From Planctomycetota bacterium (GTDB lineage Bacteria; Planctomycetota; MHYJ01; JACQXL01; JACQZI01), in contig JACQZI010000017.1 of the NCBI GenBank assembly GCA_016207825.1, positions 15,478 through 79,477 of the forward strand: a stretch of 64,000 nucleotides of DNA, in the 5' to 3' direction. Below, one piece after another: positions 1 to 64,000 of the stretch. The position numbers and the translations under genes are program-made. The notes below the pieces were generated by a model, which did no database searches, had not been told where the DNA came from, and worked only from the letters and a program-made list of their open reading frames with translations. Positions within the stretch are counted from its first letter, which is position 1. Every line of letters begins with the position of its first letter.

Positions 1-1
1 G

Positions 2-328
2 CATCCGCAAACGCCACTGGCAACCACCCCGCGCCCGACGATTGAAAAAATGCTGAAAATCATCGCCAAGGCGCGCATCATGAATCCGGATGCCCGGATA
101 CTCGTCACCACCGCGCTGGAAACCTTGGATAAAGAGAACGCGGCTCGTGACGGGCTTATGGCAGGCGCAAATTCGCTTATGATAAACGTCACCCCTCCCA
201 AATACCGCAAATTATACGATATCTATCCCCAAAGATTCGGGACGGATTTGGAGGTCCAGGAACATATCAACCGGGCAATCGAATTATTGAAATCACTGGG
301 ACGCGCCCCAACTGATTTGAGCGTATGA
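2..328 (+). CDS. radical SAM protein, BioB/HydE-like C-terminal portion (5' end outside window)
   Basis: Open frame runs from the window start to TGA at 326-328. The C-terminal sequence resembles the biotin synthase/HydE family. The stop overlaps the next gene's ATG (ATGA). Confidence 0.4.
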   Translation, partial: HPQTPLATTPRPTIEKMLKIIAKARIMNPDARILVTTALETLDKENAARDGLMAGANSLMINVTPPKYRKLYDIYPQRFGTDLEVQEHINRAIELLKSLGRAPTDLSV

Positions 329-711
329 TTATAGGTATAGGAATAGACTTGGTCAAAATCCGCCGTATTAATAAATTGATACGCTCATCAAGCCTTCCCA
401 AAATATTCACCCCAAATGAAATAAAATACTGCAAATCCAAAAAGAACCAGGCAGAATCATTTGCCGCGCGGTTTGCCGCCAAGGAGGCATTCCTTAAGGC
501 AATCGGCACCGGCTGGGGCACATCCAAAAGCCCTCACTTTTCCCAAATAGAAGTTGTCAGGAACAATAAATCCCCTTTTCTATCCCTAAAACTAACCGGC
601 AAAGCCAGGGAAATCGCCATGAAACTAAAAGTTAATAAAATCCATCTTTCCGTGGCTCATTCAGGAGAATATGCTATTGCCGTGGTGATACTGGAAGGCA
701 AATCACAATAA
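325..711 (+). CDS. acpS: holo-[acyl-carrier-protein] synthase (4'-phosphopantetheinyl transferase)
   Basis: The N-terminus MIIGIGIDLVKI and the FAAKEAFLKAIGTG motif are typical AcpS. The length is ~128 aa. Confidence 0.85.
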   Translation: MIIGIGIDLVKIRRINKLIRSSSLPKIFTPNEIKYCKSKKNQAESFAARFAAKEAFLKAIGTGWGTSKSPHFSQIEVVRNNKSPFLSLKLTGKAREIAMKLKVNKIHLSVAHSGEYAIAVVILEGKSQ

Positions 712-1362
712 CTTTGTCTTATTGATAACCAGCTTGAACTCACACCCCAGAAGTTTGGCGGCTTTCTGGCTGACGACCATCCGGCTCATGAATATTTCAA
801 AATATTCCATCACCTTGGAAATTCGCGTATCAATCACCAGTTCCATTGTTATCTTTTTGCGCTTTTTATCAATCTTGACATGGGACTCTTTAACCGCATA
901 ATTTACCCGGTCGTGGATATCAAAATCTATCTCCTTCATCGTCCGGACGCGCGAGCGGTGGACATCCGATTTATCCGCAATGATTACCGCCGCGGAAATA
1001 GAATTAACCGGCTCGCCTTTTTCTTCATCATGATTACCCACAGCCGCAACCACCTGGGCAATATCTTTGTAATCGGCTTTCAGGTCTTTCAAAATATGAT
1101 AGACCAAAAACGCCCCATCCTGCCCATGGTCATGGCGGTTTATCGCGTTTCCAATATCATGCAAATATCCGGCAACTTCACCCATGTCCCGCATTTTTTT
1201 ATTAAATCCGAGTGACTTAAGGATATGCCCTGTTCTCATGGCAACCAATTCGGCATGCCTTATTCCGTGCTCGGTATACCCGATGGCTCCGAGGTTGGCA
1301 TTGGCAACCTCCATAAAAGCCTTTGTTTGCGGGTGGTTTATAACTTCTTTCAACGTAACCAT
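703..1362 (-). CDS. HD-domain metal-dependent phosphohydrolase
   Basis: Carries the H...HD motifs (GIRHAELV, YLHDIG) of the HD superfamily. It is transcribed divergently from prfB. Confidence 0.7.
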   Translation of the reverse strand: MVTLKEVINHPQTKAFMEVANANLGAIGYTEHGIRHAELVAMRTGHILKSLGFNKKMRDMGEVAGYLHDIGNAINRHDHGQDGAFLVYHILKDLKADYKDIAQVVAAVGNHDEEKGEPVNSISAAVIIADKSDVHRSRVRTMKEIDFDIHDRVNYAVKESHVKIDKKRKKITMELVIDTRISKVMEYFEIFMSRMVVSQKAAKLLGCEFKLVINKTKLL

Positions 1363-1505
1363 GCCCTAACTTATATTATTATTTCTCCTTCGTGTAAAGG
1401 ATTTTTATTGCCTTTTTAATTACGTGATGTTAATATATGGAATTATCCCATACCTCCGGTATGGGACGCCCTATCCATATACGGGAATGGGCGAAGGAGA
1501 ATAAA

Positions 1506-2607
1506 ATGATGACTCTCAATGAATTGCGCGAAAAACTGCAGAAAATCCATGAACGGCTGGCTATATTGGGAGATTCTCTTTGACCTGCCCGGCAAAGAAA
1601 AAGAGCTAACACTAATCGAGCAGGAAATGGCGCAACCGGGTTTCTGGGGCAACCAGACCGCTGCCCAGGAAAAAGTCAACCGCTTAAAGATTCTTAAAAC
1701 TATCGTGCTGCCTTATCACAAACTGGAAAAAGAAAGCGCCGACAACCTAGAATTATCCGCCTTGGCAACCGAAAGCGGAGGCGAGAAAATTCTGGATGAG
1801 CTTGTTGCCGGGATATCCCCGCTGGAAAAATCGCTCGAACACCTGGAATACCAGCTATATTTAAACGGCCCTAACGACCAGAAGAATATCTTTTTAAGCA
1901 TCCATGCGGGCACCGGCGGCACGGACGCCTGCGACTGGGCGGCCATGCTTTTAAGGATGTACCTAAGGTGGCTTGATAAAAACAATTACGAAAGCCAGAT
2001 TATCGATTCGCTGGATGGGGACAGCGCCGGCATCCGGCACGCCACGGTTTATGCCAAAGGGCCTTACGCTTTCGGCTTCTTGAAATCGGAAATCGGCGTG
2101 CATAGATTGGTCCGCATTTCCCCTTTCGACTCCAATAAGCGCCGCCATACATCCTTTGCCGCTATTGATATCGTGCCTGAAATGGAAACGGAAGAACTTG
2201 ATATTAACGAAAATGATATCAGAATTGATACCTACAGCGCCGGCGGTCCGGGCGGGCAGCACGTGAACAAAACCACCTCAGCTGTCAGGATTACCCATCT
2301 CCCGACCGGCATCATCGTCCAGTGCCAGAACGAGCGCTCCCAGCATTCCAATAAACAAACCGCCTTTAAACTGCTCGCCTCCAAGCTGAACGCCTTGAAG
2401 CAAAAGGAAAAGGAGGATGAGTTCAAGAAAATCTACGGGGAAAAAGGTGAAATCGCCTGGGGTTACCAGATACGCTCTTACGTCCTCCAGCCTTACACCC
2501 TGGTCAAAGACCACAGGACGGAAGTGGAAAACGGGAATGTCAACGCAGTTCTGGACGGTGATTTGGATATGTTCATAGAAGCTTATTTACAGACGAAGAA
2601 AAAATAA
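1506..2607 (+). CDS. prfB: peptide chain release factor 2 with programmed +1 ribosomal frameshift (frame 0 1506-1580, then +1 frame 1582-2607)
   Basis: The 0-frame ORF from ATG 1506 (GGAG RBS) hits TGA at 1581 within CTT TGA C. The +1 frame continues as ...LFDLPGKEKE... and contains the SAGGPGGQHVNKT (GGQ) motif. A GGGAG Shine-Dalgarno-like element lies ~7 nt upstream of CTT. Confidence 0.9.
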
Positions 2608-2608
2608 T

Positions 2609-3787
2609 ATGTGGATAAACCGGTTGTTGTTAGTTTGCCTCGCAGCCGTCCTGGTTGCATGCCCGCCCGGATGCGGCAAAGGCAATTCGGAAGAGGGGGA
2701 AACAAAAATCATCACTCTAGGCGCATATTATTTCCCGATGAACCCGGGAAAGAACAACCTACGCCAGAAACTGGTCCCGGAACAACTGCCCCTTTTGGGC
2801 AATTACGACTGCCGCGCTGAAACAACCTTAAAACAACATCTCCTGTGGGCAAACCAAGCAGGGATTAATTTCTTCCTGATGCACTGGTGGGGTCAGAGCA
2901 CCACCACGGATAACACCGTTAAAAGCTTTTCCGACAACCTCACTAAAGAAAAGTCGGCGGTTAAATTTTGCATCTCTTACATGACCCCGTATATCCATAA
3001 AACACTGAACTTCGAAACCGCCTTGGACCAAACCTGCGAAGGACAAATGGTCGCCAATTTCATCTATTTAGCCCAGGCTTATTTCAAGCATCCGAATTAT
3101 TTCCGCATTAATAATAAACCGGTCGTTTTCCTTTACCTCTCACGGCTTTTGAAAAGCGATAAAGGCGATTACCATAAGGCGTTTTCCAGAATCAGGACGC
3201 TCGTCAAGGATAAAACAGAAGACGAGCTTTATCTTATCGGCGATGAGGTCTTCTGGAACGAGCCCAAGCAAACCAGAATCAATGAACTGGACGCCGTCAC
3301 GGCTTATAACATGTATGGCCCGGTCCGCTACAGCGGTTATGCGGAAGAAAGCGGGATTCTCAAGGATATGGACGAAGTTTTCGCCTCTTATAAAAAGTCA
3401 GCGCAAACTCTAAGCAAAGGCTTTATCCCTGCAGTCATGCCCGGCTTTAACGACCGCGGCGTGCCGGAAGCGGAAAGGCTGAAGTTCCAAGAAACACATT
3501 ATATCATCCCGCGCCTGGTTTCCGTGGCAAACCAGGAAGAAGGTTCTTTTTACCGTGCTTATTTCCGGCTGGCTAAAAAGCATATCGACCCGAACCTGAA
3601 TATTATCCTAATCAATTCCTGGAACGGATGGGAAAGCGACACCCAGATAGAACCGGTAAAAAGCTTCGTGGTCGGCACCAAACACCCGCCAGAACTGACC
3701 GGTGGTTATGAATATAACCCCTACGGGGATACGTATTTGAATATCACCAGGGAAGAAAAAATCCTTAAAATAGATAAACAGGAGTAA
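2609..3787 (+). CDS. putative lipoprotein, glycoside-hydrolase-like TIM-barrel protein
   Basis: Signal peptide with lipobox (LVAC). I tentatively read a glycosyl hydrolase-like fold; the family is uncertain. Confidence 0.35.
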   Translation: MWINRLLLVCLAAVLVACPPGCGKGNSEEGETKIITLGAYYFPMNPGKNNLRQKLVPEQLPLLGNYDCRAETTLKQHLLWANQAGINFFLMHWWGQSTTTDNTVKSFSDNLTKEKSAVKFCISYMTPYIHKTLNFETALDQTCEGQMVANFIYLAQAYFKHPNYFRINNKPVVFLYLSRLLKSDKGDYHKAFSRIRTLVKDKTEDELYLIGDEVFWNEPKQTRINELDAVTAYNMYGPVRYSGYAEESGILKDMDEVFASYKKSAQTLSKGFIPAVMPGFNDRGVPEAERLKFQETHYIIPRLVSVANQEEGSFYRAYFRLAKKHIDPNLNIILINSWNGWESDTQIEPVKSFVVGTKHPPELTGGYEYNPYGDTYLNITREEKILKIDKQE

Positions 3788-3789
3788 TT

Positions 3790-4566
3790 ATGTTCATCGT
3801 TGGAATAGATATCGGCGCTTCAGCCACCAAGGCGGTGATAATCGACCCGGCAAAAAAGATTATTGCCTCACACATCCACAAAACAGGCATAGACTTAACA
3901 GAAGCCAGCCAGACTGCTTATCACGAATTGCTCCACACCTCAAGGCTTAAACCCAGTGATATCAGCCTGATTGCCGCCACCGGATTCGGCAGGAACAACG
4001 TCACTTATGCCGACCGCACCATCACGGAAATCACCTGCCATGCCGTAGGCGCTTACCACTATTTTCCAAGAGCCATAACCGTGATAGATATCGGCGGGCA
4101 GGATAATAAAATCATCAAGGTTGACGAAAAGGGTTTGGTCACGAATTTCAAGATGAACCGCAAATGCGCGGCAGGAACAGGCGCCTTTATCGAAGAAATC
4201 GCATTTAAAATAGACGTAACGGTATCGGAATTGAATGAGATTGCGCGGGAGTCAACCAAAGATGTGGAAATCGGAAGCTTTTGCACGGTCTTTACCGCGA
4301 CGGAAATACTCGCCAAAATACGCGCCGGAGAGAAAAAGGAAGATATCATCCGCGGCGTATTCCTGGCCGTGGCAAAAAGAGTCATTGAAATGGATACGCT
4401 GGAAGGAGAAATCGTCCTGACCGGCGGCGTGGTGGCCTATAATGATATCATGATATCCATTTTCAGCACCATGCTGAATAAACCCGTCCTGGTCCCGCCC
4501 GAACCGCAGTTAACCGGCGCATTAGGCGCGGCGCTCATCGGATTGAAAAACCTCGTGGATAAGTAA
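3790..4566 (+). CDS. BadF/BadG/BcrA/BcrD-type ATPase (CoA-substrate-specific enzyme activase, HgdC-like)
   Basis: Carries the GIDIGASATKAV N-terminal ATPase motif and the C-terminal LTGGVVAYN motif, consistent with the acyl-CoA dehydratase activase family. Confidence 0.7.
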   Translation: MFIVGIDIGASATKAVIIDPAKKIIASHIHKTGIDLTEASQTAYHELLHTSRLKPSDISLIAATGFGRNNVTYADRTITEITCHAVGAYHYFPRAITVIDIGGQDNKIIKVDEKGLVTNFKMNRKCAAGTGAFIEEIAFKIDVTVSELNEIARESTKDVEIGSFCTVFTATEILAKIRAGEKKEDIIRGVFLAVAKRVIEMDTLEGEIVLTGGVVAYNDIMISIFSTMLNKPVLVPPEPQLTGALGAALIGLKNLVDK

Positions 4567-4568
4567 AC

Positions 4569-5531
4569 ATGTCAAGCTATTTTAAGTTGTTCAATTCGGG
4601 CGAACTAGCAAAACGCGTCAGCCAAGCCAAAGAAATCTTAAAAGAATGCACCTTATGCCCGCGCGATTGCAAAACAGATAGGACTAAAGGCAACAAAGGT
4701 ATATGCAAGAGTGGAGTTGATGTGGTCATATCCTCAGCCGGACCTCATTATGGGGAAGAACCGCCTATATCTGGAGTTAAAGGATCTGGGACAATATTCT
4801 TTACCGGATGCAATATGCGCTGCCTCTTCTGCCAGAATTACCAGATAAGCCACCTTTATGAAGGGAAACCTATAACCATTGATGATTTGGCAAAGAAGAT
4901 GATTCACCTGCAAGACCTCGGATGCCATAATATCAACCTGGTTACACCAACCCACTTTCTCCCTCAAGTTCTGGAGGCGTTATCGATTGCCTGCGGACAG
5001 GGATTAAAGATACCGATTGTCTATAACACCAACGGATACGATACCGTTGAAACGCTCAATCTCCTTGACGGGATTGTGGATATCTACCTCCCTGACATAA
5101 AACACAGCGATGAAGAATCGGCAAAGTTATGTTCCGGGGTTTCCGATTATGTCAAACACAACAGGCCCGCGTTAAAGGAAATGTATAGACAGGTTGGGAA
5201 TTTGACGGTTGATGAAAATGGCATTGCCATCAGGGGATTAATCATCAGGCATCTGGTCCTGCCGGAAAGGCTGGCCGGGAGCTTTGCCTCTCTTGATTTT
5301 ATCTCTAAGGAATTATCTCCGGATACCTGTGTCGGCATTATGTCGCAGTATCATCCGTGTTACAAAGGCGAGACACACCCGACACTTAACCGGCGGATTA
5401 CGAACCGGGAATATGAAGAGGTGGTGGATTACGCGGAGAAGTTGGGGATGGAAAACTGTTTGGTGCAGTCTTTAACCAGCGCGGATAACTATCTGCCGGA
5501 CTTTAAGAAGGAAAAACCGTTCAGTAAATAG
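4569..5531 (+). CDS. radical SAM protein, pyruvate formate-lyase activase-like (PflX family)
   Basis: Carries the CNMRCLFCQN radical SAM cysteine motif plus an N-terminal Cys cluster (CTLCPRDC). Confidence 0.65.
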   Translation: MSSYFKLFNSGELAKRVSQAKEILKECTLCPRDCKTDRTKGNKGICKSGVDVVISSAGPHYGEEPPISGVKGSGTIFFTGCNMRCLFCQNYQISHLYEGKPITIDDLAKKMIHLQDLGCHNINLVTPTHFLPQVLEALSIACGQGLKIPIVYNTNGYDTVETLNLLDGIVDIYLPDIKHSDEESAKLCSGVSDYVKHNRPALKEMYRQVGNLTVDENGIAIRGLIIRHLVLPERLAGSFASLDFISKELSPDTCVGIMSQYHPCYKGETHPTLNRRITNREYEEVVDYAEKLGMENCLVQSLTSADNYLPDFKKEKPFSK

Positions 5532-5565
5532 TAGTTAGTGGACAGTTGTCAGTAAACAGAGAAAG

Positions 5566-5985
5566 ATGAGTATTTTTAACATCAGTCCGTTCAAGGAAAA
5601 GGCCTTGCTTGACCGCATGGCGCGGCTGGGAATCAAGGAAGCCGATTTAGAGGAGCAATTCATCCGCTCAGGGGGCCATGGAGGGCAGAATGTCAACAAG
5701 GTGGCGACTTGTGTCTACCTAAAGCACTTACCTACCGGGATAGAGGTCAAGTGTCAGCAGGAGCGCTCCCAGGCGCTTAACCGCTTCCTGGCAAGGCGTA
5801 TTCTGGCTGATAAGATCGAGAATATGATTCTGGGCAAGGCGAGCAAGGAAGAGCAGCGGAGGGAAAAGATACGGCGACAAAAACGCCGGCGCTCAAGGCG
5901 CGCCAAAGATAAGATGCTTCAGGATAAGAAATTGCATTCGTTGAAGAAGCAGAATCGTTCATTTAAACCGAACATGGACGGTTAG
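5566..5985 (+). CDS. arfB: alternative ribosome rescue factor ArfB (peptidyl-tRNA hydrolase, RF-like GGQ protein)
   Basis: A ~139-aa protein with [10 protein letters not shown] (GGQ) and a basic C-terminal tail ([15 protein letters not shown]). Confidence 0.8.
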
Positions 5986-6140
5986 CAGTGAATATACAAC
6001 GGGATTAAACGGATTTAGCGGGAATTAAGTAAGGTGGAGCTTGTCTAAAAACACTTTCCACCTATAACTACCCCTAATAATGCTACAAAATCTTAAATTA
6101 ATTCTTACTGCCCTATTTTTGTAAAATTCCGTTTTAAAAT

Positions 6141-6345
6141 CTCCACTCCTCCCTATGGACGGTTACTCCCTGCCGTATGAAGGGTCTATCCATACCGTAT
6201 AAACCATCCATCCCCGCCCAATAGAGGGTTACTCCATGCCGTACGAAACACTGCTCCCCGCCCTGCGGAATAACCATCCCCACCATACAGACCGCCCCTC
6301 CCTACCGTAGAAATACCCCATAGGGAGGGTGGGGATGGGGGGTAG
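6141..6345. repeat. 22-bp tandem repeat array (about 9 units; inverted copy of the array at 31962-32262)
   Basis: Periodic ggttactccctgccgtatgaag / ggtctatccataccgtataaac units, i.e. the reverse complement of ccgtacggtatgga. The terminal gtagggaggggcggtc matches the boundary of array 2. Confidence 0.8.
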
Positions 6346-6829
6346 TGGTCAGAGAGGTGGAAAATCGCCCCAATTTCTTATAAAACAAGGAGATACAACC
6401 CGGTGACTTCATAACATTCTTGTAAATATGGAGTTAGGCAGTCCGACGCATAAATTCACCATAAAAAGCGTTGTGGTTTTGCCATAAGAAGGGTGAAGGA
6501 AGACGGCGAACCACTAAGGATTCACCGCATGGAAATCGTAAAAATCTTCAAGGAAAAATAATTTTTCCATATAACCACCCCCCATACTTTCTAATTTGAT
6601 TATAGAGGGAGAGATAGTGAGGAAGGCTAAAAGGCTATGAGGCTAAGAGTAAGAAAATATGATAAATTTTAGGGGATTTATAAGATTTTATGTCACATTT
6701 AGCCTTTTTTGTCAATAGACTATGCAAGGGGATATGAAAATATGAAAAATTTTACCAAGAAAATGATTTTTCCTGTCAAAAGGGTGGGGGGTCAAACGCC
6801 TTATAGATAGAGGGGGAAATAAGAATATC

Positions 6830-6916
6830 ATGAATTTTACAGGAATTCCGATTTTTGGATGTCACATTCTGGGTTTTTCCGGGTTAGGTTATGGAAAGAG
6901 AAAGAAAGAAATATGA
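6830..6916 (+). CDS. short upstream ORF (28 aa, MNFTGIPIFGCHILGF...) whose stop overlaps the start of the following peptide gene
   Basis: ATG 6830 sits inside a conserved GGAATTCC-core element. The TGA at 6914-6916 overlaps ATG 6913-6915 (ATGA). I cannot tell whether it is translated. Confidence 0.3.
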   Translation: MNFTGIPIFGCHILGFSGLGYGKRKKEI

Positions 6917-7092
6917 AAAACGGATTAAATAAAGAATCAGTCAGATGGCCGTATCAGCAAAACGGAGGTGTCTGTGATAGCGTTGCGCGTCAGGTGTCAT
7001 GTGTTTGGCGCCAAGCACAGGATTCAGGACGTATGACGCCACGGGACGTTTTGCCGGCCAACTGGCGCTACATTTCGATTGGAGGTGAATAA
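6913..7092 (+). CDS. small Cys-rich peptide with PYQQNGG motif (copy 1 of duplicated cassette)
   Basis: MKNGLNKESVRWPYQQNGGVCDSVARQVSCVWRQ... is ~60% identical to the ORF at 63200. The start is chosen by alignment with the paralog. Confidence 0.55.
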   Translation: MKNGLNKESVRWPYQQNGGVCDSVARQVSCVWRQAQDSGRMTPRDVLPANWRYISIGGE

Positions 7093-7093
7093 A

Positions 7094-7888
7094 ATGAGTA
7101 CAATTAAAAGTCACGCGATGCTGATGATCGGCTGGCCACTGGATACGCCGGCGGATATGGGCGAAAAGTGGCTGGAAGGCATGAAAGCCAATGCGCTTCG
7201 TATCTACCAGAACATTTTAGCCAGAATTCCGGACAGCGGCAAGTTCCAGGAAAGGTTATCCGGTCCATCAAGCACGGGTTACGCGGGTTATGTGAATCCC
7301 GGTTTCGTTTCCAGAAGCGGAGACGAAAGTGGCGATATCCTGAACGGCCAGGTGGCAAACCTGCGGGATTCCTACGAGAAGTTCGTCCGGGGACTTGAAC
7401 ACGCCTTTGAAACCGTGGACGGGGTCGCTGCCAAGCGGTTCAAAGAGAAGGTGGAAAAGGCCAAGGAAAACTTCTTGGCGGGAATGGCCCGGCGCACGCT
7501 CATCTTCGGCGGAACAAGGGTAACGGGACGCGGCGCGGCGGCAATCGCCCCGCACTGGCTCGTGAATGACCTTCGGGTTATGGATTGGCTGAGAGCTGAC
7601 GACAAGGTGCTGGAAGGCGGACCCTTCAAGGTCTGCAAGACTTCCGACCGGTCGGCGTTCAAGGCGGCCCTGACCGAACGGCTCATCCAGGCGGGAATCC
7701 GGATTATCAAATCCGGGCTCTCCCATCCGGTTATCGACAAGGAGAACGACCAGACAAACGCGCTGGTGCAGAAGTTCATCGACCCTTCGCTGGGTCTTGA
7801 ATCTTTTGCCACCGGAGGATTATCCAGGCTTGATTTTATCAAGCAGGGTAACCGTTTGTTCCTGGAAATCCAGGTTTCACAAGTGTAG
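7094..7888 (+). CDS. conserved hypothetical protein, partner of the Cys-rich peptide (copy 1)
   Basis: GGAGG RBS then ATG 7094, 2 nt after the peptide stop. It shares ~35% identity over the central region (VDGVAAKRFK...GRGAAAIAPHW) with the ORF starting at 63385. Confidence 0.6.
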   Translation: MSTIKSHAMLMIGWPLDTPADMGEKWLEGMKANALRIYQNILARIPDSGKFQERLSGPSSTGYAGYVNPGFVSRSGDESGDILNGQVANLRDSYEKFVRGLEHAFETVDGVAAKRFKEKVEKAKENFLAGMARRTLIFGGTRVTGRGAAAIAPHWLVNDLRVMDWLRADDKVLEGGPFKVCKTSDRSAFKAALTERLIQAGIRIIKSGLSHPVIDKENDQTNALVQKFIDPSLGLESFATGGLSRLDFIKQGNRLFLEIQVSQV

Positions 7889-7960
7889 CCATCCCGACAC
7901 TTCGGTCGGGACGTCGCTACGCTCCGGGTGAGCCAGGTCTAAATCCGAATCGGTAAAGAA

Positions 7961-7998
7961 CAGGGGTGTTGGCAAGCCAACACCCCTGATTCTTTTCT
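7961..7998 (+). terminator. rho-independent terminator
   Basis: A 12-bp perfect stem aggggtgttggc/gccaacacccct with a 3-nt loop, followed by gattcttttctc. Confidence 0.6.
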
Positions 7999-8089
7999 CG
8001 GGCTAATTCTTTTTTATTGCCTTCCGCTTTATTAAATGGTTTATTATATTTTAATATATATTCATTTAATCAGTAAAGGACTTACTATT

Positions 8090-9091
8090 ATGAAGAATAA
8101 AAAGACTTCCATCTCCAGGCGTGATTTCCTGAAGAACGCGCTCATTATCGGCGGGGCGGGCTTGATGGCGCCTTCGCTTTTCCCCATTCTTTCCCATGGA
8201 GAGGATGATAAGAAGAAAAAAGAGGATGAGAAAGAAGTTCCGATAGAGAAAATCTTGGCGATCTGCTCAACCGAATCCGATAAGACTAACCCCGGCGTAA
8301 TGGTAAAAGAAGCCTTGGCGCTTTTGGGCGGGATGAAGAAATTCGTCAAGAAAGGCGATGTCGTCCTGGTTAAGCCTAATATCGCCTGGGAAAGGAAACC
8401 GGAATTCGCCGCCACGACCAATCCGAAAGTGGTCGCCGCCGTTATCGAAGAAGCGCTGGCCGCCGGCGCCAAGAAGGTCAAAGTCTTTGACCGGACCTGC
8501 AACGATGCCCGGAGATGCTACAAAATCACGGAGATAGAAGAAGTTGCCAAGAAGGCAGGCGCGGAAGTATTTATCATAGAAAAAGACGCCAGCTTTTACC
8601 AGGAGGTTAAAATACCCAAAGGCAAGATATTAAAATCATGCGACGTGGTAAAAGAGGTTCTGGAAAGCAATGTTTTTATCAACGTGCCGATAGCCAAGCA
8701 CCACGGCATTTCGCGCTTAACGCTGGGGATAAAGAACCTGATGGGCGTGGTCGGCGGCAACCGCGGAGAACTGCATAAGGAAATCGGGACGAAACTGACG
8801 GATATACTTTCCGTAACAAAGCCGCACCTTAATATTATGGACGCCTTTAACGTCCTGGTGGCGCACGGGCCGATAGGAGGGGATTTAAAAGACGTGCGTT
8901 TCTGCGGAAAGATTATCGCCGGAGTGGATATCGTGGCGGTAGATTCCTACACCGCAGGCTTAAAGCCTTTCAGCGAAGGCTCCAAAAAAGAGCTTACTTG
9001 GGAAGATATCCCATACATAAAAGAAGCCGCTGAAAGAGGCCTGGGCGAAGCGGATATTACTAAACTGAAAATCCTTGAGAAAAAGGTTTAA
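8090..9091 (+). CDS. DUF362-domain protein with twin-arginine (Tat) signal
   Basis: SRRDFLKNALIIGGAG is a Tat motif. ATG 8090 has an AAAGGA RBS. DUF362 genes are typically paired with Fe-S proteins. Confidence 0.6.
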   Translation: MKNKKTSISRRDFLKNALIIGGAGLMAPSLFPILSHGEDDKKKKEDEKEVPIEKILAICSTESDKTNPGVMVKEALALLGGMKKFVKKGDVVLVKPNIAWERKPEFAATTNPKVVAAVIEEALAAGAKKVKVFDRTCNDARRCYKITEIEEVAKKAGAEVFIIEKDASFYQEVKIPKGKILKSCDVVKEVLESNVFINVPIAKHHGISRLTLGIKNLMGVVGGNRGELHKEIGTKLTDILSVTKPHLNIMDAFNVLVAHGPIGGDLKDVRFCGKIIAGVDIVAVDSYTAGLKPFSEGSKKELTWEDIPYIKEAAERGLGEADITKLKILEKKV

Positions 9092-9124
9092 TAAGCTGTT
9101 AAATAGCTGTCTTTCGAGCATTTC

Positions 9125-10582
9125 ATGATAATACTACGCCGTATCAGCCAGTTTATTTTCTTCAGCCTCTTTATTTATCTCATTTTCCGGACGGTCAGCC
9201 CGCTTGCCTCGTGGATACCGGTTAACCTATTCTTTACGAGCGACCCATTGGTAGCAATCGGAGCCGGAATAGCCGGAAGGGCTTTGGTAATCAAGTTTAT
9301 CGCGGCATTGGTTGTAATCATTATCACCGTTCTTTTAGGCCGGGTCTTTTGCGGATGGATATGCCCATTGGGCGCGACGATTGACTGGTTTGACAAAGTA
9401 TTCCTGTGGTGGCGCAAGAAGCGGATTGTTATGTGGCTGGGCTGGCGGAAGGTAAAATACGCGATACTCGTTATCTTATTAACGGGCGCGGTTTTCGGGG
9501 TGAATGCCATCGGCTGGCTCGACCCGATTTCGATTGCCTTTAAAGGATACGGGCTTTTCATATATTCGGCACTGGACTGGGCAGGAACCAAAGTAGGCCT
9601 GGACAGAACCACCGTTTCAAGCCTGATTGATATTGGCATTTTTGACCGCAATGAGGTGTTATTCAAATACTCAGCGGTATTCGCGATTACCCTGGCAGTT
9701 ATCTTATTATTAAGCATGCTTGAGAGACGCTTCTGGTGCAGGAACCTTTGCCCTTTGGGGGCATTGCTTGGATTGCTTTCCAAATGGCGGCTGGTGCGCA
9801 CGCATACGGGAGAGGATTGCAACGAGTGCAAGCTGTGCGTCCGCACCTGCAAGATGGGGGCGCGGAGTAAGGAATTAGAGGCGCTGGATGAAGAGTGCAT
9901 ACATTGTTACACCTGCGTTAACGGATGCCCGAAGGACCAATTGTTTATAAAGAAGGCGGCTAAAGTAAAAACGGTTTCTATCCTGCCTTCAAGAAGAGGA
10001 TTTTTGATAAGCGGGATGCTGGGGATATTATCGTTCCCGCTTCTTAAATACAGCCTTTTAAAGAAGAAGGAAGAAAATCCTGTATTACCGATACTGAGGC
10101 CGCCCGGAGCGAATCCGGATGAGGAAAAATTCCTCGTCAAATGCGTCCGTTGTGGAGAGTGCATGAAGGTTTGCCCTTATAACGCAATACAACCGTTGAT
10201 GTTCGAAGGCGGTATTTACGGGATGTTTTCCCCGGTCATTATTCCGATTATAGGCTACTGCGGTTATGAATGTAACTTATGCGGACAAGCCTGCCCGACC
10301 GGCGCTATTAAAAACATGCCGTTAGCTGAAAAGAAGAAATGGAAAATCGGCACGGCAAAAACATATGAGGATATCTGTATAAACTGCCTGGTTTGCGAGG
10401 AATATTGCCCGGTCCCGGATAAAGCAATTAAGAATATAGAAAAGGACGGGCTTCAGTATCCCTGGGTAATAGATGAAATGTGCATCGGATGCGGGACATG
10501 CGAGAATGTCTGCCCGGCGTCGCCCCAAAAGGCGATAAGGGTGTTTAGAGACGCCAATCCTCCATCCAATCCCGCAAAATAG
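9125..10582 (+). CDS. polyferredoxin-like integral membrane 4Fe-4S protein (NapH/MauN-like)
   Basis: Has an N-terminal TM segment and FCGWICPLG, plus multiple CxxCxxCxxxCP clusters. Confidence 0.65.
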   Translation: MIILRRISQFIFFSLFIYLIFRTVSPLASWIPVNLFFTSDPLVAIGAGIAGRALVIKFIAALVVIIITVLLGRVFCGWICPLGATIDWFDKVFLWWRKKRIVMWLGWRKVKYAILVILLTGAVFGVNAIGWLDPISIAFKGYGLFIYSALDWAGTKVGLDRTTVSSLIDIGIFDRNEVLFKYSAVFAITLAVILLLSMLERRFWCRNLCPLGALLGLLSKWRLVRTHTGEDCNECKLCVRTCKMGARSKELEALDEECIHCYTCVNGCPKDQLFIKKAAKVKTVSILPSRRGFLISGMLGILSFPLLKYSLLKKKEENPVLPILRPPGANPDEEKFLVKCVRCGECMKVCPYNAIQPLMFEGGIYGMFSPVIIPIIGYCGYECNLCGQACPTGAIKNMPLAEKKKWKIGTAKTYEDICINCLVCEEYCPVPDKAIKNIEKDGLQYPWVIDEMCIGCGTCENVCPASPQKAIRVFRDANPPSNPAK

Positions 10583-10717
10583 CGGCGTTTTACAGATGGG
10601 GTCGGGGCAACCAGAAATTATCGCTTCAGTTTTCATCCCCGGTCAACCGAAATAATATAGTAGTTCCGCGCTATCGCGCACACGGATTACAACTTACTTT
10701 ATAAAATACTGCTTATT

Positions 10718-11308
10718 ATGAAACAGGTATTTGAGAAGATTGTTTCCGAATATTTTAGCCGCCACAGGATATTATTCGGCATTGCCGGGGTGATTGTCAT
10801 CATATTAACCTTTTCCTTTATCATGGGAAGCGGACATCCCGTCGCTAAGGGCGAAGAGGTAAATATAGACCGGCAAGCCATGAAGAACTCCAGCGACTCG
10901 ATAGAATTAATAAACACCAGAAACCGTGTAAACACCGAGGGAAACGCCAAAATGATTACCGTAGAAAAGGCGTTGATTTGCGTTAACGTGGATGATATGT
11001 CTCCGGTCGGCGCGATACGCCAGATTCCGCCTGATATCGAACGCATTTTCTGCTGGGCAAGGGTATTGGAAGCGAAGGGCGAAAAAATCAGGTATCTGTG
11101 GTATTTCAACGGCACGGTGGTAACCAGCAACTGGCAGGTAATCCTAAGCGACCGTTTCATAACATGGTGCCCATACCGATTCAACACCAATGCAGGCGGT
11201 AAGGGGCACGTTGATATAGTCAACAGCCGCGGTAAAGTCTTAAAGCGTATTCAATTTGAGGTAATGGAAAAACAGGAGCCCACACGGGTGCGCCTGAAAC
11301 GTTCGTAA
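10718..11308 (+). CDS. hypothetical membrane-anchored protein
   Basis: N-terminal TM helix. I recognise no family. Confidence 0.4.
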   Translation: MKQVFEKIVSEYFSRHRILFGIAGVIVIILTFSFIMGSGHPVAKGEEVNIDRQAMKNSSDSIELINTRNRVNTEGNAKMITVEKALICVNVDDMSPVGAIRQIPPDIERIFCWARVLEAKGEKIRYLWYFNGTVVTSNWQVILSDRFITWCPYRFNTNAGGKGHVDIVNSRGKVLKRIQFEVMEKQEPTRVRLKRS

Positions 11309-11332
11309 GAAACTGCTATTTCCAATCCTGAA

Positions 11333-11677
11333 CTACTTCTTAGCAGCCGGCTTGTCTTTTGCGCCCGCTTTGGGAGCGGCGGCAGCCGGAGCAGCGCCTT
11401 TGGCCGGGACGGCACCTGCTTTAGCCGGAGCACCTGCGGCAGCAGGAGCGGCACCCGCAACAGGGACGGCGCCCGGAGCAGCGGCGGCAGCTTCTTCCTT
11501 CTTAGCAGCTTTCTTGGCTTTGGGCTTGATATTCTTTACTTTCATCAAACCGAAAACCGAATTGGCTTCTTTCCACTTGCCTTCTTTGCCTAAATAAGCC
11601 AGGCGTTCGGCCCGTGAAAGCACATTACGATGCCTTTTAAGTTTGCCTGATAATACCAGACTTTTGTGAATCGTCAT
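11333..11677 (-). CDS. small basic protein with Ala/Pro/Lys-rich histone H1-like tail
   Basis: A ~50-aa basic N-domain followed by a low-complexity AAPAKAG tail. This tail creates the GC-rich simple repeat at about 11380-11510. Confidence 0.45.
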   Translation of the reverse strand: MTIHKSLVLSGKLKRHRNVLSRAERLAYLGKEGKWKEANSVFGLMKVKNIKPKAKKAAKKEEAAAAAPGAVPVAGAAPAAAGAPAKAGAVPAKGAAPAAAAPKAGAKDKPAAKK

Positions 11678-11679
11678 TT

Positions 11680-12381
11680 TTACCTCCTAATCTGAACAAC
11701 TTCGCTTATGGAAAATACTCTGATATCGCGATTAGCGTTTTTTATGGATTTGAAAGCTTCTTCGGCCTCTGACCTTGAACCATACGGCCCTATATACACA
11801 CTGATTTGGGAAGAATCCCGGTGGTTCCGGTCAACCGAGGAATTTGTAATCTGCTTATTTTGTAAGAGCTTTAACATACGGTCGGCCGAATATTTGCCGA
11901 CGGTAGTATTATCGTAAGAAACCACTTCTATCATCCATTTTTGCTGAGTGGCGGCAGGAGCCGGAGCCGGGGCAGGTGCTGCCCTGACTGTATCCGCCGT
12001 AGACGTTTGCCCGTCTGTAACGGCAGGCTCAACCGTACCGGAAGAAGATGTGTCTTTTGAAGGGCTGCTTTCACGCCCCATAATAAACACAATCGCCAGT
12101 ATGATGATACCGATTAAAATGCCGAAAAAGACCGCATTATACGAAAGCTTAAACTCTTTATTTTGCGGGGATCCAGGCTTTTTTACAAAGGAACTTTTAA
12201 GCTTAGGATAAACCCTTTCCGGAATTGGGGTAAGCGTTACAAGAGGCACAACATTGGAATCTGAGCTTTTCGCCGTGCTGTCTTCTTTAACAGCATCTTC
12301 TTCTTTAAGCGAAGGTTTCCTGATATCAACGTTTCCCCTTTTTAAGACCTCGTATAATTCAGGAGCGCTCCTTTTTTTCAT
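11680..12381 (-). CDS. SPOR-domain cell-division/peptidoglycan-binding protein
   Basis: Single TM segment, a Pro/Ala-rich linker, and a C-terminal SPOR-like domain (WMIEVVSYDN...). Confidence 0.55.
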   Translation of the reverse strand: MKKRSAPELYEVLKRGNVDIRKPSLKEEDAVKEDSTAKSSDSNVVPLVTLTPIPERVYPKLKSSFVKKPGSPQNKEFKLSYNAVFFGILIGIIILAIVFIMGRESSPSKDTSSSGTVEPAVTDGQTSTADTVRAAPAPAPAPAATQQKWMIEVVSYDNTTVGKYSADRMLKLLQNKQITNSSVDRNHRDSSQISVYIGPYGSRSEAEEAFKSIKNANRDIRVFSISEVVQIRR

Positions 12382-12449
12382 AAGCCGTCATTCCTTTATT
12401 TTTGGACGGTAGACAATATAGCACAAAACTTGTTGAGTGTCAAAGTTTT

Positions 12450-13793
12450 CTATTCTAAACCGTATTTCTTTAATTTTTCCCAAAGGTTCTTCCGGCTGAT
12501 TTGGAGAATACCGGCCATTTCGGTTTTATTGCCCTTGGTAAACTCATTAAGGCGCTTAAGATAGGCCACTTCCGCCTGGTTAAGATATTCAACCAGGCTG
12601 ATAAACTGGTCAGGCATTTGGGGCGAATCCGACTCGGCAGGCTGCACCGGTTGAGGCTTTATAAGATGCTCCTTTTTCAAAACAAGGCTGTCGCCGGCCA
12701 GGGTCACGGCGCGTTCCACGGCGTTTTCCAGCTCCCGGACATTGCCCGGCCAATTATAGTTTTGCAAGGCAAAAAGGGTTTCAGGATCAACTTTATACTC
12801 TTTCCCCTTGCCGTACTTTTTTATGAAATGGTCCATCAAAAGCTGGATATCAGACTCTCTTTCACGCAAGGGCGGTATTTTTATATTGACGACATTCAAA
12901 CGATAATATAAATCCTCCCGGAAAGAGCCGTCCTTGACTTTTTTAAGGAGGTCATCCTTCGTCGCAACAAGGATTCTGATATCAACTTTTATGGTAGCCG
13001 TACCGCCGATACGCTCGAATTCGTGCTCCTGAAGCACGCGCAACAACTTGACTTGGGTACGTGGAGACATATCGTCGATATCATCGAGGAAAATGGTGCC
13101 TTTATCAGCCATTTCGAACCGGCCGATTTTCTGTGATTTGGCATCGGTAAAAGCGCCTTTTTCGTGCCCGAACAGTTCCGCTTCTATCAGGTTTTCCGGG
13201 AATACTGCACAGCTTATTTTCACCAACGGCGCGTCTTTTCTCAGGCTTTGGGTATGGATGGCTTCGGCAACCAGTTCCTTGCCGGTTCCGCTTTCCCCCT
13301 GGATCAAGACGCTTGCATCGCTTTTGGCAACGCTTTCAATCAACTGAAAAACCTCCTTCATTTTATGGCTTTTGCCGACCAGGTTTTCGTAATGCTGTTT
13401 TTCCTCTTTGAGCTTCAGGTATTCCTGGCGGATTTTATTCTGCTGCCTGATACGTTCCAGAATCAGGAGGACTTTTTCATTATAGAAAGGCTTTTCGAGA
13501 TAATCATAAGCCCCGCTTTTGAGGGCAACTATGGCGGAATCAACCGTGCCGAACCCGGTAATGATAATGATGGGCAAATCAGGCTTGGCAACGGTGGTTT
13601 TCTGCAAGATTGTCATCCCGTCCACGCCAGGCAGTTTAATATCCAAAAGGACGCAATCAAAGTCCTGCTGGGAAAGCAACTCCAGAGCGCGATTGCCGTC
13701 CGGTGCAACGGTAAGGTCATAACCTTTTTCTTTTATGGCATCGCCTAATGTTACGCGGATACCTTTGTCATCTTCGGCTAAAAGCACTCTCAT
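12450..13793 (-). CDS. sigma-54-dependent response regulator (NtrC family)
   Basis: A receiver domain (LLAEDD...D), an AAA+ sigma-54 interaction domain (GESGTGKELVAEAIH) and a C-terminal HTH. Confidence 0.85.
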   Translation of the reverse strand: MRVLLAEDDKGIRVTLGDAIKEKGYDLTVAPDGNRALELLSQQDFDCVLLDIKLPGVDGMTILQKTTVAKPDLPIIIITGFGTVDSAIVALKSGAYDYLEKPFYNEKVLLILERIRQQNKIRQEYLKLKEEKQHYENLVGKSHKMKEVFQLIESVAKSDASVLIQGESGTGKELVAEAIHTQSLRKDAPLVKISCAVFPENLIEAELFGHEKGAFTDAKSQKIGRFEMADKGTIFLDDIDDMSPRTQVKLLRVLQEHEFERIGGTATIKVDIRILVATKDDLLKKVKDGSFREDLYYRLNVVNIKIPPLRERESDIQLLMDHFIKKYGKGKEYKVDPETLFALQNYNWPGNVRELENAVERAVTLAGDSLVLKKEHLIKPQPVQPAESDSPQMPDQFISLVEYLNQAEVAYLKRLNEFTKGNKTEMAGILQISRKNLWEKLKKYGLE

Positions 13794-13919
13794 GTTATGC
13801 TCGGTGTTATTAATAAGATGTCAAATGCGAGCCGGATGGGATGGAATTATCGGCAATTCCGGAAACACCTTGCCCATACCGGGTTCTCAAGTAAAGGAAT
13901 GACCGTTATATATATAAAC

Positions 13920-14690
13920 CTATTTTCTTATTTTTTCGTCCGTCGCTTCAGGAGCTTCTTTCGATTCAACGGGCATAAAACCTATGACAACCCGCCTGTT
14001 TTCGGCTTTTTTCTCACTCTTGGGTTGGTGTTCGCCGAAGCTGCATAGGAACATCTTCGCCGGATCAATGCCTTGTTCCTGGAAATACAAAAGCACCTTT
14101 AATGCCCTATAAGCACCTAACTCAAAATTAGAACGGGTTTTCCACTCCCCTGCGGATTTATCAATCGGGTCTGTATCCGTATGGCCGTCTACGCGAATGA
14201 TATAATCAGGATGCTGTTTGAATACTTCGGCAACACGGCCAAGTATTTCCTTGCCGCTTTCTTTAAGTGTAACCTTACCAGAATCAAAAAGGACTTCCCC
14301 TTGAATTTCAATTCCACCCGGGGTTATTTCAATGCCTTCGATTCCTCTTAGTTTGCTGCCAATTCCTTCAAGTAATCTTGCCCGGGCCATCTGTTCAGCT
14401 TTCCATTTTTTTGTTAAAGCAGCGTTTTCGCCTTTAGCGATCCCTAGCTCCTGGCTAAGGTCGTAATTCTTCTTTTCAATATCTTCCTTAGCATCTTTCA
14501 AGGCATTGCGCTGGTTATTTAAAGCTTCTATCTCGGCGCGATATTTATTTTCCATCTTCTTGTATTTTCCCAAGGAAACGCATCCGCCGGCAATCCAGAC
14601 CATTCCTACAATCAACATAATAACAACCACCATCCTCACTGATTTTGCCATACCCTGGCCTCCTTTCTTATATTTTAATATCTTATTCAC
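13920..14690 (-). CDS. OmpA/MotB-family peptidoglycan-associated protein with coiled coil
   Basis: N-terminal TM segment, coiled coil, and a C-terminal OmpA-like domain (IRVDGHTDTDPI, NRRVVIG). Confidence 0.7.
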   Translation of the reverse strand: MNKILKYKKGGQGMAKSVRMVVVIMLIVGMVWIAGGCVSLGKYKKMENKYRAEIEALNNQRNALKDAKEDIEKKNYDLSQELGIAKGENAALTKKWKAEQMARARLLEGIGSKLRGIEGIEITPGGIEIQGEVLFDSGKVTLKESGKEILGRVAEVFKQHPDYIIRVDGHTDTDPIDKSAGEWKTRSNFELGAYRALKVLLYFQEQGIDPAKMFLCSFGEHQPKSEKKAENRRVVIGFMPVESKEAPEATDEKIRK

Positions 14691-15610
14691 GGTTTATAAT
14701 TCTTCATATCAATGGGCGTCCCGGACTCATCTTTAATTCCAAAAAGATCAATCACTATTTGGCCTAAGTCCCGGGTAACCCCAACGGGCAAATCCGTCCT
14801 GCCGGATGATATGCTTATTATATCGCCCAAAAACGACCCGACAAACATCAAAAAAACGAAAGAGAGCACTAATATTATTACAAAAGCCGGATGAACCTTT
14901 GGCCTTACTGTCGGCGCATCAACCGCAGGGGCGTAACGCCTGGAAGGCCGGAGCGCGGCGGCTGAAGGAGGTGGAGGCGGCGCTTTAAACTCGACCGGTT
15001 TTTCCGCAACGGTTTCGGCAAATTCCTCCGCAATCGTGGCTTGTTCGTCCTCCACTGTTTCTTCGATAAACGTTCCTTCAGTATCCTTTAAGGGAGCGGT
15101 AACGTTACTGCTTTCATCGCCTTCAAGGCTGATTTTTTCGTCTTCAAGCGATGGAATTGTTATATCAGTATCACCGAAAGGAAGCTCTTCTGTAATACTG
15201 GAAGTATCTTCTTCCAGAAATGTTTCTTCCTTACCGCTGCCAGCTTTAAGAAGGTCGTCAGGAGGCAAAATCACGGTAGGCTCAGTAATTTTACCCTTTT
15301 TTATGCTGTCAATATCTTCTTTTTTGAAGTGGACCCTATCGGCTTCTTTGAACGCCTGGATTTCACCTTCGGAAACCATCCGGTTAAGCTCATCCTCGCT
15401 CAACTTCAGCTCGTCAAGGACATCATCAAAAGAATAAAATTTACCTTTGCGGAAACTTTCAATATCTTCCTTACGGAATTTAATCTGGTCATCCTGGCGA
15501 AATGCCCGTAAATCGCCTTCTGAAACTATTTTCTTCAGGTCTTCCTCGTTTAATTTCAGCTCTTTAAGGACGTCGTCAAACGAATAAAACTCTTCTTTTT
15601 CCGGAGTCAT
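14687..15610 (-). CDS. hypothetical membrane protein with two tandem excisionase-type HTH-like repeats
   Basis: Two ~45-aa repeats (FYSFDDVL.ELKL.E.EL...VSEG...AF) resemble HTH_17/excisionase-type helices. Has a Pro-rich region and a C-terminal TM segment. Confidence 0.4.
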   Translation of the reverse strand: MTPEKEEFYSFDDVLKELKLNEEDLKKIVSEGDLRAFRQDDQIKFRKEDIESFRKGKFYSFDDVLDELKLSEDELNRMVSEGEIQAFKEADRVHFKKEDIDSIKKGKITEPTVILPPDDLLKAGSGKEETFLEEDTSSITEELPFGDTDITIPSLEDEKISLEGDESSNVTAPLKDTEGTFIEETVEDEQATIAEEFAETVAEKPVEFKAPPPPPSAAALRPSRRYAPAVDAPTVRPKVHPAFVIILVLSFVFLMFVGSFLGDIISISSGRTDLPVGVTRDLGQIVIDLFGIKDESGTPIDMKNYKP

Positions 15611-15613
15611 AAT

Positions 15614-16054
15614 TTATTTTTCGTTCTTCAGCAATTCGTCAATCTGCCTTTGCAATTCTTTTTCAATTCTCTTATATCCCTGTCTTATTTCAAGAGGAGA
15701 ATCGCCTTTTGACATCTGGAATCCAAAATAACCATTCGGGATATCTAAATCGAAAGAAATATCCCTAAAAGCCTTTAGTTTTATAGTGCTGTCACCGGCA
15801 AATTCATAAATCAAAAGATTAGAGTTTTTCGCATCGACCAGCCACAAAATAGTTGCCTGCGTTTTCACTGTATTAGTTGTCAGTGCGATAAACCCATCAC
15901 TGGCCCCATTAGCCGAATTAGCGGGGTCTACGGCATAAAGAGGCTGAAGGGGAAGCTTCGCCAAGGCTAGAACGATAATTATCCCGATAAGGATTCCAAT
16001 CAATACGTATAAGCCCTTATTATGCATATACTTCTCCTTTCTAATAAGATGCAT
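15614..16054 (-). CDS. hypothetical membrane-anchored protein
   Basis: An ORF with an N-terminal TM segment. It lies in an operon with the OmpA-like gene. Confidence 0.35.
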   Translation of the reverse strand: MHLIRKEKYMHNKGLYVLIGILIGIIIVLALAKLPLQPLYAVDPANSANGASDGFIALTTNTVKTQATILWLVDAKNSNLLIYEFAGDSTIKLKAFRDISFDLDIPNGYFGFQMSKGDSPLEIRQGYKRIEKELQRQIDELLKNEK

Positions 16055-16167
16055 TGATGATGGTAATAAAATACATCTTTATTAAAATAATTTCAAGTAT
16101 TTTCTGGTTTTCCCTTATTTTATTTGCCCTTTAAAAAGGAACTCCGGTTATTTCTCAAAAAGTATCT

Positions 16168-17427
16168 TTAAATGCTACAGACTTTGTTTCTGCCTGTTTG
16201 TTTTGCCTGATACAACGACTTGTCTGCCCGGCTGATAAGATGGGCAACATCTTCCATATGGTCATTGTATTCACTGACACCGAGGCTGATGGTAACTTCA
16301 ATTTTAGAACCTTCTTGTATTATTATTCTATAACTTTCCACTTTTTTACGCACCCGTTCGGCAGCTTGTATAGCTCCTTTGAGATCTGTATTCGGTAAAA
16401 TAATGGCAATTTCTTCACCGCCATAACGATAAGCTGACGATGTTTTCCGGAGATTTTTCTCTATCAGCTTGGTTATCTCACGTAAAACAAGATCGCCAAC
16501 AGGGTGTCCGTAGGTATCATTTACTGACTTAAAATGATCTATATCTATCATAAGCAAAGAAAAAGGAGTTTTATGCCTGCGGCTTAACTCAAAGTAGGTT
16601 TGTATTTGAGCGAAAAAATGCCGCTTACTAAATAATCCGGTAAGAGAATCCGTGATGGTACGGCTGTAAAGAGTAGGTGTTTTAATGGCCAAAGAAATTA
16701 TCTTGGCAAATTCCATAAGGTTTATCTGGATTTGCCCGACTTTTCTTGTGCGTTCCTCGGCATCGCCTTCCAATATGGTTTTAACCTTAACTACACCGAC
16801 AGCCTCTCGGTCAGCTACTAAAGGCAGGCTAAAATCAAATTCATCCCCTGTTACGGAAAGGAACAGCCTTTGATGCTCAAAAGACTCTTTGACATTTTTG
16901 TTATTGACATTCTGGCGGTTTAATTCTTTTTCAAAATAAGTAACCCCTTTTTCCCTTTTAGCAACAGGGATTAATTTATCATCTCGCCCTGATTTCAAGA
17001 AAACAGTAACCGCATCGGTTTCCCCATATGAACTGCTTAATTGGGTGATAATTTCCATAGATTTAGTAAGGATTATCTCAAATTCAACATCCTCGTTAAG
17101 GATTAAGCTGATTTCCCGCGTGGCAGATAAAAGGTCTATCTTTGCTTGAAAACCATGGTTTTGCTTTATTAAATCAGCATTGTTTTTTTCAACTGATTTT
17201 ATTTTATCCGATGCATCCTTATTTTTGATATTAGAAATAGCCAGGAGAACCAGTAAAATCATGCTATATACCGCGGTAAGCCCGGCAAATGCGGTTAATA
17301 AAGGAGGAAATGTACCGGAAAAACGAGGAGTCTGATATTCAGGGGAAAAATGATATACCGCCGCTAGGACAAGAGTGATAAGAGGAATCAAACATATTAA
17401 AAATATAACGATAATTCTAGAATACAT
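16168..17427 (-). CDS. diguanylate cyclase (GGDEF/GGEEI) with N-terminal membrane/sensor region
   Basis: RYGGEEIAIIL is the active-site motif, in a C-terminal GGDEF domain. Confidence 0.75.
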   Translation of the reverse strand: MYSRIIVIFLICLIPLITLVLAAVYHFSPEYQTPRFSGTFPPLLTAFAGLTAVYSMILLVLLAISNIKNKDASDKIKSVEKNNADLIKQNHGFQAKIDLLSATREISLILNEDVEFEIILTKSMEIITQLSSSYGETDAVTVFLKSGRDDKLIPVAKREKGVTYFEKELNRQNVNNKNVKESFEHQRLFLSVTGDEFDFSLPLVADREAVGVVKVKTILEGDAEERTRKVGQIQINLMEFAKIISLAIKTPTLYSRTITDSLTGLFSKRHFFAQIQTYFELSRRHKTPFSLLMIDIDHFKSVNDTYGHPVGDLVLREITKLIEKNLRKTSSAYRYGGEEIAIILPNTDLKGAIQAAERVRKKVESYRIIIQEGSKIEVTISLGVSEYNDHMEDVAHLISRADKSLYQAKQTGRNKVCSI

Positions 17428-17454
17428 AGTTTATACAATAAGTAAGCGAAAAGT

Positions 17455-17778
17455 TTAATCACTTATTGTTATTTTATTTTTTATTTTATTAAGAATGCCC
17501 TCGCTAAGCCCTTTTACCTCCAATAAATTAGTTAATTCAGTAAAACCGCCTTTTCCCACACGCATATTTTCTATTTCCCCGGCGATACCCGGCCCAATCC
17601 GCGGCAATAATTCGAGAACATCCCGCCCGGCTTTATTTATATTAATCAAAAAGTATTTTTGGGGTAAATCAAAATAAAACGGAGGAATAGGTTTTCGATA
17701 ATATCGAACTGCGTAAACCGTTGAAAGAACAATCGCCGCCGATAAAACCAATACAACTTCATGAATTCTGCTATACAT
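17455..17778 (-). CDS. ComEA-like helix-hairpin-helix DNA-binding protein
   Basis: N-terminal TM segment plus an HhH motif (DINKAGRDVLELLPRIGPGIAGEI). Confidence 0.65.
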   Translation of the reverse strand: MYSRIHEVVLVLSAAIVLSTVYAVRYYRKPIPPFYFDLPQKYFLININKAGRDVLELLPRIGPGIAGEIENMRVGKGGFTELTNLLEVKGLSEGILNKIKNKITISD

Positions 17779-17801
17779 AAAAACGCTTTTTGTTTGCCTT
17801 G

Positions 17802-18764
17802 TTAATGATTTACTAAATTAGGCGGTTGTTTTCCGGAAAGCGCGATTACAACATTTTCGGCAACCATAGTGGCCATCTTATCCCTGGCCTCTTTTGTAGC
17901 ACTGCCGATATGGGGCAATAAAACAACGTTATCCAGTTTCAATAAAGCAGGATTGACTTTTGGCTCATTTTCGTATACATCTAAACCGGCACCGGCTATT
18001 TGACCTGATTTTAAAGCCACCACCAACGCCTTTTCATTTACAACAGCCCCACGTGAGGTATTGACCAGATATGCGCTCGGCTTCATCAATGCAAATTCGT
18101 TTGAAGAAATCAGATGTTTAGTTTCCTGCATAAGAGGCGTATGTAAAGTTATAAAATCAGATTTACTTAAAACAGTGTGAAGACTGCTTTTCTTCGCTCC
18201 GGTTAAAAGCTCAAGTTTCCGATTACGGGATAAATCTGTATATACAATTTCCATATTAAAACCTTTTGCTTTATAAGCAACCGCTTGTCCGATACGTCCA
18301 GCACCAATAATCCCAAGTATTTTATTATTTAAACCGGTTCCTACCATCAAATCAGGCCGCCAAAACCACTTCTCTTTTTTACGGATAAACCTATCTGATT
18401 CCGCAATCCGCCTGGCGCAGGCAAAAATAAGTGCCCATGTTAATTCCGCCGTGGCATCAGTCAAAACACCCGGCGTATTTGTAACCATTATCCCCCGTTT
18501 AGAAGCATAAGAAACATCTATATTATCATACCCGACAGAATAAGTAGCGATAATTTTAAGGTTACTACCGGCATTTATAATATCTTTATCAATATTATCC
18601 CCAAGGAGACATATTAACCCGTCTTTGTTTCTGACCCTTTCCAGTAATTCCCTTTTCGAGACCGGTTGCTTTTCAGATTTAATCTCAATATTAAAACGGT
18701 TCTTTTTAAGGATCGCCAAACCGCATTCCGGGATTTTTTGTGTTATATAAACGCTTTTATTCAT
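17802..18764 (-). CDS. D-isomer-specific 2-hydroxyacid dehydrogenase (glyoxylate/hydroxypyruvate reductase-like)
   Basis: NAD-binding GIIGAGRIG motif and the overall family signature. Confidence 0.8.
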   Translation of the reverse strand: MNKSVYITQKIPECGLAILKKNRFNIEIKSEKQPVSKRELLERVRNKDGLICLLGDNIDKDIINAGSNLKIIATYSVGYDNIDVSYASKRGIMVTNTPGVLTDATAELTWALIFACARRIAESDRFIRKKEKWFWRPDLMVGTGLNNKILGIIGAGRIGQAVAYKAKGFNMEIVYTDLSRNRKLELLTGAKKSSLHTVLSKSDFITLHTPLMQETKHLISSNEFALMKPSAYLVNTSRGAVVNEKALVVALKSGQIAGAGLDVYENEPKVNPALLKLDNVVLLPHIGSATKEARDKMATMVAENVVIALSGKQPPNLVNH

Positions 18765-19396
18765 ACACTGGCACTGTTAAGAATTGTTTTTATTTTACGC
18801 ACATAAGCCGAGCTTAACTTCACACCGAAAGACTCAAGAACTTCTTCCGGAGAAACCGAACCTTCTGGCGTAAACTTAACGCCCAAGAACAGAGTCTGGT
18901 CGTTTAATTTACGAACATTTGTAATAAATTTCTTAACATCCTTAAGCTGAACTTTTTCCTTGCGGGTGCGTTGAATCAACACCTGTTTCTGCTCCATAAA
19001 CCTAGCGATTTGGTGTTCATCAGGACTGTCTTTATACGAATTAAAAATGATATGATATTCAACCTCTTCAACCTTGGGTAAAACAGTAGATAAAACCGGT
19101 TCAACTTCAATAATCTTTATGCCCGAGGGAAGTTGTGCCTGGAATTTTTTGATAACATCGTTTGGCGTAATCCATTCAGAAAGAATCATATAAATCACCT
19201 CATCGTTAGACTCAATACCCAAGCTCAAAGCAGTCGGGAAAGAAATTCTGGGACGCGGGTTAAAGCCTTCTGACATTTTTACAGGTATGTTACCACGCCT
19301 GACTGCTCTTTGAATTGCCGTCATTAACTCACGATGGGAAAGAAAACGAGACTGGCCGTGTTTGGTAAAACGGACTTGTATAACAAACCGATTCAT
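18761..19396 (-). CDS. DUF2344 / radical SAM-linked protein (TIGR03936-like)
   Basis: FTKHGQSRFLSHRELMTAIQRAVRRGNIPV...GFNPRPRISF matches the family pattern. Confidence 0.55.
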   Translation of the reverse strand: MNRFVIQVRFTKHGQSRFLSHRELMTAIQRAVRRGNIPVKMSEGFNPRPRISFPTALSLGIESNDEVIYMILSEWITPNDVIKKFQAQLPSGIKIIEVEPVLSTVLPKVEEVEYHIIFNSYKDSPDEHQIARFMEQKQVLIQRTRKEKVQLKDVKKFITNVRKLNDQTLFLGVKFTPEGSVSPEEVLESFGVKLSSAYVRKIKTILNSASV

Positions 19397-19514
19397 TAAG
19401 ATATTTTACGATGATAAAAAAGGATTGTCAAGCAAAAGCTCAATCACTCTGCTAGAAAAGCATTAGGTAATACCTACAAGAGCAACAGTTGTTTAAACCG
19501 AATTCCTATCCCTA

Positions 19515-21368
19515 TTATTCCTTATCCGGGTTCATTCCCTCCTCTGCTTTTTTTACTTCTTCAAGCTCGCTGGCTAACGCCTTCTGGCTTTCTTCGGCAT
19601 TGCGAATAATACGGGGGGTTAAGAAAATAAGCAAATATGATTTGCGGATGGAATCATTCGTATACTTAAAGAGGAAATCACCCAATACAGGAATATCACC
19701 AAGCAAGGGGATTTTAGTTATGGTTTTACCCAAACGCTCCGTAGACAACCCACCGATTACTGCAGTTTGATTATCCTGCACAATTAAATGTGTCACCAAA
19801 GTTGACTCCTGTATCCTCGGTAAATCAATTGAGTTAGCAGTTCCGGCCGTAGTAACGGTGAAAGTGTCAAATCCCTGAGGAGTAGTCGCTTTAGCTCCGG
19901 TAAGAACCGTATTTTTGGGTATTATGGTCAGCATTATTTTCCCTGTCCCTCTAATTATATTGGGAACCACCAAAAGCTGGAACCCTTGCTCAGCAGGAGA
20001 TTTACTTGCTTCTTTAATAGTCACCTGTGAAGTAGCGCCACCTGCCGTTGCCTCAGTAACGGTAACTTCCGGATAATGAATTTTTTCGCCAACCCAAATC
20101 GTCGATTCTTTTCCATCAAGCGTCATAATAAAAGGACGTTGCTCCAACTTTGAAAAAGCATCTTTTGAAAATATCCTCAAAGTGGATGTTAAATCAAAAG
20201 TGCTCAAAAAGCCCATGGCAAATTCACCGGCCTTATAAGTACCAGTTGACCCAGCTTCTAGCTCACCACCAACCCCAAATGGAGCTCGCGTAAGGCGTGT
20301 TTTATCAACCGCTGAACCGGAGCTTGTTGATTTAGGAACGGATGTGATTTTCCATCCGTCTGTTTCACCGGTGGTTGTATAATCTATACCGAATTTAAGC
20401 AAATCCTCGTTTGAAGTATTGACAAAGTTAACCATAAACATTATTTGTAACGGTTCAATATCCAGCTGTTTTACCATTTTTTCCATTTCATCCAAAGCAG
20501 GTTTGGTATCCTTGGCGATAATACTATTAGTTTTTCCGTCATATTTAAGCATGCCATTCGGGGAAAGCATATTTTGAAGTATTTCGAGTACGGTAAATTC
20601 CTTAGCCGGGTCGGGTTTTTGCGCGCTGCCTAATGCGTATGTAACGCTTATAGTTGCACGGTAATCTGTAGGAGGCCGCAAATATTGCAACTGGAAGATG
20701 CGGGTTTCCAGTTGTGAAGTCAAGGCTTCCTGACGGATTATCCTGTAAACATTATGCGCCTCTTTAACCACCACGAAACCGGACGTTTTACAGACATATT
20801 CCAACGCTTCCATCCACGGCACTTTAGAAAATTTGAATTTAGGCACGGTTACGCCTTCAACATCCCTCGCTATAATAATACTTACTCCGGCCATATCGGC
20901 AATACGGTTAATAATTTTATCCATTTGTCTTTTTTCCGGAGCATCACTGGTGATTTCCATGTCAACCCAAACGGCTCTCTTAATCTGAAAATAATTCAAT
21001 TTGACTTCTTCGACAATGCAATCGCTCAAACGAACCGCCTCATTTAAAACATCGCGCCAAGGCAATTTGTTAACAGCCAATTGCTGGTTTATAACCACAG
21101 AATTATCCACTGTGATATCAGCAATTATAGTTACGCCTATTTTTTCAGATATGAATGTAAGTATATCCCTTAAAGGAGTATCTTTATTCCATTCGTTGGT
21201 AATGACCATCTCCTGTATGGAAACATCTTGTTTAACCTCATCGGCTTTCGGCGGTTGTGGCGTTACGACCGGTTCATCCGATACACCTATTCCGCAAAAG
21301 GACATGACCAATCCGAACGAAAGTAAAACTATAAGATATCGCTTTGCCATTTTGAGCCTCCTTTTCAT
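19515..21368 (-). CDS. pilQ: type IV pilus / type II secretion secretin (PilQ/GspD family)
   Basis: C-terminal secretin signature IPLLGDIPVLGDFLF...LLIFLTPRII. Signal peptide. Located downstream of pilMNO. Confidence 0.8.
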   Translation of the reverse strand: MKRRLKMAKRYLIVLLSFGLVMSFCGIGVSDEPVVTPQPPKADEVKQDVSIQEMVITNEWNKDTPLRDILTFISEKIGVTIIADITVDNSVVINQQLAVNKLPWRDVLNEAVRLSDCIVEEVKLNYFQIKRAVWVDMEITSDAPEKRQMDKIINRIADMAGVSIIIARDVEGVTVPKFKFSKVPWMEALEYVCKTSGFVVVKEAHNVYRIIRQEALTSQLETRIFQLQYLRPPTDYRATISVTYALGSAQKPDPAKEFTVLEILQNMLSPNGMLKYDGKTNSIIAKDTKPALDEMEKMVKQLDIEPLQIMFMVNFVNTSNEDLLKFGIDYTTTGETDGWKITSVPKSTSSGSAVDKTRLTRAPFGVGGELEAGSTGTYKAGEFAMGFLSTFDLTSTLRIFSKDAFSKLEQRPFIMTLDGKESTIWVGEKIHYPEVTVTEATAGGATSQVTIKEASKSPAEQGFQLLVVPNIIRGTGKIMLTIIPKNTVLTGAKATTPQGFDTFTVTTAGTANSIDLPRIQESTLVTHLIVQDNQTAVIGGLSTERLGKTITKIPLLGDIPVLGDFLFKYTNDSIRKSYLLIFLTPRIIRNAEESQKALASELEEVKKAEEGMNPDKE

Positions 21369-21388
21369 ATAAGTTAAAGTTAATTACC

Positions 21389-23101
21389 TTATTTTAAGAC
21401 CAATTCTTCCCCTTTATAAGAAAATATGACTTTTTTATCCTTAGTAATCTTCTTTACGATAAGGCCTTCCTCAACCTTTTCATTTTCACCGTAATAATTC
21501 CCGTTAATTAAAACAGAGGCGACCGGCGTTTCCTGCGTAAAAGCAAACACGTCGTTAAACCGTAGCCCGAAAATACTTATTTTAAATGGTGATTTTAAAG
21601 CAACGATATCTCGCTTCTCATAAAACAAGACGCCATCAATCTTTATTCCCTTTACCGTATAAAACTCGTTGATTATCTTTGCCCGATTATTAAAACCTTC
21701 AACTTCTATAGCCAATTCCATTATTTTTTGCTCATATTCCGTGCCCTTGATTTCTTCCCGTGCACAATATTCTTTGAGGGTCTTTAATTTCTCTTCGAGT
21801 TTTCCGAAGAGGTTTTTTTCTATTGCAGCATTAAGGTCTTTTTTAATATCCGCCAAAATAGCGGCTGCGTTATCGCGCAAGTCTTTGGCGCGCTCGTAAA
21901 GCAATTGCTTAATCGGGAAAATCTCTTCAAGCCTTTTTACGACCTCATCCATTTGTTGTTTAAAATCTGTTTTATCTGTCTTATTAAGAGCCTCGTAAAT
22001 GGCGCGGATTTCCAAATACTTATCGGAGAGTTCTTTTTCTTTGGTTTCCGGCTTCATTGTTTCATCCGCTATCATTTTTTCCATTTTACTTAATGAGTCC
22101 TTAGCACTATCGACTTTTTTTAACCATTCTAAATCATCTCCCGGATTTCCGTCTGACCCTGCGGGGCCTTCTCCTTTATTATCCCCTAAAAAATCCAAGT
22201 AAGGAGCTTTCTTAGCACCTTTAGGCGTATGGCGCGGGATAAACGGATCTATCCGTCCGTTTACGTCAAAAACCGTCCTCTTCTTTGAGCGCGCTTCTTC
22301 TTTCGAAACCATTGTCATAACCATATAATCATTCGTGAATTTCACGATATAGCCTTCCCTGTCTATTATTATTTTAAAGGTGTTCGGTTTAATTGCGGCG
22401 TCCGTATATTGGCATTCCACAAGATGACCTTCGGTCTCCTTCCCCATGACAATCTCGGTAATCTTACCGACTAATTTAACCTTTAATTCAGCCAGAGGAG
22501 AAGCGATACGCCCTTCGAAAATTATAGAGACCCCTTCGGTCAAATTTCTTGTCGGGTCAGGTGGCTGTTTAATAAGCCTACCGATGCATTCAAAATCATA
22601 AATCCCCCCTGCGGGAATCGGTTTTTCTGTTACATAAGTCTTATTGCTTGTCAGCAAATATTTAAAAACAATTTTATCTTCCTCGGCGTTTATAACAAGG
22701 TCTTTTTCCATATCCCTGCCAACCTGTCTGGTGGCCTCTATAAAAGAAAGATTATCCTGCCTGATATATATGGTTTTAATCTTGCGCTGTATTGGTAGAT
22801 TAATCCCTGTTCTGGTCGGCGCCACTTCAGCCACTATTTTCCATGCAGGAGCTTCTTTAACAGTTACACTGGTCCATGTGGTATGGCCAAACCCAATCTG
22901 CAACCCCTTAGAATCTGTTATCATATACCAAATCTCTTTTGTAACCGGCTCCTGTTCCGGCTTAGCAGTTTCCTCTTTTCCTGATTGCCCCCAAACATTA
23001 ACATTTTGAACAAACAATATTCCCGTAATCATGACGATTAAAACAATCATCATTAAGGAACGATGCATAAAAACATATATTAAATCAATTTTAGTTCTCA
23101 T
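21389..23101 (-). CDS. hypothetical periplasmic protein in pilMNO-secretin operon (possible PilP-like)
   Basis: N-terminal TM segment. No family recognised; placed by position. Confidence 0.35.
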   Translation of the reverse strand: MRTKIDLIYVFMHRSLMMIVLIVMITGILFVQNVNVWGQSGKEETAKPEQEPVTKEIWYMITDSKGLQIGFGHTTWTSVTVKEAPAWKIVAEVAPTRTGINLPIQRKIKTIYIRQDNLSFIEATRQVGRDMEKDLVINAEEDKIVFKYLLTSNKTYVTEKPIPAGGIYDFECIGRLIKQPPDPTRNLTEGVSIIFEGRIASPLAELKVKLVGKITEIVMGKETEGHLVECQYTDAAIKPNTFKIIIDREGYIVKFTNDYMVMTMVSKEEARSKKRTVFDVNGRIDPFIPRHTPKGAKKAPYLDFLGDNKGEGPAGSDGNPGDDLEWLKKVDSAKDSLSKMEKMIADETMKPETKEKELSDKYLEIRAIYEALNKTDKTDFKQQMDEVVKRLEEIFPIKQLLYERAKDLRDNAAAILADIKKDLNAAIEKNLFGKLEEKLKTLKEYCAREEIKGTEYEQKIMELAIEVEGFNNRAKIINEFYTVKGIKIDGVLFYEKRDIVALKSPFKISIFGLRFNDVFAFTQETPVASVLINGNYYGENEKVEEGLIVKKITKDKKVIFSYKGEELVLK

Positions 23102-23102
23102 A

Positions 23103-23690
23103 CTATTTAGCTGAATTTACGTAAGTGGTTATTTTAATAGTCAGCTCATGAATAATTTCGCCTGTTTTCAAAGCATCCCCCATTTTTATCGGCCTGAAAG
23201 AAAAACTGCTTACTTTAATAAAACGAGGATATTCTTCCAGTAGAGAAATAAATTTAATCAAATCAAATAATTTACCTTCAAGCTGTAAATCATAAGAAAT
23301 CTGCTCGAAATCCGCGGTTACCGGAGCAGCTGATCCACGCCCGCCGCTGCTTTGAGTAATAGATGCTGTTTTTAAAACAACATTCACGCTATCGCTTAAC
23401 CCGGTCAATGTCTCGACAAACACTTCGTAAGCAACCTCGTTTTTAGTCGGCAGTTGTTTTTGAAGCTCCTTGTTTTCTTCTTCAAGCTTTACTATGTCGT
23501 TTTCCAGTTCTTGTTTTTTCGGAAGTTGTTCTGACGCCGTCTTTAGCTTTGTTTCTATGCCTGCCAGTTCGGTACGCGCCTGGCTGAGATTCTTCCGAAA
23601 AACGAATATCCCCAATACCGCCAGGGTAACAGCAACAACCCCGGCCACGCCGAGCGTAACAAACAACAACTGTTTTTCTGACAATCTCAT
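23103..23690 (-). CDS. pilO: type IV pilus assembly protein PilO-like
   Basis: A bitopic protein with a coiled coil, positioned after pilN. Confidence 0.6.
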   Translation of the reverse strand: MRLSEKQLLFVTLGVAGVVAVTLAVLGIFVFRKNLSQARTELAGIETKLKTASEQLPKKQELENDIVKLEEENKELQKQLPTKNEVAYEVFVETLTGLSDSVNVVLKTASITQSSGGRGSAAPVTADFEQISYDLQLEGKLFDLIKFISLLEEYPRFIKVSSFSFRPIKMGDALKTGEIIHELTIKITTYVNSAK

Positions 23691-23691
23691 C

Positions 23692-24336
23692 TTACTTGGT
23701 TCCTGTAACGGGTAAACGATACAGCTCTATCTGGAAATCAGCTATCCAGTCTTCTTTCGCATCCGTTGCGTTAAGTTTAAACGTCAACTCTTCATTTATA
23801 CCGCCATTAAAAATATCTATTAATTCCGGGGTGTTTTTCAGCCTGCGGCGGAAATCTGTCATAATTATGATAGGATTTTTACTTTCGTCCGGGGCCACTG
23901 CCTGGCAATTCATTTTTATCATGGCTTCAATAGCTTTTTTTGTCCTGGTTCCACCGATTGCTTTATCGGCGCATTCAAAACTCGTCACCCAAACAGTCTG
24001 ATTTTCGTGCAACACATCAAAAAGCGTATCAATTGCATGCCACCATTTGAAAACGCGTGATTTTGTAATCTTTTCCGCAGCTTCTTTCCACTTCTTTAAG
24101 TCATTTTTTTTCTGCTCTAAAGCTGGAATCTGATTTAAAATTGCTTCTACTTTAGCCAATTCTACGTTCTTCTCTGTAATATCCTGTTTTACTTTCTTGG
24201 TATCCATCATGGTTTTGACATCCCAACCTAAAACGCCTAGACATACTACCACGGCTATAATAATACCAACGAACCGTGGTAATGGTGTTCGTTCTTTACG
24301 CCTTCGTTCAAACGGAATCAGGTTTATTTTTAACAT
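23692..24336 (-). CDS. pilN: type IV pilus assembly protein PilN-like
   Basis: Carries the KINLIPFERR N-terminal motif and a TM segment. Confidence 0.65.
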   Translation of the reverse strand: MLKINLIPFERRRKERTPLPRFVGIIIAVVVCLGVLGWDVKTMMDTKKVKQDITEKNVELAKVEAILNQIPALEQKKNDLKKWKEAAEKITKSRVFKWWHAIDTLFDVLHENQTVWVTSFECADKAIGGTRTKKAIEAMIKMNCQAVAPDESKNPIIIMTDFRRRLKNTPELIDIFNGGINEELTFKLNATDAKEDWIADFQIELYRLPVTGTK

Positions 24337-24340
24337 ATGC

Positions 24341-25405
24341 TTATTTCGGTTTTACGCGGGAAGCCAACCCTATTGCTATAGCCAAACGGGAAGCATGCCG
24401 CCCGATATCTTCTTTCGTAAGCTTTTCTTCATCAACCGCCAAATACTCCAATGGATTCCACCAAATCGGACGTTTCTCCAGGTTCTTTTCAAAAGCATCT
24501 TCCAACCCAACCAAACGGCCGCTTCCTCCGGAAAGATAAACCATGTCTATTGGTTTTTCAAACTGGTGCTCAAAGTAATCAAAAGATAAATGCACTTCGT
24601 GAATCAAATCATCCACCAAAGAAGCTGTTGCATCTTTAATATCTTCTATTTTATCAGCCGGGTTGCATTTAAGTTCGTCGGCCTGAGCAGACTGCAATCC
24701 GGTTCTTTTGCTTATTGCCTCCGTGAAATCATTCCCGGCAATGGTTATCTCACGTGTAAAACAGGAAACAGGACCTGACATAATATTCAACGACGACTTA
24801 ATGGTCCCGATATCAATCAAAGCTATTGTCTTATTATCCTCGACCTTACCTTGATTAGCCGCCAGCATCTGGTGAAGCTCGTAAGCGTTGCCAAGAGCAA
24901 AAGTATCTATATCAATAATATACGGCCATAGCCCAGCTCCTTCCAAAATAGCCAGGTGGTCTTCAATCAAAGTCCGTTTGGAAGCCACCAAAACCACCTT
25001 CATCTCTTTGTTTGCAGAATCCGCCGGCGGCGCTTCTGCGCTTGCCGGAGCAGGCAAATCCATGCGCTGGCAATCGAGCACAACTTCATTTGCTTCAAAA
25101 GGAATATACTTGCTGGCTTCATATTTTATGGCATTAGGCAATTCTTCATCAGACATTTCCGGCATTGTGATATAACGAACGATAACCGGCCTTCCGGAAA
25201 CTGCCGTTACCACTTTCTTTGAACTAAACCCCGCTTTTTGGAACAGGCTTTTCAGGAATTCCTTCAAATCGGCTCCGGCCGGTATATCTTCAACGGCATA
25301 ACCGGTAATGGTATAAACGCCTTCTCCGCTGACAAGCTCAACGGCCTTAACGCATTTACTCCCGATATCCAAGCCGATTAACGATTTTCCTTTTATTTTC
25401 GCCAT
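24341..25405 (-). CDS. pilM: type IV pilus assembly protein PilM (actin-like ATPase)
   Basis: LIGLDIGSKCVKAVEL actin-like fold motifs. Confidence 0.8.
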   Translation of the reverse strand: MAKIKGKSLIGLDIGSKCVKAVELVSGEGVYTITGYAVEDIPAGADLKEFLKSLFQKAGFSSKKVVTAVSGRPVIVRYITMPEMSDEELPNAIKYEASKYIPFEANEVVLDCQRMDLPAPASAEAPPADSANKEMKVVLVASKRTLIEDHLAILEGAGLWPYIIDIDTFALGNAYELHQMLAANQGKVEDNKTIALIDIGTIKSSLNIMSGPVSCFTREITIAGNDFTEAISKRTGLQSAQADELKCNPADKIEDIKDATASLVDDLIHEVHLSFDYFEHQFEKPIDMVYLSGGSGRLVGLEDAFEKNLEKRPIWWNPLEYLAVDEEKLTKEDIGRHASRLAIAIGLASRVKPK

Positions 25406-25418
25406 AAAATTTATATTT

Positions 25419-26192
25419 TCACGCTAACGTTAAAGACGTATGATGACGTTTGACTTTTTTAGCGAAATACTCATTCGCCTTATTATAGGAATCAATATCG
25501 CCTATGTCAAACCATTTACCCTTCATTTCACAACCAAAAAGAGCAGTTTGCTTATAAAGCCATTGGATATAATAACCGGGCGCATCCGGGTTATAACAGC
25601 AATCCAAATAATCGTTTATTAACCCTAACCTATCCCTGGAAAAAATATACAAACAAACAGCCGCTAATGTGCTTTTGGGAACAGGCGGCTTTTCTTCAAA
25701 TTCAACTATTTGTTTGGCTTTATTTAAAGTAGCAATACCATACTGGGAAAGAAGCTTTTCGTCAAGTTTTTTAAGATTAATTAACGCAATACAAGGCCCT
25801 TTCTTTTTATAAAAATCCACGAGCGGTTTCAGCGCGAAATCAAAAAGATTATCTCCTGCCACAATCAAAAGGTCATCGTTTATCTTCTCCTGTTCAATCA
25901 CAAAACGGATATCCTTGATTGCACCTAACCTGTCATCAGGAGAAGTCGTACCGTCGTTAACCACCGTAATTTTCTTTGGACCTTTAAATTCTTTTACCCA
26001 CCTCTCGTAATTCGGATAAAACCGCTGGTTAACCACGATAAACAATTCCTTAATCTCTTTGATTTTATTCAGGCGTTCAATCGTCCAGTTAATCACCGGT
26101 TTGCCGGCAATTGCCAGTAATGGCTTGGGCATATTTTGGGTTAGCGGGTATAATCTAACGCCGTATCCGGCTCCTAATATCAATGCCTTCAT
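25419..26192 (-). CDS. sugar-phosphate nucleotidyltransferase (NTP_transferase family)
   Basis: N-terminal motif MKALILGAGYGVRLYPLT...KPLL. Confidence 0.7.
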   Translation of the reverse strand: MKALILGAGYGVRLYPLTQNMPKPLLAIAGKPVINWTIERLNKIKEIKELFIVVNQRFYPNYERWVKEFKGPKKITVVNDGTTSPDDRLGAIKDIRFVIEQEKINDDLLIVAGDNLFDFALKPLVDFYKKKGPCIALINLKKLDEKLLSQYGIATLNKAKQIVEFEEKPPVPKSTLAAVCLYIFSRDRLGLINDYLDCCYNPDAPGYYIQWLYKQTALFGCEMKGKWFDIGDIDSYNKANEYFAKKVKRHHTSLTLA

Positions 26193-26325
26193 AATTTTCT
26201 TTATTATAAATTAATACGGCGTGCGGTCAAGAAAATATACATACATAACTATAAAGATAATACGCCTCCCCTCTTAAAACAACAAATTCCCCCGCTTTTC
26301 AGGCTTTTCAATCCCTTTATTATCC

Positions 26326-26353
26326 TTGACAAACTTATACGGGCTGATATATT
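26326..26353 (+). promoter_or_regulatory. putative sigma-70 promoter of argS (TTGACA-16-TATATT)
   Basis: -35 TTGACA at 26326-26331 and -10 TATATT at 26348-26353, ~20 nt before the start codon. Confidence 0.4.
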
Positions 26354-26372
26354 TAGTTCTCAAATAGCTTTT

Positions 26373-28097
26373 ATGAATATACTCAAGAATGAAATAACCA
26401 ACCTGCTTAAAGGGCATGACACCCTGTCAGGAATAAATATCGACTCTGTCCTGGAAAGGCCGCCGGACCGGGCTAAAGGCGATTATGCTTTAGCCTGCTT
26501 TTCACTGGCTAAATCGCTGAAACAAGTTCCTAATAAACTCGCCTCGGATATTGCCTTGCAATTAAAACCTTCGGGCCTCATTGCCTCCATCCAAGCAGAG
26601 GGCGGTTATATAAATTTCAGGGCGGACCCGGTAAAGCTGACGCCCCTTGTCATAAAACAAATTCTTACGGATAAAGAAAAATACGGGACATCCTCTATAG
26701 GCGAAGGAAAAACCATCGTCATAGATTACTCCTCGCCAAATATCGCCAAGCCCATGGGTATCGGCCACTTGCGCTCAACGGTCATCGGCAACTCTCTCTA
26801 TAAAATATTCTCCGAGCTTGGGTATAAATGCATCGGCATAAATTACCTGGGCGACTGGGGCACACAGTTCGGAATGCTTATTGCGGATTACAAGGAAAAC
26901 AAAAACCTCTATTCCGAATTTAATTCCGCGTTCCTGTCCGAACGCTATGTCGCTTTTAACGAACGGGCTAAAACCCAGCCGGAGCTCCTGGAAAAAGCGC
27001 GTGAGGAATTCAAGAAACTGGAATCAATGAATTCGGAAAACATGGAAATCTGGAATAAATTCCGCGCGCTCAGCATTAAGGAATTCCAGCGCATTTATAA
27101 ATTAATAGGGGTGAGCTTCGACGATTACTCCGGCGAATCAGCCGTAACCAATATCAACGAAGTGATTGCCCTGATAGAAAACAAGGGTTTGTGCGAAATC
27201 AGCGAAGGCGCTTTAATCGTCAACATGGAAAAACAAAACTTACAGCCGTGCCTCTTAAAGAAAAGCGACGGCGCCACCCTTTATGCCGCGCGAGACATCG
27301 CCGCCGCCATCGGCCGCCACGATAAATATAAATTCCATAAATTAATCTACGTGGTCGGCGCGGACCAGAAACTCCACTTCCGCCAGTTCTTTAAAGTCCT
27401 GGAACTGATGGGCTACGAATGGGCAAAGGAATGTGTCCACGTTGAGTTCGGGCTGGTCCGTTTATCCGGTGAAAAAATGTCCACCCGCCAGGGAAAGACC
27501 ATCATGCTGGAAGAAGTCCTGAACGAGGCGATTGAAAAATCCAAACAGGTGATTAAATCAAGGCCGCGGGAATTATCCGATAAAATCGCTTCCGCCGACC
27601 CCGATGAAATCGCCAAAGCGGTCGGCATCGGAGCGATTATCTTTAATGACCTTAAAAACAGACGCACGCGGGATGTGGATTTCAACTGGGAACACATTCT
27701 CTCATTTGACGGCGAAACCGGGCCATACCTGCAATATACCCATACAAGACTGGCAAGCCTCCTGGAAAAAGCCAAACACACCGGTTATAATACGGAAAGC
27801 GTTTCGCCGGCAAAAGCGGAACTCTTGACCGCGGATGAAGAAATATTACTTGCTAAACTCCTGAATGAATTCCCGGAAACCATAGAAAAAGCGGCGAAAA
27901 ATTTCGAGCCGTCTATTCTCAGTAATTATCTTTTGGAACTCTCCTCGGTTTTCAACCGCTTTTACCGTTTCCACAAAGTGATTAACGATTTGGATAAAGA
28001 TTTGAGTAATGCCAGAATATCTCTGGTCCGTTCCTTAAAATATGTTCTGGCAAAAGGGTTAAGTCTTCTCGGAATTAATCCTATCGAAAAAATGTAA
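26373..28097 (+). CDS. argS: arginine--tRNA ligase
   Basis: Class I HIGH motif (PMGIGHLRS) and a length and architecture typical of ArgS. Confidence 0.9.
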   Translation: MNILKNEITNLLKGHDTLSGINIDSVLERPPDRAKGDYALACFSLAKSLKQVPNKLASDIALQLKPSGLIASIQAEGGYINFRADPVKLTPLVIKQILTDKEKYGTSSIGEGKTIVIDYSSPNIAKPMGIGHLRSTVIGNSLYKIFSELGYKCIGINYLGDWGTQFGMLIADYKENKNLYSEFNSAFLSERYVAFNERAKTQPELLEKAREEFKKLESMNSENMEIWNKFRALSIKEFQRIYKLIGVSFDDYSGESAVTNINEVIALIENKGLCEISEGALIVNMEKQNLQPCLLKKSDGATLYAARDIAAAIGRHDKYKFHKLIYVVGADQKLHFRQFFKVLELMGYEWAKECVHVEFGLVRLSGEKMSTRQGKTIMLEEVLNEAIEKSKQVIKSRPRELSDKIASADPDEIAKAVGIGAIIFNDLKNRRTRDVDFNWEHILSFDGETGPYLQYTHTRLASLLEKAKHTGYNTESVSPAKAELLTADEEILLAKLLNEFPETIEKAAKNFEPSILSNYLLELSSVFNRFYRFHKVINDLDKDLSNARISLVRSLKYVLAKGLSLLGINPIEKM

Positions 28098-28124
28098 CTG
28101 CATCAAGAAAAGGAGTTCGACTAA

Positions 28125-29993
28125 ATGAGGAAATTATTATTAACCCTGCTGGGAACGGGATTGTCAATTATCTATTTGGGTTGCGGGTCAACGGCAAGCG
28201 AAGTAAAAAAACCGGTAACGGCAAAAGAACCGCCGCCGGCAACCAAGCAAGCCCAACCGTCGGAGCTCGTTAAAGAAAAACTCTCCTTGATAGAAGAACT
28301 CGGCTCTGACGACTGGGAAACCAGGGAAAAAGCACAGAAAGAACTGGAAAAAATGGGGGAAAAAGCGGAAGGCCAGCTTAAAGAAGCGGCCAAAAGCGCA
28401 AACCCAGAAATAAGGAGCCGGGCCACCCGTATCCTGAAACTTATTGAAACTCAAAAGCGGTGCAAACTTTCCGATGGCTTCTTAAGAGAATTCCCAAATA
28501 TTTATTATAATATCCTGGGGCTTTCCCCGGCGGGCAAATATGAACTCTTGGAAGAAGTTGTTTCCAAAGATAAAAACGGGCAGTTGAAATTCATCGGGAA
28601 AATCTCGCCCGCCGATATCGCCGTATTGACTGGCGAAATCTTGCGCGAGGACGGCAAAGGGCTAACCGATGACCAGAAAATAAAACTTATCCACACAAAC
28701 TTATCAAGCGGTTTCGGGCAGATAAACCAATCCGGCATACATTTGATAAAACTCCTGAAGGATCAGAACACGGAAATAAAACGCCTGGCCATCGAAACAG
28801 CAGGCTACATGGGTGTAAAAGAAGCAATTCCGGAAATCCGGGCTTTCCTAAAAGATCCTGCCGGGATACTGCGCGGCTATGCCGCCAAGACGCTCGGAAC
28901 GCTGGGCGATAAAGAAAGCATGAAAGACATCGCCGCGCTCTTAAACGACTCAGAAGCACTCCCTTACGAAGTAATCAACGCGCTGGTCATGCTCGGCGCT
29001 AAAGAATATGTAAATGAAATAAGACCTTTATTAAAAAGTGGTGATTCCTCTGCGCGGGTGGCCGCTGCCGTGGCCATGGGAAATTTTGGAGACAAGGAAT
29101 CGATTCCTCAGCTTATGGAACTGCTTGGTGATTCGTCGGATTCCAGCGTGCCTGCTATGGCGGCCGAGGCACTCGGCAGGCTCGGCCACAAGGAAGCCAT
29201 CCCGAAAATAATACCTCTCCTGGGCGCGGAGACATCTGATTGCCGAGAATATTCACTTAGGGCGCTGACCACCCTCAGAGCGTCCGATGCCGTCCCGGAA
29301 ATAATGAAAAGACTGAGTGATGAAGACCCCTATATCACCCAGCTTTCCATCCAATCCCTTAAAATTCTCGGTTCTAAAGAGCTTATCCCGAAAATGATTC
29401 AAGAGCTACAAAGCAACAGCGAGCCTTCCCATCAGGAACCCTACCTAAAAATCGACCTCTTAAACACGTCCGCCCACATGATGGCAAAGGAACTCTTTCC
29501 GGAAATAGCCAGTCTCTTGAAAGATTCAGACAAAACAACCGTCGCCGTAGCGGCTTTTTCGCTTATCAACGCAAATATCGGGATGACCGGCGAGGAAGTC
29601 CCGGAAATAACGGAACTTCTGAAAAAAGAAAATGTCTCCAGCGCCCAGCTTAACGAAATCTCCGAGCCGGTTTATGGATTCTTCCCGGAATACACCGCGG
29701 AAAAAACAGCCGGGTTACTATCGGATAAAAGAAAGGCTGTCCGGGCATCGGCCCTCTTAACATTGGGCAACTTAGTCCTAAAAGAATCCACGCCGGAAAT
29801 AATAAAAATGCTCGGTGACAAAGAACCACCCGTCCGCGCCACGGCAATTTCCGCCTTATGCAACCTCGAAGCGGTTAACGCCTCGGACTATATCAAAAAG
29901 CTTTATTCGGATAGCGACCCGGCAATCCGAGCCATGGCAGAACTCGCCATCCAATACTTAAAAACAATCGAGGAACCGCCGCCACAGGAATAA
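28125..29993 (+). CDS. HEAT-repeat (PBS lyase-like) lipoprotein
   Basis: Lipobox (LGCGS) and many ~30-aa repeats with AA.ALG..GDKEAIP.L..LL.D. Confidence 0.7.
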   Translation: MRKLLLTLLGTGLSIIYLGCGSTASEVKKPVTAKEPPPATKQAQPSELVKEKLSLIEELGSDDWETREKAQKELEKMGEKAEGQLKEAAKSANPEIRSRATRILKLIETQKRCKLSDGFLREFPNIYYNILGLSPAGKYELLEEVVSKDKNGQLKFIGKISPADIAVLTGEILREDGKGLTDDQKIKLIHTNLSSGFGQINQSGIHLIKLLKDQNTEIKRLAIETAGYMGVKEAIPEIRAFLKDPAGILRGYAAKTLGTLGDKESMKDIAALLNDSEALPYEVINALVMLGAKEYVNEIRPLLKSGDSSARVAAAVAMGNFGDKESIPQLMELLGDSSDSSVPAMAAEALGRLGHKEAIPKIIPLLGAETSDCREYSLRALTTLRASDAVPEIMKRLSDEDPYITQLSIQSLKILGSKELIPKMIQELQSNSEPSHQEPYLKIDLLNTSAHMMAKELFPEIASLLKDSDKTTVAVAAFSLINANIGMTGEEVPEITELLKKENVSSAQLNEISEPVYGFFPEYTAEKTAGLLSDKRKAVRASALLTLGNLVLKESTPEIIKMLGDKEPPVRATAISALCNLEAVNASDYIKKLYSDSDPAIRAMAELAIQYLKTIEEPPPQE

Positions 29994-30097
29994 AACGAAA
30001 ATAATATAAAACCCTGAAGTTTTCTTGACCTTAAAAAGGTATTCTGTTATAAACCCTTTTATCAAACAGTGTTAACTATTTAACAAGGAGATAAAAA

Positions 30098-31159
30098 ATG
30101 GCGTCATTTGAAGACCTGCTGGTCCAATTGGTAAAAAGAGGCGGTTCTGATTTGCATATCACGAAAGATTCTCCACCGCGCATCAGGGTGGACGGCAAGT
30201 TGGCTCCGCTTGAAGGCGACAAACTGACTGCCGCAGACTCCCAAAAATTAATCTACGGTCTTCTGGACCCATCCCAGGTTGCCCGTTTTGAAAAGAATAA
30301 AGAGCTCGATTTCTCTTTCGGTATCGAAGGCTTAGGCAGGTTCAGGACGAACGTTTTCATGCAGCGCGGCGCGGTCGGCGCAGTCCTGCGTATCATCCCG
30401 ACCAAAATAAAAACATTCGAGGATTTGGGGCTTTCCCGGCAGGTCTGCGAATCGCTGTGCAACCTGCCCAAAGGCTTGATTCTGGTCACCGGCGCGACCG
30501 GCAGCGGCAAATCCACCACCCTCGCCGCGATGATTGATTTCATCAACACCACGGATTACGGGCATATAATCACCGTGGAAGACCCGATAGAATTCGTCCA
30601 CTCGAACAAAAACTGCCTGGTCAACCAGCGCGAAGTCGGCTCGGATACCAACGAATTCAAAAACGCCTTGAGAACGGTCTTAAGGCAGGACCCGGACGTG
30701 GTGCTAATCGGAGAAATGCGCGATACGGAAACGACCGAAGCAGCATTGACCATTTCCGAAACCGGCCACCTGACATTCGGGACACTGCATACCAGCGATT
30801 GCGTCCAGACCATGAACCGTATCATAGATATCTTCCCGGCTTACCAACAATCGCAGATACGGACTCAATTATCCTTTACATTATCAGCCGTATTCTGCCA
30901 GCAGTTGTTACCGCGTGCAACCGGCAAAGGGCGCGTGCTGGCGGCGGAAATCATGCTTGCCAACTCTGCCATCCGCTCGCTCATCCGGGATAATAAGGTA
31001 CACCAAATTTACTCGGTCATCCAGACCGCCGGGAAGTCCGGAATGAAGACGATGAACCAGTCGTTATACGAACTCTATAAATCAGGCACGATAAAATATG
31101 ATACGGCATTGGAATACTCAAGCGACCCGGACGATCTGAAACGCCTGATGCAGAAATAA
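30098..31159 (+). CDS. pilT: twitching motility ATPase PilT
   Basis: Walker A GATGSGKST and the PilT-specific length and motifs. Confidence 0.85.
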   Translation: MASFEDLLVQLVKRGGSDLHITKDSPPRIRVDGKLAPLEGDKLTAADSQKLIYGLLDPSQVARFEKNKELDFSFGIEGLGRFRTNVFMQRGAVGAVLRIIPTKIKTFEDLGLSRQVCESLCNLPKGLILVTGATGSGKSTTLAAMIDFINTTDYGHIITVEDPIEFVHSNKNCLVNQREVGSDTNEFKNALRTVLRQDPDVVLIGEMRDTETTEAALTISETGHLTFGTLHTSDCVQTMNRIIDIFPAYQQSQIRTQLSFTLSAVFCQQLLPRATGKGRVLAAEIMLANSAIRSLIRDNKVHQIYSVIQTAGKSGMKTMNQSLYELYKSGTIKYDTALEYSSDPDDLKRLMQK

Positions 31160-31179
31160 GACAATAAAAAATTAACCCA

Positions 31180-31212
31180 AAACCCCGTTCTCTCGCGGAG
31201 CGGGGTTTTTTC
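31180..31212 (+). terminator. rho-independent (possibly bidirectional) terminator
   Basis: aaaaccccgttctctcgcggagcggggttttttt: a GC stem flanked by an A-run and a T-run, between convergent pilT and the HTH gene. Confidence 0.6.
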
Positions 31213-31306
31213 ATATCTTTAATGAACAACCATACTTATTCCACGCAGATAATATCTTCCAAGCGCCACATCTCCGCCCTCTCCATACAAAACACCAAGG
31301 GAGGTG

Positions 31307-31870
31307 TCAGACGACCTCTGTTCCCGGCATACTTAAACGATGAATCTCGTAACTAGTCCAATGTTTGTATTCTTCAGAATTTGATTGTACCTTCTCGAAT
31401 TCCGCGGGCGCAACCACCACCAACAATTCCCAATGAACCGGCTCATAGGGCGAGGCGGTATTCAAACGCACCTTCTTGTATTCCACTTCCACAAATTCCT
31501 CTTTCCAGTTGCGGCCTGAACCGGAATTGGCCTTCCATTCGACATAAAGGGCTGTCAAGCCCAATTTGCCGGAAAAAGCCTCGTCAAATATATAATACTT
31601 GTGCCCGCTCATATCAGATTTCGGCCTGGATTCTTGCAGGTATTTCTTCAGGACCTCGGCGCGGAAAAAATAAGGCCTTGCCCCGGTATGCCCGAAGGTG
31701 TAATATTTGTAAGTGACATAACGCTCCACATCCGCACGGTGGAACCGCCAGGCGCGGCCTGCTTTGAATGCCGGTAATTTCCCTGCCTTGGCTAAGCGGT
31801 AAACTGTGTGGTTATTTACCCGCAGGTATTTTGCCACTTCGTCAAGGGTCAATATTTCAGGAAGTTCCAT
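31307..31870 (-). CDS. excisionase-type HTH DNA-binding protein fused to an uncharacterised C-terminal domain
   Basis: N-terminus LTLDEVAKYLRVNNHTVYRLAKAGKLPAFKAGRAWRF (HTH_17/excisionase-like). Its start codon is ~90 bp from the 22-bp tandem array. Confidence 0.6.
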   Translation of the reverse strand: MELPEILTLDEVAKYLRVNNHTVYRLAKAGKLPAFKAGRAWRFHRADVERYVTYKYYTFGHTGARPYFFRAEVLKKYLQESRPKSDMSGHKYYIFDEAFSGKLGLTALYVEWKANSGSGRNWKEEFVEVEYKKVRLNTASPYEPVHWELLVVVAPAEFEKVQSNSEEYKHWTSYEIHRLSMPGTEVV

Positions 31871-31961
31871 AATAATATTATACCAAACCGGACACTATTT
31901 AGCAATATTTTACTCTATTTAGCAATATTGTACATTAACCCCTACCCTACCTACCCACCCT

Positions 31962-32262
31962 CTGTACGGTAGGGAAGGGCGTTCTGTACGGTGGGGAGAG
32001 GTACTCCGTACGGTATGGAAGCATACTCTGTACGGTCAGGAGCGGTATTCCGTACGGTATGGAGACACGCTCTATACGGTCAGGAGTGGTATTCCGTACG
32101 GTATGGAGGCACACTCTGTACGGTCGGGAGTGGTATTCCGTACGGTATGGAGGCATACTCTGTACGGTCGGTATGAGTATTCTGTACGGTCAGGAGAATG
32201 CACCTGATGGGTATGGAGAAGTATTCGCTTGGGTATCCGGGCACCTTCGCTATGGAATACTG
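31962..32262. repeat. 22-bp (44-bp higher-order) tandem repeat array, about 13 units
   Basis: Alternating ccgtacggtatggaggcatact and ctgtacggtcaggagtggtatt units that decay at the distal end. The gene-proximal boundary is cctacccaccct. Confidence 0.9.
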
Positions 32263-32284
32263 GGATTCTCCCTTGGGGAGGATA

Positions 32285-32460
32285 GTTTTTTTAACCTGAA
32301 CCGACCCTAGTATAGATTAATCCCACCTCTTGTATAGATTACTACCCGTCCTAGTATAGATTACAGCACCCTCTTATAAGGATTATATCCCCCTCTCGTA
32401 TAGATTATATCTACTACCCGCATAGATTGTACTATCCTATTACAGAATATACTCCACCTC
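32285..32460. repeat. degenerate ~23-bp tandem repeat with GTATAGATTA core (about 7 units)
   Basis: tagtatagatta / cgtatagatta / catagattgta units, immediately distal to array 2. Confidence 0.6.
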
Positions 32461-32486
32461 ATCATGGGATATCCATCCGGTATTTG

Positions 32487-33289
32487 TCATACTTTAGAAG
32501 AAGTTCTTTCCATGCTCCGTTCTGTACACCCTTGTAATGGACACGTCGGACAGTAAAACCAGGATTTATAAACCTCACCTAACCGCCCGGTGAGTTTAGC
32601 CTCACGCATTATTTTAATGGCGTTTTTTAGTTTCTGGATAGCCTTATTTTGCACCTTAACTTTAAAGGTTTTGCCCGGATATTGGACCAATCCATATTTA
32701 GGCAATTTATTATAGGTGGCTTCCACTAAAAGCGCCTAGGCAATTAATTGCATCCGAACCGAACTATAAAGTTTTTTAGGCGGTGCGGCGGATTTAATTT
32801 CAACCGGTATGTAATTTTCGTCTTGTTTGATAACATAATCAGGATAGCCTCTGATAAAGTAACGAGGAGCCGAAAGCATTTTAGCATCTTTTACACTAAT
32901 TCCTTTATAAACGATTTCCCCTGCGGGCATATTTGTTTCATTTTGCAAGGCTTTTGCTGAATGCCTTAAAACATACCATATGATAAAAAATAAAAGCGCA
33001 ATAAATAAGAACCAATAAATCATCTTGTTTATTTAAGCATTAAGAGGATGATAAAAGCTAATAAAGACGAGAGTCCTATAATTAAGAATGCAACCGACCA
33101 CCGGCTATAGCTCTGTTCTTTTTTAACGTTATCCTGCTGATGGGCATGGAAGACTTCGCCTTTATGTAATAATTCAAGGTCTGCGGAAATGACACCGGTT
33201 CTCCTGAGCCACCAGGCATGAGGGCAATAAAAGAATTCATTGATTTCTGATGCGCTAACCCATATTTCTTCGCGTTTATCCGGTTCCAT
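32487..33289 (-). pseudogene. Cas4-like (DUF83) PD-(D/E)xK nuclease, disrupted (one frameshift in a hydrophobic segment and one in-frame TAG)
   Basis: Three collinear fragments. 33289-33029 carries WVSASEINEFFYCPHAWWL (Cas4 N-terminal Cys motif). 33023-32736 carries GYPDYV...PVEIKS (motifs I and II) and ends ...MQLIA-TAG, where the QhxxY Tyr is expected. 32726-32487 is in the same frame and has the C-terminal CPTCPLQGC cluster. Confidence 0.5.
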
Positions 33290-33331
33290 GATTTTACGAT
33301 TTATAGTTCGCCCTGTCGTCCCCAGCTTTAG

Positions 33332-33687
33332 TTATAACCTCATTAATGTTTTGATATGTTTTTGCAATAGAACGAAATGATCTGATTCAAGCATGCCTAT
33401 TTTAGTTGTCAACTGCCTTCTATCGATTGCCATTATTTGAAACGGCAATAATACCGACTTCATTTTAAGGCCATTTACAGGTGAGGGCTCAACAGGGAAA
33501 GCAAATGGAAAACGAAGAGCCCCACTTGTTTAGTAAAAGGAATAATTACAATAGTCGGGAGAGTGGAATAATCATCTTCATCCTGAACTATAACAACCGG
33601 CCTGGGTCCGCTTTGCACATGCGTGTGTTGGTCTTTTGGAGAGGGTAAATTCGCGTAGACAATATCACCATTTTTAAATATCGCCAT
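33332..33687 (-). pseudogene. mazF: MazF/PemK-family endoribonuclease toxin gene with internal frameshift
   Basis: The N-terminal 70 aa (GDIVYANLP...GPRPVVIVQ...IIPFTKQ) match PemK/MazF. The C-terminal third (FPVEPS...VLLPFQIMAIDRRQL...) continues in another frame down to TAA at 33332. Confidence 0.55.
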
Positions 33688-33697
33688 TTGTTATTTC

Positions 33698-33970
33698 TCA
33701 TCTGGCTTCTTCATAAAGGCCTAATCCTTCTATTCCAGCCTGTTCTAACCCATGAAATTCTCTTTCGATTTCTTCGTTAATAAAAGGAGGATTTTCACTT
33801 ATATTATCCGAGCCTGAATAAACGTAGTTGCTAAGGGGGATTCCAATAAGGTTCTTATCTTTCGTCACTTCAACCACATAAAAGACAATAGAAGGCTGTC
33901 CCCACTGGTCAGACCTTTCTCTCAATGCCGAACTGTTAATTTCTTTGGTTATCATATTAATTTCCTCCAT
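33698..33970 (-). CDS. hypothetical 90-aa protein immediately upstream of mazF (possible non-canonical antitoxin)
   Basis: 10-nt gap to mazF and a 14-nt overlap with the upstream 238-aa gene. No family recognised. Confidence 0.35.
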   Translation of the reverse strand: MEEINMITKEINSSALRERSDQWGQPSIVFYVVEVTKDKNLIGIPLSNYVYSGSDNISENPPFINEEIEREFHGLEQAGIEGLGLYEEAR

Positions 33971-34673
33971 TTGGCGTTGCGGTAATAAATTTTATTACTT
34001 CAGTTTTAGCGTAACTATCCACTAAGTTTAGCAATTTCCCCGGCTCAAAATTCTTAGTGGGTTGCAATGGCTGCGGCCAAACAAATTGAGTTTCCACAAA
34101 GATTTTCTTGGTATATCTTAAAAACGATTCTATTTTAACTTCTATTTCACAAGGAATCTTCTCATCTTTCTTCGGCGGCATAACAAGCCTGAGGCCACCT
34201 CCAAGAACTGGCCGGCCTAATGCCGACAAACCCGTCTCATCTTGCCCCAATCTTTTTTCCCAAAGATACTGAAACGCATGCTGTTCTTTTGATTGATACA
34301 GATATCTCAAGCAAACATCTCTTTTAATGATTTGAAACGGCTGTTTCCAAATATTATTAAACGACAAACAAATCGCCTCCGCCTGTTTAATAAAAAACGT
34401 GCTGTCCTCTTTTGGCTGAGATTCTATAATCAATAATTGCCCTATTCCTATGGGCGTTTGTGCTCCTGCTATGATTTTAAGCTGTAAGTTAGGGCTCTGT
34501 ACTTCTTTAACAAAGTTAAAGCTGGTTTCTTCTCGTTGCGCCGTAACAAAATTAACGCCCTGCCCTCCCAGCTCTTTCTGTAAATCCAAAAACGCCTCTT
34601 TAGTCAATACTGGCATTGGGGCAAAGATATAATTTACGCCAAAGTGAAATGGTATTCTTGATTCTGTTAACAT
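33957..34673 (-). CDS. hypothetical 238-aa protein (first gene of the mazF-containing operon)
   Basis: ORF in an operon arrangement. No family recognised. Confidence 0.35.
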   Translation of the reverse strand: MLTESRIPFHFGVNYIFAPMPVLTKEAFLDLQKELGGQGVNFVTAQREETSFNFVKEVQSPNLQLKIIAGAQTPIGIGQLLIIESQPKEDSTFFIKQAEAICLSFNNIWKQPFQIIKRDVCLRYLYQSKEQHAFQYLWEKRLGQDETGLSALGRPVLGGGLRLVMPPKKDEKIPCEIEVKIESFLRYTKKIFVETQFVWPQPLQPTKNFEPGKLLNLVDSYAKTEVIKFITATPNGGN

Positions 34674-34976
34674 ATATCCTCTTTATATAATACGAGTTCT
34701 TACATTCAAATGCAAGTAATTTTTACCGATTTTGTATAACCGCTATAATATCGGGAAACGCTTTATTAAAGTACACCTTTTCCCGCGTTGCCATTCAACC
34801 TTTTTCCCCGCTAAGCCCTAAAAATGACACCCTCACTTCGGCGACCGGATTATCAGTTTCCTGTTTACCCACGCACCAGAAAGCCACAGGTGTAAAGCCG
34901 TGGAGCTTCATCGTATCGCGCAGATTTAAGACACCCCGCACCTCTTGATTATTAACTTCACTTTGGTAATTTCTCA

Positions 34977-36482
34977 TCACGGCACGGCCAATATATAATC
35001 AGCCACTGCCGGAGTTACGTTAATCGTGCCGAGAAAAGTTTCCCCAATCCAAATATCCACCGCATTATTTGCCTGATAAGAAAACACATTCACTTTAATT
35101 GAAGCCGTGTTTGCCGGAATATCCACATACAGCGTATTCACCTTATCAAGGTTTCCGGTCCACTGCCCCCAAGGCTCATTCGGATACCAGCCCTGCCCCT
35201 GGAGTTTATTGGCTTCAATCGTTCCGAAATCTACGCGTTTTAATACCGAAGTATCCGCCGCCAGAAACTCCAGATACGTAAAAGCCAGCGCCAGATACCT
35301 GCCGTCGCCCGGGACAGGGGTTGTTTCCACCTGCGAATATTGGAATTTTATCCTTTTGGCGGATGTATTCTGACCGGTAAAGTATTTATTTATTACTTCA
35401 ACCGAAGGCTTGGCTTCCAGTGTGGAGCTGAAGGCGCCGTATTTCAAATCGAGATCCTCCGCCCCGGCGCGGCATAAAGCAGTCGCCGGCGGATTATTCA
35501 AATCCATAAGCATCCAAAAAATCCCACCGGCAAGGTTTTCGTTATTGAAAATAATATCGGAATGGCTTGCCAGGCGGGTGACATTGCCTGATGCGCTTGC
35601 CCAGGCGTTGCCGGCGGAGGCATAGCCGTATTCCTGGTCGACTATGGGCATAGCTTTGCCGAGGCTCGCTTTTAACGTTCGGATTTTCGGCCCTAAATCA
35701 GCCGGGTCTTCGTAACGGTGGAAAGAGATAAAATCCACGAAATCCTTGGAATCCGCGGCTTTATCAATCTTCCCGAATCCAGCGGTGATAAGGTGGTTCC
35801 TGTCCAAAACACTGATATGCGCCGACATATCGCGGTAGAAGCTGAGGAGTTTGTCGTAATCCGTTCCGTATTTATCCACCAGCATATCGCCTTCGTTCAT
35901 GATATCCCAGGCGGCGATGGTCGGGCTATTGCGGAAATGCGGGATTAATTCCGTGAGGTATTTTTTGGGGGTTTCGTGGTCGCCATTATCGATAAAAGCC
36001 CAGCCGGGCATATAGTCAAAAAAGCCCAGTATTACCTTTAAGTTGTATTTCGCCGCGATATTGAGAAACCGCTGGATAGAGTTTATATAAGCCATGGTCG
36101 GGTGGTAATTGGTGTAGATATCTTTGCTTTCATCCGGATTATCGGTAGAATAACCGTAATCAATAAATGTCCTGACCGTATTCGCTCCGAGCGAGGAAGC
36201 CAGGGCAAGCTCTTCATCCACTTCAACCCAATCCCATTCGGCCATGGACGCCCAGGCATAGTTCCTGGGGAAGTAATTAAAACCTTTCATGGTAAAGGCG
36301 GAATTTCCATGCATGAATTTATCGCCGCTTGTGGTTAGGAAATAATTGCCGCTGCTGCCCGTATTGATATCATGGTTTTGGCTTCCGAAGCATCCTCTAA
36401 ACGCAACGGTAAAAGAAACGATTAAGAAAGCTAACAGCAGGATAATAAGCTTTAACGCGCGCTTTTTCCCCATATTAATCAC
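34977..36482 (-). CDS. secreted glycoside hydrolase family 5 (cellulase/mannanase-like)
   Basis: Signal peptide and the AWDIMNEG catalytic NE motif typical of GH5. TIM-barrel length. Confidence 0.6.
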   Translation of the reverse strand: MINMGKKRALKLIILLLAFLIVSFTVAFRGCFGSQNHDINTGSSGNYFLTTSGDKFMHGNSAFTMKGFNYFPRNYAWASMAEWDWVEVDEELALASSLGANTVRTFIDYGYSTDNPDESKDIYTNYHPTMAYINSIQRFLNIAAKYNLKVILGFFDYMPGWAFIDNGDHETPKKYLTELIPHFRNSPTIAAWDIMNEGDMLVDKYGTDYDKLLSFYRDMSAHISVLDRNHLITAGFGKIDKAADSKDFVDFISFHRYEDPADLGPKIRTLKASLGKAMPIVDQEYGYASAGNAWASASGNVTRLASHSDIIFNNENLAGGIFWMLMDLNNPPATALCRAGAEDLDLKYGAFSSTLEAKPSVEVINKYFTGQNTSAKRIKFQYSQVETTPVPGDGRYLALAFTYLEFLAADTSVLKRVDFGTIEANKLQGQGWYPNEPWGQWTGNLDKVNTLYVDIPANTASIKVNVFSYQANNAVDIWIGETFLGTINVTPAVADYILAVP

Positions 36483-36572
36483 TGACGATATTCCTAATAA
36501 ACAGCTTTACTATATTATTTATTACAGAGAACAGCCTGCTTAATTCCGTAATTTCGAGGAACCGTCATCCCA

Positions 36573-38381
36573 TTACTTCGGCGACCAGATGACTTGCTCC
36601 CCGATATCGCCTCCGTTGGTTGCCTGGTATATCTTGCCGCTTTCCACTTCTATCACGTAAATATTATAAGTCTTCCTGAAGGCAATCCATTTGCCGTCCG
36701 GACTCCAAGAGGGAGATAATTCCTCATCCTTGCTATCGGTCAGATTCTTAAATTCGCTCCCATCCGCTTTCATAATACAGATATCATTGGTAAAATGTCC
36801 GTGGGGCGAACACTGGACAATCACCAGGGAGCCGTCCGGAGACCAGATGAGCGGCTTTCGGTCCAAAATCTTTACATCCAATTGGGTTTTGTTGGTGCCT
36901 TCCGAATCCATGCTAAAAACCTTTACCCCTTCGCCTATCTTACTGCTGAGAAAGAGTATGCTGTCGTCTTTCGGAGAGCAAACAGGAAAATCGTCCCAGC
37001 CATCACTGTCAGTGAGCTGTTTTTCATCGCCGCCGTCTATGTCTATGCTAAAAATCCGGAAACTATTATCCCGTGAACTGCGGTAAACAAGGCGGTCACT
37101 GCCGGAAGACCAGCTGATATTTTCCGCGCCGCCTTTGCCTGAAGTCAGCTGTTTAAGGCCGGAGCCATCGGGTCGGACAACCCATATATCCGGTGGATTA
37201 TAGCTTCTGGAATTTTCAGTTTTGCTTTCCACGGAAGAAGAACTGAAGGCAATCCATCTGCCGTCCGGCGACCAGACCGGTGCGCGGTCTTCGGCATCGT
37301 TTTTGGTCAGGCGGGACAGACCACGCCCGTCTATGTTTACGGTGTAGAGTTCTGTAGCCTCGCTTATGGGATGGGAATCAAAGACGAGCTTCATGCCGTC
37401 CGGCGACCAGGCGACGAAATCCTTGAAGCCGCCGGTCTTGGTGACCGGCTTGCACTTTGAGCCGTCCGGATTCATTACGTAAACCTCATACTGTCCCTCG
37501 CGGTTGGAAATGAAAGCAATCTTTCCCGGGAGCCCGGCGAGTTCGGCAACGGGCTTTTGCCTGGACTTCGCGCCGACATTGAAGCTATGCTTTTTTATTT
37601 TCCAAGCGCCCCCTTCTCTGACAAAATCCACAGAGCCTTCTCCTTCCTGGTCTCCCATCTTGCCTTCAAAGGAAAGTGTTCCTTCATCTCCGGAGATAGC
37701 CACATCCGTCACGGTCGTTTCGGTCGGCATAAAACCAATGGCCATGGACATAAGCTCCTGCGGGTCGCCCAGTTGCTCCATTTCCTTGATGGCATCCGCG
37801 GAAAGATATTTCTTTAGCTCTTTAAAGTCGCCGGATTTCATGGCTTTGCGGAAATTATCATAAAGTATTTTTAACGCGTCTTCATCGCTTGAGGGCTTTG
37901 ATTCCGGTTTTGTATCTTTTTTATCCGGCTGGGGAACGGGCGGCTGGACGGGTTTGGGAGGGGCCGGAGGAGGGGTAAAATCGAACTCTTCATCAAACTT
38001 CTGCCCGGAAAACTTCCACTCACCGTCTTCCAGAACCATATAGACCGTGCCGGAAACGCTGCGTCCATTAAAGGTGCCATCCACCATCAGGCTCGCCTTT
38101 GACTGGAAGACAGAAATACCGAAGATATCAACTTGAGAGGGCGTCTTCTTTTTAAGCTCCAGAAGTTTCTGTTTTGAATCGTCTGTTTCAAGCTCGTGGC
38201 GCAGTCCGGCGGTAACACATTTCTTAACCGTTTCCAGGTTTTCTTCGGCAACGGCAGTAATGTAATCGGTATACGCTTTTTTTGCCTCGCTCTTGTCGTC
38301 ACCGACGGCTTTATAGATAAAAGCACCGTTTAAAGAAATAACCGCCAAAGCGATAACCAGTGTTCTAAAAAAAGATTTCAT
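36573..38381 (-). CDS. TolB-like beta-propeller repeat protein
   Basis: Signal peptide and many WSPDG/WSPDGK repeats. Confidence 0.7.
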   Translation of the reverse strand: MKSFFRTLVIALAVISLNGAFIYKAVGDDKSEAKKAYTDYITAVAEENLETVKKCVTAGLRHELETDDSKQKLLELKKKTPSQVDIFGISVFQSKASLMVDGTFNGRSVSGTVYMVLEDGEWKFSGQKFDEEFDFTPPPAPPKPVQPPVPQPDKKDTKPESKPSSDEDALKILYDNFRKAMKSGDFKELKKYLSADAIKEMEQLGDPQELMSMAIGFMPTETTVTDVAISGDEGTLSFEGKMGDQEGEGSVDFVREGGAWKIKKHSFNVGAKSRQKPVAELAGLPGKIAFISNREGQYEVYVMNPDGSKCKPVTKTGGFKDFVAWSPDGMKLVFDSHPISEATELYTVNIDGRGLSRLTKNDAEDRAPVWSPDGRWIAFSSSSVESKTENSRSYNPPDIWVVRPDGSGLKQLTSGKGGAENISWSSGSDRLVYRSSRDNSFRIFSIDIDGGDEKQLTDSDGWDDFPVCSPKDDSILFLSSKIGEGVKVFSMDSEGTNKTQLDVKILDRKPLIWSPDGSLVIVQCSPHGHFTNDICIMKADGSEFKNLTDSKDEELSPSWSPDGKWIAFRKTYNIYVIEVESGKIYQATNGGDIGEQVIWSPK

Positions 38382-38511
38382 AAAACGCTCCTTGTTTTTA
38401 TTATAGCGCCTCTAACATTATTCAATAAAAGGCGTTTAGTCAAGAAAATACCGCGCGGGCGCTCTGCTCCACCGGTCGGAATAAAATCTTCAGATAAATA
38501 TTATTTTTCTC

Positions 38512-38540
38512 TTGATAAATCTATTTTTTGAGGATATAAT
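38512..38540 (+). promoter_or_regulatory. putative sigma-70 promoter (TTGATA-17-TATAAT)
   Basis: -35 at 38512-38517 and -10 at 38535-38540, upstream of the gspE-N/pilB pair. Confidence 0.45.
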
Positions 38541-38554
38541 ATATAGCAGTATTT

Positions 38555-39013
38555 ATGGTTAATATTTCAAAGATAACCAAGAAGCGCCTGGGCGAGCTTT
38601 TGGTCTCCGAAGGCTTAGTCACCAACGACCAGGTTACCGAGGCGTTAACCGAGCAGAAAAAAGTCGGCTCGCTCCTGGGCGAGACGTTGATTAAGCTGGG
38701 TTACGTAACCGAATCCGATATCGCCGCGGCAATAGCGGCGCAATTCGGGCTGCCTTATATTGATACCTCCCGTTACACCATAGAAAAAGAGATTTTCGAA
38801 CTGATTCCGGTGGATTTCATGAAGAAAAACGAGCTGATTCCGCTGGACAGAATCGGCAATATCATTACCATTGCCGTATGCGGCCCTTTGAGCGAGAAAG
38901 TCTTTGAGGAACTGGAAAAGCTTATGGGATGCGAAGCATATCTTTTTGTTTCAACTTCGTCACAAGTTCATAAAATAATAGAAGATTTTACATCAGGCGA
39001 GAAAAAGAAATAG
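38555..39013 (+). CDS. standalone type II secretion system protein E N-terminal domain (GspE-N/PilB-N) protein
   Basis: LGELLVSEGLVTNDQVTEALTEQ...LGYVTESDIA... is typical of the T2SSE_N domain. Confidence 0.65.
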   Translation: MVNISKITKKRLGELLVSEGLVTNDQVTEALTEQKKVGSLLGETLIKLGYVTESDIAAAIAAQFGLPYIDTSRYTIEKEIFELIPVDFMKKNELIPLDRIGNIITIAVCGPLSEKVFEELEKLMGCEAYLFVSTSSQVHKIIEDFTSGEKKK

Positions 39014-39034
39014 CCCCGACACCCTTGTCGGGAC

Positions 39035-40762
39035 TTGCAAGAGACTAATTATATGGCGAGTAATTTCAGCGGCTGGTTAAAGATGTTTCTAGTTAAGAAG
39101 AACCTGCTTACCGAGGAGCAAAAAAAAACGGCTGACGATATAACATCCAAGGATAAAAGATTATTAAGCGAAGTCCTGATAACCAATAAGTTTATTGAAG
39201 AAGAAACCTTATTAGCCTTGATTGCCAGGGAAGCGCGCATCCCACCCATAAACGTGGAAAAAGTCTTGCCGGATGAAGCGGCCCTTAAGATGATTCTGGA
39301 AAGCCAGGCGCATTCTTACGGGGTTCTTCCCGTTTCCAAAATAGGCGATATCCTTACCATTGCGGTAAGTAATCCTTTCGACATACTTAAAATAGACGAC
39401 CTGAAAATAATCACCGGATGCGATATCAGGTATGTAGTGGCACTGGATTTCCGGATAGCAGAGCGAATCCGCCCGTTTTATAACCCGGAAGAACTGGCCA
39501 TGGAAAAGATGCTGGAGGAAAACGAAGAGACCGACGAGGTGGAGCTTACCAAGCACCAGATGGAAGACGTGGACGTGGCATCGTTGACTGCGGCGGGAGA
39601 AGACGCACCGATTGTGAAATTCGTCAACCTGATTATTTATAAAGCACTCGAGGAAGGGGCAAGCGATATTCATATCGAGCCCTATGAAAACATGGTGGCG
39701 GTCCGTTATCGCAAAGACGGCGTGCTTCATGAAGCAATGCAGCCGCCCAAGAAGATTTTCAACGCCATCATTTCACGCGTAAAAGTAATGACTTCGCTCG
39801 ATATCGCCGAACGCAGGGTTCCCCAGGACGGCAAATTCCAGATAAAGTATGAGAACCGTCAGATAGATTTCCGCGTTTCCACCCTGCCGACCATTTACGG
39901 GGAAAAGGTCGTTATGCGCGTCCTGGATTCTTCCAGCATTAATTTAGGACTGGATGTTTTAGGGTTTGAACCGCAGGCAATGAATGCATTTAAAACGGCA
40001 ATTATGGCTCCTTATGGAATGATTCTGGTAACAGGCCCGACCGGAAGCGGAAAATCAACCACTTTGTATTCAGCGTTAAAAGCAATCATGTCGAATGAAG
40101 ATAATATCATGACCGTGGAAGACCCGGTGGAATACCAGCTGGAAGGCGTCGGGCAGGTACCGATAAACCAAAAAAGGGGAATGACCTTTGCTTTGGCATT
40201 AAGGTCTCTTTTACGCCAGGACCCGGATAAGATAATGGTCGGAGAAATCCGCGACGGAGAAACGGCCGATATCGCGGTAAAAGCGGCGATGACCGGGCAC
40301 CTGGTTTTAAGCACGCTCCATACGAACGATGCGGCTTCGGCTATCACACGCCTGGCTGATATGGGAGTTGACCCATTCCTGATTGCCTCATCAACTATCC
40401 TTCTTTCAGCGCAAAGGCTTGCCAGAAAACTATGCGAAAGATGCAAACAGCCCTTTGACCCCCTTCCGCCTCCGGAAAGATTAATCAATATCGGTTTTAA
40501 AGAAGCGGAGTGTAAAAACATTATTTATAAACCGGTCGGCTGCGCACATTGCCGTGACGGCTACAAAGGACGTTTTGCCTTCCTGGAAGCGCTTGAAATT
40601 GATGATGAAGTACGCAGGATGATTATTAAAAGCAAGTCTGTTTTTGAGATAAAGAAATATGCCGTAGATAAAGGAATGATTACCCTGCGCCGTTGCGGGG
40701 TGCTTAATATCCTAAAAGGAAAGACCTCTATTGAAGAAGTGCTGAGAATGACCGAGGCATAA
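39035..40762 (+). CDS. pilB: type IV pilus assembly ATPase PilB / GspE family
   Basis: Walker A GPTGSGKSTT, and a C-terminal CxxC...CxxC zinc motif (CERCKQ...CAHCRDG). Confidence 0.85.
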   Translation: MQETNYMASNFSGWLKMFLVKKNLLTEEQKKTADDITSKDKRLLSEVLITNKFIEEETLLALIAREARIPPINVEKVLPDEAALKMILESQAHSYGVLPVSKIGDILTIAVSNPFDILKIDDLKIITGCDIRYVVALDFRIAERIRPFYNPEELAMEKMLEENEETDEVELTKHQMEDVDVASLTAAGEDAPIVKFVNLIIYKALEEGASDIHIEPYENMVAVRYRKDGVLHEAMQPPKKIFNAIISRVKVMTSLDIAERRVPQDGKFQIKYENRQIDFRVSTLPTIYGEKVVMRVLDSSSINLGLDVLGFEPQAMNAFKTAIMAPYGMILVTGPTGSGKSTTLYSALKAIMSNEDNIMTVEDPVEYQLEGVGQVPINQKRGMTFALALRSLLRQDPDKIMVGEIRDGETADIAVKAAMTGHLVLSTLHTNDAASAITRLADMGVDPFLIASSTILLSAQRLARKLCERCKQPFDPLPPPERLINIGFKEAECKNIIYKPVGCAHCRDGYKGRFAFLEALEIDDEVRRMIIKSKSVFEIKKYAVDKGMITLRRCGVLNILKGKTSIEEVLRMTEA

Positions 40763-41149
40763 CCGGCCAATTACCACAGAGAAGACAAGAAAATCAAGTT
40801 TTACCGACTAACATCCAAGAAAAACCCTGTAATAACACCAGAAAACCAATAAAAAACCCCCAGCATATCGCCGGGGGATGATTGCAGAGCCTTAAGCTAT
40901 GTCCGTCGCCGGAACTATATAGCCTAAGGACTCCGGAGAGGGGTTTTAATTATTCCTATATATTATATATAAGGCAAAATTCGTGCCAACCAGATAATAA
41001 TTAGAGTGATATGGCGTATTTTCCGAAAGACATCCGTTCCAACACCCTGAAATATAAAGAGATACAAAATTACGCTTTTTACAAGGAAAATCGGCTGGTT
41101 ATCCTACAGGCGGAAGTTTTTTCCGCCTGTACGGTAATTTCTGCCTATT

Positions 41150-42184
41150 TTAAGAACCTCTTTGGCTACCGCCGACATTGGCGAATATCATTTTACCGGC
41201 ACTTGTCTGCAATACACTGGTCGTGGTTACGGTAAGGCGCTGGCCAATCTTATTCCCAGCACCTTCAACAACTATCATGGTGCCGTCATTTAGATAAGCA
41301 ACCCCCTGCTGGTATTCTTCCCCCTGGCGGACAATCCTGACTTCCATGGTTTCACCCGGTAAAACGACGGTTTTTAGGGCATTGGTCATATCGTTCATGT
41401 TGATAACGGTAATACCCTGTACCTGCGCCACTTTATTCAGGTTAAAATCGGTAGTCATCAAACGCCCTTTGAGGTGTTTGGCAAGTTCTATAAGCTTATC
41501 GTCCGTATTTTTTATATTGGGCATTTCCACTTCGCTTATTTGCACGTCAATATTCTTGCTATCCTGCATCTTTTTAAGGATATCCAACCCATGCCTACCG
41601 CGGGTTCTTTTCAGGCGGTCGGCTGAATCGGCAATGCGTTGTAGTTCCATCAGGACAAAACGCGGGATTATCAAAGGGGCTTCGATAATTCCGGTCTCAC
41701 CGATATCCGCAATACGGCCATCAATAATCACGCTGGTATCAACGATGATCGGACTCATGCCTTTTCCTTCCTTGGAAAGTTCGATAAAGGGTATCACGAA
41801 CTTGAAATCATCCTTGCTGCGTATGATTGCCAGGATAGAAAGAAACGAAACCGCAAAGGTAATGGCAAAAGATAGCCATTCTTTGAAATTAGGCGTATCG
41901 GTTACCAGTTTTTGCATCCAAGGAAGCAAAAACAACGCCTGGATGAAAAGGAAAGACACGATAAACCCGAAAACCAACCCGAACATTACCACGGAAATCG
42001 TGCCGATATAACGCCTGGTGAAGAAGACCTCCCCCGTCACGAATAGCACGGCTAAAACCATGCCGATAATCAATCCGTAATAGCCGGTGGCATGGTCTGC
42101 CGGACCGGTTGAAAACAAAGAACCTATATACCAGCCGATGATTCCGCTGATAATCAAAAATATCGCTCTTAAAATATATAACAT
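41150..42184 (-). CDS. PIN- and TRAM-domain membrane protein (YacL-like)
   Basis: N-terminal TM helices, a PIN domain (IVDTSVIIDGRI) and a C-terminal TRAM-like beta domain. Confidence 0.6.
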   Translation of the reverse strand: MLYILRAIFLIISGIIGWYIGSLFSTGPADHATGYYGLIIGMVLAVLFVTGEVFFTRRYIGTISVVMFGLVFGFIVSFLFIQALFLLPWMQKLVTDTPNFKEWLSFAITFAVSFLSILAIIRSKDDFKFVIPFIELSKEGKGMSPIIVDTSVIIDGRIADIGETGIIEAPLIIPRFVLMELQRIADSADRLKRTRGRHGLDILKKMQDSKNIDVQISEVEMPNIKNTDDKLIELAKHLKGRLMTTDFNLNKVAQVQGITVINMNDMTNALKTVVLPGETMEVRIVRQGEEYQQGVAYLNDGTMIVVEGAGNKIGQRLTVTTTSVLQTSAGKMIFANVGGSQRGS

Positions 42185-42256
42185 TAAACACCTCCTTGCC
42201 CTGAATCCGCCTCTGAACCGTTAATGGTTCAGGAATAGTGGTACGGGGCTTTCTAA

Positions 42257-43408
42257 TTACATTTTCTCAAAGGGATAAAATAATTTTTGGTACTCCTCCT
42301 GCAAGTACCGATCAGTCATCCCCGCGATATAATCGCAGGTGATACGGTACTTTAACTCATCCTTTTCCAATCTTTTCTGATAACGCAAAGGCAGTTGCTT
42401 GGTATCATTTACATACGTATTGAATATCCGTTCGATAAAAAGCCTGCCTTTCCTGGTCATCCTTATCAATTGCGGATGAATATAGAAATTATCGTAAAGG
42501 AATTTCTGCAATTCCTTTTTCTGCCTTGACATCGGCTCGGAAAAACAAACCAACCTGACCGGTAATTGGCGAACCTCATCTATCGTTTTTATTTTGTGCT
42601 CTTCAAGCAGGCGTTTTGAGTTCTCTATTATATCAGTAATCTCCAGGTTAATGATATAAATAATTTTCTGGGAACGGGATATACTGGGATTATCCGTATC
42701 CAAATTTGCTTTATTTTCGGTAGAAGCCCGTTTCCAGAGTTCGAGATTTAATAAATCTTTTTCGTTAATTACTCCCGCCCTGATACCGTCATCAAGGTCA
42801 TGGTTATCATAGGCGATGCTATCCGCCATATCAACGACCTGCGCTTCAAGTAAAGGCTGCCATTCCGGATGATACATAGGATTAATCTGCGGTTGGTCAT
42901 AAGCCGTTTTGTGTTTAATCATGGATTCCCTGATTTCCCAGGAAAGATTCAATCCGGGGAAATGCGGGTAGCGCTGTTCGAGCAGTTCCACGACGCGAAG
43001 CCCATTGGAATTATGCTCGAAACCACCGTGGTTTTTCATCAGGTCATGAAGTGCTTCTTCTCCGGCGTGTCCGAAAGGGGTGTGTCCGATATCGTGTGAC
43101 AAAGCGATGCATTCGGTGAGATCTTCGTTAAGGCCCAATGCTCTGGCAATGGTGCGGGCAAGCTGGGTGACTTCAATGGTATGAGTTAGGCGGGTGCGGT
43201 AATGGTCGCCTTCGTGGTTTACAAAGACCTGTGTTTTGTATTCGAGGCGGCGGAATGCGGTGGAATGGATAATGCGGTCACGGTCGCGCTGATATACGGT
43301 CCGGTATGAATGCTCCGGCTCAGGATACTGCCGTCCTTGGCTCAAACGGCTTTTCATTGCATAAGAAGCCAGTAATTTCTCCTCACGCTCTTCTAATAAT
43401 TTACGCAT
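42257..43408 (-). CDS. dgt: dGTP triphosphohydrolase-like HD-domain protein
   Basis: HD motif (ALSHDIGHTPFGHAGE) and a dGTPase-family N-terminus. Confidence 0.75.
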   Translation of the reverse strand: MRKLLEEREEKLLASYAMKSRLSQGRQYPEPEHSYRTVYQRDRDRIIHSTAFRRLEYKTQVFVNHEGDHYRTRLTHTIEVTQLARTIARALGLNEDLTECIALSHDIGHTPFGHAGEEALHDLMKNHGGFEHNSNGLRVVELLEQRYPHFPGLNLSWEIRESMIKHKTAYDQPQINPMYHPEWQPLLEAQVVDMADSIAYDNHDLDDGIRAGVINEKDLLNLELWKRASTENKANLDTDNPSISRSQKIIYIINLEITDIIENSKRLLEEHKIKTIDEVRQLPVRLVCFSEPMSRQKKELQKFLYDNFYIHPQLIRMTRKGRLFIERIFNTYVNDTKQLPLRYQKRLEKDELKYRITCDYIAGMTDRYLQEEYQKLFYPFEKM

Positions 43409-43477
43409 ATTGAATACAAAAACAGAAAAGGGGAAAATGATGGAACTTATTAGCGCACCATTTTCCCCTTGAGAAAT

Positions 43478-44569
43478 TTATTTAGCTGCCACTAAGGCCG
43501 GATTGCTTTTCAGTGTAGCATCTATGACCGAAAGCAATTCTTTCAATTCGTCCTTTGTGGTATCGCCCATATGAGCGATACGGAAAGTGGTATCTTTGAA
43601 CTTTCCGTAACCGGCGGAAATCATAAACCCTTTCTTGCCGAGTTCTTTATTAAGCTCGCCGATATTGATATTCCTGGTATTGGCAATTGTCGTCAGGGTG
43701 ATTGATTCATAACCCGGTTCCGGGAACAAGCCGAATCCACCTTTTTTCGCCCATTCACGGCAGTGCATTGCCATATCTTTCACGCGGTTAAACTTATTGT
43801 CCAAGCCTTCCTTAAAGAACTTATCCAATTGGTAATTCAAGGCAAAAATATGCGGAAGCGAAGGCGTGGTCGGGGTCTGATTTTTCTCGTCAAACTTCTC
43901 GAATTCCGGGAAGCTGAAATAATAACCGCGGTTCTTGACGGTTTTGGATTTATCCAACGCTTTTTTACTGATGGAAAACACCGCGAATCCCGGCGGCAAG
44001 GCAAAGCCTTTCTGTGTACTTGAAAGGCAAACATCTATTCCCCATTTATCCACTTCTATTTTGACGCTTGCCATAGAACTTACCGCATCGACCAGGAATA
44101 TCACTTCGGGATATTTTTTCATGACTTCGCCGATTTCAGGCATAGGATTCATTACGCCGGTAGAAGTTTCGTTGTGGGTTACCAATATTGCATCATATTT
44201 ACCTGTTGCCAATGCCTTATCAATCATCTCCGGTTTTATCGCTTTGCCCGGGTCAACTTTCAACGAATCAGTCTCTTTGGCGTTGACTATGGCGATTTCA
44301 TTCCACCTATCGCCAAATTCGCCGCAACTACAGGAAAGAATCCGCTTATCGGAACAATTCCGTACGCAGCCTTCCATAACTCCGGTAGCGGAAGATGTTG
44401 ACAAAAACACCTTGTTATTAGTGTATAATAATTTCTGTAATTTAGTTTTAACCTGCCCGTGTAAATCCGTATAAGCCTTGGTGCGATGTCCAATCATGGG
44501 GGTGCTGAGACTGTTTAACACATCCGGATACACCTCGACCGGACCAGGGATAAACAACTTTATGTGCAT
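43478..44569 (-). CDS. class V aminotransferase (serine--pyruvate / alanine--glyoxylate aminotransferase-like)
   Basis: PLP-dependent fold. Family assignment by overall similarity. Confidence 0.65.
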   Translation of the reverse strand: MHIKLFIPGPVEVYPDVLNSLSTPMIGHRTKAYTDLHGQVKTKLQKLLYTNNKVFLSTSSATGVMEGCVRNCSDKRILSCSCGEFGDRWNEIAIVNAKETDSLKVDPGKAIKPEMIDKALATGKYDAILVTHNETSTGVMNPMPEIGEVMKKYPEVIFLVDAVSSMASVKIEVDKWGIDVCLSSTQKGFALPPGFAVFSISKKALDKSKTVKNRGYYFSFPEFEKFDEKNQTPTTPSLPHIFALNYQLDKFFKEGLDNKFNRVKDMAMHCREWAKKGGFGLFPEPGYESITLTTIANTRNINIGELNKELGKKGFMISAGYGKFKDTTFRIAHMGDTTKDELKELLSVIDATLKSNPALVAAK

Positions 44570-44703
44570 ACCAATCTCCTTTCTTAAATTATAATAGAAT
44601 TTACAATATTATTATTTTAATGGCGAATTGCTGCTGGGTCAAGTAAAATAACCTTTTGTGAATATGCCGTAATAAATAGAAATCTACTTTAACATAATGT
44701 TTT

Positions 44704-45402
44704 TTAGTTGCTTGGCTGGCTCCATGGTTTCCCTCCGGAAATAGGGGGCCAGGTTGTAGTGTTGGTAGGATCAGGGGAATTCCATCTTCTTTCTGTAGTG
44801 CCAGTTGTATACCATTTATTAGCGTCAAGCATCGGATCTGCTCCATAAACGACCCCTTTTTCGTTTATAATGAAAACCCTATCTCCGCTTGATCCATATT
44901 GAGCCGGAGCAGCCATAAAACCAAAAACATAATTATTAGCAATTGCCACACCGGTTCCTGCGTAACAATTTTCGTTATAAACTACCGCCGCATCGTGATC
45001 TATCATTGTTTGAAGATAATATCCTGCTTTTGCTCCCAGAGTGGTGCTGATAGAATTCCAATCCTGTGTTATGCTGGCCGTTATACTATCATCCGCATGC
45101 CATGAAAAATCAGCCTTAGCCACATCCAGAGAAATATATGCCGCAGGCTGTCCTTCTTTTAACATCCTATAAAGGCCGGAAACATCATAAGTCCAAAAAT
45201 CCTGTCTCCCCGTCCCGGACATGCCTGTCTGTCGCCAGGTCGCTTCGCCGGCAAAGATGGCTTTTAAGCTGCCGATAGCGGCAACTTCATTAGTTCCTTT
45301 CCTGGAAGCCAATAAATTCGGGATTGAAATCGCCGCAATAATGGCGATAATCGCCACTACAATCATCAATTCTATAAGAGTAAATCCTTCTTTACGTAAC
45401 AT
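44704..45402 (-). CDS. prepilin-type N-terminal cleavage/methylation domain protein (type IV pilin/pseudopilin-like)
   Basis: N-terminus MLRKEGFTLIELMIVVAIIAIIAAI. Confidence 0.8.
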   Translation of the reverse strand: MLRKEGFTLIELMIVVAIIAIIAAISIPNLLASRKGTNEVAAIGSLKAIFAGEATWRQTGMSGTGRQDFWTYDVSGLYRMLKEGQPAAYISLDVAKADFSWHADDSITASITQDWNSISTTLGAKAGYYLQTMIDHDAAVVYNENCYAGTGVAIANNYVFGFMAAPAQYGSSGDRVFIINEKGVVYGADPMLDANKWYTTGTTERRWNSPDPTNTTTWPPISGGKPWSQPSN

Positions 45403-45605
45403 ACTAATATTACTTTTATATTAATCACTCATAACTGTCAACTAAAAAGTAAAGCCTCTTTGTATTTAAAAAGCTCTTTATTGTTTTTCATTTATTCTAA
45501 CAAATGGAACTAACTTACGTATCTATTTCACCCGAAGGAGGTCAGAAAAACAGGCTTACGTGCGAGAAAGCCTATAAAAACTCTATCTTTTAGTCAATTT
45601 TATCC

Positions 45606-45634
45606 TTGACTTTTAGTTAATAGATGAGTATATT
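45606..45634 (+). promoter_or_regulatory. putative sigma-70 promoter of htrA (TTGACT-17-TATATT)
   Basis: tatccTTGACT...TATATT; the same tatccttgac context also precedes argS. Confidence 0.35.
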
Positions 45635-45684
45635 TAACAATATAATAGCAGATGATAAACTGCCAATAAATTAAAGGAGAAAAA

Positions 45685-46830
45685 ATGAACCAACACAACT
45701 TAAAGCATAAAATATTATGGGAAATCTCTTTTGTTATTGCCATTTTGTTAACTATTCCGATTTTGATAAAATTAGATGTTTTTGCACAAGTTAAACCACC
45801 CCCAAACAAAGGTTCTTCACCTTTGAAACCAGCCGATACTCCTAACTTTACCAAGAAATCAATAAGCGATGTGGCCAAATTTGTTATTCCATCAACCGTG
45901 CAGATTATTAATTTAGTGGAACAAAAATCACAGTTCCAGGGAGAAAAAGGCCAATTAATACCGAGGGGCACCGGGACTGGCAGTATTATCAATAAAGAAG
46001 GTATTATTCTTACAAACTCACACGTGGTAAACGGTGCATCGGCACTTTTGGTAATGCTCTCAGACGAAAGGCAATTACCGGCAACTCTAATCGGAGAAGA
46101 CGTAAAAGCAGACGTCGCTGTTATTAAAATAGATAATCCCCCAGCGGATATTATTCCGATTAAATTAGGAGATTCGGATAAACTGGAAATCGGCGATTGG
46201 GCGGTAGCTATAGGTAACCCATTCCGAATGCGTAACACCGTAACCACCGGCATTATCAGCGCCTTAAACCAGCCCCAATCCGCTGAAGTTGCCCAGGAAG
46301 ACCTTCTTTATATCCAAACCGATGCCCCGATTAACCCGGGCAACAGCGGAGGCCCGCTTGTAAATATGCAGGGAGAAGTCATTGGGATAAACTCATGGAT
46401 ATACAACGCCGGCGCGGGCGGTTCCATCGGACTAGGATTTGCCATCCCTATTAATGCCGCAAAGGAAATCATGCAATCATTGATTACCGATAAAAAGAGT
46501 TTCCAGCGATATGTCGGGGTAGAACTCTGGCAAATAAACACCTTCTTAGCATATAGCTACAACCACAAAACACTGGATGATTTCCTGCGTGACATGAAAC
46601 TTAAGGAAACCACGGGAGGCTTTGTTAAAAATGTTGAACCGGGATCTCCCGCAGCCGAAACAGGGTTAAAAGAAGGAGATGTTATCATTGAATTCGATAA
46701 GGCAAAAATAAATTCACCGCGTGAATATTCTATCGCCATATCCAAGCATAAACCGGGCGACACTGTTGATATTAAAGTTATTCAGAGCGGAGAAATCAAA
46801 ACATTAAAACTAACCATCGGCAAAAAATAA
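45685..46830 (+). CDS. htrA: periplasmic serine endoprotease DegP/HtrA (trypsin-like + PDZ)
   Basis: His (TNSHVV), Asp, and Ser (GNSGGPL) catalytic motifs, plus a C-terminal PDZ domain. Confidence 0.85.
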   Translation: MNQHNLKHKILWEISFVIAILLTIPILIKLDVFAQVKPPPNKGSSPLKPADTPNFTKKSISDVAKFVIPSTVQIINLVEQKSQFQGEKGQLIPRGTGTGSIINKEGIILTNSHVVNGASALLVMLSDERQLPATLIGEDVKADVAVIKIDNPPADIIPIKLGDSDKLEIGDWAVAIGNPFRMRNTVTTGIISALNQPQSAEVAQEDLLYIQTDAPINPGNSGGPLVNMQGEVIGINSWIYNAGAGGSIGLGFAIPINAAKEIMQSLITDKKSFQRYVGVELWQINTFLAYSYNHKTLDDFLRDMKLKETTGGFVKNVEPGSPAAETGLKEGDVIIEFDKAKINSPREYSIAISKHKPGDTVDIKVIQSGEIKTLKLTIGKK

Positions 46831-46851
46831 TTATTATAAAGGGAGCTAATT

Positions 46852-48552
46852 ATGGGAACGCCTATAATCTATTGTTCTAAATGTCGCGAAATGATACCTC
46901 CGGCTGATATAAGCGCCGGAAAAATCATTGAAATTGACGGCAGAAATTTCTGCTATAAATGTTCCCTGGCCTTAAGCCAGGGACAAGCTTCTCCCCCATC
47001 TAAACCGGCCGTAAGGCCTCCAGCGCCGAAACAAACCCCTGCGGCAAGACCAATCTCTGCGACACAACCGGCCAAACCATCGGGTATTCGTCCCGCCGGA
47101 GTAAAGCCAACTGTTACCAGACCATTAGGCTCACCCCCAGCACTCCATAAACCAGGCGTTTTCCCGTCTACCGTAAAAGGAACATCTCGCCAAAAACCGG
47201 TAAGCGGGTTAAGAAAGCCGCAACCTTCACGAGTTGCTTCATCTGAAGAAAATGACGATTTTGAAGTCGTTGATAAAAAGCCATCTTCCAAAAAGTATCT
47301 TGTCGGCGGTATAGTTGCGGTAGTCGTAATCGCCCTGGTAGCTATTATATTTGTTTTTTCAGGAAACGATGACAAAGACAAACAAGAGAAAACCAGCAAG
47401 AAAAACCCTAAAAAAACATCCCTAACCGATGCCACGAAAAGCCCAAGCTCAAAATCTCCTGATAAATCAACAACAACCACTCCTCCTGTTAGCAAAGAAG
47501 AAGCCCTGGCTAACGCGAAAAAAGCCTTCGAGGAAATTGAAGCTTACGAATCTAAAAACCCGCTCGAAAGCAAAGAAATCCTTAAACGCATAAAAAATTC
47601 GATTGGGCTTATGGCAAATACACCTTATGAAGAACCAATAAAGAAAAAACAAACAGAACACGATGAAAAAGAGTTTATTATACGTGAAGTCAGGGACTAT
47701 TACGACTCTTTCGAGGGGGCAAAAAATAAAGGGGAAACCATTGATTATGACTATTACATGAAGAATCTAACTGAGCTTAAAGAGAAAGCCGAAAAGACGA
47801 CCAACAATACCGAATTGCTCAAATTTACAGACGACCAAATCGCCAAGGTTCAGGAAGGACAAAAAGGCGAAGGACTGCAAAAACTAAGCGATTTAAAAAA
47901 GAATGTAGATGAGTTTTTAGGGAAAGAATCTTTCGAAATGGCAAAATCAGAATGCAATAATTTCCCTGAAGGCTATAAAAGCGACCCTGCTATTGCCCAA
48001 GAAATAGACAAGCTCGTAGAAAAAATAAACCAGGCTGAACAAGCTTATATCAAAAAGAAAAAAGAAGAAGGCGAAGTCCTATATGACGGTGGCCAACCCG
48101 ATACCTCCAAATGGATTCCATTTGGCCTGCCCCCGAAAATGGAAGTTCTCGATGACAACACTCTTTCTTTAGAAAATATAAGCGGGCAGGAAAGTTATAT
48201 TTTTATGGGCGAAACTTCTTGGGTTAATTATACCGTTGAAGTAGAATATAAAGTTGTCCAGGGAGCGCTTAATATGCTGATGCGTTTTGATTACGAACCC
48301 CTTAAACAACAGCCTCCTTCCAATCCTAAACCCCCCGTTGAATACCCCTTGAAACGAACACCCGGAGATGAAAGCTGGAAAAAAATAACCTTGGGAATAA
48401 ACGATAAAACGCTCACCGTTAAACAGGACGACAAACCGGAGGAAAAAAAGACGCTCAACCAAGACTCTGCCACAAACGGGGCATTTGGCTTTGCGTTACG
48501 AGCCGGTGATAAAATAATAATCAAGCGCATTAAGGTAAAAGGGATAGAATAA
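46852..48552 (+). CDS. hypothetical protein with N-terminal zinc ribbon, Pro-rich linker and TM segment
   Basis: CSKC...CYKC zinc ribbon. No family recognised. Confidence 0.4.
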   Translation: MGTPIIYCSKCREMIPPADISAGKIIEIDGRNFCYKCSLALSQGQASPPSKPAVRPPAPKQTPAARPISATQPAKPSGIRPAGVKPTVTRPLGSPPALHKPGVFPSTVKGTSRQKPVSGLRKPQPSRVASSEENDDFEVVDKKPSSKKYLVGGIVAVVVIALVAIIFVFSGNDDKDKQEKTSKKNPKKTSLTDATKSPSSKSPDKSTTTTPPVSKEEALANAKKAFEEIEAYESKNPLESKEILKRIKNSIGLMANTPYEEPIKKKQTEHDEKEFIIREVRDYYDSFEGAKNKGETIDYDYYMKNLTELKEKAEKTTNNTELLKFTDDQIAKVQEGQKGEGLQKLSDLKKNVDEFLGKESFEMAKSECNNFPEGYKSDPAIAQEIDKLVEKINQAEQAYIKKKKEEGEVLYDGGQPDTSKWIPFGLPPKMEVLDDNTLSLENISGQESYIFMGETSWVNYTVEVEYKVVQGALNMLMRFDYEPLKQQPPSNPKPPVEYPLKRTPGDESWKKITLGINDKTLTVKQDDKPEEKKTLNQDSATNGAFGFALRAGDKIIIKRIKVKGIE

Positions 48553-48578
48553 AAACCTCCTGCTTCGGATGTTGTATC

Positions 48579-50159
48579 ATGCCGTATATTATGCTTAGGC
48601 GTTTCGTTTTCATAACATTAACTGCCTGTTTTGCCGGATTGCTTTTCTCTTTCGCGGCAAAGGCGGATGGCAACAATCTTTCGTTTGAACATCTTGTATT
48701 AGAAACCACTAATAAAGAAATTGACGGATGGGATGTCACGCCTGATTTAGATAACGACGGGTTCAATGAATTTATCATCCAAACCGGACGGGAACTTACC
48801 GTATACCAAATGGATAAACAAACCAATGCCGGTATTAAAACGGTTTCAACGTTTCAGATACCAAAAGATGTTTTTATTTACTATTGCACTAAATTTCCAG
48901 GAGAAAAAACAGGTGGCTTAATAGGAATAACCCCTGAAAAAATCGTTGCATTCCCTTTTTCTAATGGCCGTTTTGATAAAACTTCCAAAATTATCGCTAC
49001 TATTTCAACCGCTCTTTTTAAAGGGGAAAGCCGGGTTCCCCTGATGAAAAAGTTCATTTACCCTTGTGACAACTCTCAAGAAAGTCCCTCTCTAATAATC
49101 ATCCCGGATACGGAAAAGATTATCGTTGTCAAATTAGATGGCGTTAATACTGCCGGTAATAACGTTTCTACGCTTCCTGTTTCACAGGAAATCACGATAT
49201 CATCAAAATCCCTTGTTAATATAGATAAAGATTTAACAAGCCCGGTCTCTTCCGTATTATATCTGCCTTTCTTTTATTTAAATGATGTAAACGGGGACCA
49301 AAAGAATGATTTAATCATTTATGCTGATAACTATATCTTCATAAACACCCAAGACGAAAACGGAAAGTTCAATCGAAATTCCTCTCACCCGCCGGAAGGA
49401 ATCGATATTTCTTTGCACAGACGCAGAAAAAATGATCAACAGCGTGAATATGAAATAATTCCCGTTATAAAAGACGTTAACAATGATGGACTATCCGATA
49501 TGCTAGCCTCCAACGGAAGCGAAGGAATAAGCGCAGTCTATTTGAACCGGGGGACTAACATCTTCTTTCAAAGCCAAAAGCCGGATTTCCTTAAACGAAT
49601 TGATGGCTGGCTTATTTCACATGATTTAACCGATGTAAACAATGACGGAATTCCCGACCTCGTTTTAATCCTGATGCGAAAAGTCGGAGTAACCAGCGGC
49701 CTTAAAATACTTTTGGCGCACAGTGTTAACTGGGAAATGGAGGTGTATCTCGGGCGAAACACTAAAGACCCCTCTCAAATCTATACGAATGTTCCTGATT
49801 ACAACCGGACTATAAATGTTCCTTTTACTCTTTCTCTAGACCCCGATGCGCTTAACTTACAAACACCGTTCCTGTTAAATTTCGATGATGATTTAAACAA
49901 AGATAAATTAAATGAGTTAATAATAAAAGAAAGTGATAGTAATATAGTATCCATCTATAACGGGAACAGCGGTGTTTTTGAAAGGGGATCAACTATCAAC
50001 CTGAATTTAAAAGCGCCAATAGCGTTCACCTCCCCGCGCATTCCTTACGGTAAACCTTTTATTAATGACCTGAATCACGATGGGGAATTAGACTTTATAA
50101 TTCATCAGCAGGATTTTAAAGGACAACACCACTTCTTTGAATTCTTTATAAACAAATAA
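48579..50159 (+). CDS. FG-GAP / integrin-alpha-like repeat protein (secreted)
   Basis: Signal peptide and repeated D.N.DG..D motifs (DLDNDGFNE, DVNGDQKNDLI, DVNNDGLSD, DVNNDGIPD, DLNHDGELD). Confidence 0.6.
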   Translation: MPYIMLRRFVFITLTACFAGLLFSFAAKADGNNLSFEHLVLETTNKEIDGWDVTPDLDNDGFNEFIIQTGRELTVYQMDKQTNAGIKTVSTFQIPKDVFIYYCTKFPGEKTGGLIGITPEKIVAFPFSNGRFDKTSKIIATISTALFKGESRVPLMKKFIYPCDNSQESPSLIIIPDTEKIIVVKLDGVNTAGNNVSTLPVSQEITISSKSLVNIDKDLTSPVSSVLYLPFFYLNDVNGDQKNDLIIYADNYIFINTQDENGKFNRNSSHPPEGIDISLHRRRKNDQQREYEIIPVIKDVNNDGLSDMLASNGSEGISAVYLNRGTNIFFQSQKPDFLKRIDGWLISHDLTDVNNDGIPDLVLILMRKVGVTSGLKILLAHSVNWEMEVYLGRNTKDPSQIYTNVPDYNRTINVPFTLSLDPDALNLQTPFLLNFDDDLNKDKLNELIIKESDSNIVSIYNGNSGVFERGSTINLNLKAPIAFTSPRIPYGKPFINDLNHDGELDFIIHQQDFKGQHHFFEFFINK

Positions 50160-50166
50160 AACCTTA

Positions 50167-51951
50167 CTACTTTCCGAAAACGGTTTCTATAACATACCCC
50201 GTATCATAACTGATTCTTACAGACAGAAATATAAGACGTCCATTAAGCGTGGCTTGAAAACTCTGAGCAATGGATCTAAAAACCCTATAAACAAAACTGC
50301 GTTGCGGCTTAAAATCAGAGACAAAACCATATGCCAATTCGTAAACAAGATGGGGATAGTGGCGCTGCGACCAGGCAGCCTCTTTGCCTTTAGCATAACT
50401 CATCTTAAGGATTTTAGTCATCGTTTCAGGCAAAGGATGATAAGCCCAGGTATGAGGAACAACAACCACCTTATAACCGGCCTTACGAACCCGGTAACGC
50501 AAGTCCGGGTCAGTTCCGCTTTTTAATTCATCGCTTTCCCACCCGATATCTTTGTATAGCTGGGTCGAAATCGCCAGGCACATATGGGAAACCATATCGC
50601 TTTCGGTAATCTTATCCACTATCGGGAAATATGTCCGCGGCAACTGCCTGGCGGCTATTTTTTGAAGATAACTGGAATTAGAAGGAATGAGTTGTGAAGC
50701 TCCGGTTAAACCTATTGGATTTTGTAATTTGGGATTTGGAGTTTGGCGACCGAAGGGAGCGATTAGATTTTCTATAACCTTATTATTACCAAGCGTCACA
50801 TCATCATCAATACAAACCAAATATTTCCCTTTTGCCTCCCGAACGCCTAAATTACGGGCATGCCCATTGGGCGAAACGCCTTTGATGATAATCACCTCAA
50901 TATCTCCGAAAATGGTTTGATTCTTGATGTCATCCAATAATTTTGGGACATTCCCTTTGCGGTAACCATCCAGCGACGGGATAATCACGGAAACCAGAGG
51001 CTTTTCTCTACTAACAATCACTTTCACTTGTTTGTCGCAATATTTAATTAAATCATCTTTAATCCTACTACAACCAAACCATTGTTTCAATCCAGAAACA
51101 ATTACTTCGTTCAAAAGGTTAATCACATATCCGATGCCATAAGAAATACGGACTGACAGGAAAACAAAATCACCCTTTATTATGGCTCTTAAATTATGCG
51201 TGATAAAACGCAATCCCCTATAGGCAAAACTTCTTTTATCCCTAAAAGAAGCGGCTGTTGCCGGAGGTGTCTCATAGATTAAATCCGGATAATACCAGAA
51301 ATCATGGGCCGCACCTTTCCCCCGCTGAAAAGACGTTCGTAAAAAAGCTATTAAGCTCAAAGGAGGCGGGTGATAAACCAAAGTATTAGGAACAATCACT
51401 ATTTTATAACCGGCTCGACGGACCCGATACCGTAAATCTGGGTCATCTCCATACATTAGATATTCATTTTCCTGCCCGACTTTTAAAAAAACATCTTTTC
51501 TTATCGCCATAGCCGCATGGGTAGCCATATCAGATTCTATTGGGGTCGAAATCTCCGGAAATTGTATGCGGGAAAATTCTTTTGCGCATTTCCTCTGAAA
51601 CCAATTAGCATCGGGTGGAATAAGCTGAGAAGTGCCTGTTATCCCAATAGATTTATCTTTAAAGATCGGATTAACAAGATTTTCTACTACCCTATTATTT
51701 CCCAAAACAATATCATCATCAAAGAACACTATTATTTCCCCTTTGGCCTTTTGGACGCCTGCATTATGGGCTCGTGAGCAAGGGGAAACTCCCTTAACAA
51801 GAATCAATTCGAAATCCTGGAATGTCTGCTTTCTGATATCCTCTATAAGCTTAGGGACATTCCCTCCCCGGTAGCCGTCAAAAGAAGGAATAACGACGGA
51901 AACTGACGGGTTTTCTTTGCTGATAATTACTTGGACAGTTTCTTTAAACAT
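50167..51951 (-). CDS. tandem two-domain family 2 glycosyltransferase
   Basis: Two GT2 modules (VSVVIPSFDG... and VSVIIPSLDG...), each with DDD/DxD motifs. Confidence 0.7.
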   Translation of the reverse strand: MFKETVQVIISKENPSVSVVIPSFDGYRGGNVPKLIEDIRKQTFQDFELILVKGVSPCSRAHNAGVQKAKGEIIVFFDDDIVLGNNRVVENLVNPIFKDKSIGITGTSQLIPPDANWFQRKCAKEFSRIQFPEISTPIESDMATHAAMAIRKDVFLKVGQENEYLMYGDDPDLRYRVRRAGYKIVIVPNTLVYHPPPLSLIAFLRTSFQRGKGAAHDFWYYPDLIYETPPATAASFRDKRSFAYRGLRFITHNLRAIIKGDFVFLSVRISYGIGYVINLLNEVIVSGLKQWFGCSRIKDDLIKYCDKQVKVIVSREKPLVSVIIPSLDGYRKGNVPKLLDDIKNQTIFGDIEVIIIKGVSPNGHARNLGVREAKGKYLVCIDDDVTLGNNKVIENLIAPFGRQTPNPKLQNPIGLTGASQLIPSNSSYLQKIAARQLPRTYFPIVDKITESDMVSHMCLAISTQLYKDIGWESDELKSGTDPDLRYRVRKAGYKVVVVPHTWAYHPLPETMTKILKMSYAKGKEAAWSQRHYPHLVYELAYGFVSDFKPQRSFVYRVFRSIAQSFQATLNGRLIFLSVRISYDTGYVIETVFGK

Positions 51952-52916
51952 TATTGCTTTTTAGCATGAATCACATAATGCAACCCCGCCCAACTAACCA
52001 ACGGGGCAAAGTGCGCTTCCATAAATGACGCTGTTTTTATAATCAACCGGACTAAAATATCCGGGAAAAACTGCAAATAGCTTTCATGGGGCATAATTAC
52101 GTTTTGCCGAAAGTTTTCTATGGAAAAACCGGCTTCTTTTAAATACCGTTTTAACTGCTTTTTGGTCGCCGGTTTGTCAAAGACCGCTTTTTCATTAGGG
52201 TTTGATTTTGGCGGAATAAACAATCTTTTTATCTTTTGGGGCAGCCAGAAAAAACCTTCCCAGAATCTGACCATAAAGCGGGACGGGGTGCTCATAAATA
52301 AGCGCCCGCCTTGCTTCAATACCCGATACATCTCTCTTATCGCCTTAGGCTTGTCAAATATATGCTCGATAACTTCAGAGGTAACGATTGCATTGAATAT
52401 TCCGTCTTTAAAAGGCAATGACTCCGCATCCCCTAAAATGCCGATTATGTTGGTTTTATTTTCTTCTTTAACGCGGTAATTAAGCCAATAAATATTGGGC
52501 AGGGCTGGGTCTATCCCTATCATATTTATATTAATATTACTATATTTATTCATGATATCAAAAAGGAAATAGCCGACCCCGCATCCGACATCAAGAATCA
52601 TATCATCATTTTGAGGCTTTAGCCAATCAATAATTTTACCTTTGACCCGTGAATACCGGTAATCGGCAACGTAACGCGGGTATCCGCCTGATTCCGCCCA
52701 ACCGTATTCATCTTTATAATACCCCATTTTCTCGTAGCCTTTTTCAAAGACGCTTAAATCCCATTCGCCTTTTTGGGTCACTCCGGTCCTCAGGTCAATA
52801 ATGCCATGGGAAATGGGATAAGAACGATGGCACAACAAACAAACCAGGGTTGGGCCTGATTTTAATTTCCCACGGCAGTTAGGGCAAACTAATATTTCTT
52901 CCGGATTCATAGCCAT
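51951..52916 (-). CDS. class I SAM-dependent methyltransferase with N-terminal zinc ribbon
   Basis: CPNC...C..C followed by a methyltransferase motif I (LDVGCGVG). Confidence 0.7.
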   Translation of the reverse strand: MAMNPEEILVCPNCRGKLKSGPTLVCLLCHRSYPISHGIIDLRTGVTQKGEWDLSVFEKGYEKMGYYKDEYGWAESGGYPRYVADYRYSRVKGKIIDWLKPQNDDMILDVGCGVGYFLFDIMNKYSNININMIGIDPALPNIYWLNYRVKEENKTNIIGILGDAESLPFKDGIFNAIVTSEVIEHIFDKPKAIREMYRVLKQGGRLFMSTPSRFMVRFWEGFFWLPQKIKRLFIPPKSNPNEKAVFDKPATKKQLKRYLKEAGFSIENFRQNVIMPHESYLQFFPDILVRLIIKTASFMEAHFAPLVSWAGLHYVIHAKKQ

Positions 52917-52920
52917 ATAT

Positions 52921-54024
52921 TTATTTCTTTATAAGTCCATCATACATTGCTTCCAATTCTTTAATCATCCTGGGATAGTTAAAAGATTCCTTTACCCGTT
53001 CATAGCCTTTTTGCCCCATTTTGTCCCTTAGTTCCTTGTTTTTAAGCAGTTTAATAATTGCTTGTGCTAAAGAACCGGAATCAGCCGGCGGCACTAAAAT
53101 TCCCGTAATACCGTTCGATACTACTTCAGGAATACCTCCAGCTTGAGTGGCAACGATAGCTTTTTTCATTGCCATGGCTTCCAAAAGAACTACCCCCAGC
53201 CCTTCGCTTAAAGAAGGTAATACGACTAAATCAAACAATGAAGTTAATTCAGAAATGTCGTTTCTCACGCCTAAAAACAAAATAGAATTAAACACGCCTG
53301 TTCCTTTAGCTTGTTTTTCCAATATATCTCTTAAATGACCTCTGCCAACAAATATGAATTTTACACTTGAGTACTCTTTTAAAACCAAAGGAATTGCTCT
53401 TATTAAATATCGATGCCCTTTAATGGAGGAAAGATTAGCTACCGTGCCAATCACAACTGAATCATCAGTAATTCCTAATGCCTGTTTCTTTTTTATCAAA
53501 GCTGCATTATTGACAACAAAATTATCTAAATCGATATTATTATATATTACATCTATTTTAGATGGGTTAATATTTGCTTTATCTGCAAAAGATGATTTTA
53601 CATATTTAGAAACAGCGATAGTTTTAGCGGTAAAACAGGAAATCATTTTTTCTGTAACTAACTCTGCTCTTGAACGTTTTTCAGTCGTATGATGCAATGT
53701 GGTAATTATTTCCGGGATACGCGCCAAAACAGCGGAAAGCCCGCCTATAACATTTGATGCCCAAAGATGAGTATGGACAATCTGAGTATGCTGTTTTCTC
53801 ATCAGCCAGGCCAATTTAAAGACTAGCCAAGGTTTCCATTTCCGCAGCCCTAAAACAACTACTTTTATTCCGGCATTTTCCACATCCGGAACTAATTCCC
53901 CTCCGCCAAACAGACAGCAAACCGTGATGTTATATTTAGTTTTATCCAGATGTTTAAGGGTATTAACAAAAATAGTTGGACCACCCATTCCTAAATCATC
54001 CACAACATACATTAAATTAATCAT
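52921..54024 (-). CDS. glycosyltransferase family 4 (group 1)
   Basis: GT-B fold with C-terminal EGLGVVLLEAMAM. Confidence 0.75.
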   Translation of the reverse strand: MINLMYVVDDLGMGGPTIFVNTLKHLDKTKYNITVCCLFGGGELVPDVENAGIKVVVLGLRKWKPWLVFKLAWLMRKQHTQIVHTHLWASNVIGGLSAVLARIPEIITTLHHTTEKRSRAELVTEKMISCFTAKTIAVSKYVKSSFADKANINPSKIDVIYNNIDLDNFVVNNAALIKKKQALGITDDSVVIGTVANLSSIKGHRYLIRAIPLVLKEYSSVKFIFVGRGHLRDILEKQAKGTGVFNSILFLGVRNDISELTSLFDLVVLPSLSEGLGVVLLEAMAMKKAIVATQAGGIPEVVSNGITGILVPPADSGSLAQAIIKLLKNKELRDKMGQKGYERVKESFNYPRMIKELEAMYDGLIKK

Positions 54025-54281
54025 TAGACATCTTACACAACAAGGCTTATAGTAATATTATCTCCTTTTCAGAAGGTTAGGTTCTATTGTAATCTTAATC
54101 GATTGCTCATTCTCAAATTTACTATCCCTGTAATTTGCTTGAATATCCGCTAATATTTCATTAACTCATTCCTGAATATCTCTTCAGGCAAATAATCTTT
54201 TCTATTTCTATCTAGACAGAGCCTTTACAATAAGGACAAATTAATCTCTTATTTAAATCTGATTTCATGATGTAATAATAT

Positions 54282-55091
54282 TTATACTCTATTAATTATC
54301 ATATTTTTCACATATTCCGTAAGCCCTTTATAAATAGTCCGGCGCCGTGAGCAGGGAGGAAACAACCGTCTATCAATATAGTGGCGAATCACGAATAATT
54401 TATCTACTAAGAATAATTCCAATGGATTATATAAAGAACGGTGTTTTTGCAATATCTGCCTAGCCGTTATCAAAACTTTTCCTCGCAACTTCGTCCTGGG
54501 TTTTTGTTTATGCACCCTAAAAAAAAGCAAGGGTTCGGGAAGTAATTTACCATAATACTTTTTTTCAGCAAAAGCAAGCCATAAATTCCATTCTTCAATA
54601 ACCGCGATAGATGGGTCACATCCGCCTGATTCAAGATAAGCCGATTTCTTTATCAAACCGCTTCCGTTAATAGATTGCCCTAATTTAAGATGCTTCAAAT
54701 TATATTCATCGTGTTTTACCAGCCCATTTATTGTGCCAAATAACGTCATATAAGTATATACAAACGTAACATTATGTTTCAACAAGACAGAAAGTGTTTT
54801 TTCTACATAAGATGGGTGGATTTTATCATCGGCATTTAAAATGACACAGTATTCACCTGTTGACGCCAAAACCCCATTATTAAAAGTCGTTCCTGCTCCC
54901 TTGTGAACCTGATTAATTAATCTCACCGGATATTTCTGCGCAACTTCTATGGTATTATCCGTTGACCCATCGCTTATCACAATAATCTCAATTGGCTTAT
55001 AAGTCTGATTAAGGGCGCTTTCAATCGCCTCACTTAAATAACACCCGTAATTATAGCACGGGATAATAATACTTACTAACGGGATATTCAT
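54282..55091 (-). CDS. glycosyltransferase family 2
   Basis: VSIIIPCYNYG...DGSTD...DADD motifs. Confidence 0.75.
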   Translation of the reverse strand: MNIPLVSIIIPCYNYGCYLSEAIESALNQTYKPIEIIVISDGSTDNTIEVAQKYPVRLINQVHKGAGTTFNNGVLASTGEYCVILNADDKIHPSYVEKTLSVLLKHNVTFVYTYMTLFGTINGLVKHDEYNLKHLKLGQSINGSGLIKKSAYLESGGCDPSIAVIEEWNLWLAFAEKKYYGKLLPEPLLFFRVHKQKPRTKLRGKVLITARQILQKHRSLYNPLELFLVDKLFVIRHYIDRRLFPPCSRRRTIYKGLTEYVKNMIINRV

Positions 55092-55099
55092 TCTTTTAT

Positions 55100-55810
55100 C
55101 TAATTTGATTTACCCATTAAATACAACTGCGCGCAATATTCCGGTATTTCTTTGCCTATTTCATAAAAGGCATCAAGCGTTTCTTTATCCCATCCCATCA
55201 TTTGTTGGTTAGACAATGGTTTCAAGAAAACGCCTTCGATTATTCCCGTCTTTAACCCTGCTTTTTTAATATCCGTTTGTAAGGCCATTAAGGAATAATA
55301 TCGGCGATGCCCGATAAGGTAATCCTGCTTCTGAAGTTGGTCTAATCTTTTTATTAATCCCATTGCCTTACCAATTCTCCTGTGCAATGAATGGGCATTC
55401 GGGACGATGAGATGAATCCGCCCATGGGGCGCAAGCCACCTTTTCACACGCTTGAGCAATTTAACAGGGTTAGCAACATGTTCCAGAATACTTGACATTA
55501 TGATATCATTAAACTTTTCTTTAGGCGTAAAATCTTCAAAGAGCGCGCAGATAAATTCCGCCTTTTTTGGGTTCACGAATTTCATGGTTTCTCTTATATA
55601 TAACGGCGAACCTTCTACAACAGTGAGACCGGGAAATCGTTTAACTAATTCCTCCGTCATTACACCGCTCCCGCAACTCATCTCCAAAACAGCCGGCCCG
55701 CCTATATGCTTAAGAATAGTTTTAGCCCCGTATTTAATAAGATGATAATCAAAACTTTTCCTGCTTTTATACCAGCGGGCGTTCGCCTTCAACTTTTTAT
55801 GTTCATTCAT
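55100..55810 (-). CDS. class I SAM-dependent methyltransferase
   Basis: EMSCGSG motif I. I moved the start to the Met at 55810 to avoid a 98-nt overlap with the upstream HAD gene. The longest ORF extends to 55900. Confidence 0.55.
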   Translation of the reverse strand: MNEHKKLKANARWYKSRKSFDYHLIKYGAKTILKHIGGPAVLEMSCGSGVMTEELVKRFPGLTVVEGSPLYIRETMKFVNPKKAEFICALFEDFTPKEKFNDIIMSSILEHVANPVKLLKRVKRWLAPHGRIHLIVPNAHSLHRRIGKAMGLIKRLDQLQKQDYLIGHRRYYSLMALQTDIKKAGLKTGIIEGVFLKPLSNQQMMGWDKETLDAFYEIGKEIPEYCAQLYLMGKSN

Positions 55811-56351
55811 AAATATAAGTGGTAACACCGGCATTTTTGCCAGCTTCTTTATCAGCATTAGTATTCCCGATAAATAAAATATCTTTATTAGATACCCCAT
55901 AAAAAGATATTATTTTCTTCAGCCCTTCGGAAGACGGTTTTGGGTTGGTTACATCTTCCTTGCTTATAATACAACTAAAGAATGAGGATAACCCAAGCCG
56001 TTTCAAACTATATTCAATCGCTCTTTTAGTATTGGAAGAAAATATCGCCATATTCGGCACATACCGTTTCTTGATAAATCCAATCATTTCCTGTTTTAGA
56101 TTGCCTGTTTTCACCCCGTTTATCTCTTCATCCGCAATCATATTAATCAGTTTAGAATAAGCATCTTGCCCGAATTTATTCTTTATTAATATCAGGCTTT
56201 CATCTAATCGGTTGAAATCGCAATCATAATTATATTCTTTCAGGGTGCGCCGATGAAGTCTTTCTTTAAGGCAAGCCCAGTCTACATCCAAATCAATAAT
56301 GGTTCCGTCAAGGTCAAATACGATAAGTTTTATATTTTCCGGGATTTCCAT
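55803..56351 (-). CDS. HAD-superfamily hydrolase
   Basis: N-terminal motif I, FDLDGTI. Confidence 0.7.
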   Translation of the reverse strand: MEIPENIKLIVFDLDGTIIDLDVDWACLKERLHRRTLKEYNYDCDFNRLDESLILIKNKFGQDAYSKLINMIADEEINGVKTGNLKQEMIGFIKKRYVPNMAIFSSNTKRAIEYSLKRLGLSSFFSCIISKEDVTNPKPSSEGLKKIISFYGVSNKDILFIGNTNADKEAGKNAGVTTYIYE

Positions 56352-57391
56352 CTCTCGCCTTTCACTAATATCGGGCCTTTATCCGGGAGACGAATCCAGT
56401 ATAGATTTTCCGGCAAGGCGTTATATTGCTTTAATTGGGGCAGTTTCTCTCCATAGGCAAGTTTAACATAATAATAAGGCATATTAACGCCTGCCAGGGA
56501 AAAGAAATTACTGGTGGTGAAAAACCTGCCGGCATTAACTTCTGTTACGCAGGGCATTCCCTTCTCGTTTTCCTTCATATCCACGCAAAAAACACCGGTC
56601 GCCTTCTTATCTATGCCCAGGATAGCCCTCGCCGCAATCCGGTTAACATCGCGCCGATGGACAGTCGCCGCTACGGATGGGCTGGAAGATTGCCCGCTGG
56701 GAAAGAGATTTCCCATATAATACTCTAATCTTGACCGTGCCTGGGAAGTAACCAGTTTTCCATCCTTCCATAAGCTCTGAAAGGCAAATTCCCGTCCCGG
56801 CAGGTATTCCGCCAGCATAAAATCCTTTGATTCCAGCCGTTTCGTAGCACGCCAGTAATGTATCCACTCCTTAGCTTGCCTGAAAGACCGGACGGGCAAA
56901 GCCGCCTTGGAACCGGCTCCCTTTATTGCCCTTAACCAAACCACTTCATTTCTCTTCTGCAGCTTTTTCATTATATCGGGAATATCTTCAATCCTGCCTA
57001 TTTGATAAGAAAGGGGAATCGGTATTTTATTACGGCTTAAAATTACATTGGTTGCTAATTTACTGCGGCAAACCCGAAGCGTCTCCTTTGCCGGTAAAAA
57101 CACCCGTGCGGAAACTTTCTCCCTGTTTTCGGAAATAATATCCAATTCTATATCCGGCTGGGTATGAACCATCTCTATCTTTTCTTTTTCAATCAGCCCG
57201 TTAAGTTTATCCATATAATCGGGTTCGTTATAGTAAGGCAGGATATAACCTTTATCAATCCGGGGCAGCTCCAGATGCCACCGGTTAATATCGCCCCCCA
57301 CGATATAAAACGATTCTTTAGACATTCTTAGAGACTCTATAAAATTAATTCCAGCCGACCCGCCTGCGCCGGTAACTAAAATACGTTTCAT
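56330..57391 (-). CDS. ATP-grasp domain protein
   Basis: VTGAGGSAG N-terminus and an ATP-grasp-like central region. Substrate unknown. Confidence 0.5.
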   Translation of the reverse strand: MKRILVTGAGGSAGINFIESLRMSKESFYIVGGDINRWHLELPRIDKGYILPYYNEPDYMDKLNGLIEKEKIEMVHTQPDIELDIISENREKVSARVFLPAKETLRVCRSKLATNVILSRNKIPIPLSYQIGRIEDIPDIMKKLQKRNEVVWLRAIKGAGSKAALPVRSFRQAKEWIHYWRATKRLESKDFMLAEYLPGREFAFQSLWKDGKLVTSQARSRLEYYMGNLFPSGQSSSPSVAATVHRRDVNRIAARAILGIDKKATGVFCVDMKENEKGMPCVTEVNAGRFFTTSNFFSLAGVNMPYYYVKLAYGEKLPQLKQYNALPENLYWIRLPDKGPILVKGERWKSRKI

Positions 57392-57406
57392 AAGCTTTTC
57401 TCCTGT

Positions 57407-58978
57407 TTACGAAACACTAAATTTTGCCATTACCTTTTCCAGCCATGGCAAACGGTTTTGGAATAACAGCAAAACATCCATTTTATCCAACGGCTTAATG
57501 TAACAAAGCGCGATAAAGTATCCGCCCCAGAATAATACCGCCTGGATTATCAAAACGACTCCGGCAGTAATACGGGCAGATTCAATGGATAATTGATTGG
57601 ATAAAGCGGGCAAAAACCACAACGGCATCCCTAAAACAAGGCACAACATTGTTGTTTTCAGAAAGGTGGTTTTGATAAAATAACCCATCGGCAAATGGAT
57701 TATCTGATGCATTCTTCTAAAGTAATAAAAGGAAGCAATAAACCAGGATGCCATTGTTCCTAAAGCCGCTCCTAACAAGCCGAATTTAATAATGAAGAAA
57801 ACGCTTAAAGGAAGGTTAATCAGGACATTGATTAAACCCGCATGCATCTCTACTTCCGGATGCCCGATTCCACGCAAAAGCTGGTTGCCGATTCCTCCGG
57901 CTAAGACGGAAGCAAGATGCCCGATAGCAAGCAGTTGGGCAATGCGAACGGAATCCTCATACCCTTCCCCCATCCAGACCATCATTATCTGCGAGGCGGA
58001 CACAATCACGAAGGTAAAAAACGGCAGGGCGATTAATGAAAGATATTTACTGGTCCGTTTATAGCCTTCGATTAATTTTTCCCGCTCACCCCGCCCATCC
58101 ACCTCTGAAAAAGCAGGCAGTAAAACAGAAGCAGGCAACGTAACGATTCCCTTTACCGTTCCGGTTAGGCAGTTTCCCAATTGGTAAAAAGTCACCAAGC
58201 CTATCGGCAAAAAATATCCTATTAATAATTTATCTACGCTAAGGGTTATCATTGAATATATGGAGGCGAGCTGGATTTTATAGCCGAATGTAATCAGGCG
58301 TTTAAACATATCTCCTTTTGACATTAAAAAACCGAAGCGGAAAGAAGGCAAAACCCTAAACGAGATTATGAAATTTACCAAGCCGCCCAACAAAACAATT
58401 ATTATCCTGTTAAGCATTAATCCCGCCAATCCGTATCCCATCTCTAAAAACAATATCGTTCCGATAATATTGGGGAAAGAAACCGCGACGCTTACTTTGC
58501 TTGAAATATCCATTCTCTGTAACCCCATCGGGACGCTCTCAAAAACCGCTGAAACATTTACTAAAGCCATTGAAATCATTCCAAGCATTAACACCAACCG
58601 GGCTTCACCGGCTAATTCCTGAGGGATTTTGAAAATGCCCAGTAACGGGCCGATAAGCAAAAAAGCCGCGCCGGTTATCACTATTCCGAATATGAGGTAA
58701 AAAACAAATCCGGTATTAACAACCTGGTTGATTTTATCATCTTCTTTCCGGGCATAATATTCAGAAATATACTTTATGAATGAAGACCGGATTCCAAAAT
58801 CCAATAATCCGAAATAACCGGTCAAGACTCCGACAATCGCCCAGACTCCGAAACGCTCTACCCCGATACGATTAATGATATACGGGGTCAACCCAAGCAT
58901 GACCAGCATACCCCAAAACTGTCCGATTAAGTTATAAACGGTATTGCGAAACACCTTTCGTGATAGGCTCTGTTCCAT
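57407..58978 (-). CDS. polysaccharide biosynthesis flippase (Wzx/MOP superfamily)
   Basis: About 12-14 TM helices and an N-terminus typical of oligosaccharide flippases. Confidence 0.7.
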   Translation of the reverse strand: MEQSLSRKVFRNTVYNLIGQFWGMLVMLGLTPYIINRIGVERFGVWAIVGVLTGYFGLLDFGIRSSFIKYISEYYARKEDDKINQVVNTGFVFYLIFGIVITGAAFLLIGPLLGIFKIPQELAGEARLVLMLGMISMALVNVSAVFESVPMGLQRMDISSKVSVAVSFPNIIGTILFLEMGYGLAGLMLNRIIIVLLGGLVNFIISFRVLPSFRFGFLMSKGDMFKRLITFGYKIQLASIYSMITLSVDKLLIGYFLPIGLVTFYQLGNCLTGTVKGIVTLPASVLLPAFSEVDGRGEREKLIEGYKRTSKYLSLIALPFFTFVIVSASQIMMVWMGEGYEDSVRIAQLLAIGHLASVLAGGIGNQLLRGIGHPEVEMHAGLINVLINLPLSVFFIIKFGLLGAALGTMASWFIASFYYFRRMHQIIHLPMGYFIKTTFLKTTMLCLVLGMPLWFLPALSNQLSIESARITAGVVLIIQAVLFWGGYFIALCYIKPLDKMDVLLLFQNRLPWLEKVMAKFSVS

Positions 58979-59046
58979 GATTTTTATATTATCTAATTAT
59001 TCTTTAAAATACAACCATTTTATACAACAGTGTAACCTTAAAAAGA

Positions 59047-59928
59047 TTATAGCGCCTGTCTTTTACGGGCATAGACGGTGATAAAATCCCACCTTTTTAA
59101 CAGCTTTATCGCCAAGCCATGCACAATCGGGCGCGCCCAATTCAGGTATTTTATTGCCTTGAGCAACGGATTCGGGCGTGTTTTGCCCTCCGCGCCCTTA
59201 TTTAATAATCCCGTCCCGCCTTCTCTGACAGACTTAATGATTCCGAATCCGTTTTCGGAAAGCAGTTTGGTTAAGGTTTCTTTGGAGAAGTGATATAGAT
59301 GAATCTTGGGAACTAAATTCACCCAGCGTTCCTTCATCCGGCGGGCATTGCCGGAATTGATATCCGGAACGGTTATCACCAAAAGCCCGTCCGCTTTTAA
59401 AAGGCGCGCCGCTTTTTGGATAGCCTGCTTGGGCAAAGGCAGATGCTCCAGGACATGATACATCGCGATAACATCAAAAAAGCTATCAGGGAAAGAAGCA
59501 TCTTCAAGATTGCCGGTAACGACGTTTAATCCCAATTTATTCCGTGCATAATCAGATGCCCAGGGAGATATTTCCACCCCATAAGGCTCCCAGCCGTATT
59601 CCCGGGCGACATCGAGGAATCCGCCTGTGGCACAGCCGATTTCCAGTATTTTCCCGGAACGCTTGAATTTCATTATGCCTCTTAACCGCCTTTGGGCATC
59701 GGCGTAGAAAAGCTCTTTGTTTTGGATGTAATCGAAGCTGGGAACATCCGGCGAGGACTGGTTCCTGAAATAATCCTCCGAATAAAGACGGGCGCGCTCG
59801 TCATCAGACAGGCGCGGATTGGTGTAGACCAGGCCGCATTTAAGGCAACGGACGACCTTTAAATCGGATATGGTATAGACCGCTTCCGCCTTATCCGCTC
59901 CACAGAGCGCACAGGAAACATATTCCAT
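59047..59928 (-). CDS. class I SAM-dependent methyltransferase with N-terminal zinc ribbon
   Basis: C.LC....C..C followed by a methyltransferase motif I (LEIGCATGG). Confidence 0.7.
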   Translation of the reverse strand: MEYVSCALCGADKAEAVYTISDLKVVRCLKCGLVYTNPRLSDDERARLYSEDYFRNQSSPDVPSFDYIQNKELFYADAQRRLRGIMKFKRSGKILEIGCATGGFLDVAREYGWEPYGVEISPWASDYARNKLGLNVVTGNLEDASFPDSFFDVIAMYHVLEHLPLPKQAIQKAARLLKADGLLVITVPDINSGNARRMKERWVNLVPKIHLYHFSKETLTKLLSENGFGIIKSVREGGTGLLNKGAEGKTRPNPLLKAIKYLNWARPIVHGLAIKLLKRWDFITVYARKRQAL

Positions 59929-60147
59929 ATATGATTTTATCGGGTTATCCCATAAGGAGCGTTAGGGATACTTGGCATAGAAAAATATCCCGCCTTGCGA
60001 CCAGAGGCTATAGTCCACGAAGTGGGAAGTCCCCGTAGGTGGCGGGGACGGCTAAAACGCATATATTCGTTTGCATCTCAATTAAATGAGGTTTCAAAGG
60101 CAGGGGGGTGGTGCTACTCCCCCCTCAACTTAGGGCTAACTACTCAT

Positions 60148-60409
60148 AAATACGGTGAGACCCCATCTCAAATGCGGAGGGACTCCATGGCAAATGCGGA
60201 GGGACTCCATCTTAAATGCGGTGATGCCCCATCTCAGATGCGGTGAGACCCCATCTCAAATGCAGAGAGACTCCATCTTAAATGCGGAGAGACCCCATCC
60301 CAAATGCGGAGGGACTCCATTCCAAATCCAGAGAGACCCCATCTTAAATGCGGAGAGGCTCCATGGCAAATGCGGTGGGACTCCATCTTAGATGCGGAGG
60401 GACTCCATG
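60148..60409. repeat. 22-bp tandem repeat array (about 12 units, consensus aaatgcggagggactccatctt)
   Basis: Head-to-tail units with no spacers. The sequence family differs from arrays 1 and 2 but the period is identical. Confidence 0.9.
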
Positions 60410-60564
60410 ATAGTAACGGTGGTATAGCCCTATCCAAAAATGAATTCCAGAAAACGAGACTTGCTTGCAGTGAGGAACGAATCCAACCGAATATAGGCGA
60501 TACACCACGGGAAAATCAAGCATTAGAAGATGTGGGAGGCGGTACGCTTTCGGATACCATTATA

Positions 60565-62427
60565 TTAATTAAAACTTTTGTTTATCTCTACAAATAGAGG
60601 GATAAAACTCTCGGAAGCCTTAACAGAGCCATTTAACAACGAATTAGCATAATGAATTGCGACACCATTTTTATTAAAGTCTTTAGATAATTTCAGTTTA
60701 AAGTACTGCATTAGTTTTCTTCCTAATGTCCAATTGCTATCGATGCTTAATGAGCAATCATTAAATTTATCAGGTGTTATAGGAGTAAACCAATCAAATC
60801 CCTGATAAAAATCATTTACTGATTTTATATAGATGTCTATGCCGACAAGGTCTTCTATTGATTCGTTTTGATTAGAAGAACCCGTAATTTGATTAATTTC
60901 AATAGTTGGAGTGTGGCATTTTTCAGCTACTTTAATCATATCTTTATTTCCATCATCGCTATCACATAGAACAATTGACTTTTTGTTCTGACTACTAGCC
61001 GTTTTCAGGAATGGTTCTAAAGCCGCACCATCGTTACATGGAATAATGCTTATTTTAGTTAAATCAAGATGCGTTTTCCCATTAGACTTAAAATAATCCG
61101 AAATATTAGCTAAAATTACCTGATCTGATATGCCCTCAACAAAAATATTCTGTTCTCCCAGAAAACCTAAATCGCCAAAGGAAACCCCAATAGACACTTT
61201 TAGAGGATCCCATATATTAAGAAATTTATTTTCATCCCTTGGCGCATAGGGCTTATTATCAATCTTAGTCGCTTTGGTTTTAGGATTTCTGGTAAACAAT
61301 CTAATCCGTTGCGGGAAATTCCAATCTATCATAAAAGGAGAATGGGTAGAATATGCAACTTGATGTTTCTGTGACAATTCATTTAGCATCTTTACAACAA
61401 TGCGTTGTGCGTTAGGATGCAAATTACAGGCTGGCTCATCAAATAAAACAATGGTCTGATTTTCTAATTTTTGGATAAACAAATATTCTATAACAAACGT
61501 TAAAAACCAATTGAGACCTGTCCCGTAATAGCGCAGTTTATTCTCGTCTCGTATCTGTGCTGTTAGAAGAAAACTATTTCTCTTGTAACTGGATTCTTTA
61601 CTGTGACTATTCCCCGCTAGCCTAATCTCGAAAGTAAGATCTGCAGGATCCCTCCACCACTTTTGCAAAACACCTGTTATTTTTTCAGATAATTCCTTTA
61701 ATTTTTGTTCTATTTCCTCTTGAGTAAGATTTAATGGCCTTAGCCGTGGTGAATTATGCTTCGTAGTTTCAGCCCACGGCGCATCTACATTGTGGTTTGC
61801 TCTAATGTTAGCTTTTAAATCTACAATTGAAAGCAGTAATTTTTCCGTAGTAAAAGGCATAAATTCACTAGGTTGATCAGATAGAGGGGTTTCTGTAATG
61901 CATGGACCTGTTTCATAAAATTGTGCTTCAAATAGTTCATTTAGTGCAACTTTTTCAGAAAGATTAATATATCTTATCTTTGGCAAAACAGATTGTTCAA
62001 AGTTTCTCATATCTTCTGTAATAGCCGGAAACTCTGTATTATCTTCATAGATATTGATATTTTCTGTATCGGCTAATAAAGAATATGATTGGTTTTTAGG
62101 TATATCCGAACGATGCTGATAACAAATTGTAATTAGTTTTGGTTTTTTATTCCCTAATAGTTGAGTGAACTTATCGTTTTTGATATCCTTATCTTCAACT
62201 ACCCACAATGAATTAAATCTTATACTGTTTGGATCTGCATTTTTTAACTGGCTTATATCCCAACCGGCCATGCCACCGTTTTTTATGTATTGGTCAAATA
62301 ATCGGTGAAGTATGCTCGTTTTTCCTGTATCATTCTTGCCAATAAGAACTGTTACATAAGGATCAAAAGATAAAGACTGATTTATAAAATGTCTAAATTG
62401 ATGTAGTTTTATTTCTTTTACTTTCAT
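60565..62427 (-). CDS. OLD-family ATP-dependent endonuclease (ABC-type ATPase + Toprim), standalone
   Basis: Walker A GKNDTGKTSIL, Walker B/D-loop VLFDEPACNLHP, H-loop STHSP, C-terminal Toprim (IFVEGISDQVIL ... VLCDSDDGN). The gene is AT-rich. Confidence 0.75.
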   Translation of the reverse strand: MKVKEIKLHQFRHFINQSLSFDPYVTVLIGKNDTGKTSILHRLFDQYIKNGGMAGWDISQLKNADPNSIRFNSLWVVEDKDIKNDKFTQLLGNKKPKLITICYQHRSDIPKNQSYSLLADTENINIYEDNTEFPAITEDMRNFEQSVLPKIRYINLSEKVALNELFEAQFYETGPCITETPLSDQPSEFMPFTTEKLLLSIVDLKANIRANHNVDAPWAETTKHNSPRLRPLNLTQEEIEQKLKELSEKITGVLQKWWRDPADLTFEIRLAGNSHSKESSYKRNSFLLTAQIRDENKLRYYGTGLNWFLTFVIEYLFIQKLENQTIVLFDEPACNLHPNAQRIVVKMLNELSQKHQVAYSTHSPFMIDWNFPQRIRLFTRNPKTKATKIDNKPYAPRDENKFLNIWDPLKVSIGVSFGDLGFLGEQNIFVEGISDQVILANISDYFKSNGKTHLDLTKISIIPCNDGAALEPFLKTASSQNKKSIVLCDSDDGNKDMIKVAEKCHTPTIEINQITGSSNQNESIEDLVGIDIYIKSVNDFYQGFDWFTPITPDKFNDCSLSIDSNWTLGRKLMQYFKLKLSKDFNKNGVAIHYANSLLNGSVKASESFIPLFVEINKSFN

Positions 62428-62654
62428 CTCAAGTTTTTCCTGTTAACAGTCACCGTCCTTTCAGTACTCAGTTTATTGTCATTAGAGCATATCACTTATC
62501 CCTAACGAGGTCAAGAGATAAAACCGAGACGACACAAACAAAGCTTAAAAGATTAATAGTTTCAGGATTAAAGGGAACAGGCAGTAAATGACCAGTTTCC
62601 AACCCCGATATTCATCGGGGCGGGTGAACAATGACCAATGAAAGAGGATGTAAA

Positions 62655-62807
62655 GATGAATATAAACGAGCTGGAGGAGAAATATGAGAAATTTTCATGG
62701 AATTCCAAGATTTTAGGTCAGATTTCACCTCCTCGTGCAAATAACACTATAGCTGGGGGCGGCAAGAAAGCCCGCCTAACGGCGAGGCAGGTAGTGAGCA
62801 GCGAGTA
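62655..62807 (+). CDS. hypothetical small ORF (50 aa)
   Basis: AGAGGA RBS. Preceded by the ccccgatattcatcgggg hairpin and overlapping a GGAATTCC-core element. Coding status uncertain. Confidence 0.2.
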
Positions 62808-62966
62808 GCGGGCAGTGAGGATGACGGGTAATGAGGATGCCGGAAAAGACCGGATATTTTTAAGATTCTTTGTTACTTTAGCCGGTTTTTGGACTGTATA
62901 AGTGGAGGGAAGGGTTAGAAATAACCAATTCCCAAATAACAATGACCAATTAAATAGAAAGGAAAT

Positions 62967-63035
62967 ATGAAGAATTTTAAAGGGATTCCGATTTTCCATG
63001 TAACATTCGGCGTTCCTGACCTATATACCTTATGA
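62967..63035 (+). CDS. short upstream ORF (22 aa, MKNFKGIPIFHVTF...)
   Basis: AAAGGA RBS. The first 14 codons are protein-level similar to the mini-ORF at 6663, with synonymous differences. Confidence 0.3.
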   Translation: MKNFKGIPIFHVTFGVPDLYTL

Positions 63036-63053
63036 AGGGAGGTAAGAGACAAA

Positions 63054-63197
63054 ATGATTAGGAGATTAAGAAAAATGATATATTTTCATAGAATTCCAAG
63101 ATTTTACCGCAAAAGGCAGGGGGGTCAAGCGAATAATAGTATGGAGGGACGGTGAACCACGAAGGGTTCACCGCAAGTATCCCTTAAATGGAGGTAA
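63054..63197 (+). CDS. short upstream ORF (47 aa, basic) ending 3 nt before the peptide gene start
   Basis: Strong GGGAGG RBS. It spans a GGAATTCC-core element and the conserved ggtgaacc...ggttcacc hairpin. Translation not established. Confidence 0.3.
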
Positions 63198-63199
63198 AT

Positions 63200-63388
63200 A
63201 TGAATATAAAGCGATTAAATAAGGAATTGTCAGTCAGCCGACCGTATCAGCAAGACGGAGGTGTCTGTAAAAGCGTTGTGTGCCAGGTGTCCTGCGTTTG
63301 GCGCCAGACGCAAGCCCCAAGACGTATGACGCAACAGGACGTTTTACCGGTTAGCTGGCGTAACAAGAAAGTGGGGATAGTTTTATGA
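63200..63388 (+). CDS. small Cys-rich peptide with PYQQDGG motif (copy 2 of duplicated cassette)
   Basis: GGAGG RBS. MNIKRLNKELSVSRPYQQDGGVCKSVVCQVSCVWRQ... is the paralog of 6913-7092. Confidence 0.6.
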   Translation: MNIKRLNKELSVSRPYQQDGGVCKSVVCQVSCVWRQTQAPRRMTQQDVLPVSWRNKKVGIVL

Positions 63389-64000
63389 CAAACATACTGT
63401 TTGATGTAAAGCTGGAAATACCTGCTTTGTACAAGCCTGCCGGCGATGTCGCCCAAAAGTGGGCGCAGAACCTGGCGGAGCAGGCGGAACTGGTGGAAAA
63501 CCGGCTTATGAAGGCATTGCCCGACGAAGCCAGTTTTCAGGAGAAGCTTGCCACTCCGGCCGCGGAGCAATGGCCCGCCTTTATGTCCGATACCTATCGG
63601 ACCAAAAGAGGCCGTGTTAAGCAGTCGGTAGTCAAGACCTTTGCCAAGAATATTCAGAACGCGTATGACAGCTGGGTGAAGCGTATCAGCCGCGTATTTG
63701 AAGTGACTGACGGGGTCAAGGCCAAAAGGTTCAAGGATGCAGTGCTTGATTCGCAGGAACGGGTTGCCGATGTCTTACGCAAGAAAGCCTTGCGTCTAAC
63801 CGGCGACCGGGTTCACGGAATCGGCGCGGCAGCCATTGCCTGTTTCTGGATGACCGGCGAGCCGACCATAGCGGGTAAACTGCGTCAGGGAGACCAATTG
63901 ATTGATGGTAATCCTTACCGGATTTGCCGGGAGGAGTTTATCCAGTCATTCAGGTCCGCCTTGATGAATCGCCTGATTCAAGCCGGGATGCTGATATCCA
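63385..64000 (+). CDS. conserved hypothetical protein, partner of the Cys-rich peptide (copy 2; 3' end outside window)
   Basis: ATGA overlap with the peptide stop. Paralog of 7094-7888 (TDGVKAKRFK...GIGAAAIACFW). The frame stays open to the window end. Confidence 0.6.
   Translation, partial: MTNILFDVKLEIPALYKPAGDVAQKWAQNLAEQAELVENRLMKALPDEASFQEKLATPAAEQWPAFMSDTYRTKRGRVKQSVVKTFAKNIQNAYDSWVKRISRVFEVTDGVKAKRFKDAVLDSQERVADVLRKKALRLTGDRVHGIGAAAIACFWMTGEPTIAGKLRQGDQLIDGNPYRICREEFIQSFRSALMNRLIQAGMLIS

What the first reader, a model, noticed from the sequence alone, without database searches (positions are those of the whole stretch)
6141..32262. Two inverted copies of a 22-bp tandem-repeat array, 25.6 kb apart, each upstream of a gene in the same relative orientation
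Array 2 (31962-32262) consists of alternating ccgtacggtatggaggcatact and ctgtacggtcaggagtggtatt units. Array 1 (6141-6345) is its reverse complement, including the non-repeat boundary. Both carry the motif gtacggtagggaRgggcgKtc at the gene-proximal end. Relative to the downstream gene, both arrays have the same polarity. Array 2 lies upstream of the minus-strand HTH gene at 31307-31870, and array 1 lies upstream of the plus-strand peptide cassette. The 22-bp period is not a multiple of 3, so the arrays are non-coding. A 22-bp period is about two helical turns, as seen for iterons and for regulator-binding arrays. Large inverted repeats could also mediate inversion of the intervening 25 kb.
Basis: seen in the sequence. 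Interest (0 to 1): 0.7.

Follow-up and report, generated by a model that had tools for sequence, protein, structure and literature searches.

The report
Phased 22-bp repeat arrays upstream of genes
An uncultured Planctomycete carries several non-coding arrays of 8-14 (up to about 17 in relatives) strictly 22-bp-spaced repeats just upstream of particular genes, and one such array lies in front of the same small DNA-binding regulator gene in all eight related bacteria examined, so they look like a new kind of protein-docking control element rather than junk DNA or an inversion switch.

Summary
Array 2 (31961-32224) is a clean 22/44-nt tandem array. Array 1 (6141-6316) is a diverged, inverted relative: about 70% identical, longest exact match 11 nt.

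The main result is comparative. The 187-aa gene next to array 2 encodes a BldC/Xis-type winged-helix protein with an unknown C-terminal domain. All 8 distinct orthologous loci carry a 22-nt array of about 10 to more than 15 units directly upstream. Each ends in a conserved G-rich cap (GGGTAGGGGTYAATGT) before the promoter. Unit sequences differ between species. None of 76 loci with only a generic HTH_17 match (349 kb) has such an array.

Across 14 arrays, 157 of 162 units sit exactly in register, even where units are only about 50% identical. Spacing, about two helical turns, is therefore under selection.

Array 1 has better-preserved counterparts upstream of paralogous and orthologous copies of the small-ORF + 264-aa cassette. 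Array 3 heads a polysaccharide-synthesis gene cluster.

Best reading (about 0.45): these are phased platforms for cooperative protein binding, most likely by the HTH protein, that control the adjacent promoters. Inversion of the 25-kb segment is not supported, and membership of the iteron, centromere or ncRNA families is not established. I rate it a new variant of a known kind.

The parts
6141..6316 (+). Array 1. Eight degenerate 22-nt units with core CTCC..CCGTA on the + strand. Its polarity points towards the + strand cassette.
   Evidence: Lag-22 autocorrelation is 0.56. All 8 units are in register. It is an inverted relative of array 2.
6317..6400 (+). G-rich cap of array 1 plus a conserved post-array segment. 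The cap contains the G-quadruplex-type motif GGGAGGGTGGGGATGGGGGG at 6323-6342. The segment reads GTAGTGGTC...AAAAT...TTATAAAACAAGGAGATAC.
   Evidence: The G4 motif is one of only two in the window. The segment aligns with the post-array segments of L009 and L092.
6913..7888 (+). Cassette 1: a 59-aa Cys-containing small ORF (6913-7092) and a 264-aa protein of unknown fold (7094-7888). It is preceded by repeated boxes of about 38 nt at about 6653, 6733 and 6821.
   Evidence: (D4, D5, D11).
31307..31870 (-). 187-aa protein (MBI4834599.1): an N-terminal BldC/Xis-type winged HTH and a C-terminal domain of about 120 aa with no known relative.
31871..31938 (-). Promoter/operator region of the HTH gene: GTTAATGT, two copies of TATTGCTAAATAG spaced 20 nt apart, and TTGCTA-17-TATAAT ending 6 nt before the ATG (near-leaderless).
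   Evidence: (period 20, 2 copies).
31939..31960 (-). G-rich terminal unit (cap) of array 2: GGGTGGGTAGGTAGGGTAGGGG on the gene's sense strand. It is conserved in all orthologous loci.
   Evidence: It is the second of only two G4 motifs in the window.
31961..32224 (-). Array 2. Twelve 22-nt units with a 44-nt higher-order repeat. On the gene strand the units read AR...CTCC..ACCGTACRG. Decaying units continue to about 32270.
   Evidence: (D2).
32265..32293 (+). Intrinsic-terminator-like hairpin with a T7 tail on the + strand, at the distal end of array 2.
   Evidence: I read similar hairpin-plus-T-run sequences by eye on the same relative strand in L003 and L006 (sequences shown).
32306..32437 (-). 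Array 2b. Six AT-richer 22-nt units; on the + strand the core is GTATAGATTA.
   Evidence: (D3).
60102..60125 (-). G6/C6 hairpin cap between array 3 and the methyltransferase gene. On the minus strand it reads AGGGGGGAGTAGCACCACCCCCCT.
60144..60407 (-). Array 3. Twelve 22-nt units (+ strand AAATGCGGAGRGACYCCATCTY) with a 66-nt higher-order repeat. It lies upstream of the minus-strand gene cluster that starts at 59928.
   Evidence: (D1).
59047..59928 (-). First gene (a class I methyltransferase) of a minus-strand polysaccharide-synthesis cluster of about 10 kb, headed by array 3.
63200..64000 (+). Cassette 2, a paralogue of cassette 1: a 62-aa small ORF (63200-63388) and the start of a gene like the 264-aa one (from 63385). 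It is preceded by the same box motifs at 62678, 62961 and 63069.
   Evidence: (D4 80% identical, D5).

Best explanation
The arrays are cis-acting, helically phased docking platforms for a DNA-binding protein that assembles cooperatively along one face of the DNA. Each unit is 22 bp, about two helical turns. Arrays hold 8-14 units in this genome and up to about 17 in relatives.

Each array sits just upstream of a promoter, with a fixed polarity: units, then a G-rich cap, then the promoter. The most likely binder is the 187-aa BldC/Xis-type winged-helix protein encoded next to array 2.

In this model the protein coats its own upstream array, which gives autoregulation or titration. In this genome it would also coat the sequence-related arrays upstream of the multi-copy small-ORF + 264-aa cassettes, namely array 1 and the array in L009. 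That would set those promoters on or off as a group.

SHOWN: the anatomy; strict phasing under selection; conserved gene-array synteny and polarity; the fold class of the N-terminal domain; the shared CCGTAC core of arrays 1, 2 and L009.

INFERRED: that any protein binds; that it is this protein; and the direction of regulation.
For: 1. Conserved pairing. All 8 distinct orthologous loci (window, L003, L004, L006, L007, L013, L014, L015) have a 22-nt array directly upstream of the gene. The arrays end in GG..GGGTAGGGGTYAATGT, 55-130 nt before the ATG where no insertion intervenes; L004 carries an extra insertion of about 400 nt. None of the 76 loci with only a generic HTH_17 match (349 kb) has one, nor does a distant paralogue (L096).

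2. Constrained spacing. All 14 arrays peak sharply at lag 22, with baseline values at lags 21 and 23 and undiminished values at 44 and 66. By a leave-one-out test, 157 of 162 units are exactly in register, although mean unit identity is only about 0.5 in seven arrays. Substitutions have accumulated but indels have not. I infer selection on helical phase.

4. Shared core and polarity. The unit core TACGGTNNGGAG is confined to arrays 1 and 2: 15 of 20 window matches, 2.2 expected by chance. The same CCGTA core and the same cap-plus-GTAGTGGTC segment occur upstream of cassette paralogues and orthologues in L009 and L092. By my reading of the unit sequences, 10 of 11 arrays whose orientation relative to a downstream gene I could assess share that polarity.

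5. Precedent. Small HTH proteins that bind arrays of direct repeats upstream of their own gene and at other promoters are known, for example StbA/stbS (bioRxiv 10.1101/2022.04.29.490116).
Against: 1. No binding data exist.

2. The predicted recognition helix (TVYRLAK[S/A]G) is almost invariant among orthologues, yet the array units differ completely between species. The window and L007 share the operator-like TTGCTAAATAG pair but not the array unit. Base-specific readout by a conserved helix is therefore hard to reconcile with the arrays. Specificity would have to lie in the variable residues 19-21, 27-29 and 39-40, in the unknown C-terminal domain, or in DNA shape.

3. Arrays within one genome differ in sequence. 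Arrays 2b and 3 differ from array 2, and L003 differs from L092, which come from the same sample.

4. There is no 11-nt sub-period, which a simple BldC-like head-to-tail chain would predict.

5. The C-terminal domain has no structural match, and the model is only moderately confident (pLDDT 70.8).

6. L011 and L093 carry cassette homologues without an array.
Confidence: 0.45

Rival explanations
1. The arrays are phased protein-binding platforms, but the binder is another factor, such as a nucleoid-associated protein or a regulator encoded elsewhere. On this reading the HTH gene is only one of several array-controlled targets, and its own operator is the TTGCTAAATAG pair.
For: Spacing is constrained. 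Arrays lie upstream of unrelated genes: the HTH gene, the cassettes, a polysaccharide-synthesis cluster, and a 235-aa gene in L095. The HTH recognition helix is conserved while array units diverge. The only DNA elements conserved across species are the G-rich cap and the promoter region.
Against: The only gene whose linkage to an array is conserved in 8 of 8 loci is the HTH gene itself. No other candidate DNA-binding gene is syntenic with the arrays.
Confidence: 0.2
2. Each array is the body of a non-coding RNA transcribed away from the capped end, on the strand opposite the HTH gene. The RNA would carry about 12 GGAG/GGA-containing units and act as a sponge or scaffold for an RNA-binding protein, in the manner of CsrB/RsmZ.
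For: An intrinsic-terminator-like hairpin with a T7 tail lies on the + strand exactly at the distal end of array 2. I read similar hairpin-plus-T-run sequences on the corresponding strand in L003 and L006 (sequence). The + strand of array 2 folds better than shuffles (z = -5.5), whereas the minus strand gives z = -1.7. Every unit of arrays 2 and 3 carries GGAG on the + strand.
Against: Array 3 shows no excess structure on either strand (z = -0.1 and -0.6). There is no Rfam match even at E<=10. The strand carrying GGAG relative to the cap is not conserved between species. An RNA gives no reason for an exact 22-nt register in units only 50% identical. L007 and L004 have no clear distal terminator. 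No convincing outward promoter was found.
Confidence: 0.12
3. The arrays are neutral or selfish satellites generated by replication slippage and unequal crossing-over, perhaps seeded at the G-rich, quadruplex-prone cap. They are tolerated in intergenic DNA and have no function.
For: Unit sequences turn over quickly, and the 44- and 66-nt higher-order repeats indicate concerted evolution. Array 1 is decayed. Three assemblies show no copy-number difference, so nothing points to programmed variation. Dispersed non-coding satellites, though rare, are known in a few prokaryotes (PMC6749651).
Against: The array is retained at the same place, with the same polarity and period and at a comparable size (about 10 to more than 15 units), in 8 of 8 orthologous loci whose proteins are only 55-65% identical. 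There are no internal indels despite about 50% unit divergence. No such array occurs in 349 kb of control loci.
Confidence: 0.1
4. Array 2 plus the HTH gene is an iteron-type replication origin or a centromere-like partition site of an integrated or former mobile replicon.
Against: The flanks are housekeeping chromosomal genes: ArgRS, PilT, PilB, RF1. No Rep, ParA, integrase or relaxase was found among the ORFs scanned. No full-length relative of the protein occurs in 72,556 plasmids or 50,697 phages. Similar arrays occur at several chromosomal sites in front of ordinary genes. Known centromere arrays have a period of 10-12 bp rather than 22.
Confidence: 0.06
5. Arrays 1 and 2 are inverted repeats that mediate inversion of the 25.6-kb segment between them.
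For: The two arrays are inverted relative to each other and significantly similar.
Against: Identity is about 70% and the longest exact match is 11 nt, far below what homologous recombination needs (the threshold is from own knowledge). No invertase or recombinase gene was found among the ORFs scanned. An independent 20.5-kb assembly spans array 2 colinearly with 1 mismatch. The orientation is explained by each array facing its own downstream gene.
Confidence: 0.02

Closest known systems
BldC of Streptomyces, and the related Xis-type architectural winged-helix proteins (lambda and Pukovnik Xis, RdfS)
   Same: The N-terminal domain has the same fold and is 34-41% identical. These proteins bind direct repeats as cooperative multimers and make few base-specific contacts. 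A BldC dimer occupies a 22-bp site (PMC5859096).
   Different: BldC and Xis are single-domain proteins of about 55-70 aa; this protein has an extra conserved C-terminal domain of about 120 aa and unknown fold. BldC sites have 2-4 repeats of about 9-11 bp. Here there are roughly 10 to more than 15 units upstream of the HTH gene (8-17 across all arrays), with a period of exactly 22 bp and no 11-bp sub-period. The NCBIfam BldC model scores 32.7 bits against a cut-off of 77.
Plasmid centromere-binding proteins with repeat arrays upstream of their own gene: StbA/stbS of R388, ParR/parC, TubR/tubC, pSK1 Par
   Same: A small HTH protein has an array of direct repeats upstream of its own autoregulated gene, further repeat sets at other promoters, and helical phasing that puts the sites on one face of the DNA.
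   Different: Those systems are on plasmids, have a period of 11-12 bp, and serve segregation. Here the setting is chromosomal, the period is 22 bp, there is no partner NTPase, unit sequences differ between arrays, and no sequence relative occurs on plasmids.
Iterons of theta-replicating plasmids (R6K, pPS10, P1, RK2)
   Same: Direct repeats phased at about 22 bp lie next to an autoregulated gene with a separate operator (unit sizes from own knowledge).
   Different: There is no Rep (WH1-WH2) protein, no plasmid context, and no AT-rich unwinding element or DnaA boxes were identified. There are 8-14 units per array here (up to about 17 in relatives) rather than 3-7, and several arrays in front of ordinary genes.
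Dispersed non-coding satellites of prokaryotes (Leptospira interrogans, Methanocella conradii)
   Same: Families of non-coding tandem repeats occur at several chromosomal sites (PMC6749651).
   Different: Those were described without a conserved gene partner, fixed polarity, cap or conserved helical period.

Membership tests
BldC family / Xis-type wHTH direct-repeat binders | MerR-like/Xis-like winged helix-turn-helix DNA-binding domain | tested here: met
   [not shown]
BldC family / Xis-type wHTH direct-repeat binders | Small single-domain protein that passes the family model (NCBIfam HTH_BldC) | tested here: not met
   The protein is 187 aa with a conserved extra C-terminal domain. HTH_BldC scores 32.7 bits against a cut-off of 77.
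BldC family / Xis-type wHTH direct-repeat binders | Cooperative head-to-tail binding to direct repeats of about one helical turn each | tested here: inconclusive
   Direct repeats are present next to the gene, but the period is 22 nt with no 11-nt sub-period. Binding itself cannot be tested with these tools.
Iteron-type plasmid replication origin | Tandem direct repeats phased at about 22 bp | tested here: met
Iteron-type plasmid replication origin | Adjacent Rep initiator (two winged-helix domains; Rep_3/RepA-type family) | tested here: not met
   [not shown]
Iteron-type plasmid replication origin | Plasmid or mobile-replicon context | tested here: not met
   The flanks are chromosomal housekeeping genes. 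No full-length homologue occurs in the plasmid or phage collections.
Plasmid centromere / centromere-binding protein module (ParR-parC, StbA-stbS, TubR-tubC, pSK1 Par) | Array of direct repeats upstream of the binding protein's own gene | tested here: met
Plasmid centromere / centromere-binding protein module (ParR-parC, StbA-stbS, TubR-tubC, pSK1 Par) | Repeat period of about one helical turn (10-12 bp), with a partner NTPase or a demonstrated role in plasmid stability | tested here: not met
   The period is 22 nt. No ParA, ParM or TubZ gene lies next to the locus. The stability function cannot be tested here.
CsrB/RsmZ-type protein-sponge RNA | Match to a curated RNA family | tested here: not met
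   There are no Rfam matches at gathering score or at E<=10 other than chance miRNA/snoRNA hits.
CsrB/RsmZ-type protein-sponge RNA | Repeated GGA motifs presented in hairpin loops, with an own promoter and a Rho-independent terminator | tested here: inconclusive
   Each unit carries GGAG, and a terminator-like site lies at 32265-32293 (+). Array 2 (+) folds with z = -5.5, but array 3 gives z about 0. No outward promoter was identified.
CRISPR array | Repeats separated by unique spacers of similar length | tested here: not met
   The units are head-to-tail with no spacers.
Invertible DNA segment | Near-identical inverted repeats and an invertase or recombinase | tested here: not met
   The longest exact match is 11 nt. 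No recombinase was found among the ORFs scanned. An independent assembly is colinear.

The most novel reading that the evidence does not exclude
A previously undescribed class of chromosomal control elements in an uncultured Planctomycete clade. The elements are 'capped phased satellites': 8 to about 17 units of exactly 22 bp whose sequence turns over rapidly, closed by a G-quadruplex-prone cap. A dedicated BldC-like HTH protein with a novel C-terminal domain would coat them as a filament. Together they would form a heterochromatin-like switch that co-regulates the regulator itself, a multi-copy cassette of unknown function, and a surface-polysaccharide gene cluster. Array and protein specificity would co-evolve.
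Probability: 0.3. Interest if true: 0.75.

Novelty: new variant of a known kind. Interest (0 to 1): 0.6.

Why it matters
If the arrays are filament platforms, bacteria outside the plasmid world use long, helically phased repeat arrays as promoter-upstream control elements, in which spacing rather than sequence is conserved. This differs from ordinary operators. It resembles centromere and iteron nucleoprotein complexes, but here applied to chromosomal gene regulation.

It would give a function to a conserved orphan protein family (BldC-type HTH plus an unknown C-terminal domain). It would also give a handle on a multi-copy cassette of unknown fold in Planctomycetes, a phylum with almost no characterised transcription factors.

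The pairing of rapidly evolving arrays with a conserved binder would be a compact system for studying co-evolution of a protein with satellite DNA.

Practically, such arrays break short-read assemblies. Two of the orthologous contigs (L013, L015) start inside an array.

Tried and rejected
- RNA families: no Rfam match over the whole window at gathering score, nor over the array regions at E<=10. No tRNA or tmRNA genes.
- RNA structure: only array 2 (+) folds better than shuffles. Array 3 does not on either strand. RNA structure is therefore rejected as a general property of the arrays.
- Intrinsic DNA curvature: a wedge model with parameters recalled from memory (so heuristic) shows the arrays no more curved than column-permuted periodic controls or random genomic windows.
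- 11-nt sub-period: absent.
- Coding potential: 22 is not a multiple of 3. The mechanical ORFs crossing the arrays (32059-32310, 59995-60246, 60155-60391, 60304-60597) change frame and are interrupted, and units in other species contain stop codons.
- Plasmid and phage relatives of the HTH protein: only HTH-domain-level matches.
- GTDB genome scan with the orthologue alignment: returned only the locus already known.
- A distant paralogue from the same sample as L003 (L096): no array.
- Literature: no paper held both '22-bp tandem repeat' and Planctomycetes. A broader search and the prokaryotic-satellite survey do not describe these arrays.
- Correlating variable HTH residues with array units: with 8 loci I saw no clear pattern.

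Full report
SOURCE AND SETTING

The window is chromosomal DNA of an uncultured Planctomycete MAG (locus tags HY811_; the HTH protein is MBI4834599.1). It carries housekeeping genes:
- RF1 and an RF-1-domain protein;
- arginyl-tRNA synthetase, PilT, PilB and a type IV pilus cluster;
- a sigma-54 activator;
- a polysaccharide-synthesis cluster.

No tRNA gene or Rfam family is present.

CHECK OF THE OBSERVATION

Array 2 is as described. TRF gives period 22 and a 44-nt higher-order period (87% matches) at 31983-32197. In register, 12 units run from 31961 to 32224 and then decay to about 32270.

Array 1 is not called by TRF, but it has a genuine 22-nt periodicity. Autocorrelation is 0.56 at lag 22, 0.52 at 44 and 0.58 at 66, against 0.27-0.30 at neighbouring lags. 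It has 8 in-register units.

Array 1 is an inverted, diverged relative of array 2, not a reverse-complement copy:
- 78 nt at 71% identity;
- local alignment score 59 against 18.5 +/- 2.4 for shuffles;
- longest exact match 11 nt.

The two gene-proximal units are the most similar part. The unit core TACGGTNNGGAG is essentially confined to the two arrays: 15 of 20 matches, against 2.2 expected.

A scan of all periods from 8 to 69 nt finds exactly three regions of the window with 22-nt periodicity: array 1; array 2 with a neighbouring array 2b (32306-32437); and array 3 (60144-60407, 12 units, 66-nt higher order).

THE NEIGHBOURING GENE

All of these matches cover only the first 50 or so residues. 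The conserved C-terminal domain of about 120 aa has no match. BldC binds direct repeats as cooperative head-to-tail multimers, and a dimer occupies a 22-bp site (PMC5859096).

COMPARATIVE EVIDENCE (THE MAIN RESULT)

The protein has only 11 close clusters in 5.8 billion proteins. I recovered upstream DNA for seven other distinct orthologous loci: L003, L004 (identical to L005 and L012), L006 (identical to L008), L007, L013, L014 and L015.

Every one of them carries a 22-nt-period array directly upstream of the gene, in the same orientation. The arrays hold about 10 to more than 15 units; two are cut by contig ends.

The unit sequences are unrelated, or only distantly related, between species. 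Examples are GCGAAGTTCCAAGACTATATGG in L007 (96% perfect), GGAGGGCTACTCCTTACTATTT in L003, and AGGGGGTATCCCAAGATTCCAG in L004.

All the arrays stay in register with, and end in, a conserved G-rich terminal unit followed by GTYAATGT. The consensus is GGGGTAGGGTAGGGGTCAATGT. It ends 55-130 nt before the start codon, except in L004, which has an insertion of about 400 nt.

As a control, the same metagenome scan returned 76 loci (349 kb) that match only the generic HTH domain. None has a region of 22-nt periodicity. A distant full-length paralogue (L096) has none either.

SPACING IS CONSTRAINED

In all 14 arrays examined, autocorrelation peaks sharply at lag 22 (0.49-0.95). It is at baseline at lags 21 and 23, and it holds at lags 44 and 66.

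In a leave-one-out position-weight test over offsets -10 to +10, 157 of 162 units score best at offset 0. The five exceptions are terminal units.

Seven of the arrays have a mean pairwise unit identity of only 0.48-0.55. Many substitutions have therefore accumulated, but no net internal indel has.

I infer purifying selection on the 22-bp spacing, about two helical turns. That points to a DNA-level, face-of-the-helix function. Neither a neutral satellite nor an RNA explains such a constraint.

There is no 11-nt sub-period. Predicted intrinsic curvature is not elevated, although this is a heuristic model.

THE OTHER ARRAYS

Array 1 belongs to a repeated module. The 264-aa protein downstream of it (7094-7888) is preceded by a 59-aa Cys-containing ORF (6913-7092). 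It has at least four or five paralogues in this MAG and 52 homologues overall.

The locus of paralogue P0021 from the same population (L009) has a better-preserved array of 14 units (ATCCCGACCGTACAAAGGGCGT). That array is followed by a G-rich cap and by the same GTAGTGGTC...TTATAAAACAAGGAGATAC segment that follows array 1.

An orthologous locus from another organism (L092) has about 17 units (CATATCATAGCCGTATGGAACG), a cap and the same segment.

The CCGTA core is thus shared by cassette arrays across species.

L095 has a 10-unit array 2.6 kb from a cassette homologue. L011 and L093 have no array.

Array 3 faces the minus strand. Its units are followed by a G6/C6 hairpin cap and then, 175 nt on, by the first gene of a polysaccharide-synthesis cluster of about 10 kb: methyltransferases, a flippase, an ATP-grasp enzyme, a HAD hydrolase and glycosyltransferases.

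By my reading of the unit sequences, 10 of 11 arrays whose orientation relative to a downstream gene I could assess share the polarity units, then G-rich cap, then gene. L095 is the exception.

THE CAP

The only two canonical G-quadruplex motifs (four runs of three or more G, with loops of 1-7 nt) in the whole window, on either strand, are the caps of array 1 (6323-6342, +) and array 2 (31939-31960, -). Each lies on the sense strand of its downstream gene. The caps in L015 and L092 also qualify. I have no functional test for this.

MECHANISM

The best-supported reading is a phased docking platform for cooperative protein binding upstream of promoters, with the adjacent BldC/Xis-type protein as the prime candidate binder.

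The main weakness is specificity. The recognition helix is almost invariant among orthologues, while the units differ. The window and L007 share the operator-like TTGCTAAATAG pair in the promoter but not the array unit. Specificity would have to reside in variable residues flanking the helix and in the wing, in the unknown C-terminal domain, or in shape readout. BldC itself makes few base contacts. Alternatively, another factor binds the arrays.

I put 0.45 on the HTH-filament model and 0.2 on 'phased platform, different binder'.

RIVALS

ncRNA. A terminator-like hairpin with a T7 tail lies on the + strand exactly at the distal end of array 2, and I read similar sequences in L003 and L006. Array 2 (+) folds with z = -5.5. 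Against this, array 3 shows no excess structure, Rfam is silent, and an RNA does not explain the exact register.

Neutral satellite. This is contradicted by the 8-of-8 retention and by the absence of indels.

Iteron origin or plasmid centromere. The architecture is similar. However, there is no Rep or Par partner, the context is chromosomal, and no plasmid or phage relative exists.

Inversion. The longest exact match is 11 nt and no recombinase was found among the ORFs scanned. An independent assembly (L001, 20,564 nt, 1 mismatch) crosses array 2 in the same configuration. A second contig (L002) is identical, so three assemblies also show no copy-number variation.

NOVELTY AND SCORE

I found no description of these arrays or of this protein family's C-terminal domain. 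The nearest known systems are BldC/Xis filaments and plasmid modules in which a centromere-binding protein or Rep sits next to its repeat array.

This case differs in five ways:
- its chromosomal setting;
- its 22-bp period;
- its array length;
- its G-rich cap;
- its rapid unit turnover with conserved spacing.

I rate it a new variant of a known kind, with interest 0.6. The anatomy and the comparative evidence are solid; the mechanism is inferred.

Noticed in passing
window 32306-32437: Array 2b: a second, AT-richer 22-nt array (unit GTATAGATTA...). It lies beyond the + strand terminator-like hairpin that ends array 2, and it is in the same register family as array 2.
   Followed up: partly
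window 60144-60407 (cap at 60102-60125): Array 3: twelve 22-nt units with a 66-nt higher-order repeat. It lies between the 3' end of an OLD-family nuclease gene and the first gene of a polysaccharide-synthesis cluster.
   Followed up: partly
[not shown]
   Followed up: partly
window 6653-6690, 6733-6754, 6821-6858, 62678-62715, 62961-62998, 63069-63106: Repeated boxes of about 38 nt (GAAAATATGAnAAATTTTAnnGGAATTCCnAGATTTTA), often followed by AAAAGGGTGGGGGGTCAA. They lie upstream of both cassettes and also in L009. They could be promoter or operator elements, or the remains of a small mobile element.
   Followed up: no
window 6323-6342 (+) and 31939-31960 (-): These are the only two canonical G-quadruplex motifs in 64 kb. 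They are exactly the gene-proximal caps of arrays 1 and 2.
   Followed up: partly
window 32487-33289 (-) and 33475-33687 (-): Three consecutive short ORFs (86, 95 and 79 aa), of which two (86 and 95 aa) give sub-threshold matches to successive parts of a Cas4-like PD-(D/E)XK nuclease. This looks like a frameshifted pseudogene. A truncated PemK/MazF toxin lies beside it.
   Followed up: no
window 60565-62427 (-): A 620-aa OLD-family ATPase-TOPRIM protein. Its PADLOC matches are AriA, Old, GajA and PtuA. It stands alone, with no partner gene on either side, between array 3 and cassette 2.
   Followed up: partly
window 11384-11489: An 18-nt (6-codon) tandem repeat inside the minus-strand ORF 11333-11677, i.e. 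a coding low-complexity repeat.
   Followed up: no
window 14687-15610 (-): A 307-aa protein with HTH_17 matches, upstream of an OmpA-like gene and a sigma-54 activator. No array is associated with it.
   Followed up: no
plasmid hits H1-H3 (Klebsiella plasmids): The HTH protein aligns over residues 3-118 (29% identity) with an HTH protein encoded just upstream of hsp20 on Klebsiella plasmids. The alignment therefore includes part of the C-terminal domain, which may have remote relatives there.
   Followed up: no

Follow-up and report, generated by a model that had tools for sequence, protein, structure and literature searches.

What is a family of short DNA elements, repeated several times upstream of two similar gene pairs, doing there? 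The question is raised by a 64-kb stretch of DNA (the window) from a metagenome-assembled 'Planctomycetes bacterium' (locus tags HY811_), in which six elements of ~45 nt, each with an ATG and with a shared palindromic core, had been described in front of two such pairs. For these elements, the original prediction weighed three functions, that is, the coding of short peptides, the binding of a dimeric regulator and the production of a small RNA. Here, we follow the elements through the window and through related loci, and argue that they are probably parts of something larger, i.e. promoter/5'-leader cassettes.

Two arrays of a longer unit

Each of the six elements can be located, always on the + strand (6653-6700, 6735-6806, 6821-6875, 62677-62730, 62960-63010 and 63069-63140), together with two further copies that had been missed, one without an ATG (6530-6609) and one degenerate (~62852-62909). 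Every copy is confined to one of two long stretches between genes (5985-6913 and 62427-63200). Downstream of each stretch come a small ORF, of 59 or 62 aa, and a gene for a 264-aa protein. The pattern AATTTTNNNGGAATTCCNAGATTTT, with three mismatches or fewer, has four matches in the 64 kb against 0.03 expected, all of them within the two array regions, where an element profile (nhmmer) finds seven copies at E<=0.1; elsewhere in the window nothing scores better than E=3. The ~45-nt element belongs, as its 5' half, to a longer unit (~80-88 nt), whose parts follow one another in a conserved order: phased A/T tracts, a T(G/A)TNAC hexamer, a tail of 27-31 nt and a GGAGGG box (the G-box), after which there is usually a GC hairpin and then AGAAAG..GAAATATG, a Shine-Dalgarno (SD) sequence with a start codon. 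Whatever the tail type, hexamer and G-box are separated by 27-31 nt (28 in most of the ~20 copies), and at least five types of conserved tail (A to E) can be told apart, each of which recurs in different loci and organisms.

Array 1 opens with a unit (6530-6609, + strand; nhmmer E=0.09) whose A/T-tract half, AAATCGTAAAAATCTTCAAGGAAAAATAATTTTT, has no ATG. It continues with the hexamer TATAAC (6570-6575) and the G-box AGAGGG (6604-6609), and its type D tail is nearly identical to positions 46-84 of L005 and 1584-1623 of L019 (L numbers denote related loci). Three units follow on the same strand. The first (6653-6731; originally placed at 6656) has an SD-like sequence and an ATG (6659), then GGGATTTATAAGATTTT, the hexamer TGTCAC (6691-6696), a type A-like tail and the G-box AAGGGG (6726), and its mini-ORF reads MINFRGFIRFYVTFSLFCQ. 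The second (6735-6814, as originally placed) has its ATG at 6742, the hexamer TGTCAA at 6774-6779, a G-rich type C tail with GGGGGGTCA at 6786 and the G-box AGAGGG (6809). In the third (6821-6898; originally 6822), which has a type B-like tail, the start has moved by one codon (ATC ATG), and an exact octamer GGAATTCC at 6842 precedes the hexamer TGTCAC (6860-6865) and the G-box GGAAAG (6893). The units of this array are compact (83-88 nt) and have no leader hairpin, and the SD and ATG of the 59-aa ORF lie directly 3' of the last of them. Two side observations concern the same region: a 22-nt repeat array lies upstream of array 1 and is, like the gene family downstream, among the less understood items of the locus; and complementary G-rich and C-rich stretches occur at 6335-6346/6574-6585 and 6577-6590/6779-6792.

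Array 2, also on the + strand, is preceded at 62646-62666, just 5' of its first unit, by a duplicate of the 62-aa ORF's start region (GGATGTAAAGATGAATATAAA; 90% identity over 21 nt to 63190-63210), which is a footprint of duplication or recombination. The first unit (62677-62759; originally 62680) has a type A tail and consists of an ATG (62684), an exact GGAATTCC (62699), a GGTCAG hexamer with AATAACACTATA further on, and the G-box GCTGGGGG followed by a GC hairpin; its mini-ORF is just 10 aa long (MRNFHGIPRF). The degenerate unit (62852-62909) has lost its 5' half and retains TTTTTAAGATTCTT, the hexamer TGTTAC (62871-62876), GGACTGTATAAGT and the G-box GGAGGG (62904), with a type E tail that matches L008 (216-255) and L022 (1732-1771). 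Next comes a unit with a type B tail (62960-63039; originally 62957), in which an ATG (62967), GGGATTCC, the hexamer TGTAAC (62999-63004), TATATACCTTAT and the G-box GAAGGG (63034) follow one another. The last unit (63069-63148; originally 63068) combines an ATG (63075) and AGAATTCC with a type C tail (GGGGGGTCA at 63119) and the G-box GGAGGG (63143), from which a putative 5' leader (63143-63199) runs through a hairpin (GGAGGGACGGTGAACC..GGTTCACCG..CCCTT, -22.9 kcal/mol) to the SD GGAGG. The G-rich tail that the original prediction had noticed in the elements at 6735 and 63068 is thus real, and further tails of type C occur in L001, L007 (two copies), L009, L023, L029 and L036.

Downstream of array 1, the first reading frame is the 59-aa ORF (6913-7092, + strand), whose start region GAAAGAAATATGAAAAAC resembles the SD-ATG part of internal units and whose product has no match in NCBIfam or PADLOC searches. 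Its paralogue downstream of array 2, the 62-aa ORF (63200-63388, + strand), is 65% identical to it (pN/pS ~0.5). The cargo of the locus is the 264-aa protein gene HY811_07150 (7094-7888, + strand), of which a second family member begins at 63385 on the same strand and runs off the window at 64000 (its 5' part translates without stops and has no Pfam match). The 264-aa protein belongs to no Pfam, NCBIfam or PADLOC family, and its AlphaFold (AF2) model is confident (pLDDT 88.6), with no credible fold relative in the PDB or BFVD. At least four further paralogues are named from the source MAG, and there are ~110 relatives in metagenomes. This multi-copy family without detectable fold relatives is the more interesting unknown, and the cassettes would locate its regulation.

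Position and parts of the proposed cassette

The original prediction saw hints of conservation at the DNA or RNA level, asked whether the element is restricted to these loci, and named a REP-like repeat of the whole genome as the opposite case. To the window we added 83 related loci (one of the searches for relatives of the 264-aa family used an alignment of 20 sequences), which brings the total searched with the element profile to 378 kb. All matches at E<=0.2 (24/24) are on the gene strand and at most 1.7 kb upstream of a 264-aa family gene, a space that represents 12% of the strand-positions searched; in the window and the 83 loci, copies are found upstream of family genes only, which supports conservation at the DNA level and restriction to these loci. 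At a larger scale, a strict pattern (ATGANNWATNTNNNNRGAWTTYNWAGATTT), which recovers two copies in the window and seven in relatives, was run against 596 Gb of representative genomes, a set to which the source MAG does not belong, and gave 16 single chance matches in unrelated AT-rich organisms, none of them near a 264-aa family gene.

These results bear directly on the idea of a dispersed REP- or MITE-like repeat, or of tandem type I toxin-antitoxin-like repeats, unrelated to the cassettes. Units that are short, repeated and intergenic would fit it, as would a sigma-70-like TTGACC-N16/18-(T/A)AAAAT on the minus strand of both type C tails, where a promoter for an antisense RNA might be expected. 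However, the rest of the 64 kb and the 88% of strand-positions that are not upstream of a family gene (378 kb) hold no copies, the orientation is always that of the gene, the matches of the strict pattern are scattered, and the units have neither terminal inverted repeats nor a conserved hydrophobic peptide (the absence of the latter led us to drop the toxin-antitoxin reading). We regard this explanation as extremely improbable.

Close relatives also have arrays (two to three units in L005, four to five in L007, four in L008). Distant loci, with proteins ~35-50% identical, have a single element without an ATG (AAATCGTAAAAATCT...), and such solo elements fill short divergent intergenic regions (~140-250 nt in L016, L019, L046, L021, L042 and L055), immediately before the start of an operon whose products are a small Cys-rich protein, a trypsin-like protease (PF13365) and the 264-aa protein. 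These gaps leave no space for a second promoter. In L016, where the divergent start codons are ~167 nt apart and the element occupies 1609-1694, GGAGGG is 56 nt before the ATG, with only the hairpin and the SD in between; L019, L020, L021, L022, L042, L046, L055 and L059 are similar. Since the L016 element fills the gap between the divergent genes, the operon promoter must sit within the element. On the other side, the divergent neighbour is an ECF sigma factor gene (Sigma70_r2, TIGR02937) with its zf-HC2 anti-sigma factor in eight loci (L021, L022, L036, L042, L046, L048, L051 and L059), while another neighbour of solo copies encodes a staphylococcal-nuclease-like lipoprotein. The anti-sigma factors beside distant loci carry a winged-helix domain (DUF2582). 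An adjacent ECF sigma gene was not found at the two window loci nor in L001, L005, L007 and L008. In distant loci, the 264-aa family is thus associated with a trypsin-like protease and with an ECF sigma/anti-sigma pair.

The reading that we favour, with moderate confidence, is that the window holds tandemly stacked promoter/5'-leader cassettes, placed before the small ORF and the 264-aa gene. Each cassette of ~80-105 nt, of which the element originally described would be the upstream half (the UP-like or activator site together with the -35 region), can be divided into six parts: (i) A/T tracts, AAAT(ATG/CGT)AAAAAT(C/T)T .. (A)AGATTT nn (A)AGATTTT, in which the first AAGATTTTC has become G(G/A)(A/G)ATTCC in the source MAG, a putative UP-like element or activator site at ~-75 to -36, (ii) the hexamer T(G/A)TNAC (TGTCAC, TGTAAC, TGTTAC), a candidate -35 region, (iii) the tail of 27-31 nt, whose A/T-rich last ~12 nt would contain the -10 region, (iv) the G-box GGAGGG, a putative transcription start, (v) in most relatives, a GC-rich hairpin from within the G-box, a possible 5'-terminal stabilising stem-loop and (vi) AGAAAG(T/G)GAG.AAATATGAARAA, which reads as a Shine-Dalgarno sequence and a start codon. 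Anatomy, conservation, position and strand bias are features of the sequences themselves, and from them we infer promoter activity, a transcription start, dependence on a sigma factor and uORF translation.

Several features are those expected of promoters. The cassettes stand upstream of the genes and on their strand in every match, and solo copies stand directly before the first gene. The start is tentatively placed at GGAGGG because the spacing of 27-31 nt is fixed and a hairpin begins there, and the constant distance between hexamer and GGAGGG fits a geometry of -35, spacer, -10, discriminator and +1. The G-box opens a hairpin in most loci, with arm sequences that vary from locus to locus and pairing that is kept (GGAGGG..CCCTCC, GAGGGGC-GAAA-GCCCCTC, GGAGAG..CTCTCC). 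The T(G/A)TNAC hexamers are poor matches to the sigma-70 consensus (TTGACA and TATAAT, 16-18 nt apart), and the A/T-rich hexamers at 15-18 nt after T(G/A)TNAC differ by tail type (TATATA, TAATTT, TACATT, GATAAC). A scan of both regions for sigma-70 and terminator consensus sequences did not call the units and counted no more sites than in shuffles, the sole notable ones being the minus-strand sites in both type C tails. A literature search for Planctomycete promoter motifs gave nothing relevant, and sigma-54 (GG-N10-GC) and IHF consensus readings, tried by eye, do not fit the element. The tails add a further aspect, since those of type B in L005 and L016 are ~85% identical (counted by hand), and the proteins of these loci are each only ~50-66% identical to the window protein. 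The tail types are kept more strongly than a promoter spacer needs, which points to an extra function.

Could the conserved entity be an RNA instead, i.e. structured non-coding RNA modules (small RNA, protein sponge) or a long structured 5' UTR? The leaders are long (~0.8-0.9 kb), a GC hairpin follows each G-box in relatives, and the complementary stretches around array 1 would be compatible with structure. The element itself argues against it: Rfam gives no match at the gathering threshold in the whole window or at a permissive E<=5 on 5900-7200 (the best hit, E=4.8, is elsewhere in the region), RNAalifold gives negligible consensus folds for units of type B (-2.9 kcal/mol) and type C (-2.5 kcal/mol), the element shows little internal covariation, and the conserved part is A/T-rich and unpaired. 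The small-RNA module of the original prediction thus finds no counterpart in a known family or a consensus fold, and we consider an RNA-based explanation very improbable.

Palindrome, mini-ORFs and the origin of the arrays

The core feature of the element was said to be a palindrome, on which a dimeric regulator might bind. The exact octamer GGAATTCC, a perfect 8-bp palindrome, occurs in two of the six elements originally described (6842 and 62699), hence in 2/8 window copies; two others have one mismatch (GGGATTCC and AGAATTCC), a fifth has three (GGGATTTA) and the sixth lacks the octamer entirely (CAAGAAAA). By itself, the octamer shows no enrichment in the window (6 occurrences, 2.1 expected). 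In L005, L007 and L008 the same position reads AAGATTT(T/C)C / AAGATTTTC, which is half of a direct repeat, AAGATTTnnAAGATTT, that keeps a fixed 9-nt register in relatives, and only phased T-tracts are kept there in distant loci. Copies from the source MAG, at three loci (the two window arrays and L001), all share the variant G(G/A)(A/G)ATTCC. Because homologous loci read the direct-repeat half AAGATTTTC at this position, the palindrome is, as far as these alignments tell, a variant specific to the source MAG and not a conserved core. The likeness to palindromic operators of dimeric regulators is therefore limited to the perfect symmetry of two copies; the symmetry is not conserved among copies or homologous loci, where the corresponding sequence is a direct-repeat half, and this part of the original prediction is not supported.

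A broader version of the idea is that the arrays are binding sites for a trans-acting regulator (activator, repressor or nucleoid protein), with one promoter, e.g. that of the last unit, firing. Such a regulator would recognise the A/T direct repeat, or the GGAATTCC variant in the source MAG. The fixed 9-nt register of AAGATTTnnAAGATTT in relatives would agree with this, G(G/A)(A/G)ATTCC at three source-MAG loci would be in line with gene conversion or with co-variation with a single trans factor, and the winged-helix domain on the anti-sigma factors beside distant loci could point in the same direction. However, hexamer, G-box, hairpin and SD-ATG recur in every unit at a fixed spacing, which would be needless for pure operators, the palindrome is present in a minority of window copies and absent in relatives, and distant loci keep the phasing of the T-tracts with no specific word. 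Pure binding-site arrays thus seem quite unlikely to us, and stacked promoter/leader cassettes account better for the complete units.

The mini-ORFs are the other conspicuous feature of the elements. The peptides originally quoted are correct on translation, and they might be functional (M-x-N-F/L-x-G/R-I/F-P/S-R/I-F...), either as small proteins or as leader peptides coupling translation to the downstream genes. Several observations speak for this, namely that (i) an SD-like purine run and an ATG are kept in all 15 of the ATG-bearing copies listed, nearly all of them internal, (ii) the start in the unit at 6821 has moved by exactly one codon, (iii) several type C copies read ..(K/R)(R/K)(V/G)GGQ(A/T) in frame and (iv) the ATG of the L001 copy has been relocated in frame (MIPRFSLKRVGGQAN), and this copy differs from the window copy at 63075 in third positions. 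Against it, first or solo copies keep the DNA motif without an ATG (the window copy at 6530, L016, L019, L020, L022 and L001, which read AAATCGTAAAAAT, and the first copy in L007, at 2187, which has a TAG there), ORF lengths run from 10 aa to at least 60 aa while the frame shifts between copies, and the conservation of type A and B tails continues through stop codons and is not tied to one frame. Column entropy averages 0.75/0.65/0.85 at codon positions 1/2/3, i.e. there is neither codon-position bias nor wobble excess, and the recurrent 'RFxRF' is a mere translation of the 9-nt direct repeat. The peptides of the original prediction thus exist as reading frames without support as coding sequences, and we judge a function for them, as small proteins or as leader peptides, to be decidedly unlikely.

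Where the mini-ORFs come from is better explained by the cassettes. In single-copy loci, part (vi) is the real start of the first gene, whereas in arrays part (vi) of one cassette is fused directly to part (i) of the next, so that every internal cassette opens with an SD and ATG AAR AAT reading into the A/T tracts (M-K-N-L/F-x-R/G-F/I-x-R/I-F). The SD-ATG context of internal units aligns with true gene starts, and the MxNFxGIPxF mini-ORFs are explained by the translation-initiation region of the downstream gene, which is duplicated in the internal copies. This also explains better the 'synonymous' differences between copies, originally taken as a hint of coding, since it is the translation start of the downstream gene that the first codons copy. 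The mini-ORFs would then be by-products, which, if upstream cassettes fire, are probably translated as short uORFs. That the SD and ATG are kept without exception could mean that the uORFs are selected for and are not passive by-products. As for the arrays, they most likely arose by recombination of a gene start (GAAATATGAAAAA) with the similar 5' edge of a cassette (AAATCGTAAAAAT), which would join cassettes of different types.

A more ambitious version, unlikely when its three components are taken jointly, sees the arrays as combinatorial: (i) each of at least five ancient cassette types (A to E) would have an ECF sigma factor or regulator of its own, (ii) recombination at the microhomology between gene starts and cassette edges would shuffle cassettes among the paralogous loci of this novel family and (iii) read-through or stability of the ~0.9-kb leader would require the translated uORF that every internal cassette retains.

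If stacked promoter/leader cassettes are confirmed, they would provide an uncultured Planctomycete lineage with its first candidate architecture of promoter and leader (A/T-tract region, TGTNAC hexamer, GGAGGG start and 5' hairpin), and a clear example of recombination stacking promoter, leader and start codon as one cassette, with uORFs as a side effect. They also carry a warning, that is, short SD-ATG mini-ORFs and a chance palindrome are easily misread as peptides or operators.

Likeness to known systems

The closest parallels are with promoters and leaders of well-studied bacteria. The E. coli rrnB P1 and P2 are tandem promoters with an A/T-rich UP element. Like these, the cassettes have phased A/T tracts, here just upstream of a hexamer in the predicted -35 position, a fixed spacing to a putative start and several units in series before one gene. 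They differ in that their hexamers are far from TTGACA/TATAAT, their spacer and discriminator come in five conserved types, and internal cassettes bring along a hairpin, an SD and a start codon, and thereby make a uORF.

A second parallel is with ECF promoters controlled from a divergent sigma/anti-sigma operon, since in eight distant loci the element lies between such a pair and the operon; the cassette may depend on an ECF sigma factor. The promoters of SigX and SigW in B. subtilis have an 'AAC'-type -35, and TGTAAC in the type B cassette would be of this type, although TGTAAC or CGTAAC is found in type B only, the other types having TGTCAC, TGTTAC or TATAAG. There is no conserved CGT-type -10, the window loci have no adjacent sigma gene, and the upstream region of the sigma gene in L046 reads, by eye, as a sigma-70-like TTGACA-N17-TATAGC, unlike the element.

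The third parallel concerns the leader. The ompA leader is a 5'-terminal stabilising stem-loop of a bacterial mRNA, and the GC hairpin that starts from GGAGGG, the putative +1, with arms that vary and pairing that is kept, would be of the same kind; what sets the cassettes apart is that the hairpin is missing from the compact units of array 1 and that the 5' end is here predicted from sequence. Overall, the cassette is a lineage-restricted regulatory repeat that is ordinary in kind, and it is the stacked, type-mixed and uORF-generating arrangement that is unusual.

The genes downstream of the arrays

Each array of stacked putative promoter/5'-leader cassettes is followed by a small ORF, of 59 aa after array 1 (6913-7092) and 62 aa after array 2 (63200-63388), and then by a gene of the 264-aa family (7094-7888 and 63385-64000). 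The two small ORFs, which contain an internal palindrome (at 6988-7031), are 65% identical with a pN/pS of ~0.5, and no homologue of either was found among the 83 related loci. Their position is taken by a different small ORF (MFKGM...) in L005-L008 and by an 81-aa HTH-like ORF in L003. As for the 264-aa family, it has no domain relative and no fold relative, though its predicted model is confident.

In distant loci (L016, L019-L022, L042, L046, L055 and L059), the 264-aa gene comes last in an operon that also encodes a small protein rich in Cys and a trypsin-like protease with a membrane anchor. This operon adjoins a divergent ECF sigma factor and an anti-sigma factor, the latter combining zf-HC2 with a DUF2582 winged helix. 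A divergent nuclease-like lipoprotein gene displays SNPIQ-type repeats at its N-terminus, encoded by short tandem repeats, TTGGA(T)n and GTTGA(G)n (L016 1515-1560, L019 ~1480-1500, L042 1370-1410).

Hairpins of the form TCCCGA-N-TCGGGA recur 3' of or around genes in the source lineage, as in L001, the third locus of the source MAG (~2805-2825), and in the related locus L009 (~860-930). The single copy in the window, just 3' of the 264-aa gene (7892-7911), may be a terminator or a REP-like hairpin.

Repeats and conserved boxes around array 1

Upstream of array 1 lies a tandem array of ~9 units of 22 nt (6130-6327), roughly CCGTA..GAA....TCC.C.GC, with an autocorrelation of 0.54 at lag 22. It is also found in L001 (1926-2222, period 22/44 by TRF), L007 (1500-1830) and L009 (1040-1300), and is not present at the array 2 locus. 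This could be an iteron-like or a regulator-binding array. Directly 3' of it sits a conserved G-box, GGGGG(T)GTAGTGGTC.(C/G)GGAG (6328-6352; L001 ~2240-2270, L007 ~1890-1920, L009 ~1285-1310), and farther downstream A(A/C)CAAGA(G/T)GATACA is also conserved.

The array 1 region also harbours distant complementary G-rich/C-rich stretches (6335-6346/6574-6585, 92%; 6577-6590/6779-6792, 86%), which could pair if the entire leader is transcribed. In both arrays, the G-rich (type C) cassette tail contains a sigma-70-like site on the minus strand, TTGACC-N16/18-(T/A)AAAAT (6795-6766 and 63128-63101). Counts of these sites are not above those in shuffles; they could be antisense promoters or relics of divergent promoters.

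A defence-type gene next to array 2

Array 2 is abutted by a minus-strand gene (60565-62427) for an OLD-family ATPase of 620 aa that carries a TOPRIM domain, and may have been truncated through insertion of this gene. The gene is of defence type. Its product has Pfam matches to AAA_15 and OLD-like TOPRIM and also matches the PADLOC models for AriA, Old, GajA and PtuA.

Follow-up and report, generated by a model that had tools for sequence, protein, structure and literature searches.

The HTH gene, its product and the repeats upstream of it

The 64-kb stretch of DNA analysed here (the window) carries on its reverse strand a gene for a 187-aa helix-turn-helix (HTH) protein, preceded by a promoter match, two 15-bp direct repeats, a G-rich boundary and two arrays of 22-bp units, named A and B (Table 1). 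The start codon at 31870 given in the initial annotation agrees with the ORF found here, 31307..31870(-). The flanks are housekeeping genes, including argS, a HEAT-repeat protein and the type IV pilus genes pilM/O/T/B. The module lies amid these pilus genes (pilM, pilO, pilT, pilB-like; 21389-31159 and 38555-40762), and in a related locus, L090 (related loci carry L numbers), a pilM-like gene is located ~5 kb downstream, which may be coincidence.

Table 1. Positions of the gene, its promoter region and the arrays in the window, and make-up of the arrays at distantly related loci
Feature	Position	Strand	Description
Orphan array D	6145..6342	+	~8 decayed 22-bp units (6145-6320), CCGTAC core as in A; G-rich cap GGGAGGGTGGGGATGGGGGG 6323-6342
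187-aa protein gene	31307..31870	-	ATG 31870; HTH_17 residues 7-52 = nt 31715-31852; orphan C-terminal domain residues 54-187 = nt 31310-31711
Sigma-70-like promoter match	31877..31905	-	TTGCTA-17 nt-(TG)TATAAT; 10/12 consensus matches, extended -10
Two perfect 15-bp direct repeats, operator candidate	31895-31909 and 31915-31929	.	Period 20 bp; proximal copy contains -35 hexamer
G-rich boundary, candidate nucleation site	31932..31960	-	Gene strand GGGTGGGTAGGTAGGGTAGGGGTTAATGT; G4-capable; adjoins array A
Array A	31961..32290	.	11 well-kept 22-bp units (31961-32202) and ~4 decayed in-register units; ~15 total
Terminator-like hairpin and T7 run	32265..32292	+	Between arrays A and B, strand opposite HTH gene
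Array B	32310..32450	.	~6 units of 22 bp; + strand core GTATAGATTA; inverted relative to array A
Orphan array C	60100..60407	-	12 units of 22 bp (60144-60407); G/C-rich hairpin-like boundary 60100-60127
L087 array			12 units of 22 bp (locus at ~25-30% identity)
L088 array			7 units of 66 bp; mis-called as 156-aa ORF (locus at ~25-30% identity)
L090 array			18 units of 22 bp (locus at ~25-30% identity)
L091 array			~20 units, 66-bp super-unit (locus at ~25-30% identity)
L094 array			7 units of 11 bp (locus at ~25-30% identity)
L096 array			20 units of 22 bp (locus at ~25-30% identity)

The 187-aa protein matches HTH_17 (PF12728) at residues 7-52 with 67 bits against a cut-off of 27 (E=1.8e-18), as well as the excisionase-family domain TIGR01764 with 58.6 bits against a cut-off of 28.8, both scores lying above the curated cut-offs for this sequence family. 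Its N-terminal domain has the predicted winged-helix fold of the Xis/MerR type and belongs with the Xis/BldC-type winged helices, whose members multimerise on direct repeats. The excisionase/MerR-like HTH of the initial annotation therefore stands as an HTH_17 and Xis-type fold match, but the word excisionase can be kept as a fold label only; excisionase function was rejected, with integrase, att-like context and tRNA all missing nearby, and no recombinase families were found among the window neighbours or at any related locus. A second, unrelated HTH_17 protein of 307 aa is encoded at 14687-15610 (-), with its HTH at residues 58-102 (15422-15583) and without an upstream array.

BldC is the sole significant PDB sequence match for the 187-aa protein. 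The arginine of the BldC TVTRW motif, probably the base-contacting Arg30 (PMC5859096), aligns with R25, which is invariant across the two-domain family described below. Among the close homologues the HTH is nearly invariant, the variable positions being concentrated at residues 19-21 and 39-40, and the HTH residues of the window protein and of its homologue in L005 are similar (NNH/RA vs NYH/RA). Three known families were tried and rejected. For the BldC family (NF033787) the score was 32.7 bits against a cut-off of 77, and a protein of 187 aa with a second domain stands against ~70-aa single-domain members; for the MADS protein MAD1 (NF047737 / PADLOC mad1) it was 66.5 bits against a cut-off of 80, and the adjacent MADS cluster is missing. 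A classical MerR regulator does not fit the alpha/beta C-terminal domain in place of a coiled coil, the 17-nt promoter spacer, or repeats that are direct and not palindromic.

Residues 54-187 gave zero family matches, which bears out the earlier description of the C-terminal domain as one of no recognised family. The structure prediction that had been suggested for it was run and gave a confident alpha/beta model (b-a-b-b-a-b-b-a-a), for which no structural relatives were found. Neither a coiled coil nor an amphipathic helix was found in the 187-aa protein.

The -10 element of the promoter match ends 7 nt ahead of the ATG and a Shine-Dalgarno sequence is missing, so that the mRNA of the HTH gene is probably leaderless. 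The 15-mer CTATTTAGCAATATT has exactly two copies in the window, and no further copies were found in the 64 kb at <=2 mismatches; of the perfect 15-bp direct repeat reported earlier with 20-bp spacing, the repeat and its 20-bp period are confirmed, but its coordinates were off by one and are corrected to 31895-31929. The proximal copy appears to lie at an operator position, since the best promoter match has its -35 hexamer within this copy. In L005, whose protein is ~60% identical, both copies are nearly unchanged, and ATTGCTAAATAG occurs twice in the window and in L005 with 33/34 bases identical, the arrays of these two loci being unrelated. Promoter-proximal direct repeats of 9-15 bp at 10/20/30-bp spacing are present in 9/13 family loci.

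Between the repeats and array A, the previously noted G-rich boundary is present at 31932-31960 on the gene strand. Canonical G4 motifs number only two in the window, and one of them is the C-rich + strand stretch at 31939-31960, G-rich on the HTH-gene strand. The figure of about 13 tandem 22-bp units proposed for array A was a fair one, given 11 well-kept units and ~4 decayed units in the same register. The conserved units have a 44-bp dimer organisation with 87% matches and, on the gene strand, a core ACCGTAC(A/G)GA that includes the CCGTACGG palindrome; the GC content of array A is 53%. The best matrix match between arrays A and B is in opposite orientation (z=4.0). The lags 22/44/66 are the only multi-hit periodicity in the window, with 4 regions against 0-1 for the other lags from 7 to 79.

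A CRISPR-like array was rejected as an identity for these repeats, given that a 22-bp period with 10-bp cores does not fit CRISPR. Beside array B there is a decayed island (32487-33970) with Cas4-like fragments, a truncated PemK/MazF-like ORF (33475..33687) and small unknown ORFs. The Cas4-like fragments are split by stops (32736..33023 and 33029..33289; TIGR00372, E=1e-6 and 5e-5), and neither a CRISPR array nor a cas operon was seen at this island. The hairpin between arrays A and B (32265-32292, + strand) has no obvious + strand gene or promoter feeding it. Array B, the orphan arrays C and D, and the standing of the boundary as the best conserved non-coding element were absent from the initial annotation.

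Linkage of the gene and the array in Planctomycetota

Only ~10 close relatives of the 187-aa protein, with 54-64% identity, were found among 5.8 billion clustered proteins, where the window's own copy bears the label of a Planctomycetes MAG, and a profile search extended these to a wider two-domain family of proteins of 150-210 aa. When the C-terminal domain alone was searched, the named sources were all Planctomycetota or Brocadiia MAG proteins, and the two-domain family has been seen so far only in Planctomycetota. All the close relatives with fetched upstream DNA, namely L001, L002, L004, L005, L008, L009 (weak) and L010, have a 22-bp-period array directly upstream of the gene. An upstream phased array was present in 14/14 informative independent family loci (the window, the seven just named, and L087, L088, L090, L091, L094 and L096), down to ~25% protein identity, evidence that comes mostly from short metagenomic contigs; L095, with only 27 bp of upstream sequence, was left out of this count. 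As controls, 76 loci with other HTH_17 genes from the same metagenome scan (348,742 bp) yielded no phased arrays, and their top lag-22 identity was 0.46 vs 0.55-0.99 in the family loci.

The array period is always about a multiple of the helical turn. Most loci have 22 bp, L094 has 11 bp, the window, L008 and L010 have 44 bp, and L088 and L091 have 66 bp. Even where the units are just 55-65% alike the register is retained, which points to a role of the array on duplex DNA that would depend on the face of the helix. Taken together, the linkage supports the HTH gene and its upstream array as a putative conserved functional unit. Public gene calls have hypothetical ORFs on two arrays of this kind (L088 9369-9839, 156 aa; L003 3743-4021, 92 aa), both very likely spurious. 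In L002 the stretch from the array to the gene is unusually long (~470 bp) and hairpin-rich, and the array and HTH module lies between the genes of two unknown proteins that are paralogues (499 and 518 aa; 68% identical; 2126-3625 and 5702-7258).

Of the non-coding elements in the gene-array module, the boundary is conserved best, with the consensus GGGnGGGGGTAGGGTAGGGGTCAATGT across the family loci (~28 bp, GGGTAGGGGTYAATGT). The exact 13-mer GGTAGGGTAGGGG, also present in the window, was found among the 94 fetched loci only in the family loci L005, L010 and the distant L090. Array A has the opposite orientation to array B and to its relatives at other loci, and the boundary of L087 is C-rich on the gene strand; the polarity of array and boundary is therefore not fixed.

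The phasing and the hairpin bear on the possibility that array A gives rise to a repeat-containing non-coding RNA, transcribed from the + strand divergently from the HTH gene and ending at 32265-32292. The terminator-like site is found right after array A on the + strand, and the + strand RNA of the array folds better than shuffles (z=-4.3; - strand z=-2.6), but a signal of this kind is to be expected with palindromic CCGTACGG cores, and neither a + strand promoter above the scan threshold nor, at gathering thresholds over the whole window, any Rfam match was found. Loci inspected unsystematically (e.g. L002, L005) have terminators of the upstream gene and not a hairpin of this kind, and the 11-bp-based periods and changing array orientation agree with duplex DNA and not with RNA. 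We therefore consider a non-coding RNA very unlikely.

The surroundings of the gene were compared among the family loci for partners and for signs of mobility. No integrase, partition ATPase, Rep protein or tRNA was found near the gene in any family locus, no ParA/ParM/TubZ gene is adjacent to the HTH gene, no DnaA-box-like sites occur within 1 kb of any array, and an all-against-all comparison of neighbour proteins found no conserved partner gene. Gene order is conserved in patches within subclades (PD40 propeller close to the gene in 3 loci; VanZ in L001/L004; GH57 in L090/L094), which points to a gene probably inherited vertically rather than mobile. The PD40-propeller-like gene neighbouring the HTH gene in L005 contains a 132-bp tandem repeat in 5 copies (2698-3364), and its homologues lie close to the HTH gene both in the window (36573..38381) and in L004.

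In R6K and pSC101-type replicons, 22-bp iterons lie upstream of an autoregulated rep gene. The 22-bp repeats upstream of the gene reproduce this classic layout, and together with the excisionase-like fold and the decayed Cas4-like and MazF-like genes adjoining array B, they could be read as the iteron-type replication origin and initiator of an integrated mobile element, or as its excisionase with arm-type sites. This is extremely unlikely in our view, given that HTH_17 was the only family found and no Rep family matched, that no array has DnaA boxes near it, that integrase, tRNA and partition ATPase are missing in every locus, and that the flanks are housekeeping genes with partial subclade synteny (VanZ L001/L004; GH57 L090/L094). 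Membership of the iteron replicons was rejected on the missing Rep family, the lack of a DnaA-box-like site within 1 kb and the 53% GC of array A.

Unit sequences and arrays away from the gene

The array units were compared as 22-column frequency matrices, at all shifts and on both strands. Pairwise, the median z was 0.5, and only a few pairs proved to be related (L002-L004, L004-L091, and arrays A and B of the window). No universal motif was found in the units of 15 arrays when 5-mers and gapped 3+2-mers were set against column-shuffled controls: the best 5-mers were present in 3-5 of the 15, at about the column-shuffled level, and AGAGG and ATATA, in 5/15, were barely above the null. It appears doubtful that the HTH reads the 22-bp units in a simple sequence-specific manner, because the arrays have no common motif though the HTH of the close homologues is almost invariant.

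Two further arrays, C and D, are located in the window away from the HTH gene. Array D shares a 33-bp stretch, 91% identical, with the end of array A, and appears to be a paralogue of array A plus its boundary. It sits in an ORF-poor intergenic region (5986-7090), 1.1 kb without a convincing ORF, the next gene starting at 7094. Array C, whose units contain a GGAG-N3-CTCC inverted repeat, faces a SAM-methyltransferase ORF (59047..59928(-)) at the head of a polysaccharide-synthesis cluster and adjoins an OLD/GajA-like ATPase gene (60565..62427 (-)). The mad2-like match of the methyltransferase ORF is limited to the generic methyltransferase core. Two 2.3-kb short-read contigs have one end that runs a few bases into array C. 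By tblastn, no copy or pseudogene of the family gene was found beside C or D, the only matches being 31307-31870 and the unrelated HTH_17 at 15422-15583. The array is not only an autoregulatory device, since arrays C and D lie away from the HTH gene.

The missing motif and the orphan arrays lead to a different explanation, in which the arrays would be fast-evolving satellite-like or selfish repeats, or would be read by a different abundant protein, and would be kept at the promoter for structural reasons, for example phased bendability, insulation or G4-linked slippage, while the HTH would bind only the proximal repeats or the boundary. Besides the lack of a motif next to an invariant HTH and the existence of arrays C and D, the 44/66-bp higher-order units and the paralogy of A and D are signs of unequal crossing-over or gene conversion, and it is the proximal repeats rather than the arrays that track the HTH from the window to L005. 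However, linkage in 14/14 loci over deep divergence, against no array in the controls, would hardly be expected unless the arrays were functionally tied to the gene, and decayed arrays that keep strict 11n phasing and are free of indels speak for selection on the helical face. On this evidence, we judge satellite-like repeats or another reader to be unlikely.

Several arrays within one genome would also be expected of a centromere-like or chromosome-anchoring module, in which the protein would coat the array and its C-terminal domain would tether the site, along with arrays C and D, to a cellular structure or partner, in the manner of RacA/ram, RocS, pSK1 Par and StbA/stbS, autoregulation being secondary. 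In favour of this, the cassette is self-contained, consisting of an array with one gene, and is retained in diverse chromosomal surroundings; the HTH resembles the DNA-binding domains of pSK1 Par and RacA; RacA, RocS and Par are MerR-type winged-helix tethers (PMC11500499); and StbA has the same layout (bioRxiv 10.1101/2022.04.29.490116). On the other hand, coiled coil, amphipathic helix and partner NTPase are all missing, the C-terminal domain has no known relative, the 20-kb loci L087 and L088 each show a single array, and there is no indication of an origin- or terminus-proximal position, which makes chromosome anchoring rather unlikely.

Proposed mechanism and comparison with known systems

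Here it is proposed that the conserved elements are nucleation sites for the 187-aa protein, which would then oligomerise along the phased array and autoregulate its own promoter, with the array as a phase-selected platform or sink. We give this model an even chance of being right; it is built on the strict helical phasing, the winged-helix class of the protein and the invariable linkage of gene and array. The protein would nucleate beside its own promoter, on the G-rich boundary and/or the proximal direct repeats, and its cooperative oligomerisation along the phased array (11 bp times n, usually 22 bp) would form a one-faced or gently superhelical nucleoprotein complex, which would feed back on the promoter, probably a leaderless one. 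As a cooperative platform or sink, the array would be under selection for its phasing and not for its sequence, and the protein would find other targets in the paralogous orphan arrays of the same genome.

The module anatomy, the gene-array linkage, the conservation of the period, boundary and proximal repeats, and the predicted fold of both domains are established here. From these we infer DNA binding by the 187-aa protein, its binding polarity, autoregulation and a physiological output. The autoregulated protein with a binding array, as first suggested, agrees with the linkage in 14/14 loci and with a 15-mer at the operator position, but is at odds with units that have no common motif and with the orphan arrays C and D. 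The main objection to the nucleation and oligomerisation model is that a shared unit motif is missing alongside an invariant HTH, which keeps alive both the tethering reading and those that invoke another reader, a structural role or selfish repeats; further objections are that the polarity of array and boundary varies, that arrays C and D are far from the gene and that another protein could read the arrays.

A broader and quite unlikely extension is that of a hitherto unrecognised chromatin- or centromere-like system of this Planctomycetota lineage, in which hypervariable 11n-bp satellite arrays, each with a conserved G-rich, G4-capable cap for nucleation, would be coated by the winged-helix protein, the C-terminal domain would bridge or tether, one array would in every case guard the leaderless promoter of the protein, and further arrays such as C and D would mark other chromosomal sites, recognition being by phasing, DNA shape and nucleation and not by unit sequence. 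A full-text literature search for such arrays or such a module in Planctomycetota found nothing relevant, and the module of array, boundary and HTH gene appears to be undescribed. It offers a clean natural test of how winged-helix proteins may build higher-order complexes from phasing in place of sequence, and accounts for two practical nuisances, namely arrays mis-called as ORFs and several short-read contigs that end in or beside an array.

Among the known systems, the protein can be set first against the excisionases or RDFs (lambda-type, Tn916 Xis, Pukovnik Xis, RdfS), from which it differs in that integrase, att and mobile element are missing, in its extra C-terminal domain and in its apparently vertical inheritance. 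In comparison with the RacA/RocS tethers, the module is without a coiled coil and its sites are tandem and phased, whereas RacA uses dispersed 14-bp inverted repeats, a symmetric dimer, and a coiled coil with DivIVA.

BldC of Streptomyces, the founder of the BldC family of MerR-like winged-helix regulators, is a 68-residue single domain that acts at many promoters with 2-4 repeats and the motif AATTxxxxC. It binds direct repeats head to tail with one protomer per helical turn, a 22-bp site holding two protomers. By analogy, the fold of the 187-aa protein and the 10/20/22-bp repeat spacing suggest head-to-tail multimerisation on direct repeats; unlike BldC, it has an extra 135-aa orphan domain and faces 7-21 units of 22 bp without a shared motif.

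The layout is that of the plasmid centromere-binding autoregulators StbA/stbS (R388), ParR/parC, TubR/tubC and pSK1 Par, in all of which the promoter of the binder's own gene contains direct repeats arrayed in helical phase, as found here in 14/14 loci. The StbA promoter contains ten direct repeats with an 11-bp period, with extra repeats at other promoters, and StbA consists of an HTH N-domain and a non-conserved C-domain needed for positioning (bioRxiv 10.1101/2022.04.29.490116). The module shares with these proteins a DNA-binding N-domain with a variable C-domain, as well as extra repeat sets elsewhere, and the HTH described here has the DNA-binding domain of pSK1 Par among its structural neighbours. 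The plasmid proteins form superhelical or filamentous protein-DNA complexes, which are only proposed for the 187-aa protein. In contrast to the plasmid cassettes, the module is chromosomal, has housekeeping flanks and no NTPase partner, and occurs in Planctomycetota; it also differs in its two-turn period, hypervariable units, conserved G-rich boundary and unrelated C-terminal fold. If the protein coats the arrays, the module would be a chromosomal single-gene counterpart of these cassettes in a phylum with unusual cell biology, with the uncommon traits of a two-turn period kept over deep divergence with complete unit turnover, a conserved G-rich cap and a C-terminal domain without relatives. 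Overall, the module resembles a combination of BldC-type multimerisation with the plasmid centromere/autoregulator layout of StbA/stbS, ParR/parC, TubR/tubC and pSK1 Par.

Follow-up and report, generated by a model that had tools for sequence, protein, structure and literature searches.

The locus considered here lies within a stretch of 64,000 nucleotides of a Planctomycetota contig (referred to below as the window) and appears, in the ORF listing of the window, as three collinear pieces, all on the minus strand (see Table 1); pieces 2 and 3 belong to one frame and are parted by a TAG codon, while piece 1 belongs to another. In the first-pass annotation the three pieces were taken for the remains of one Cas4-like nuclease gene, inactivated both by the in-frame TAG and by a frameshift; of that observation, the three fragments, their motifs and the in-frame TAG are retained here, while the frameshift lesion and the spacing given for the C-terminal cysteines are not. 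The pieces are described in the following as a small-subunit gene (piece 1) and a large-subunit gene (pieces 2 and 3).

Table 1. Positions in the window of the pieces, proposed genes and features of the locus, and of the neighbouring pilus genes.
Feature	Position	Strand	Description
Piece 1, small-subunit gene	33029..33289	-	86 aa + TAA; starts MEPDKREEIWVSASEINEFFYCPHAWWL, ends LLAFIILLMLK
Piece 2	33023..32736	-	95 aa, then TAG; starts MIYWFLFIALLFFIIWYVL, carries GYPDYV and PVEIKS, ends MQLIA
Piece 3	32735..32487	-	begins ALLVEATYNKL, contains FYCPTCPLQGCTERS, ends with TGA
Small-subunit features	C22 codon 33226..33224; H48 codon 33148..33146	-	Cas4 N-terminal helix with first Fe-S cysteine; motif I, G44-x3-H48; C-terminal TM helix
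Small-subunit TM helix (predicted)	33032..33106	-	residues 62-86, SRWSVAFLIIGLSSLLAFIILLMLK; aligns with first hairpin helix of fused relatives
Spacer, small-gene TAA to large-gene ATG	33024..33028	-	5 nt, ACAAG; site first read as a frameshift
Large-subunit gene	32487..33023	-	178 codons + TGA, broken at codon 96
Large-subunit TM helix (predicted)	32955..33023	-	residues 1-23, MIYWFLFIALLFFIIWYVLRHSA; from hydropathy
Large-subunit catalytic residues (putative)	D62 32840..32838; E75-x-K77 32801..32793; Q92 32750..32748	-	motif II; motif III; motif IV Gln
Premature TAG	32736..32738	-	large-subunit codon 96, fifth position of the QhxxY/Q motif
Post-stop part of large gene	32487..32735	-	codons 97-178 + TGA; three C-terminal Fe-S cysteines; GTG at codon 100 (32726..32724)
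Large-subunit cysteines	C158/C161/C166, 32552..32526	-	CPTCPLQGC
pilM/O/Q cluster	19.5-25.4 kb		two ORFs in the cluster without Pfam match
pilT	30098-31159
pilB-like ATPase	39035-40762

The proposal that the fragments reconstruct a DUF83/Cas4-type PD-(D/E)xK nuclease is borne out by the profile searches: the joined translation of the small and large genes reaches 43.2 bits against PF01930 (cut-off 22.7) and 76.3 bits against TIGR00372 (cut-off 65). The two polypeptides contribute complementary halves of the match. Only the joined sequence clears the TIGR00372 cut-off, the small protein reaching 23.3 bits alone and the large subunits of three relatives 55-59 bits; neither polypeptide of the relatives passes it by itself. 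The small protein covers the N-terminus of the Cas4 models only (positions 3-52 of the PADLOC Cas4 model, positions 2-49 of TIGR00372), and the large protein covers Cas4 model positions from about 29 or 52 to about 174-175. The motifs FFYCPHAWWL, GYPDYV and PVEIKS are all found; among the PD-(D/E)xK residues, H48 (in GEVFH) is carried by the small protein, D62 (in GYPDY) and E75-I-K77 (in VEIKS) by the large one, and these motifs align with the stretch 'GVVDLVIKRGGEYIPVEIK' of 4R5Q and with 8D3L. The cysteines are divided in the same manner: one, C22, belongs to the small protein and three, C158, C161 and C166, to the large one. All four are invariant among the 15 sequences compared (eight pairs and seven fused forms), and in the window the last three lie downstream of the TAG. 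The C-terminal cluster of three cysteines reported at first reading is thus present, spaced C-x2-C-x4-C, not C-x2-C-x5-C as then stated. In Cas4, one-plus-three cysteines hold a [4Fe-4S] cluster, a role described for SSO0001 in PMC13621843.

A profile built from eight joined pairs and seven fused relatives matches solved Cas4 proteins (8D3L, E 3.5e-13; 7MI4; 4R5Q; 4IC1) in two stretches, an N-terminal one corresponding to Cas4 residues 3-58 and a C-terminal one corresponding to residues 104-203. By sequence, the product belongs to the Cas4/DUF83-type PD-(D/E)xK nuclease family; with its catalytic residues and Fe-S ligands spread over two chains, neither chain would suffice by itself for the cluster site or for a complete active site.

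The frame change at 33023-33031, originally held to be a second lesion, consists of a TAA, 5 nt and an ATG, and is to be regarded as a gene boundary, because a two-gene junction is kept at this place in all relatives. Indeed, the search with the joined protein matched only proteins of 171-177 aa, all beginning at the Met of piece 2 with a hydrophobic helix (homologous large proteins of 171-178 aa share their start Met with the window large subunit), and on the contig of each of those relatives a gene of 85-92 aa is found directly upstream of the large gene, with the pattern ISASE[IV].EFFYCP[HY]AWW...G..[FY]H and, after it, a hydrophobic helix at the C-terminus. Every relative examined consists of two genes, one of 81-92 aa (Cys helix, GxxxH, C-terminal TM segment) and one of 162-178 aa (N-terminal TM segment, D...ExK, three Cys). 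This layout was seen at 12 distinct loci with GC contents of 34-63%, and on plasmids of Singulisphaera acidiphila and Bacillus subtilis; adjacent small and large genes were recorded in the window, at L001, L002-L006, L007, L008, L012, L013-L016 and L018, and on the P0005 contig. The metagenome loci L012-L016 and the single GTDB match, L011, have the same small-large arrangement, which is kept in relatives down to about 30% identity, the distant L018 pair being composed of 82 aa and 175 aa. The window, with 86 aa, 178 codons and a 5-nt spacer, has the layout of L012 and of at least 10 other loci, and the search for intact orthologues returned at least 12 without the TAG, all of them two-gene.

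The junction itself takes five forms over nine loci (GC 34-63%): a 4-nt overlap (GTGATG), a 1-nt overlap (TAATG) and spacers of 1, 5 and 8 nt; the TAA-ACAAG-ATG junction is common to the window and its closest relative, L012, and at none of the junctions compared do the two genes share a reading frame. A programmed frameshift joining the two ORFs was considered and rejected, the junction sequences, spacings and frame offsets differing between relatives and no shared slippery motif being noticed by eye. Purifying selection acts on the small gene, whose dN/dS is 0.12 against L001 and 0.17 against L012. It may be argued that one ancestral Cas4-like gene decayed here through two independent lesions, the nonsense TAG and a frameshift in the hydrophobic stretch; the window alone does show three collinear fragments in two frames, and the frameshift in the adjoining mazF/pemK gene (see below) indicates that decay does occur in the region, but such a history is highly improbable in view of the proper stops and starts in all relatives, including plasmids of cultured Planctomycetota and Bacillota, of the large proteins that begin at exactly the same Met, and of the selection acting on the small gene. 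The frame change is, on this comparative evidence, the natural boundary of two conserved, translationally coupled genes, and the locus contains one lesion, not two.

The unusual hydrophobic stretch pointed out in the first-pass annotation is real, and it is made of two segments, residues 62-86 of the small protein and residues 1-23 of the large one, with 19-residue Kyte-Doolittle maxima of 2.85 and 2.52, respectively (the latter over residues 1-19, followed by R/K). The small protein stops 2 residues past its TM helix and the large protein opens with one; each helix is bordered by basic residues at the end that faces the soluble domain. The suggestion of a membrane-associated variant, made in passing at that stage, turns out to be the key point, as a TM helix is predicted on each chain and the whole family is rich in TM segments. 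An exhaustive profile search for the family retrieved 934 cluster representatives at E <= 1e-3, of which 341 remain at E <= 1e-10; among the best 150 of them, TM segments are found in 142, of which 106 are of the split type (opening with a TM helix and devoid of the N-terminal Cys helix), 24 are of the fused type (single polypeptides of 268-596 aa, with 2, 4 or more hydrophobic segments between the Cys helix and the core) and 12 are other TM-containing proteins. The remaining 8, without a TM segment, are mostly fragments, including the 79-aa piece of the window itself (P0018).

The fused membrane Cas4-like proteins belong to the same family by profile and have the same order of N-terminal Cys helix, TM segments and core as the split pair; they are, however, made as a single chain that contains a TM hairpin or a more extensive membrane domain, whereas the window type is cut between the two helices. 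Those of 268-281 aa (e.g., P0110, P0119 and P0025) consist of the N-terminal helix, a 2-TM hairpin and the core, while larger forms have 4 TM segments in about 325 aa, or ten or more hydrophobic segments in 540-596 aa; catalytic residues are lost in P0014 and P0016, two of the closest fused forms. An AF2 model of P0110 (pLDDT 93.9, pTM 0.87) has two very long helices (30-83 and 88-125) that make up a hairpin protruding from an alpha/beta core, and the best Foldseek matches of this model are Cas4 (8D3L, 4IC1, 7MI4/5), ACE1, AdnA and Dna2; a RecB-like nuclease fold is accordingly predicted for the fused relative on which the modelling was carried out. Judged from this model and from the alignments, the split form would be the fused form cut in the hairpin loop; given the position of that cut, both soluble parts would stay on the same side of the membrane.

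The TAG interrupts motif IV, Q-h-x-x-Y/Q, in which Q92 is kept and the fifth position is lost. This stop had been assigned to the tyrosine of the QhxxY motif, and it does fall at the fifth position; the nearest relatives, however, have Gln or His there, not Tyr: codon 96 is CAG in L012, L007 and L014, CAA in L002 and L008 and CAT (His) in L001, with Y, A or E found in more distant family members. Gln occupies the 'Tyr' position also in the solved Cas4 proteins 8D3L and 7MI4. In L012, which is 89% identical to the window protein, the sequence ATT GCT CAG GCG CTT corresponds to ATT GCC TAG GCG CTT of the window; given the CAG of this closest relative, a single C-to-T transition (Gln96) is the simplest origin of the TAG, and an origin from a Tyr codon is less likely. 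The single-base nonsense mutation proposed from the sequence of the window is therefore upheld, with Gln as the residue replaced.

The same base is found in three other assemblies. The Logan assemblies SRR12113402 (over 6268 nt) and SRR12113405 (over 2052 nt) agree with the window at 100% identity, TAG included, and a 41-kb contig of SRR12113406, in which the TAG is also present, matches the window along 8564 nt except for one SNP, at 29573, so that it is not simply the same contig; the three assemblies probably sample one population. A stop codon that is one base away from the CAG of the nearest relative might stem from a mistake in sequencing or assembly, or might be the minor allele of a gene which is really intact, yet its recurrence in these three separately assembled runs makes this explanation very unlikely. 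The TAG, found in four assemblies including the window, is absent from all of the at least 12 orthologues, and the window copy of the large gene would thus classify as a pseudogene, its disabling mutation being real as judged from the assemblies.

As far as the age of the mutation is concerned, the part of the gene after the TAG contains no further stop or indel, has a dN/dS of 0.15 against L001 and of 0.09 against L012 and, with L001 as outgroup, has accumulated 0 nonsynonymous and 6 synonymous changes in the window lineage. There is no sign of relaxed selection in it, and the nuclease can hardly be called 'decayed', as it was at first; from this clean sequence the lesion is estimated to be much younger than the split from L012, although the absence of nonsynonymous change after the stop would equally fit continued expression of that part. 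It is conceivable, though rather unlikely, that the TAG does not disable the gene, the enzyme being made either by low-level read-through, with insertion of a near-cognate Gln, Tyr or other residue, or, as a three-piece enzyme, by restart at the GTG of codon 100, three codons (9 nt) past the stop. The pattern of substitutions and the lack of any further lesion agree with this, as do the tolerance of the position for Q, H, A, E or Y across the family and the fact that the family already works as separate pieces; against it, TAG terminates 9 of the 50 long ORFs of the window and is therefore an ordinary stop here, the 64-kb window contains no tRNA gene and hence no suppressor, the break falls midway in the conserved motif-IV helix (MQLIA|QALLVEA), and a very recent mutation is the simpler explanation of the clean downstream sequence. 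The usage of TAG in the long ORFs and the lack of a tRNA gene in the window also led to the rejection of genome-wide TAG recoding or pyrrolysine insertion.

The TAG is accordingly described here as a nonsense mutation, very recent and the only lesion at the locus; given that the truncated large subunit lacks the final elements of the core as well as its three cysteines, the enzyme of the window is most probably inactive. Taken as a whole, the locus is likely to be an operon of two genes encoding a Cas4-family nuclease that is naturally split and anchored in the membrane, in a copy that carries one very recent nonsense mutation.

The surroundings of the pair agree with the earlier statement that the gene is not part of a CRISPR-Cas locus. 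No CRISPR array is present in the 64-kb window; the downstream repeats, considered as a possible hidden array, turned out to be tandem arrays with a 22-nt period and without spacers, three in number, and Rfam gave no matches in the whole window. A Pfam scan of 19 flanking ORFs (19.5-31.9 kb and 33.3-43.4 kb) revealed no cas domain, the ORFs scanned including pilus genes, argS, mazF, HTH and glycosidase-like genes, and no cas genes were found at the loci of relatives examined. The combination of cas1/cas2 and an array which distinguishes an adaptation module is thus missing, and the pair is not a Cas4 of CRISPR adaptation. It lies within a short variable segment (31.3-38.4 kb) that has type IV pilus genes on either side (Table 1). 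The mazF/pemK toxin gene immediately upstream of the pair is truly frameshifted, profile positions 1-47 and 71-108 being encoded in different frames.

In relatives, the contexts are diverse: the pair is found beside rnpA-yidC, after heme biosynthesis genes, adjoining an MmeI-type restriction-modification gene, or near BrnT, MNT-HEPN, DUF4145 and HARE-HTH genes; on plasmids, it adjoins a methylase or lies near helicase and toprim genes. The neighbours thus range over toxin-antitoxin, restriction-modification, plasmid replication and housekeeping functions. These contexts resemble variable or defence-type regions, and no partner defines a system: no third gene is conserved across the loci examined, the pair itself being the only conserved unit, and a role in defence is for this reason a guess. 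A phage or plasmid origin of the window subfamily was considered and rejected, as the window protein has no matches in IMG/VR, GenBank phages or PLSDB plasmids; the plasmid matches come only from the more distant P0019 type.

As to the mechanism, we infer an assembly of the enzyme in trans, with a cytoplasmic topology, a nuclease activity and a biological role as set out below, the topology being predicted only from hydropathy, from the charges beside the helices and from the fact that Fe-S proteins are usually cytoplasmic. The small gene would give rise to a tail-anchored protein of 86 aa, whose soluble part corresponds to the N-terminal helix of Cas4 and carries the first Fe-S cysteine together with the His of motif I; the large gene would encode a protein of 178 aa composed of a TM helix followed by the PD-(D/E)xK core (D62, E75-x-K77, Q92) and the three cysteines. 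The two TM helices would associate within the membrane in the manner of the hairpin helices of the fused relatives, and their pairing would place the soluble parts next to each other on the cytoplasmic side, where one [4Fe-4S] cluster and one active site may be built from residues of both chains; the tight or overlapping stop-start junctions would keep the two chains co-translated. The best guess for the role of such an enzyme is that, independently of CRISPR, it cuts or resects DNA on the inner side of the membrane, acting for instance on incoming phage, plasmid or transforming DNA.

Compared with the known systems, the split pair has the same GxxxH, D, ExK and Q-h-x-x-Q/Y motifs as the CRISPR-associated Cas4 proteins (PF01930/TIGR00372; 8D3L of type I-C, the Cas4-Cas1 fusion 7MI4, SSO0001, 4IC1, and Pcal_0546, 4R5Q), and the same pattern of one N-terminal and three C-terminal cysteines; it differs from them in the lack of nearby cas1, cas2 and array, in the two TM helices inserted after model position ~50, where the genes are divided, and in the cysteine spacing, x2/x4 instead of x2/x5. 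Membrane-anchored nucleases of DNA uptake, acting outside the membrane, are known from Streptococcus pneumoniae (EndA) and Bacillus subtilis (NucA). They are likewise tethered to the membrane, and the window copy sits among type IV pilus genes; their folds, however, are unrelated to that of the split pair, for which the Fe-S nuclease domain is predicted to lie in the cytoplasm, and the proximity of the window copy to pilus genes is not conserved in the relatives. The solo-Cas4 and MGE-Cas4 proteins (Hudaiberdiev et al. 2017, PMC5704561) also occur outside CRISPR-cas loci, often in variable regions and on plasmids, but are single soluble polypeptides, unlike the split membrane pair; the words 'transmembrane' and 'split' do not occur in the text of that study, and its lone 'membrane' belongs to an unrelated gene name. 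No published description of a TM-containing or split Cas4 was found in the open-access literature, where absence is not proof. The two-part membrane form is nevertheless widespread.

In public databases the pair is only partly recognised. NCBIfam has no dedicated model for it, the small subunit matches no Pfam family, and in both plasmid records examined the small subunit is labelled 'hypothetical protein'. On plasmid pSINAC03 of S. acidiphila DSM 18658, WP_015250768 (88 aa) and WP_015250769 (169 aa, 'PD-(D/E)XK nuclease family protein') overlap by 4 nt and adjoin an N-6 DNA methylase; on the B. subtilis DSM 5611 plasmid, the pair is formed by WEZ26692 (81 aa) and WEZ26691 (162 aa, 'Dna2/Cas4 domain-containing protein'). 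Such gene pairs represent an annotation trap, being routinely misreadable as frameshifted pseudogenes, as happened in the window, whose own copy is an ordinary, very recent nonsense mutant; the cultured carriers, B. subtilis DSM 5611 and S. acidiphila with their plasmids, give experimental access to the pair.

It is tentatively suggested that these proteins represent a widespread, so far unrecognised class of membrane-built Cas4, present in several phyla and mostly as obligate two-chain enzymes (a tail-anchored protein of 85 aa and a head-anchored one of 175 aa), with one [4Fe-4S] cluster and one active site formed across both chains, which might have DNA at the membrane as their target, without involvement of CRISPR, and might, for instance, destroy or process DNA on its way into the cell. 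Catalytic and Fe-S residues shared by two small membrane proteins would constitute an uncommon case of an active site reconstituted via the pairing of TM helices; and the existence of a large membrane-tethered subgroup suggests, for the solo-Cas4 proteins, a concrete and testable place of action.

With the exception of a single SNP at position 29573, which falls in the HEAT-repeat gene, the window and the contig assembled from the sequencing run SRR12113406 are the same over the 8.6 kb compared; this one difference shows that the allele carrying the premature stop (TAG) in the large-subunit gene of the Cas4 pair is common to populations that are closely related but not identical. When the changes specific to the window lineage are counted relative to the closest relative locus (L012) and the more distant one (L001), six nonsynonymous and one synonymous are found before the TAG, whereas all of the changes after it, six in number, are synonymous. 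Several of the changes preceding the stop lie, as judged by eye, in the transmembrane helix of the large subunit (window 33023-32955), which reads MIYWFLFIALLFF in the window versus MVYLLLFSALLFF and MIYLPLIGVILF in the relatives. In a different sample, an 85-residue predicted protein (P0017) starts with the same 'MQVV..ALLVE' motif, and may be either a fragment at a contig end or a further copy cut short at about that point.

Altered active sites or architectures are also found among the relatives in which the two subunits are fused into a single polypeptide. In P0014 and P0016 (279-280 aa), the fused forms nearest to the window's subfamily, the motif-I His is absent, the Asp of motif II is replaced by His or Gly and the Lys of motif III by Arg or His, while all four cysteines are kept; these proteins may be derivatives that lack activity, bind DNA or have a structural role. 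In the larger P0053, P0073, P0089, P0144, P0152 and P0153 (541-596 aa), at least 10 hydrophobic segments follow the N-terminal Cys helix before the nuclease core begins; the Cas4 fold of these proteins contains, as an insertion, an entire polytopic membrane domain.

Type IV pilus genes surround the variable stretch that holds the Cas4 pair; they encode the PilQ secretin, PilO, PilM and PilT, together with a PilB-like ATPase and a protein that has an MshEN domain. Since no association of the pair with pilus genes was found in the relatives' loci, this location is probably a coincidence. The three 22-nt arrays of the window have their period in common and differ from one another in unit sequence, two of them being placed just downstream of the pair and upstream of the HTH_17 gene; just downstream of the L012 pair there is likewise a 22-nt array (L012 1794-2037; 11 copies, 93% matches). 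Their identification as CRISPR arrays is ruled out by the absence of spacers.

Features surrounding the Cas4 pair, in window coordinates
Feature	Position	Strand	Remark
Type IV pilus genes	19515-25405		around Cas4 pair
Type IV pilus genes	30098-31159		around Cas4 pair
Type IV pilus genes	38555-40762		around Cas4 pair
Tandem array	31939-32224		exact 22-nt period
Tandem array	32306-32415		exact 22-nt period
Tandem array	60126-60455		exact 22-nt period
mazF/pemK toxin gene	33332-33687	-	directly upstream of Cas4 pair
90-aa ORF	33698-33970	-	upstream of mazF/pemK gene

The neighbouring mazF/pemK gene bears a real frameshift, its N-terminal fragment (70 aa) corresponding to positions 1-47 of the PemK profile and its C-terminal fragment (43 aa), in another frame, to positions 71-108. 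The 90-aa ORF, which has no Pfam match, may encode the antitoxin of this toxin. The toxin gene being frameshifted next to a Cas4 pair broken by the TAG, two adjoining and potentially harmful nuclease genes have therefore probably both been inactivated.
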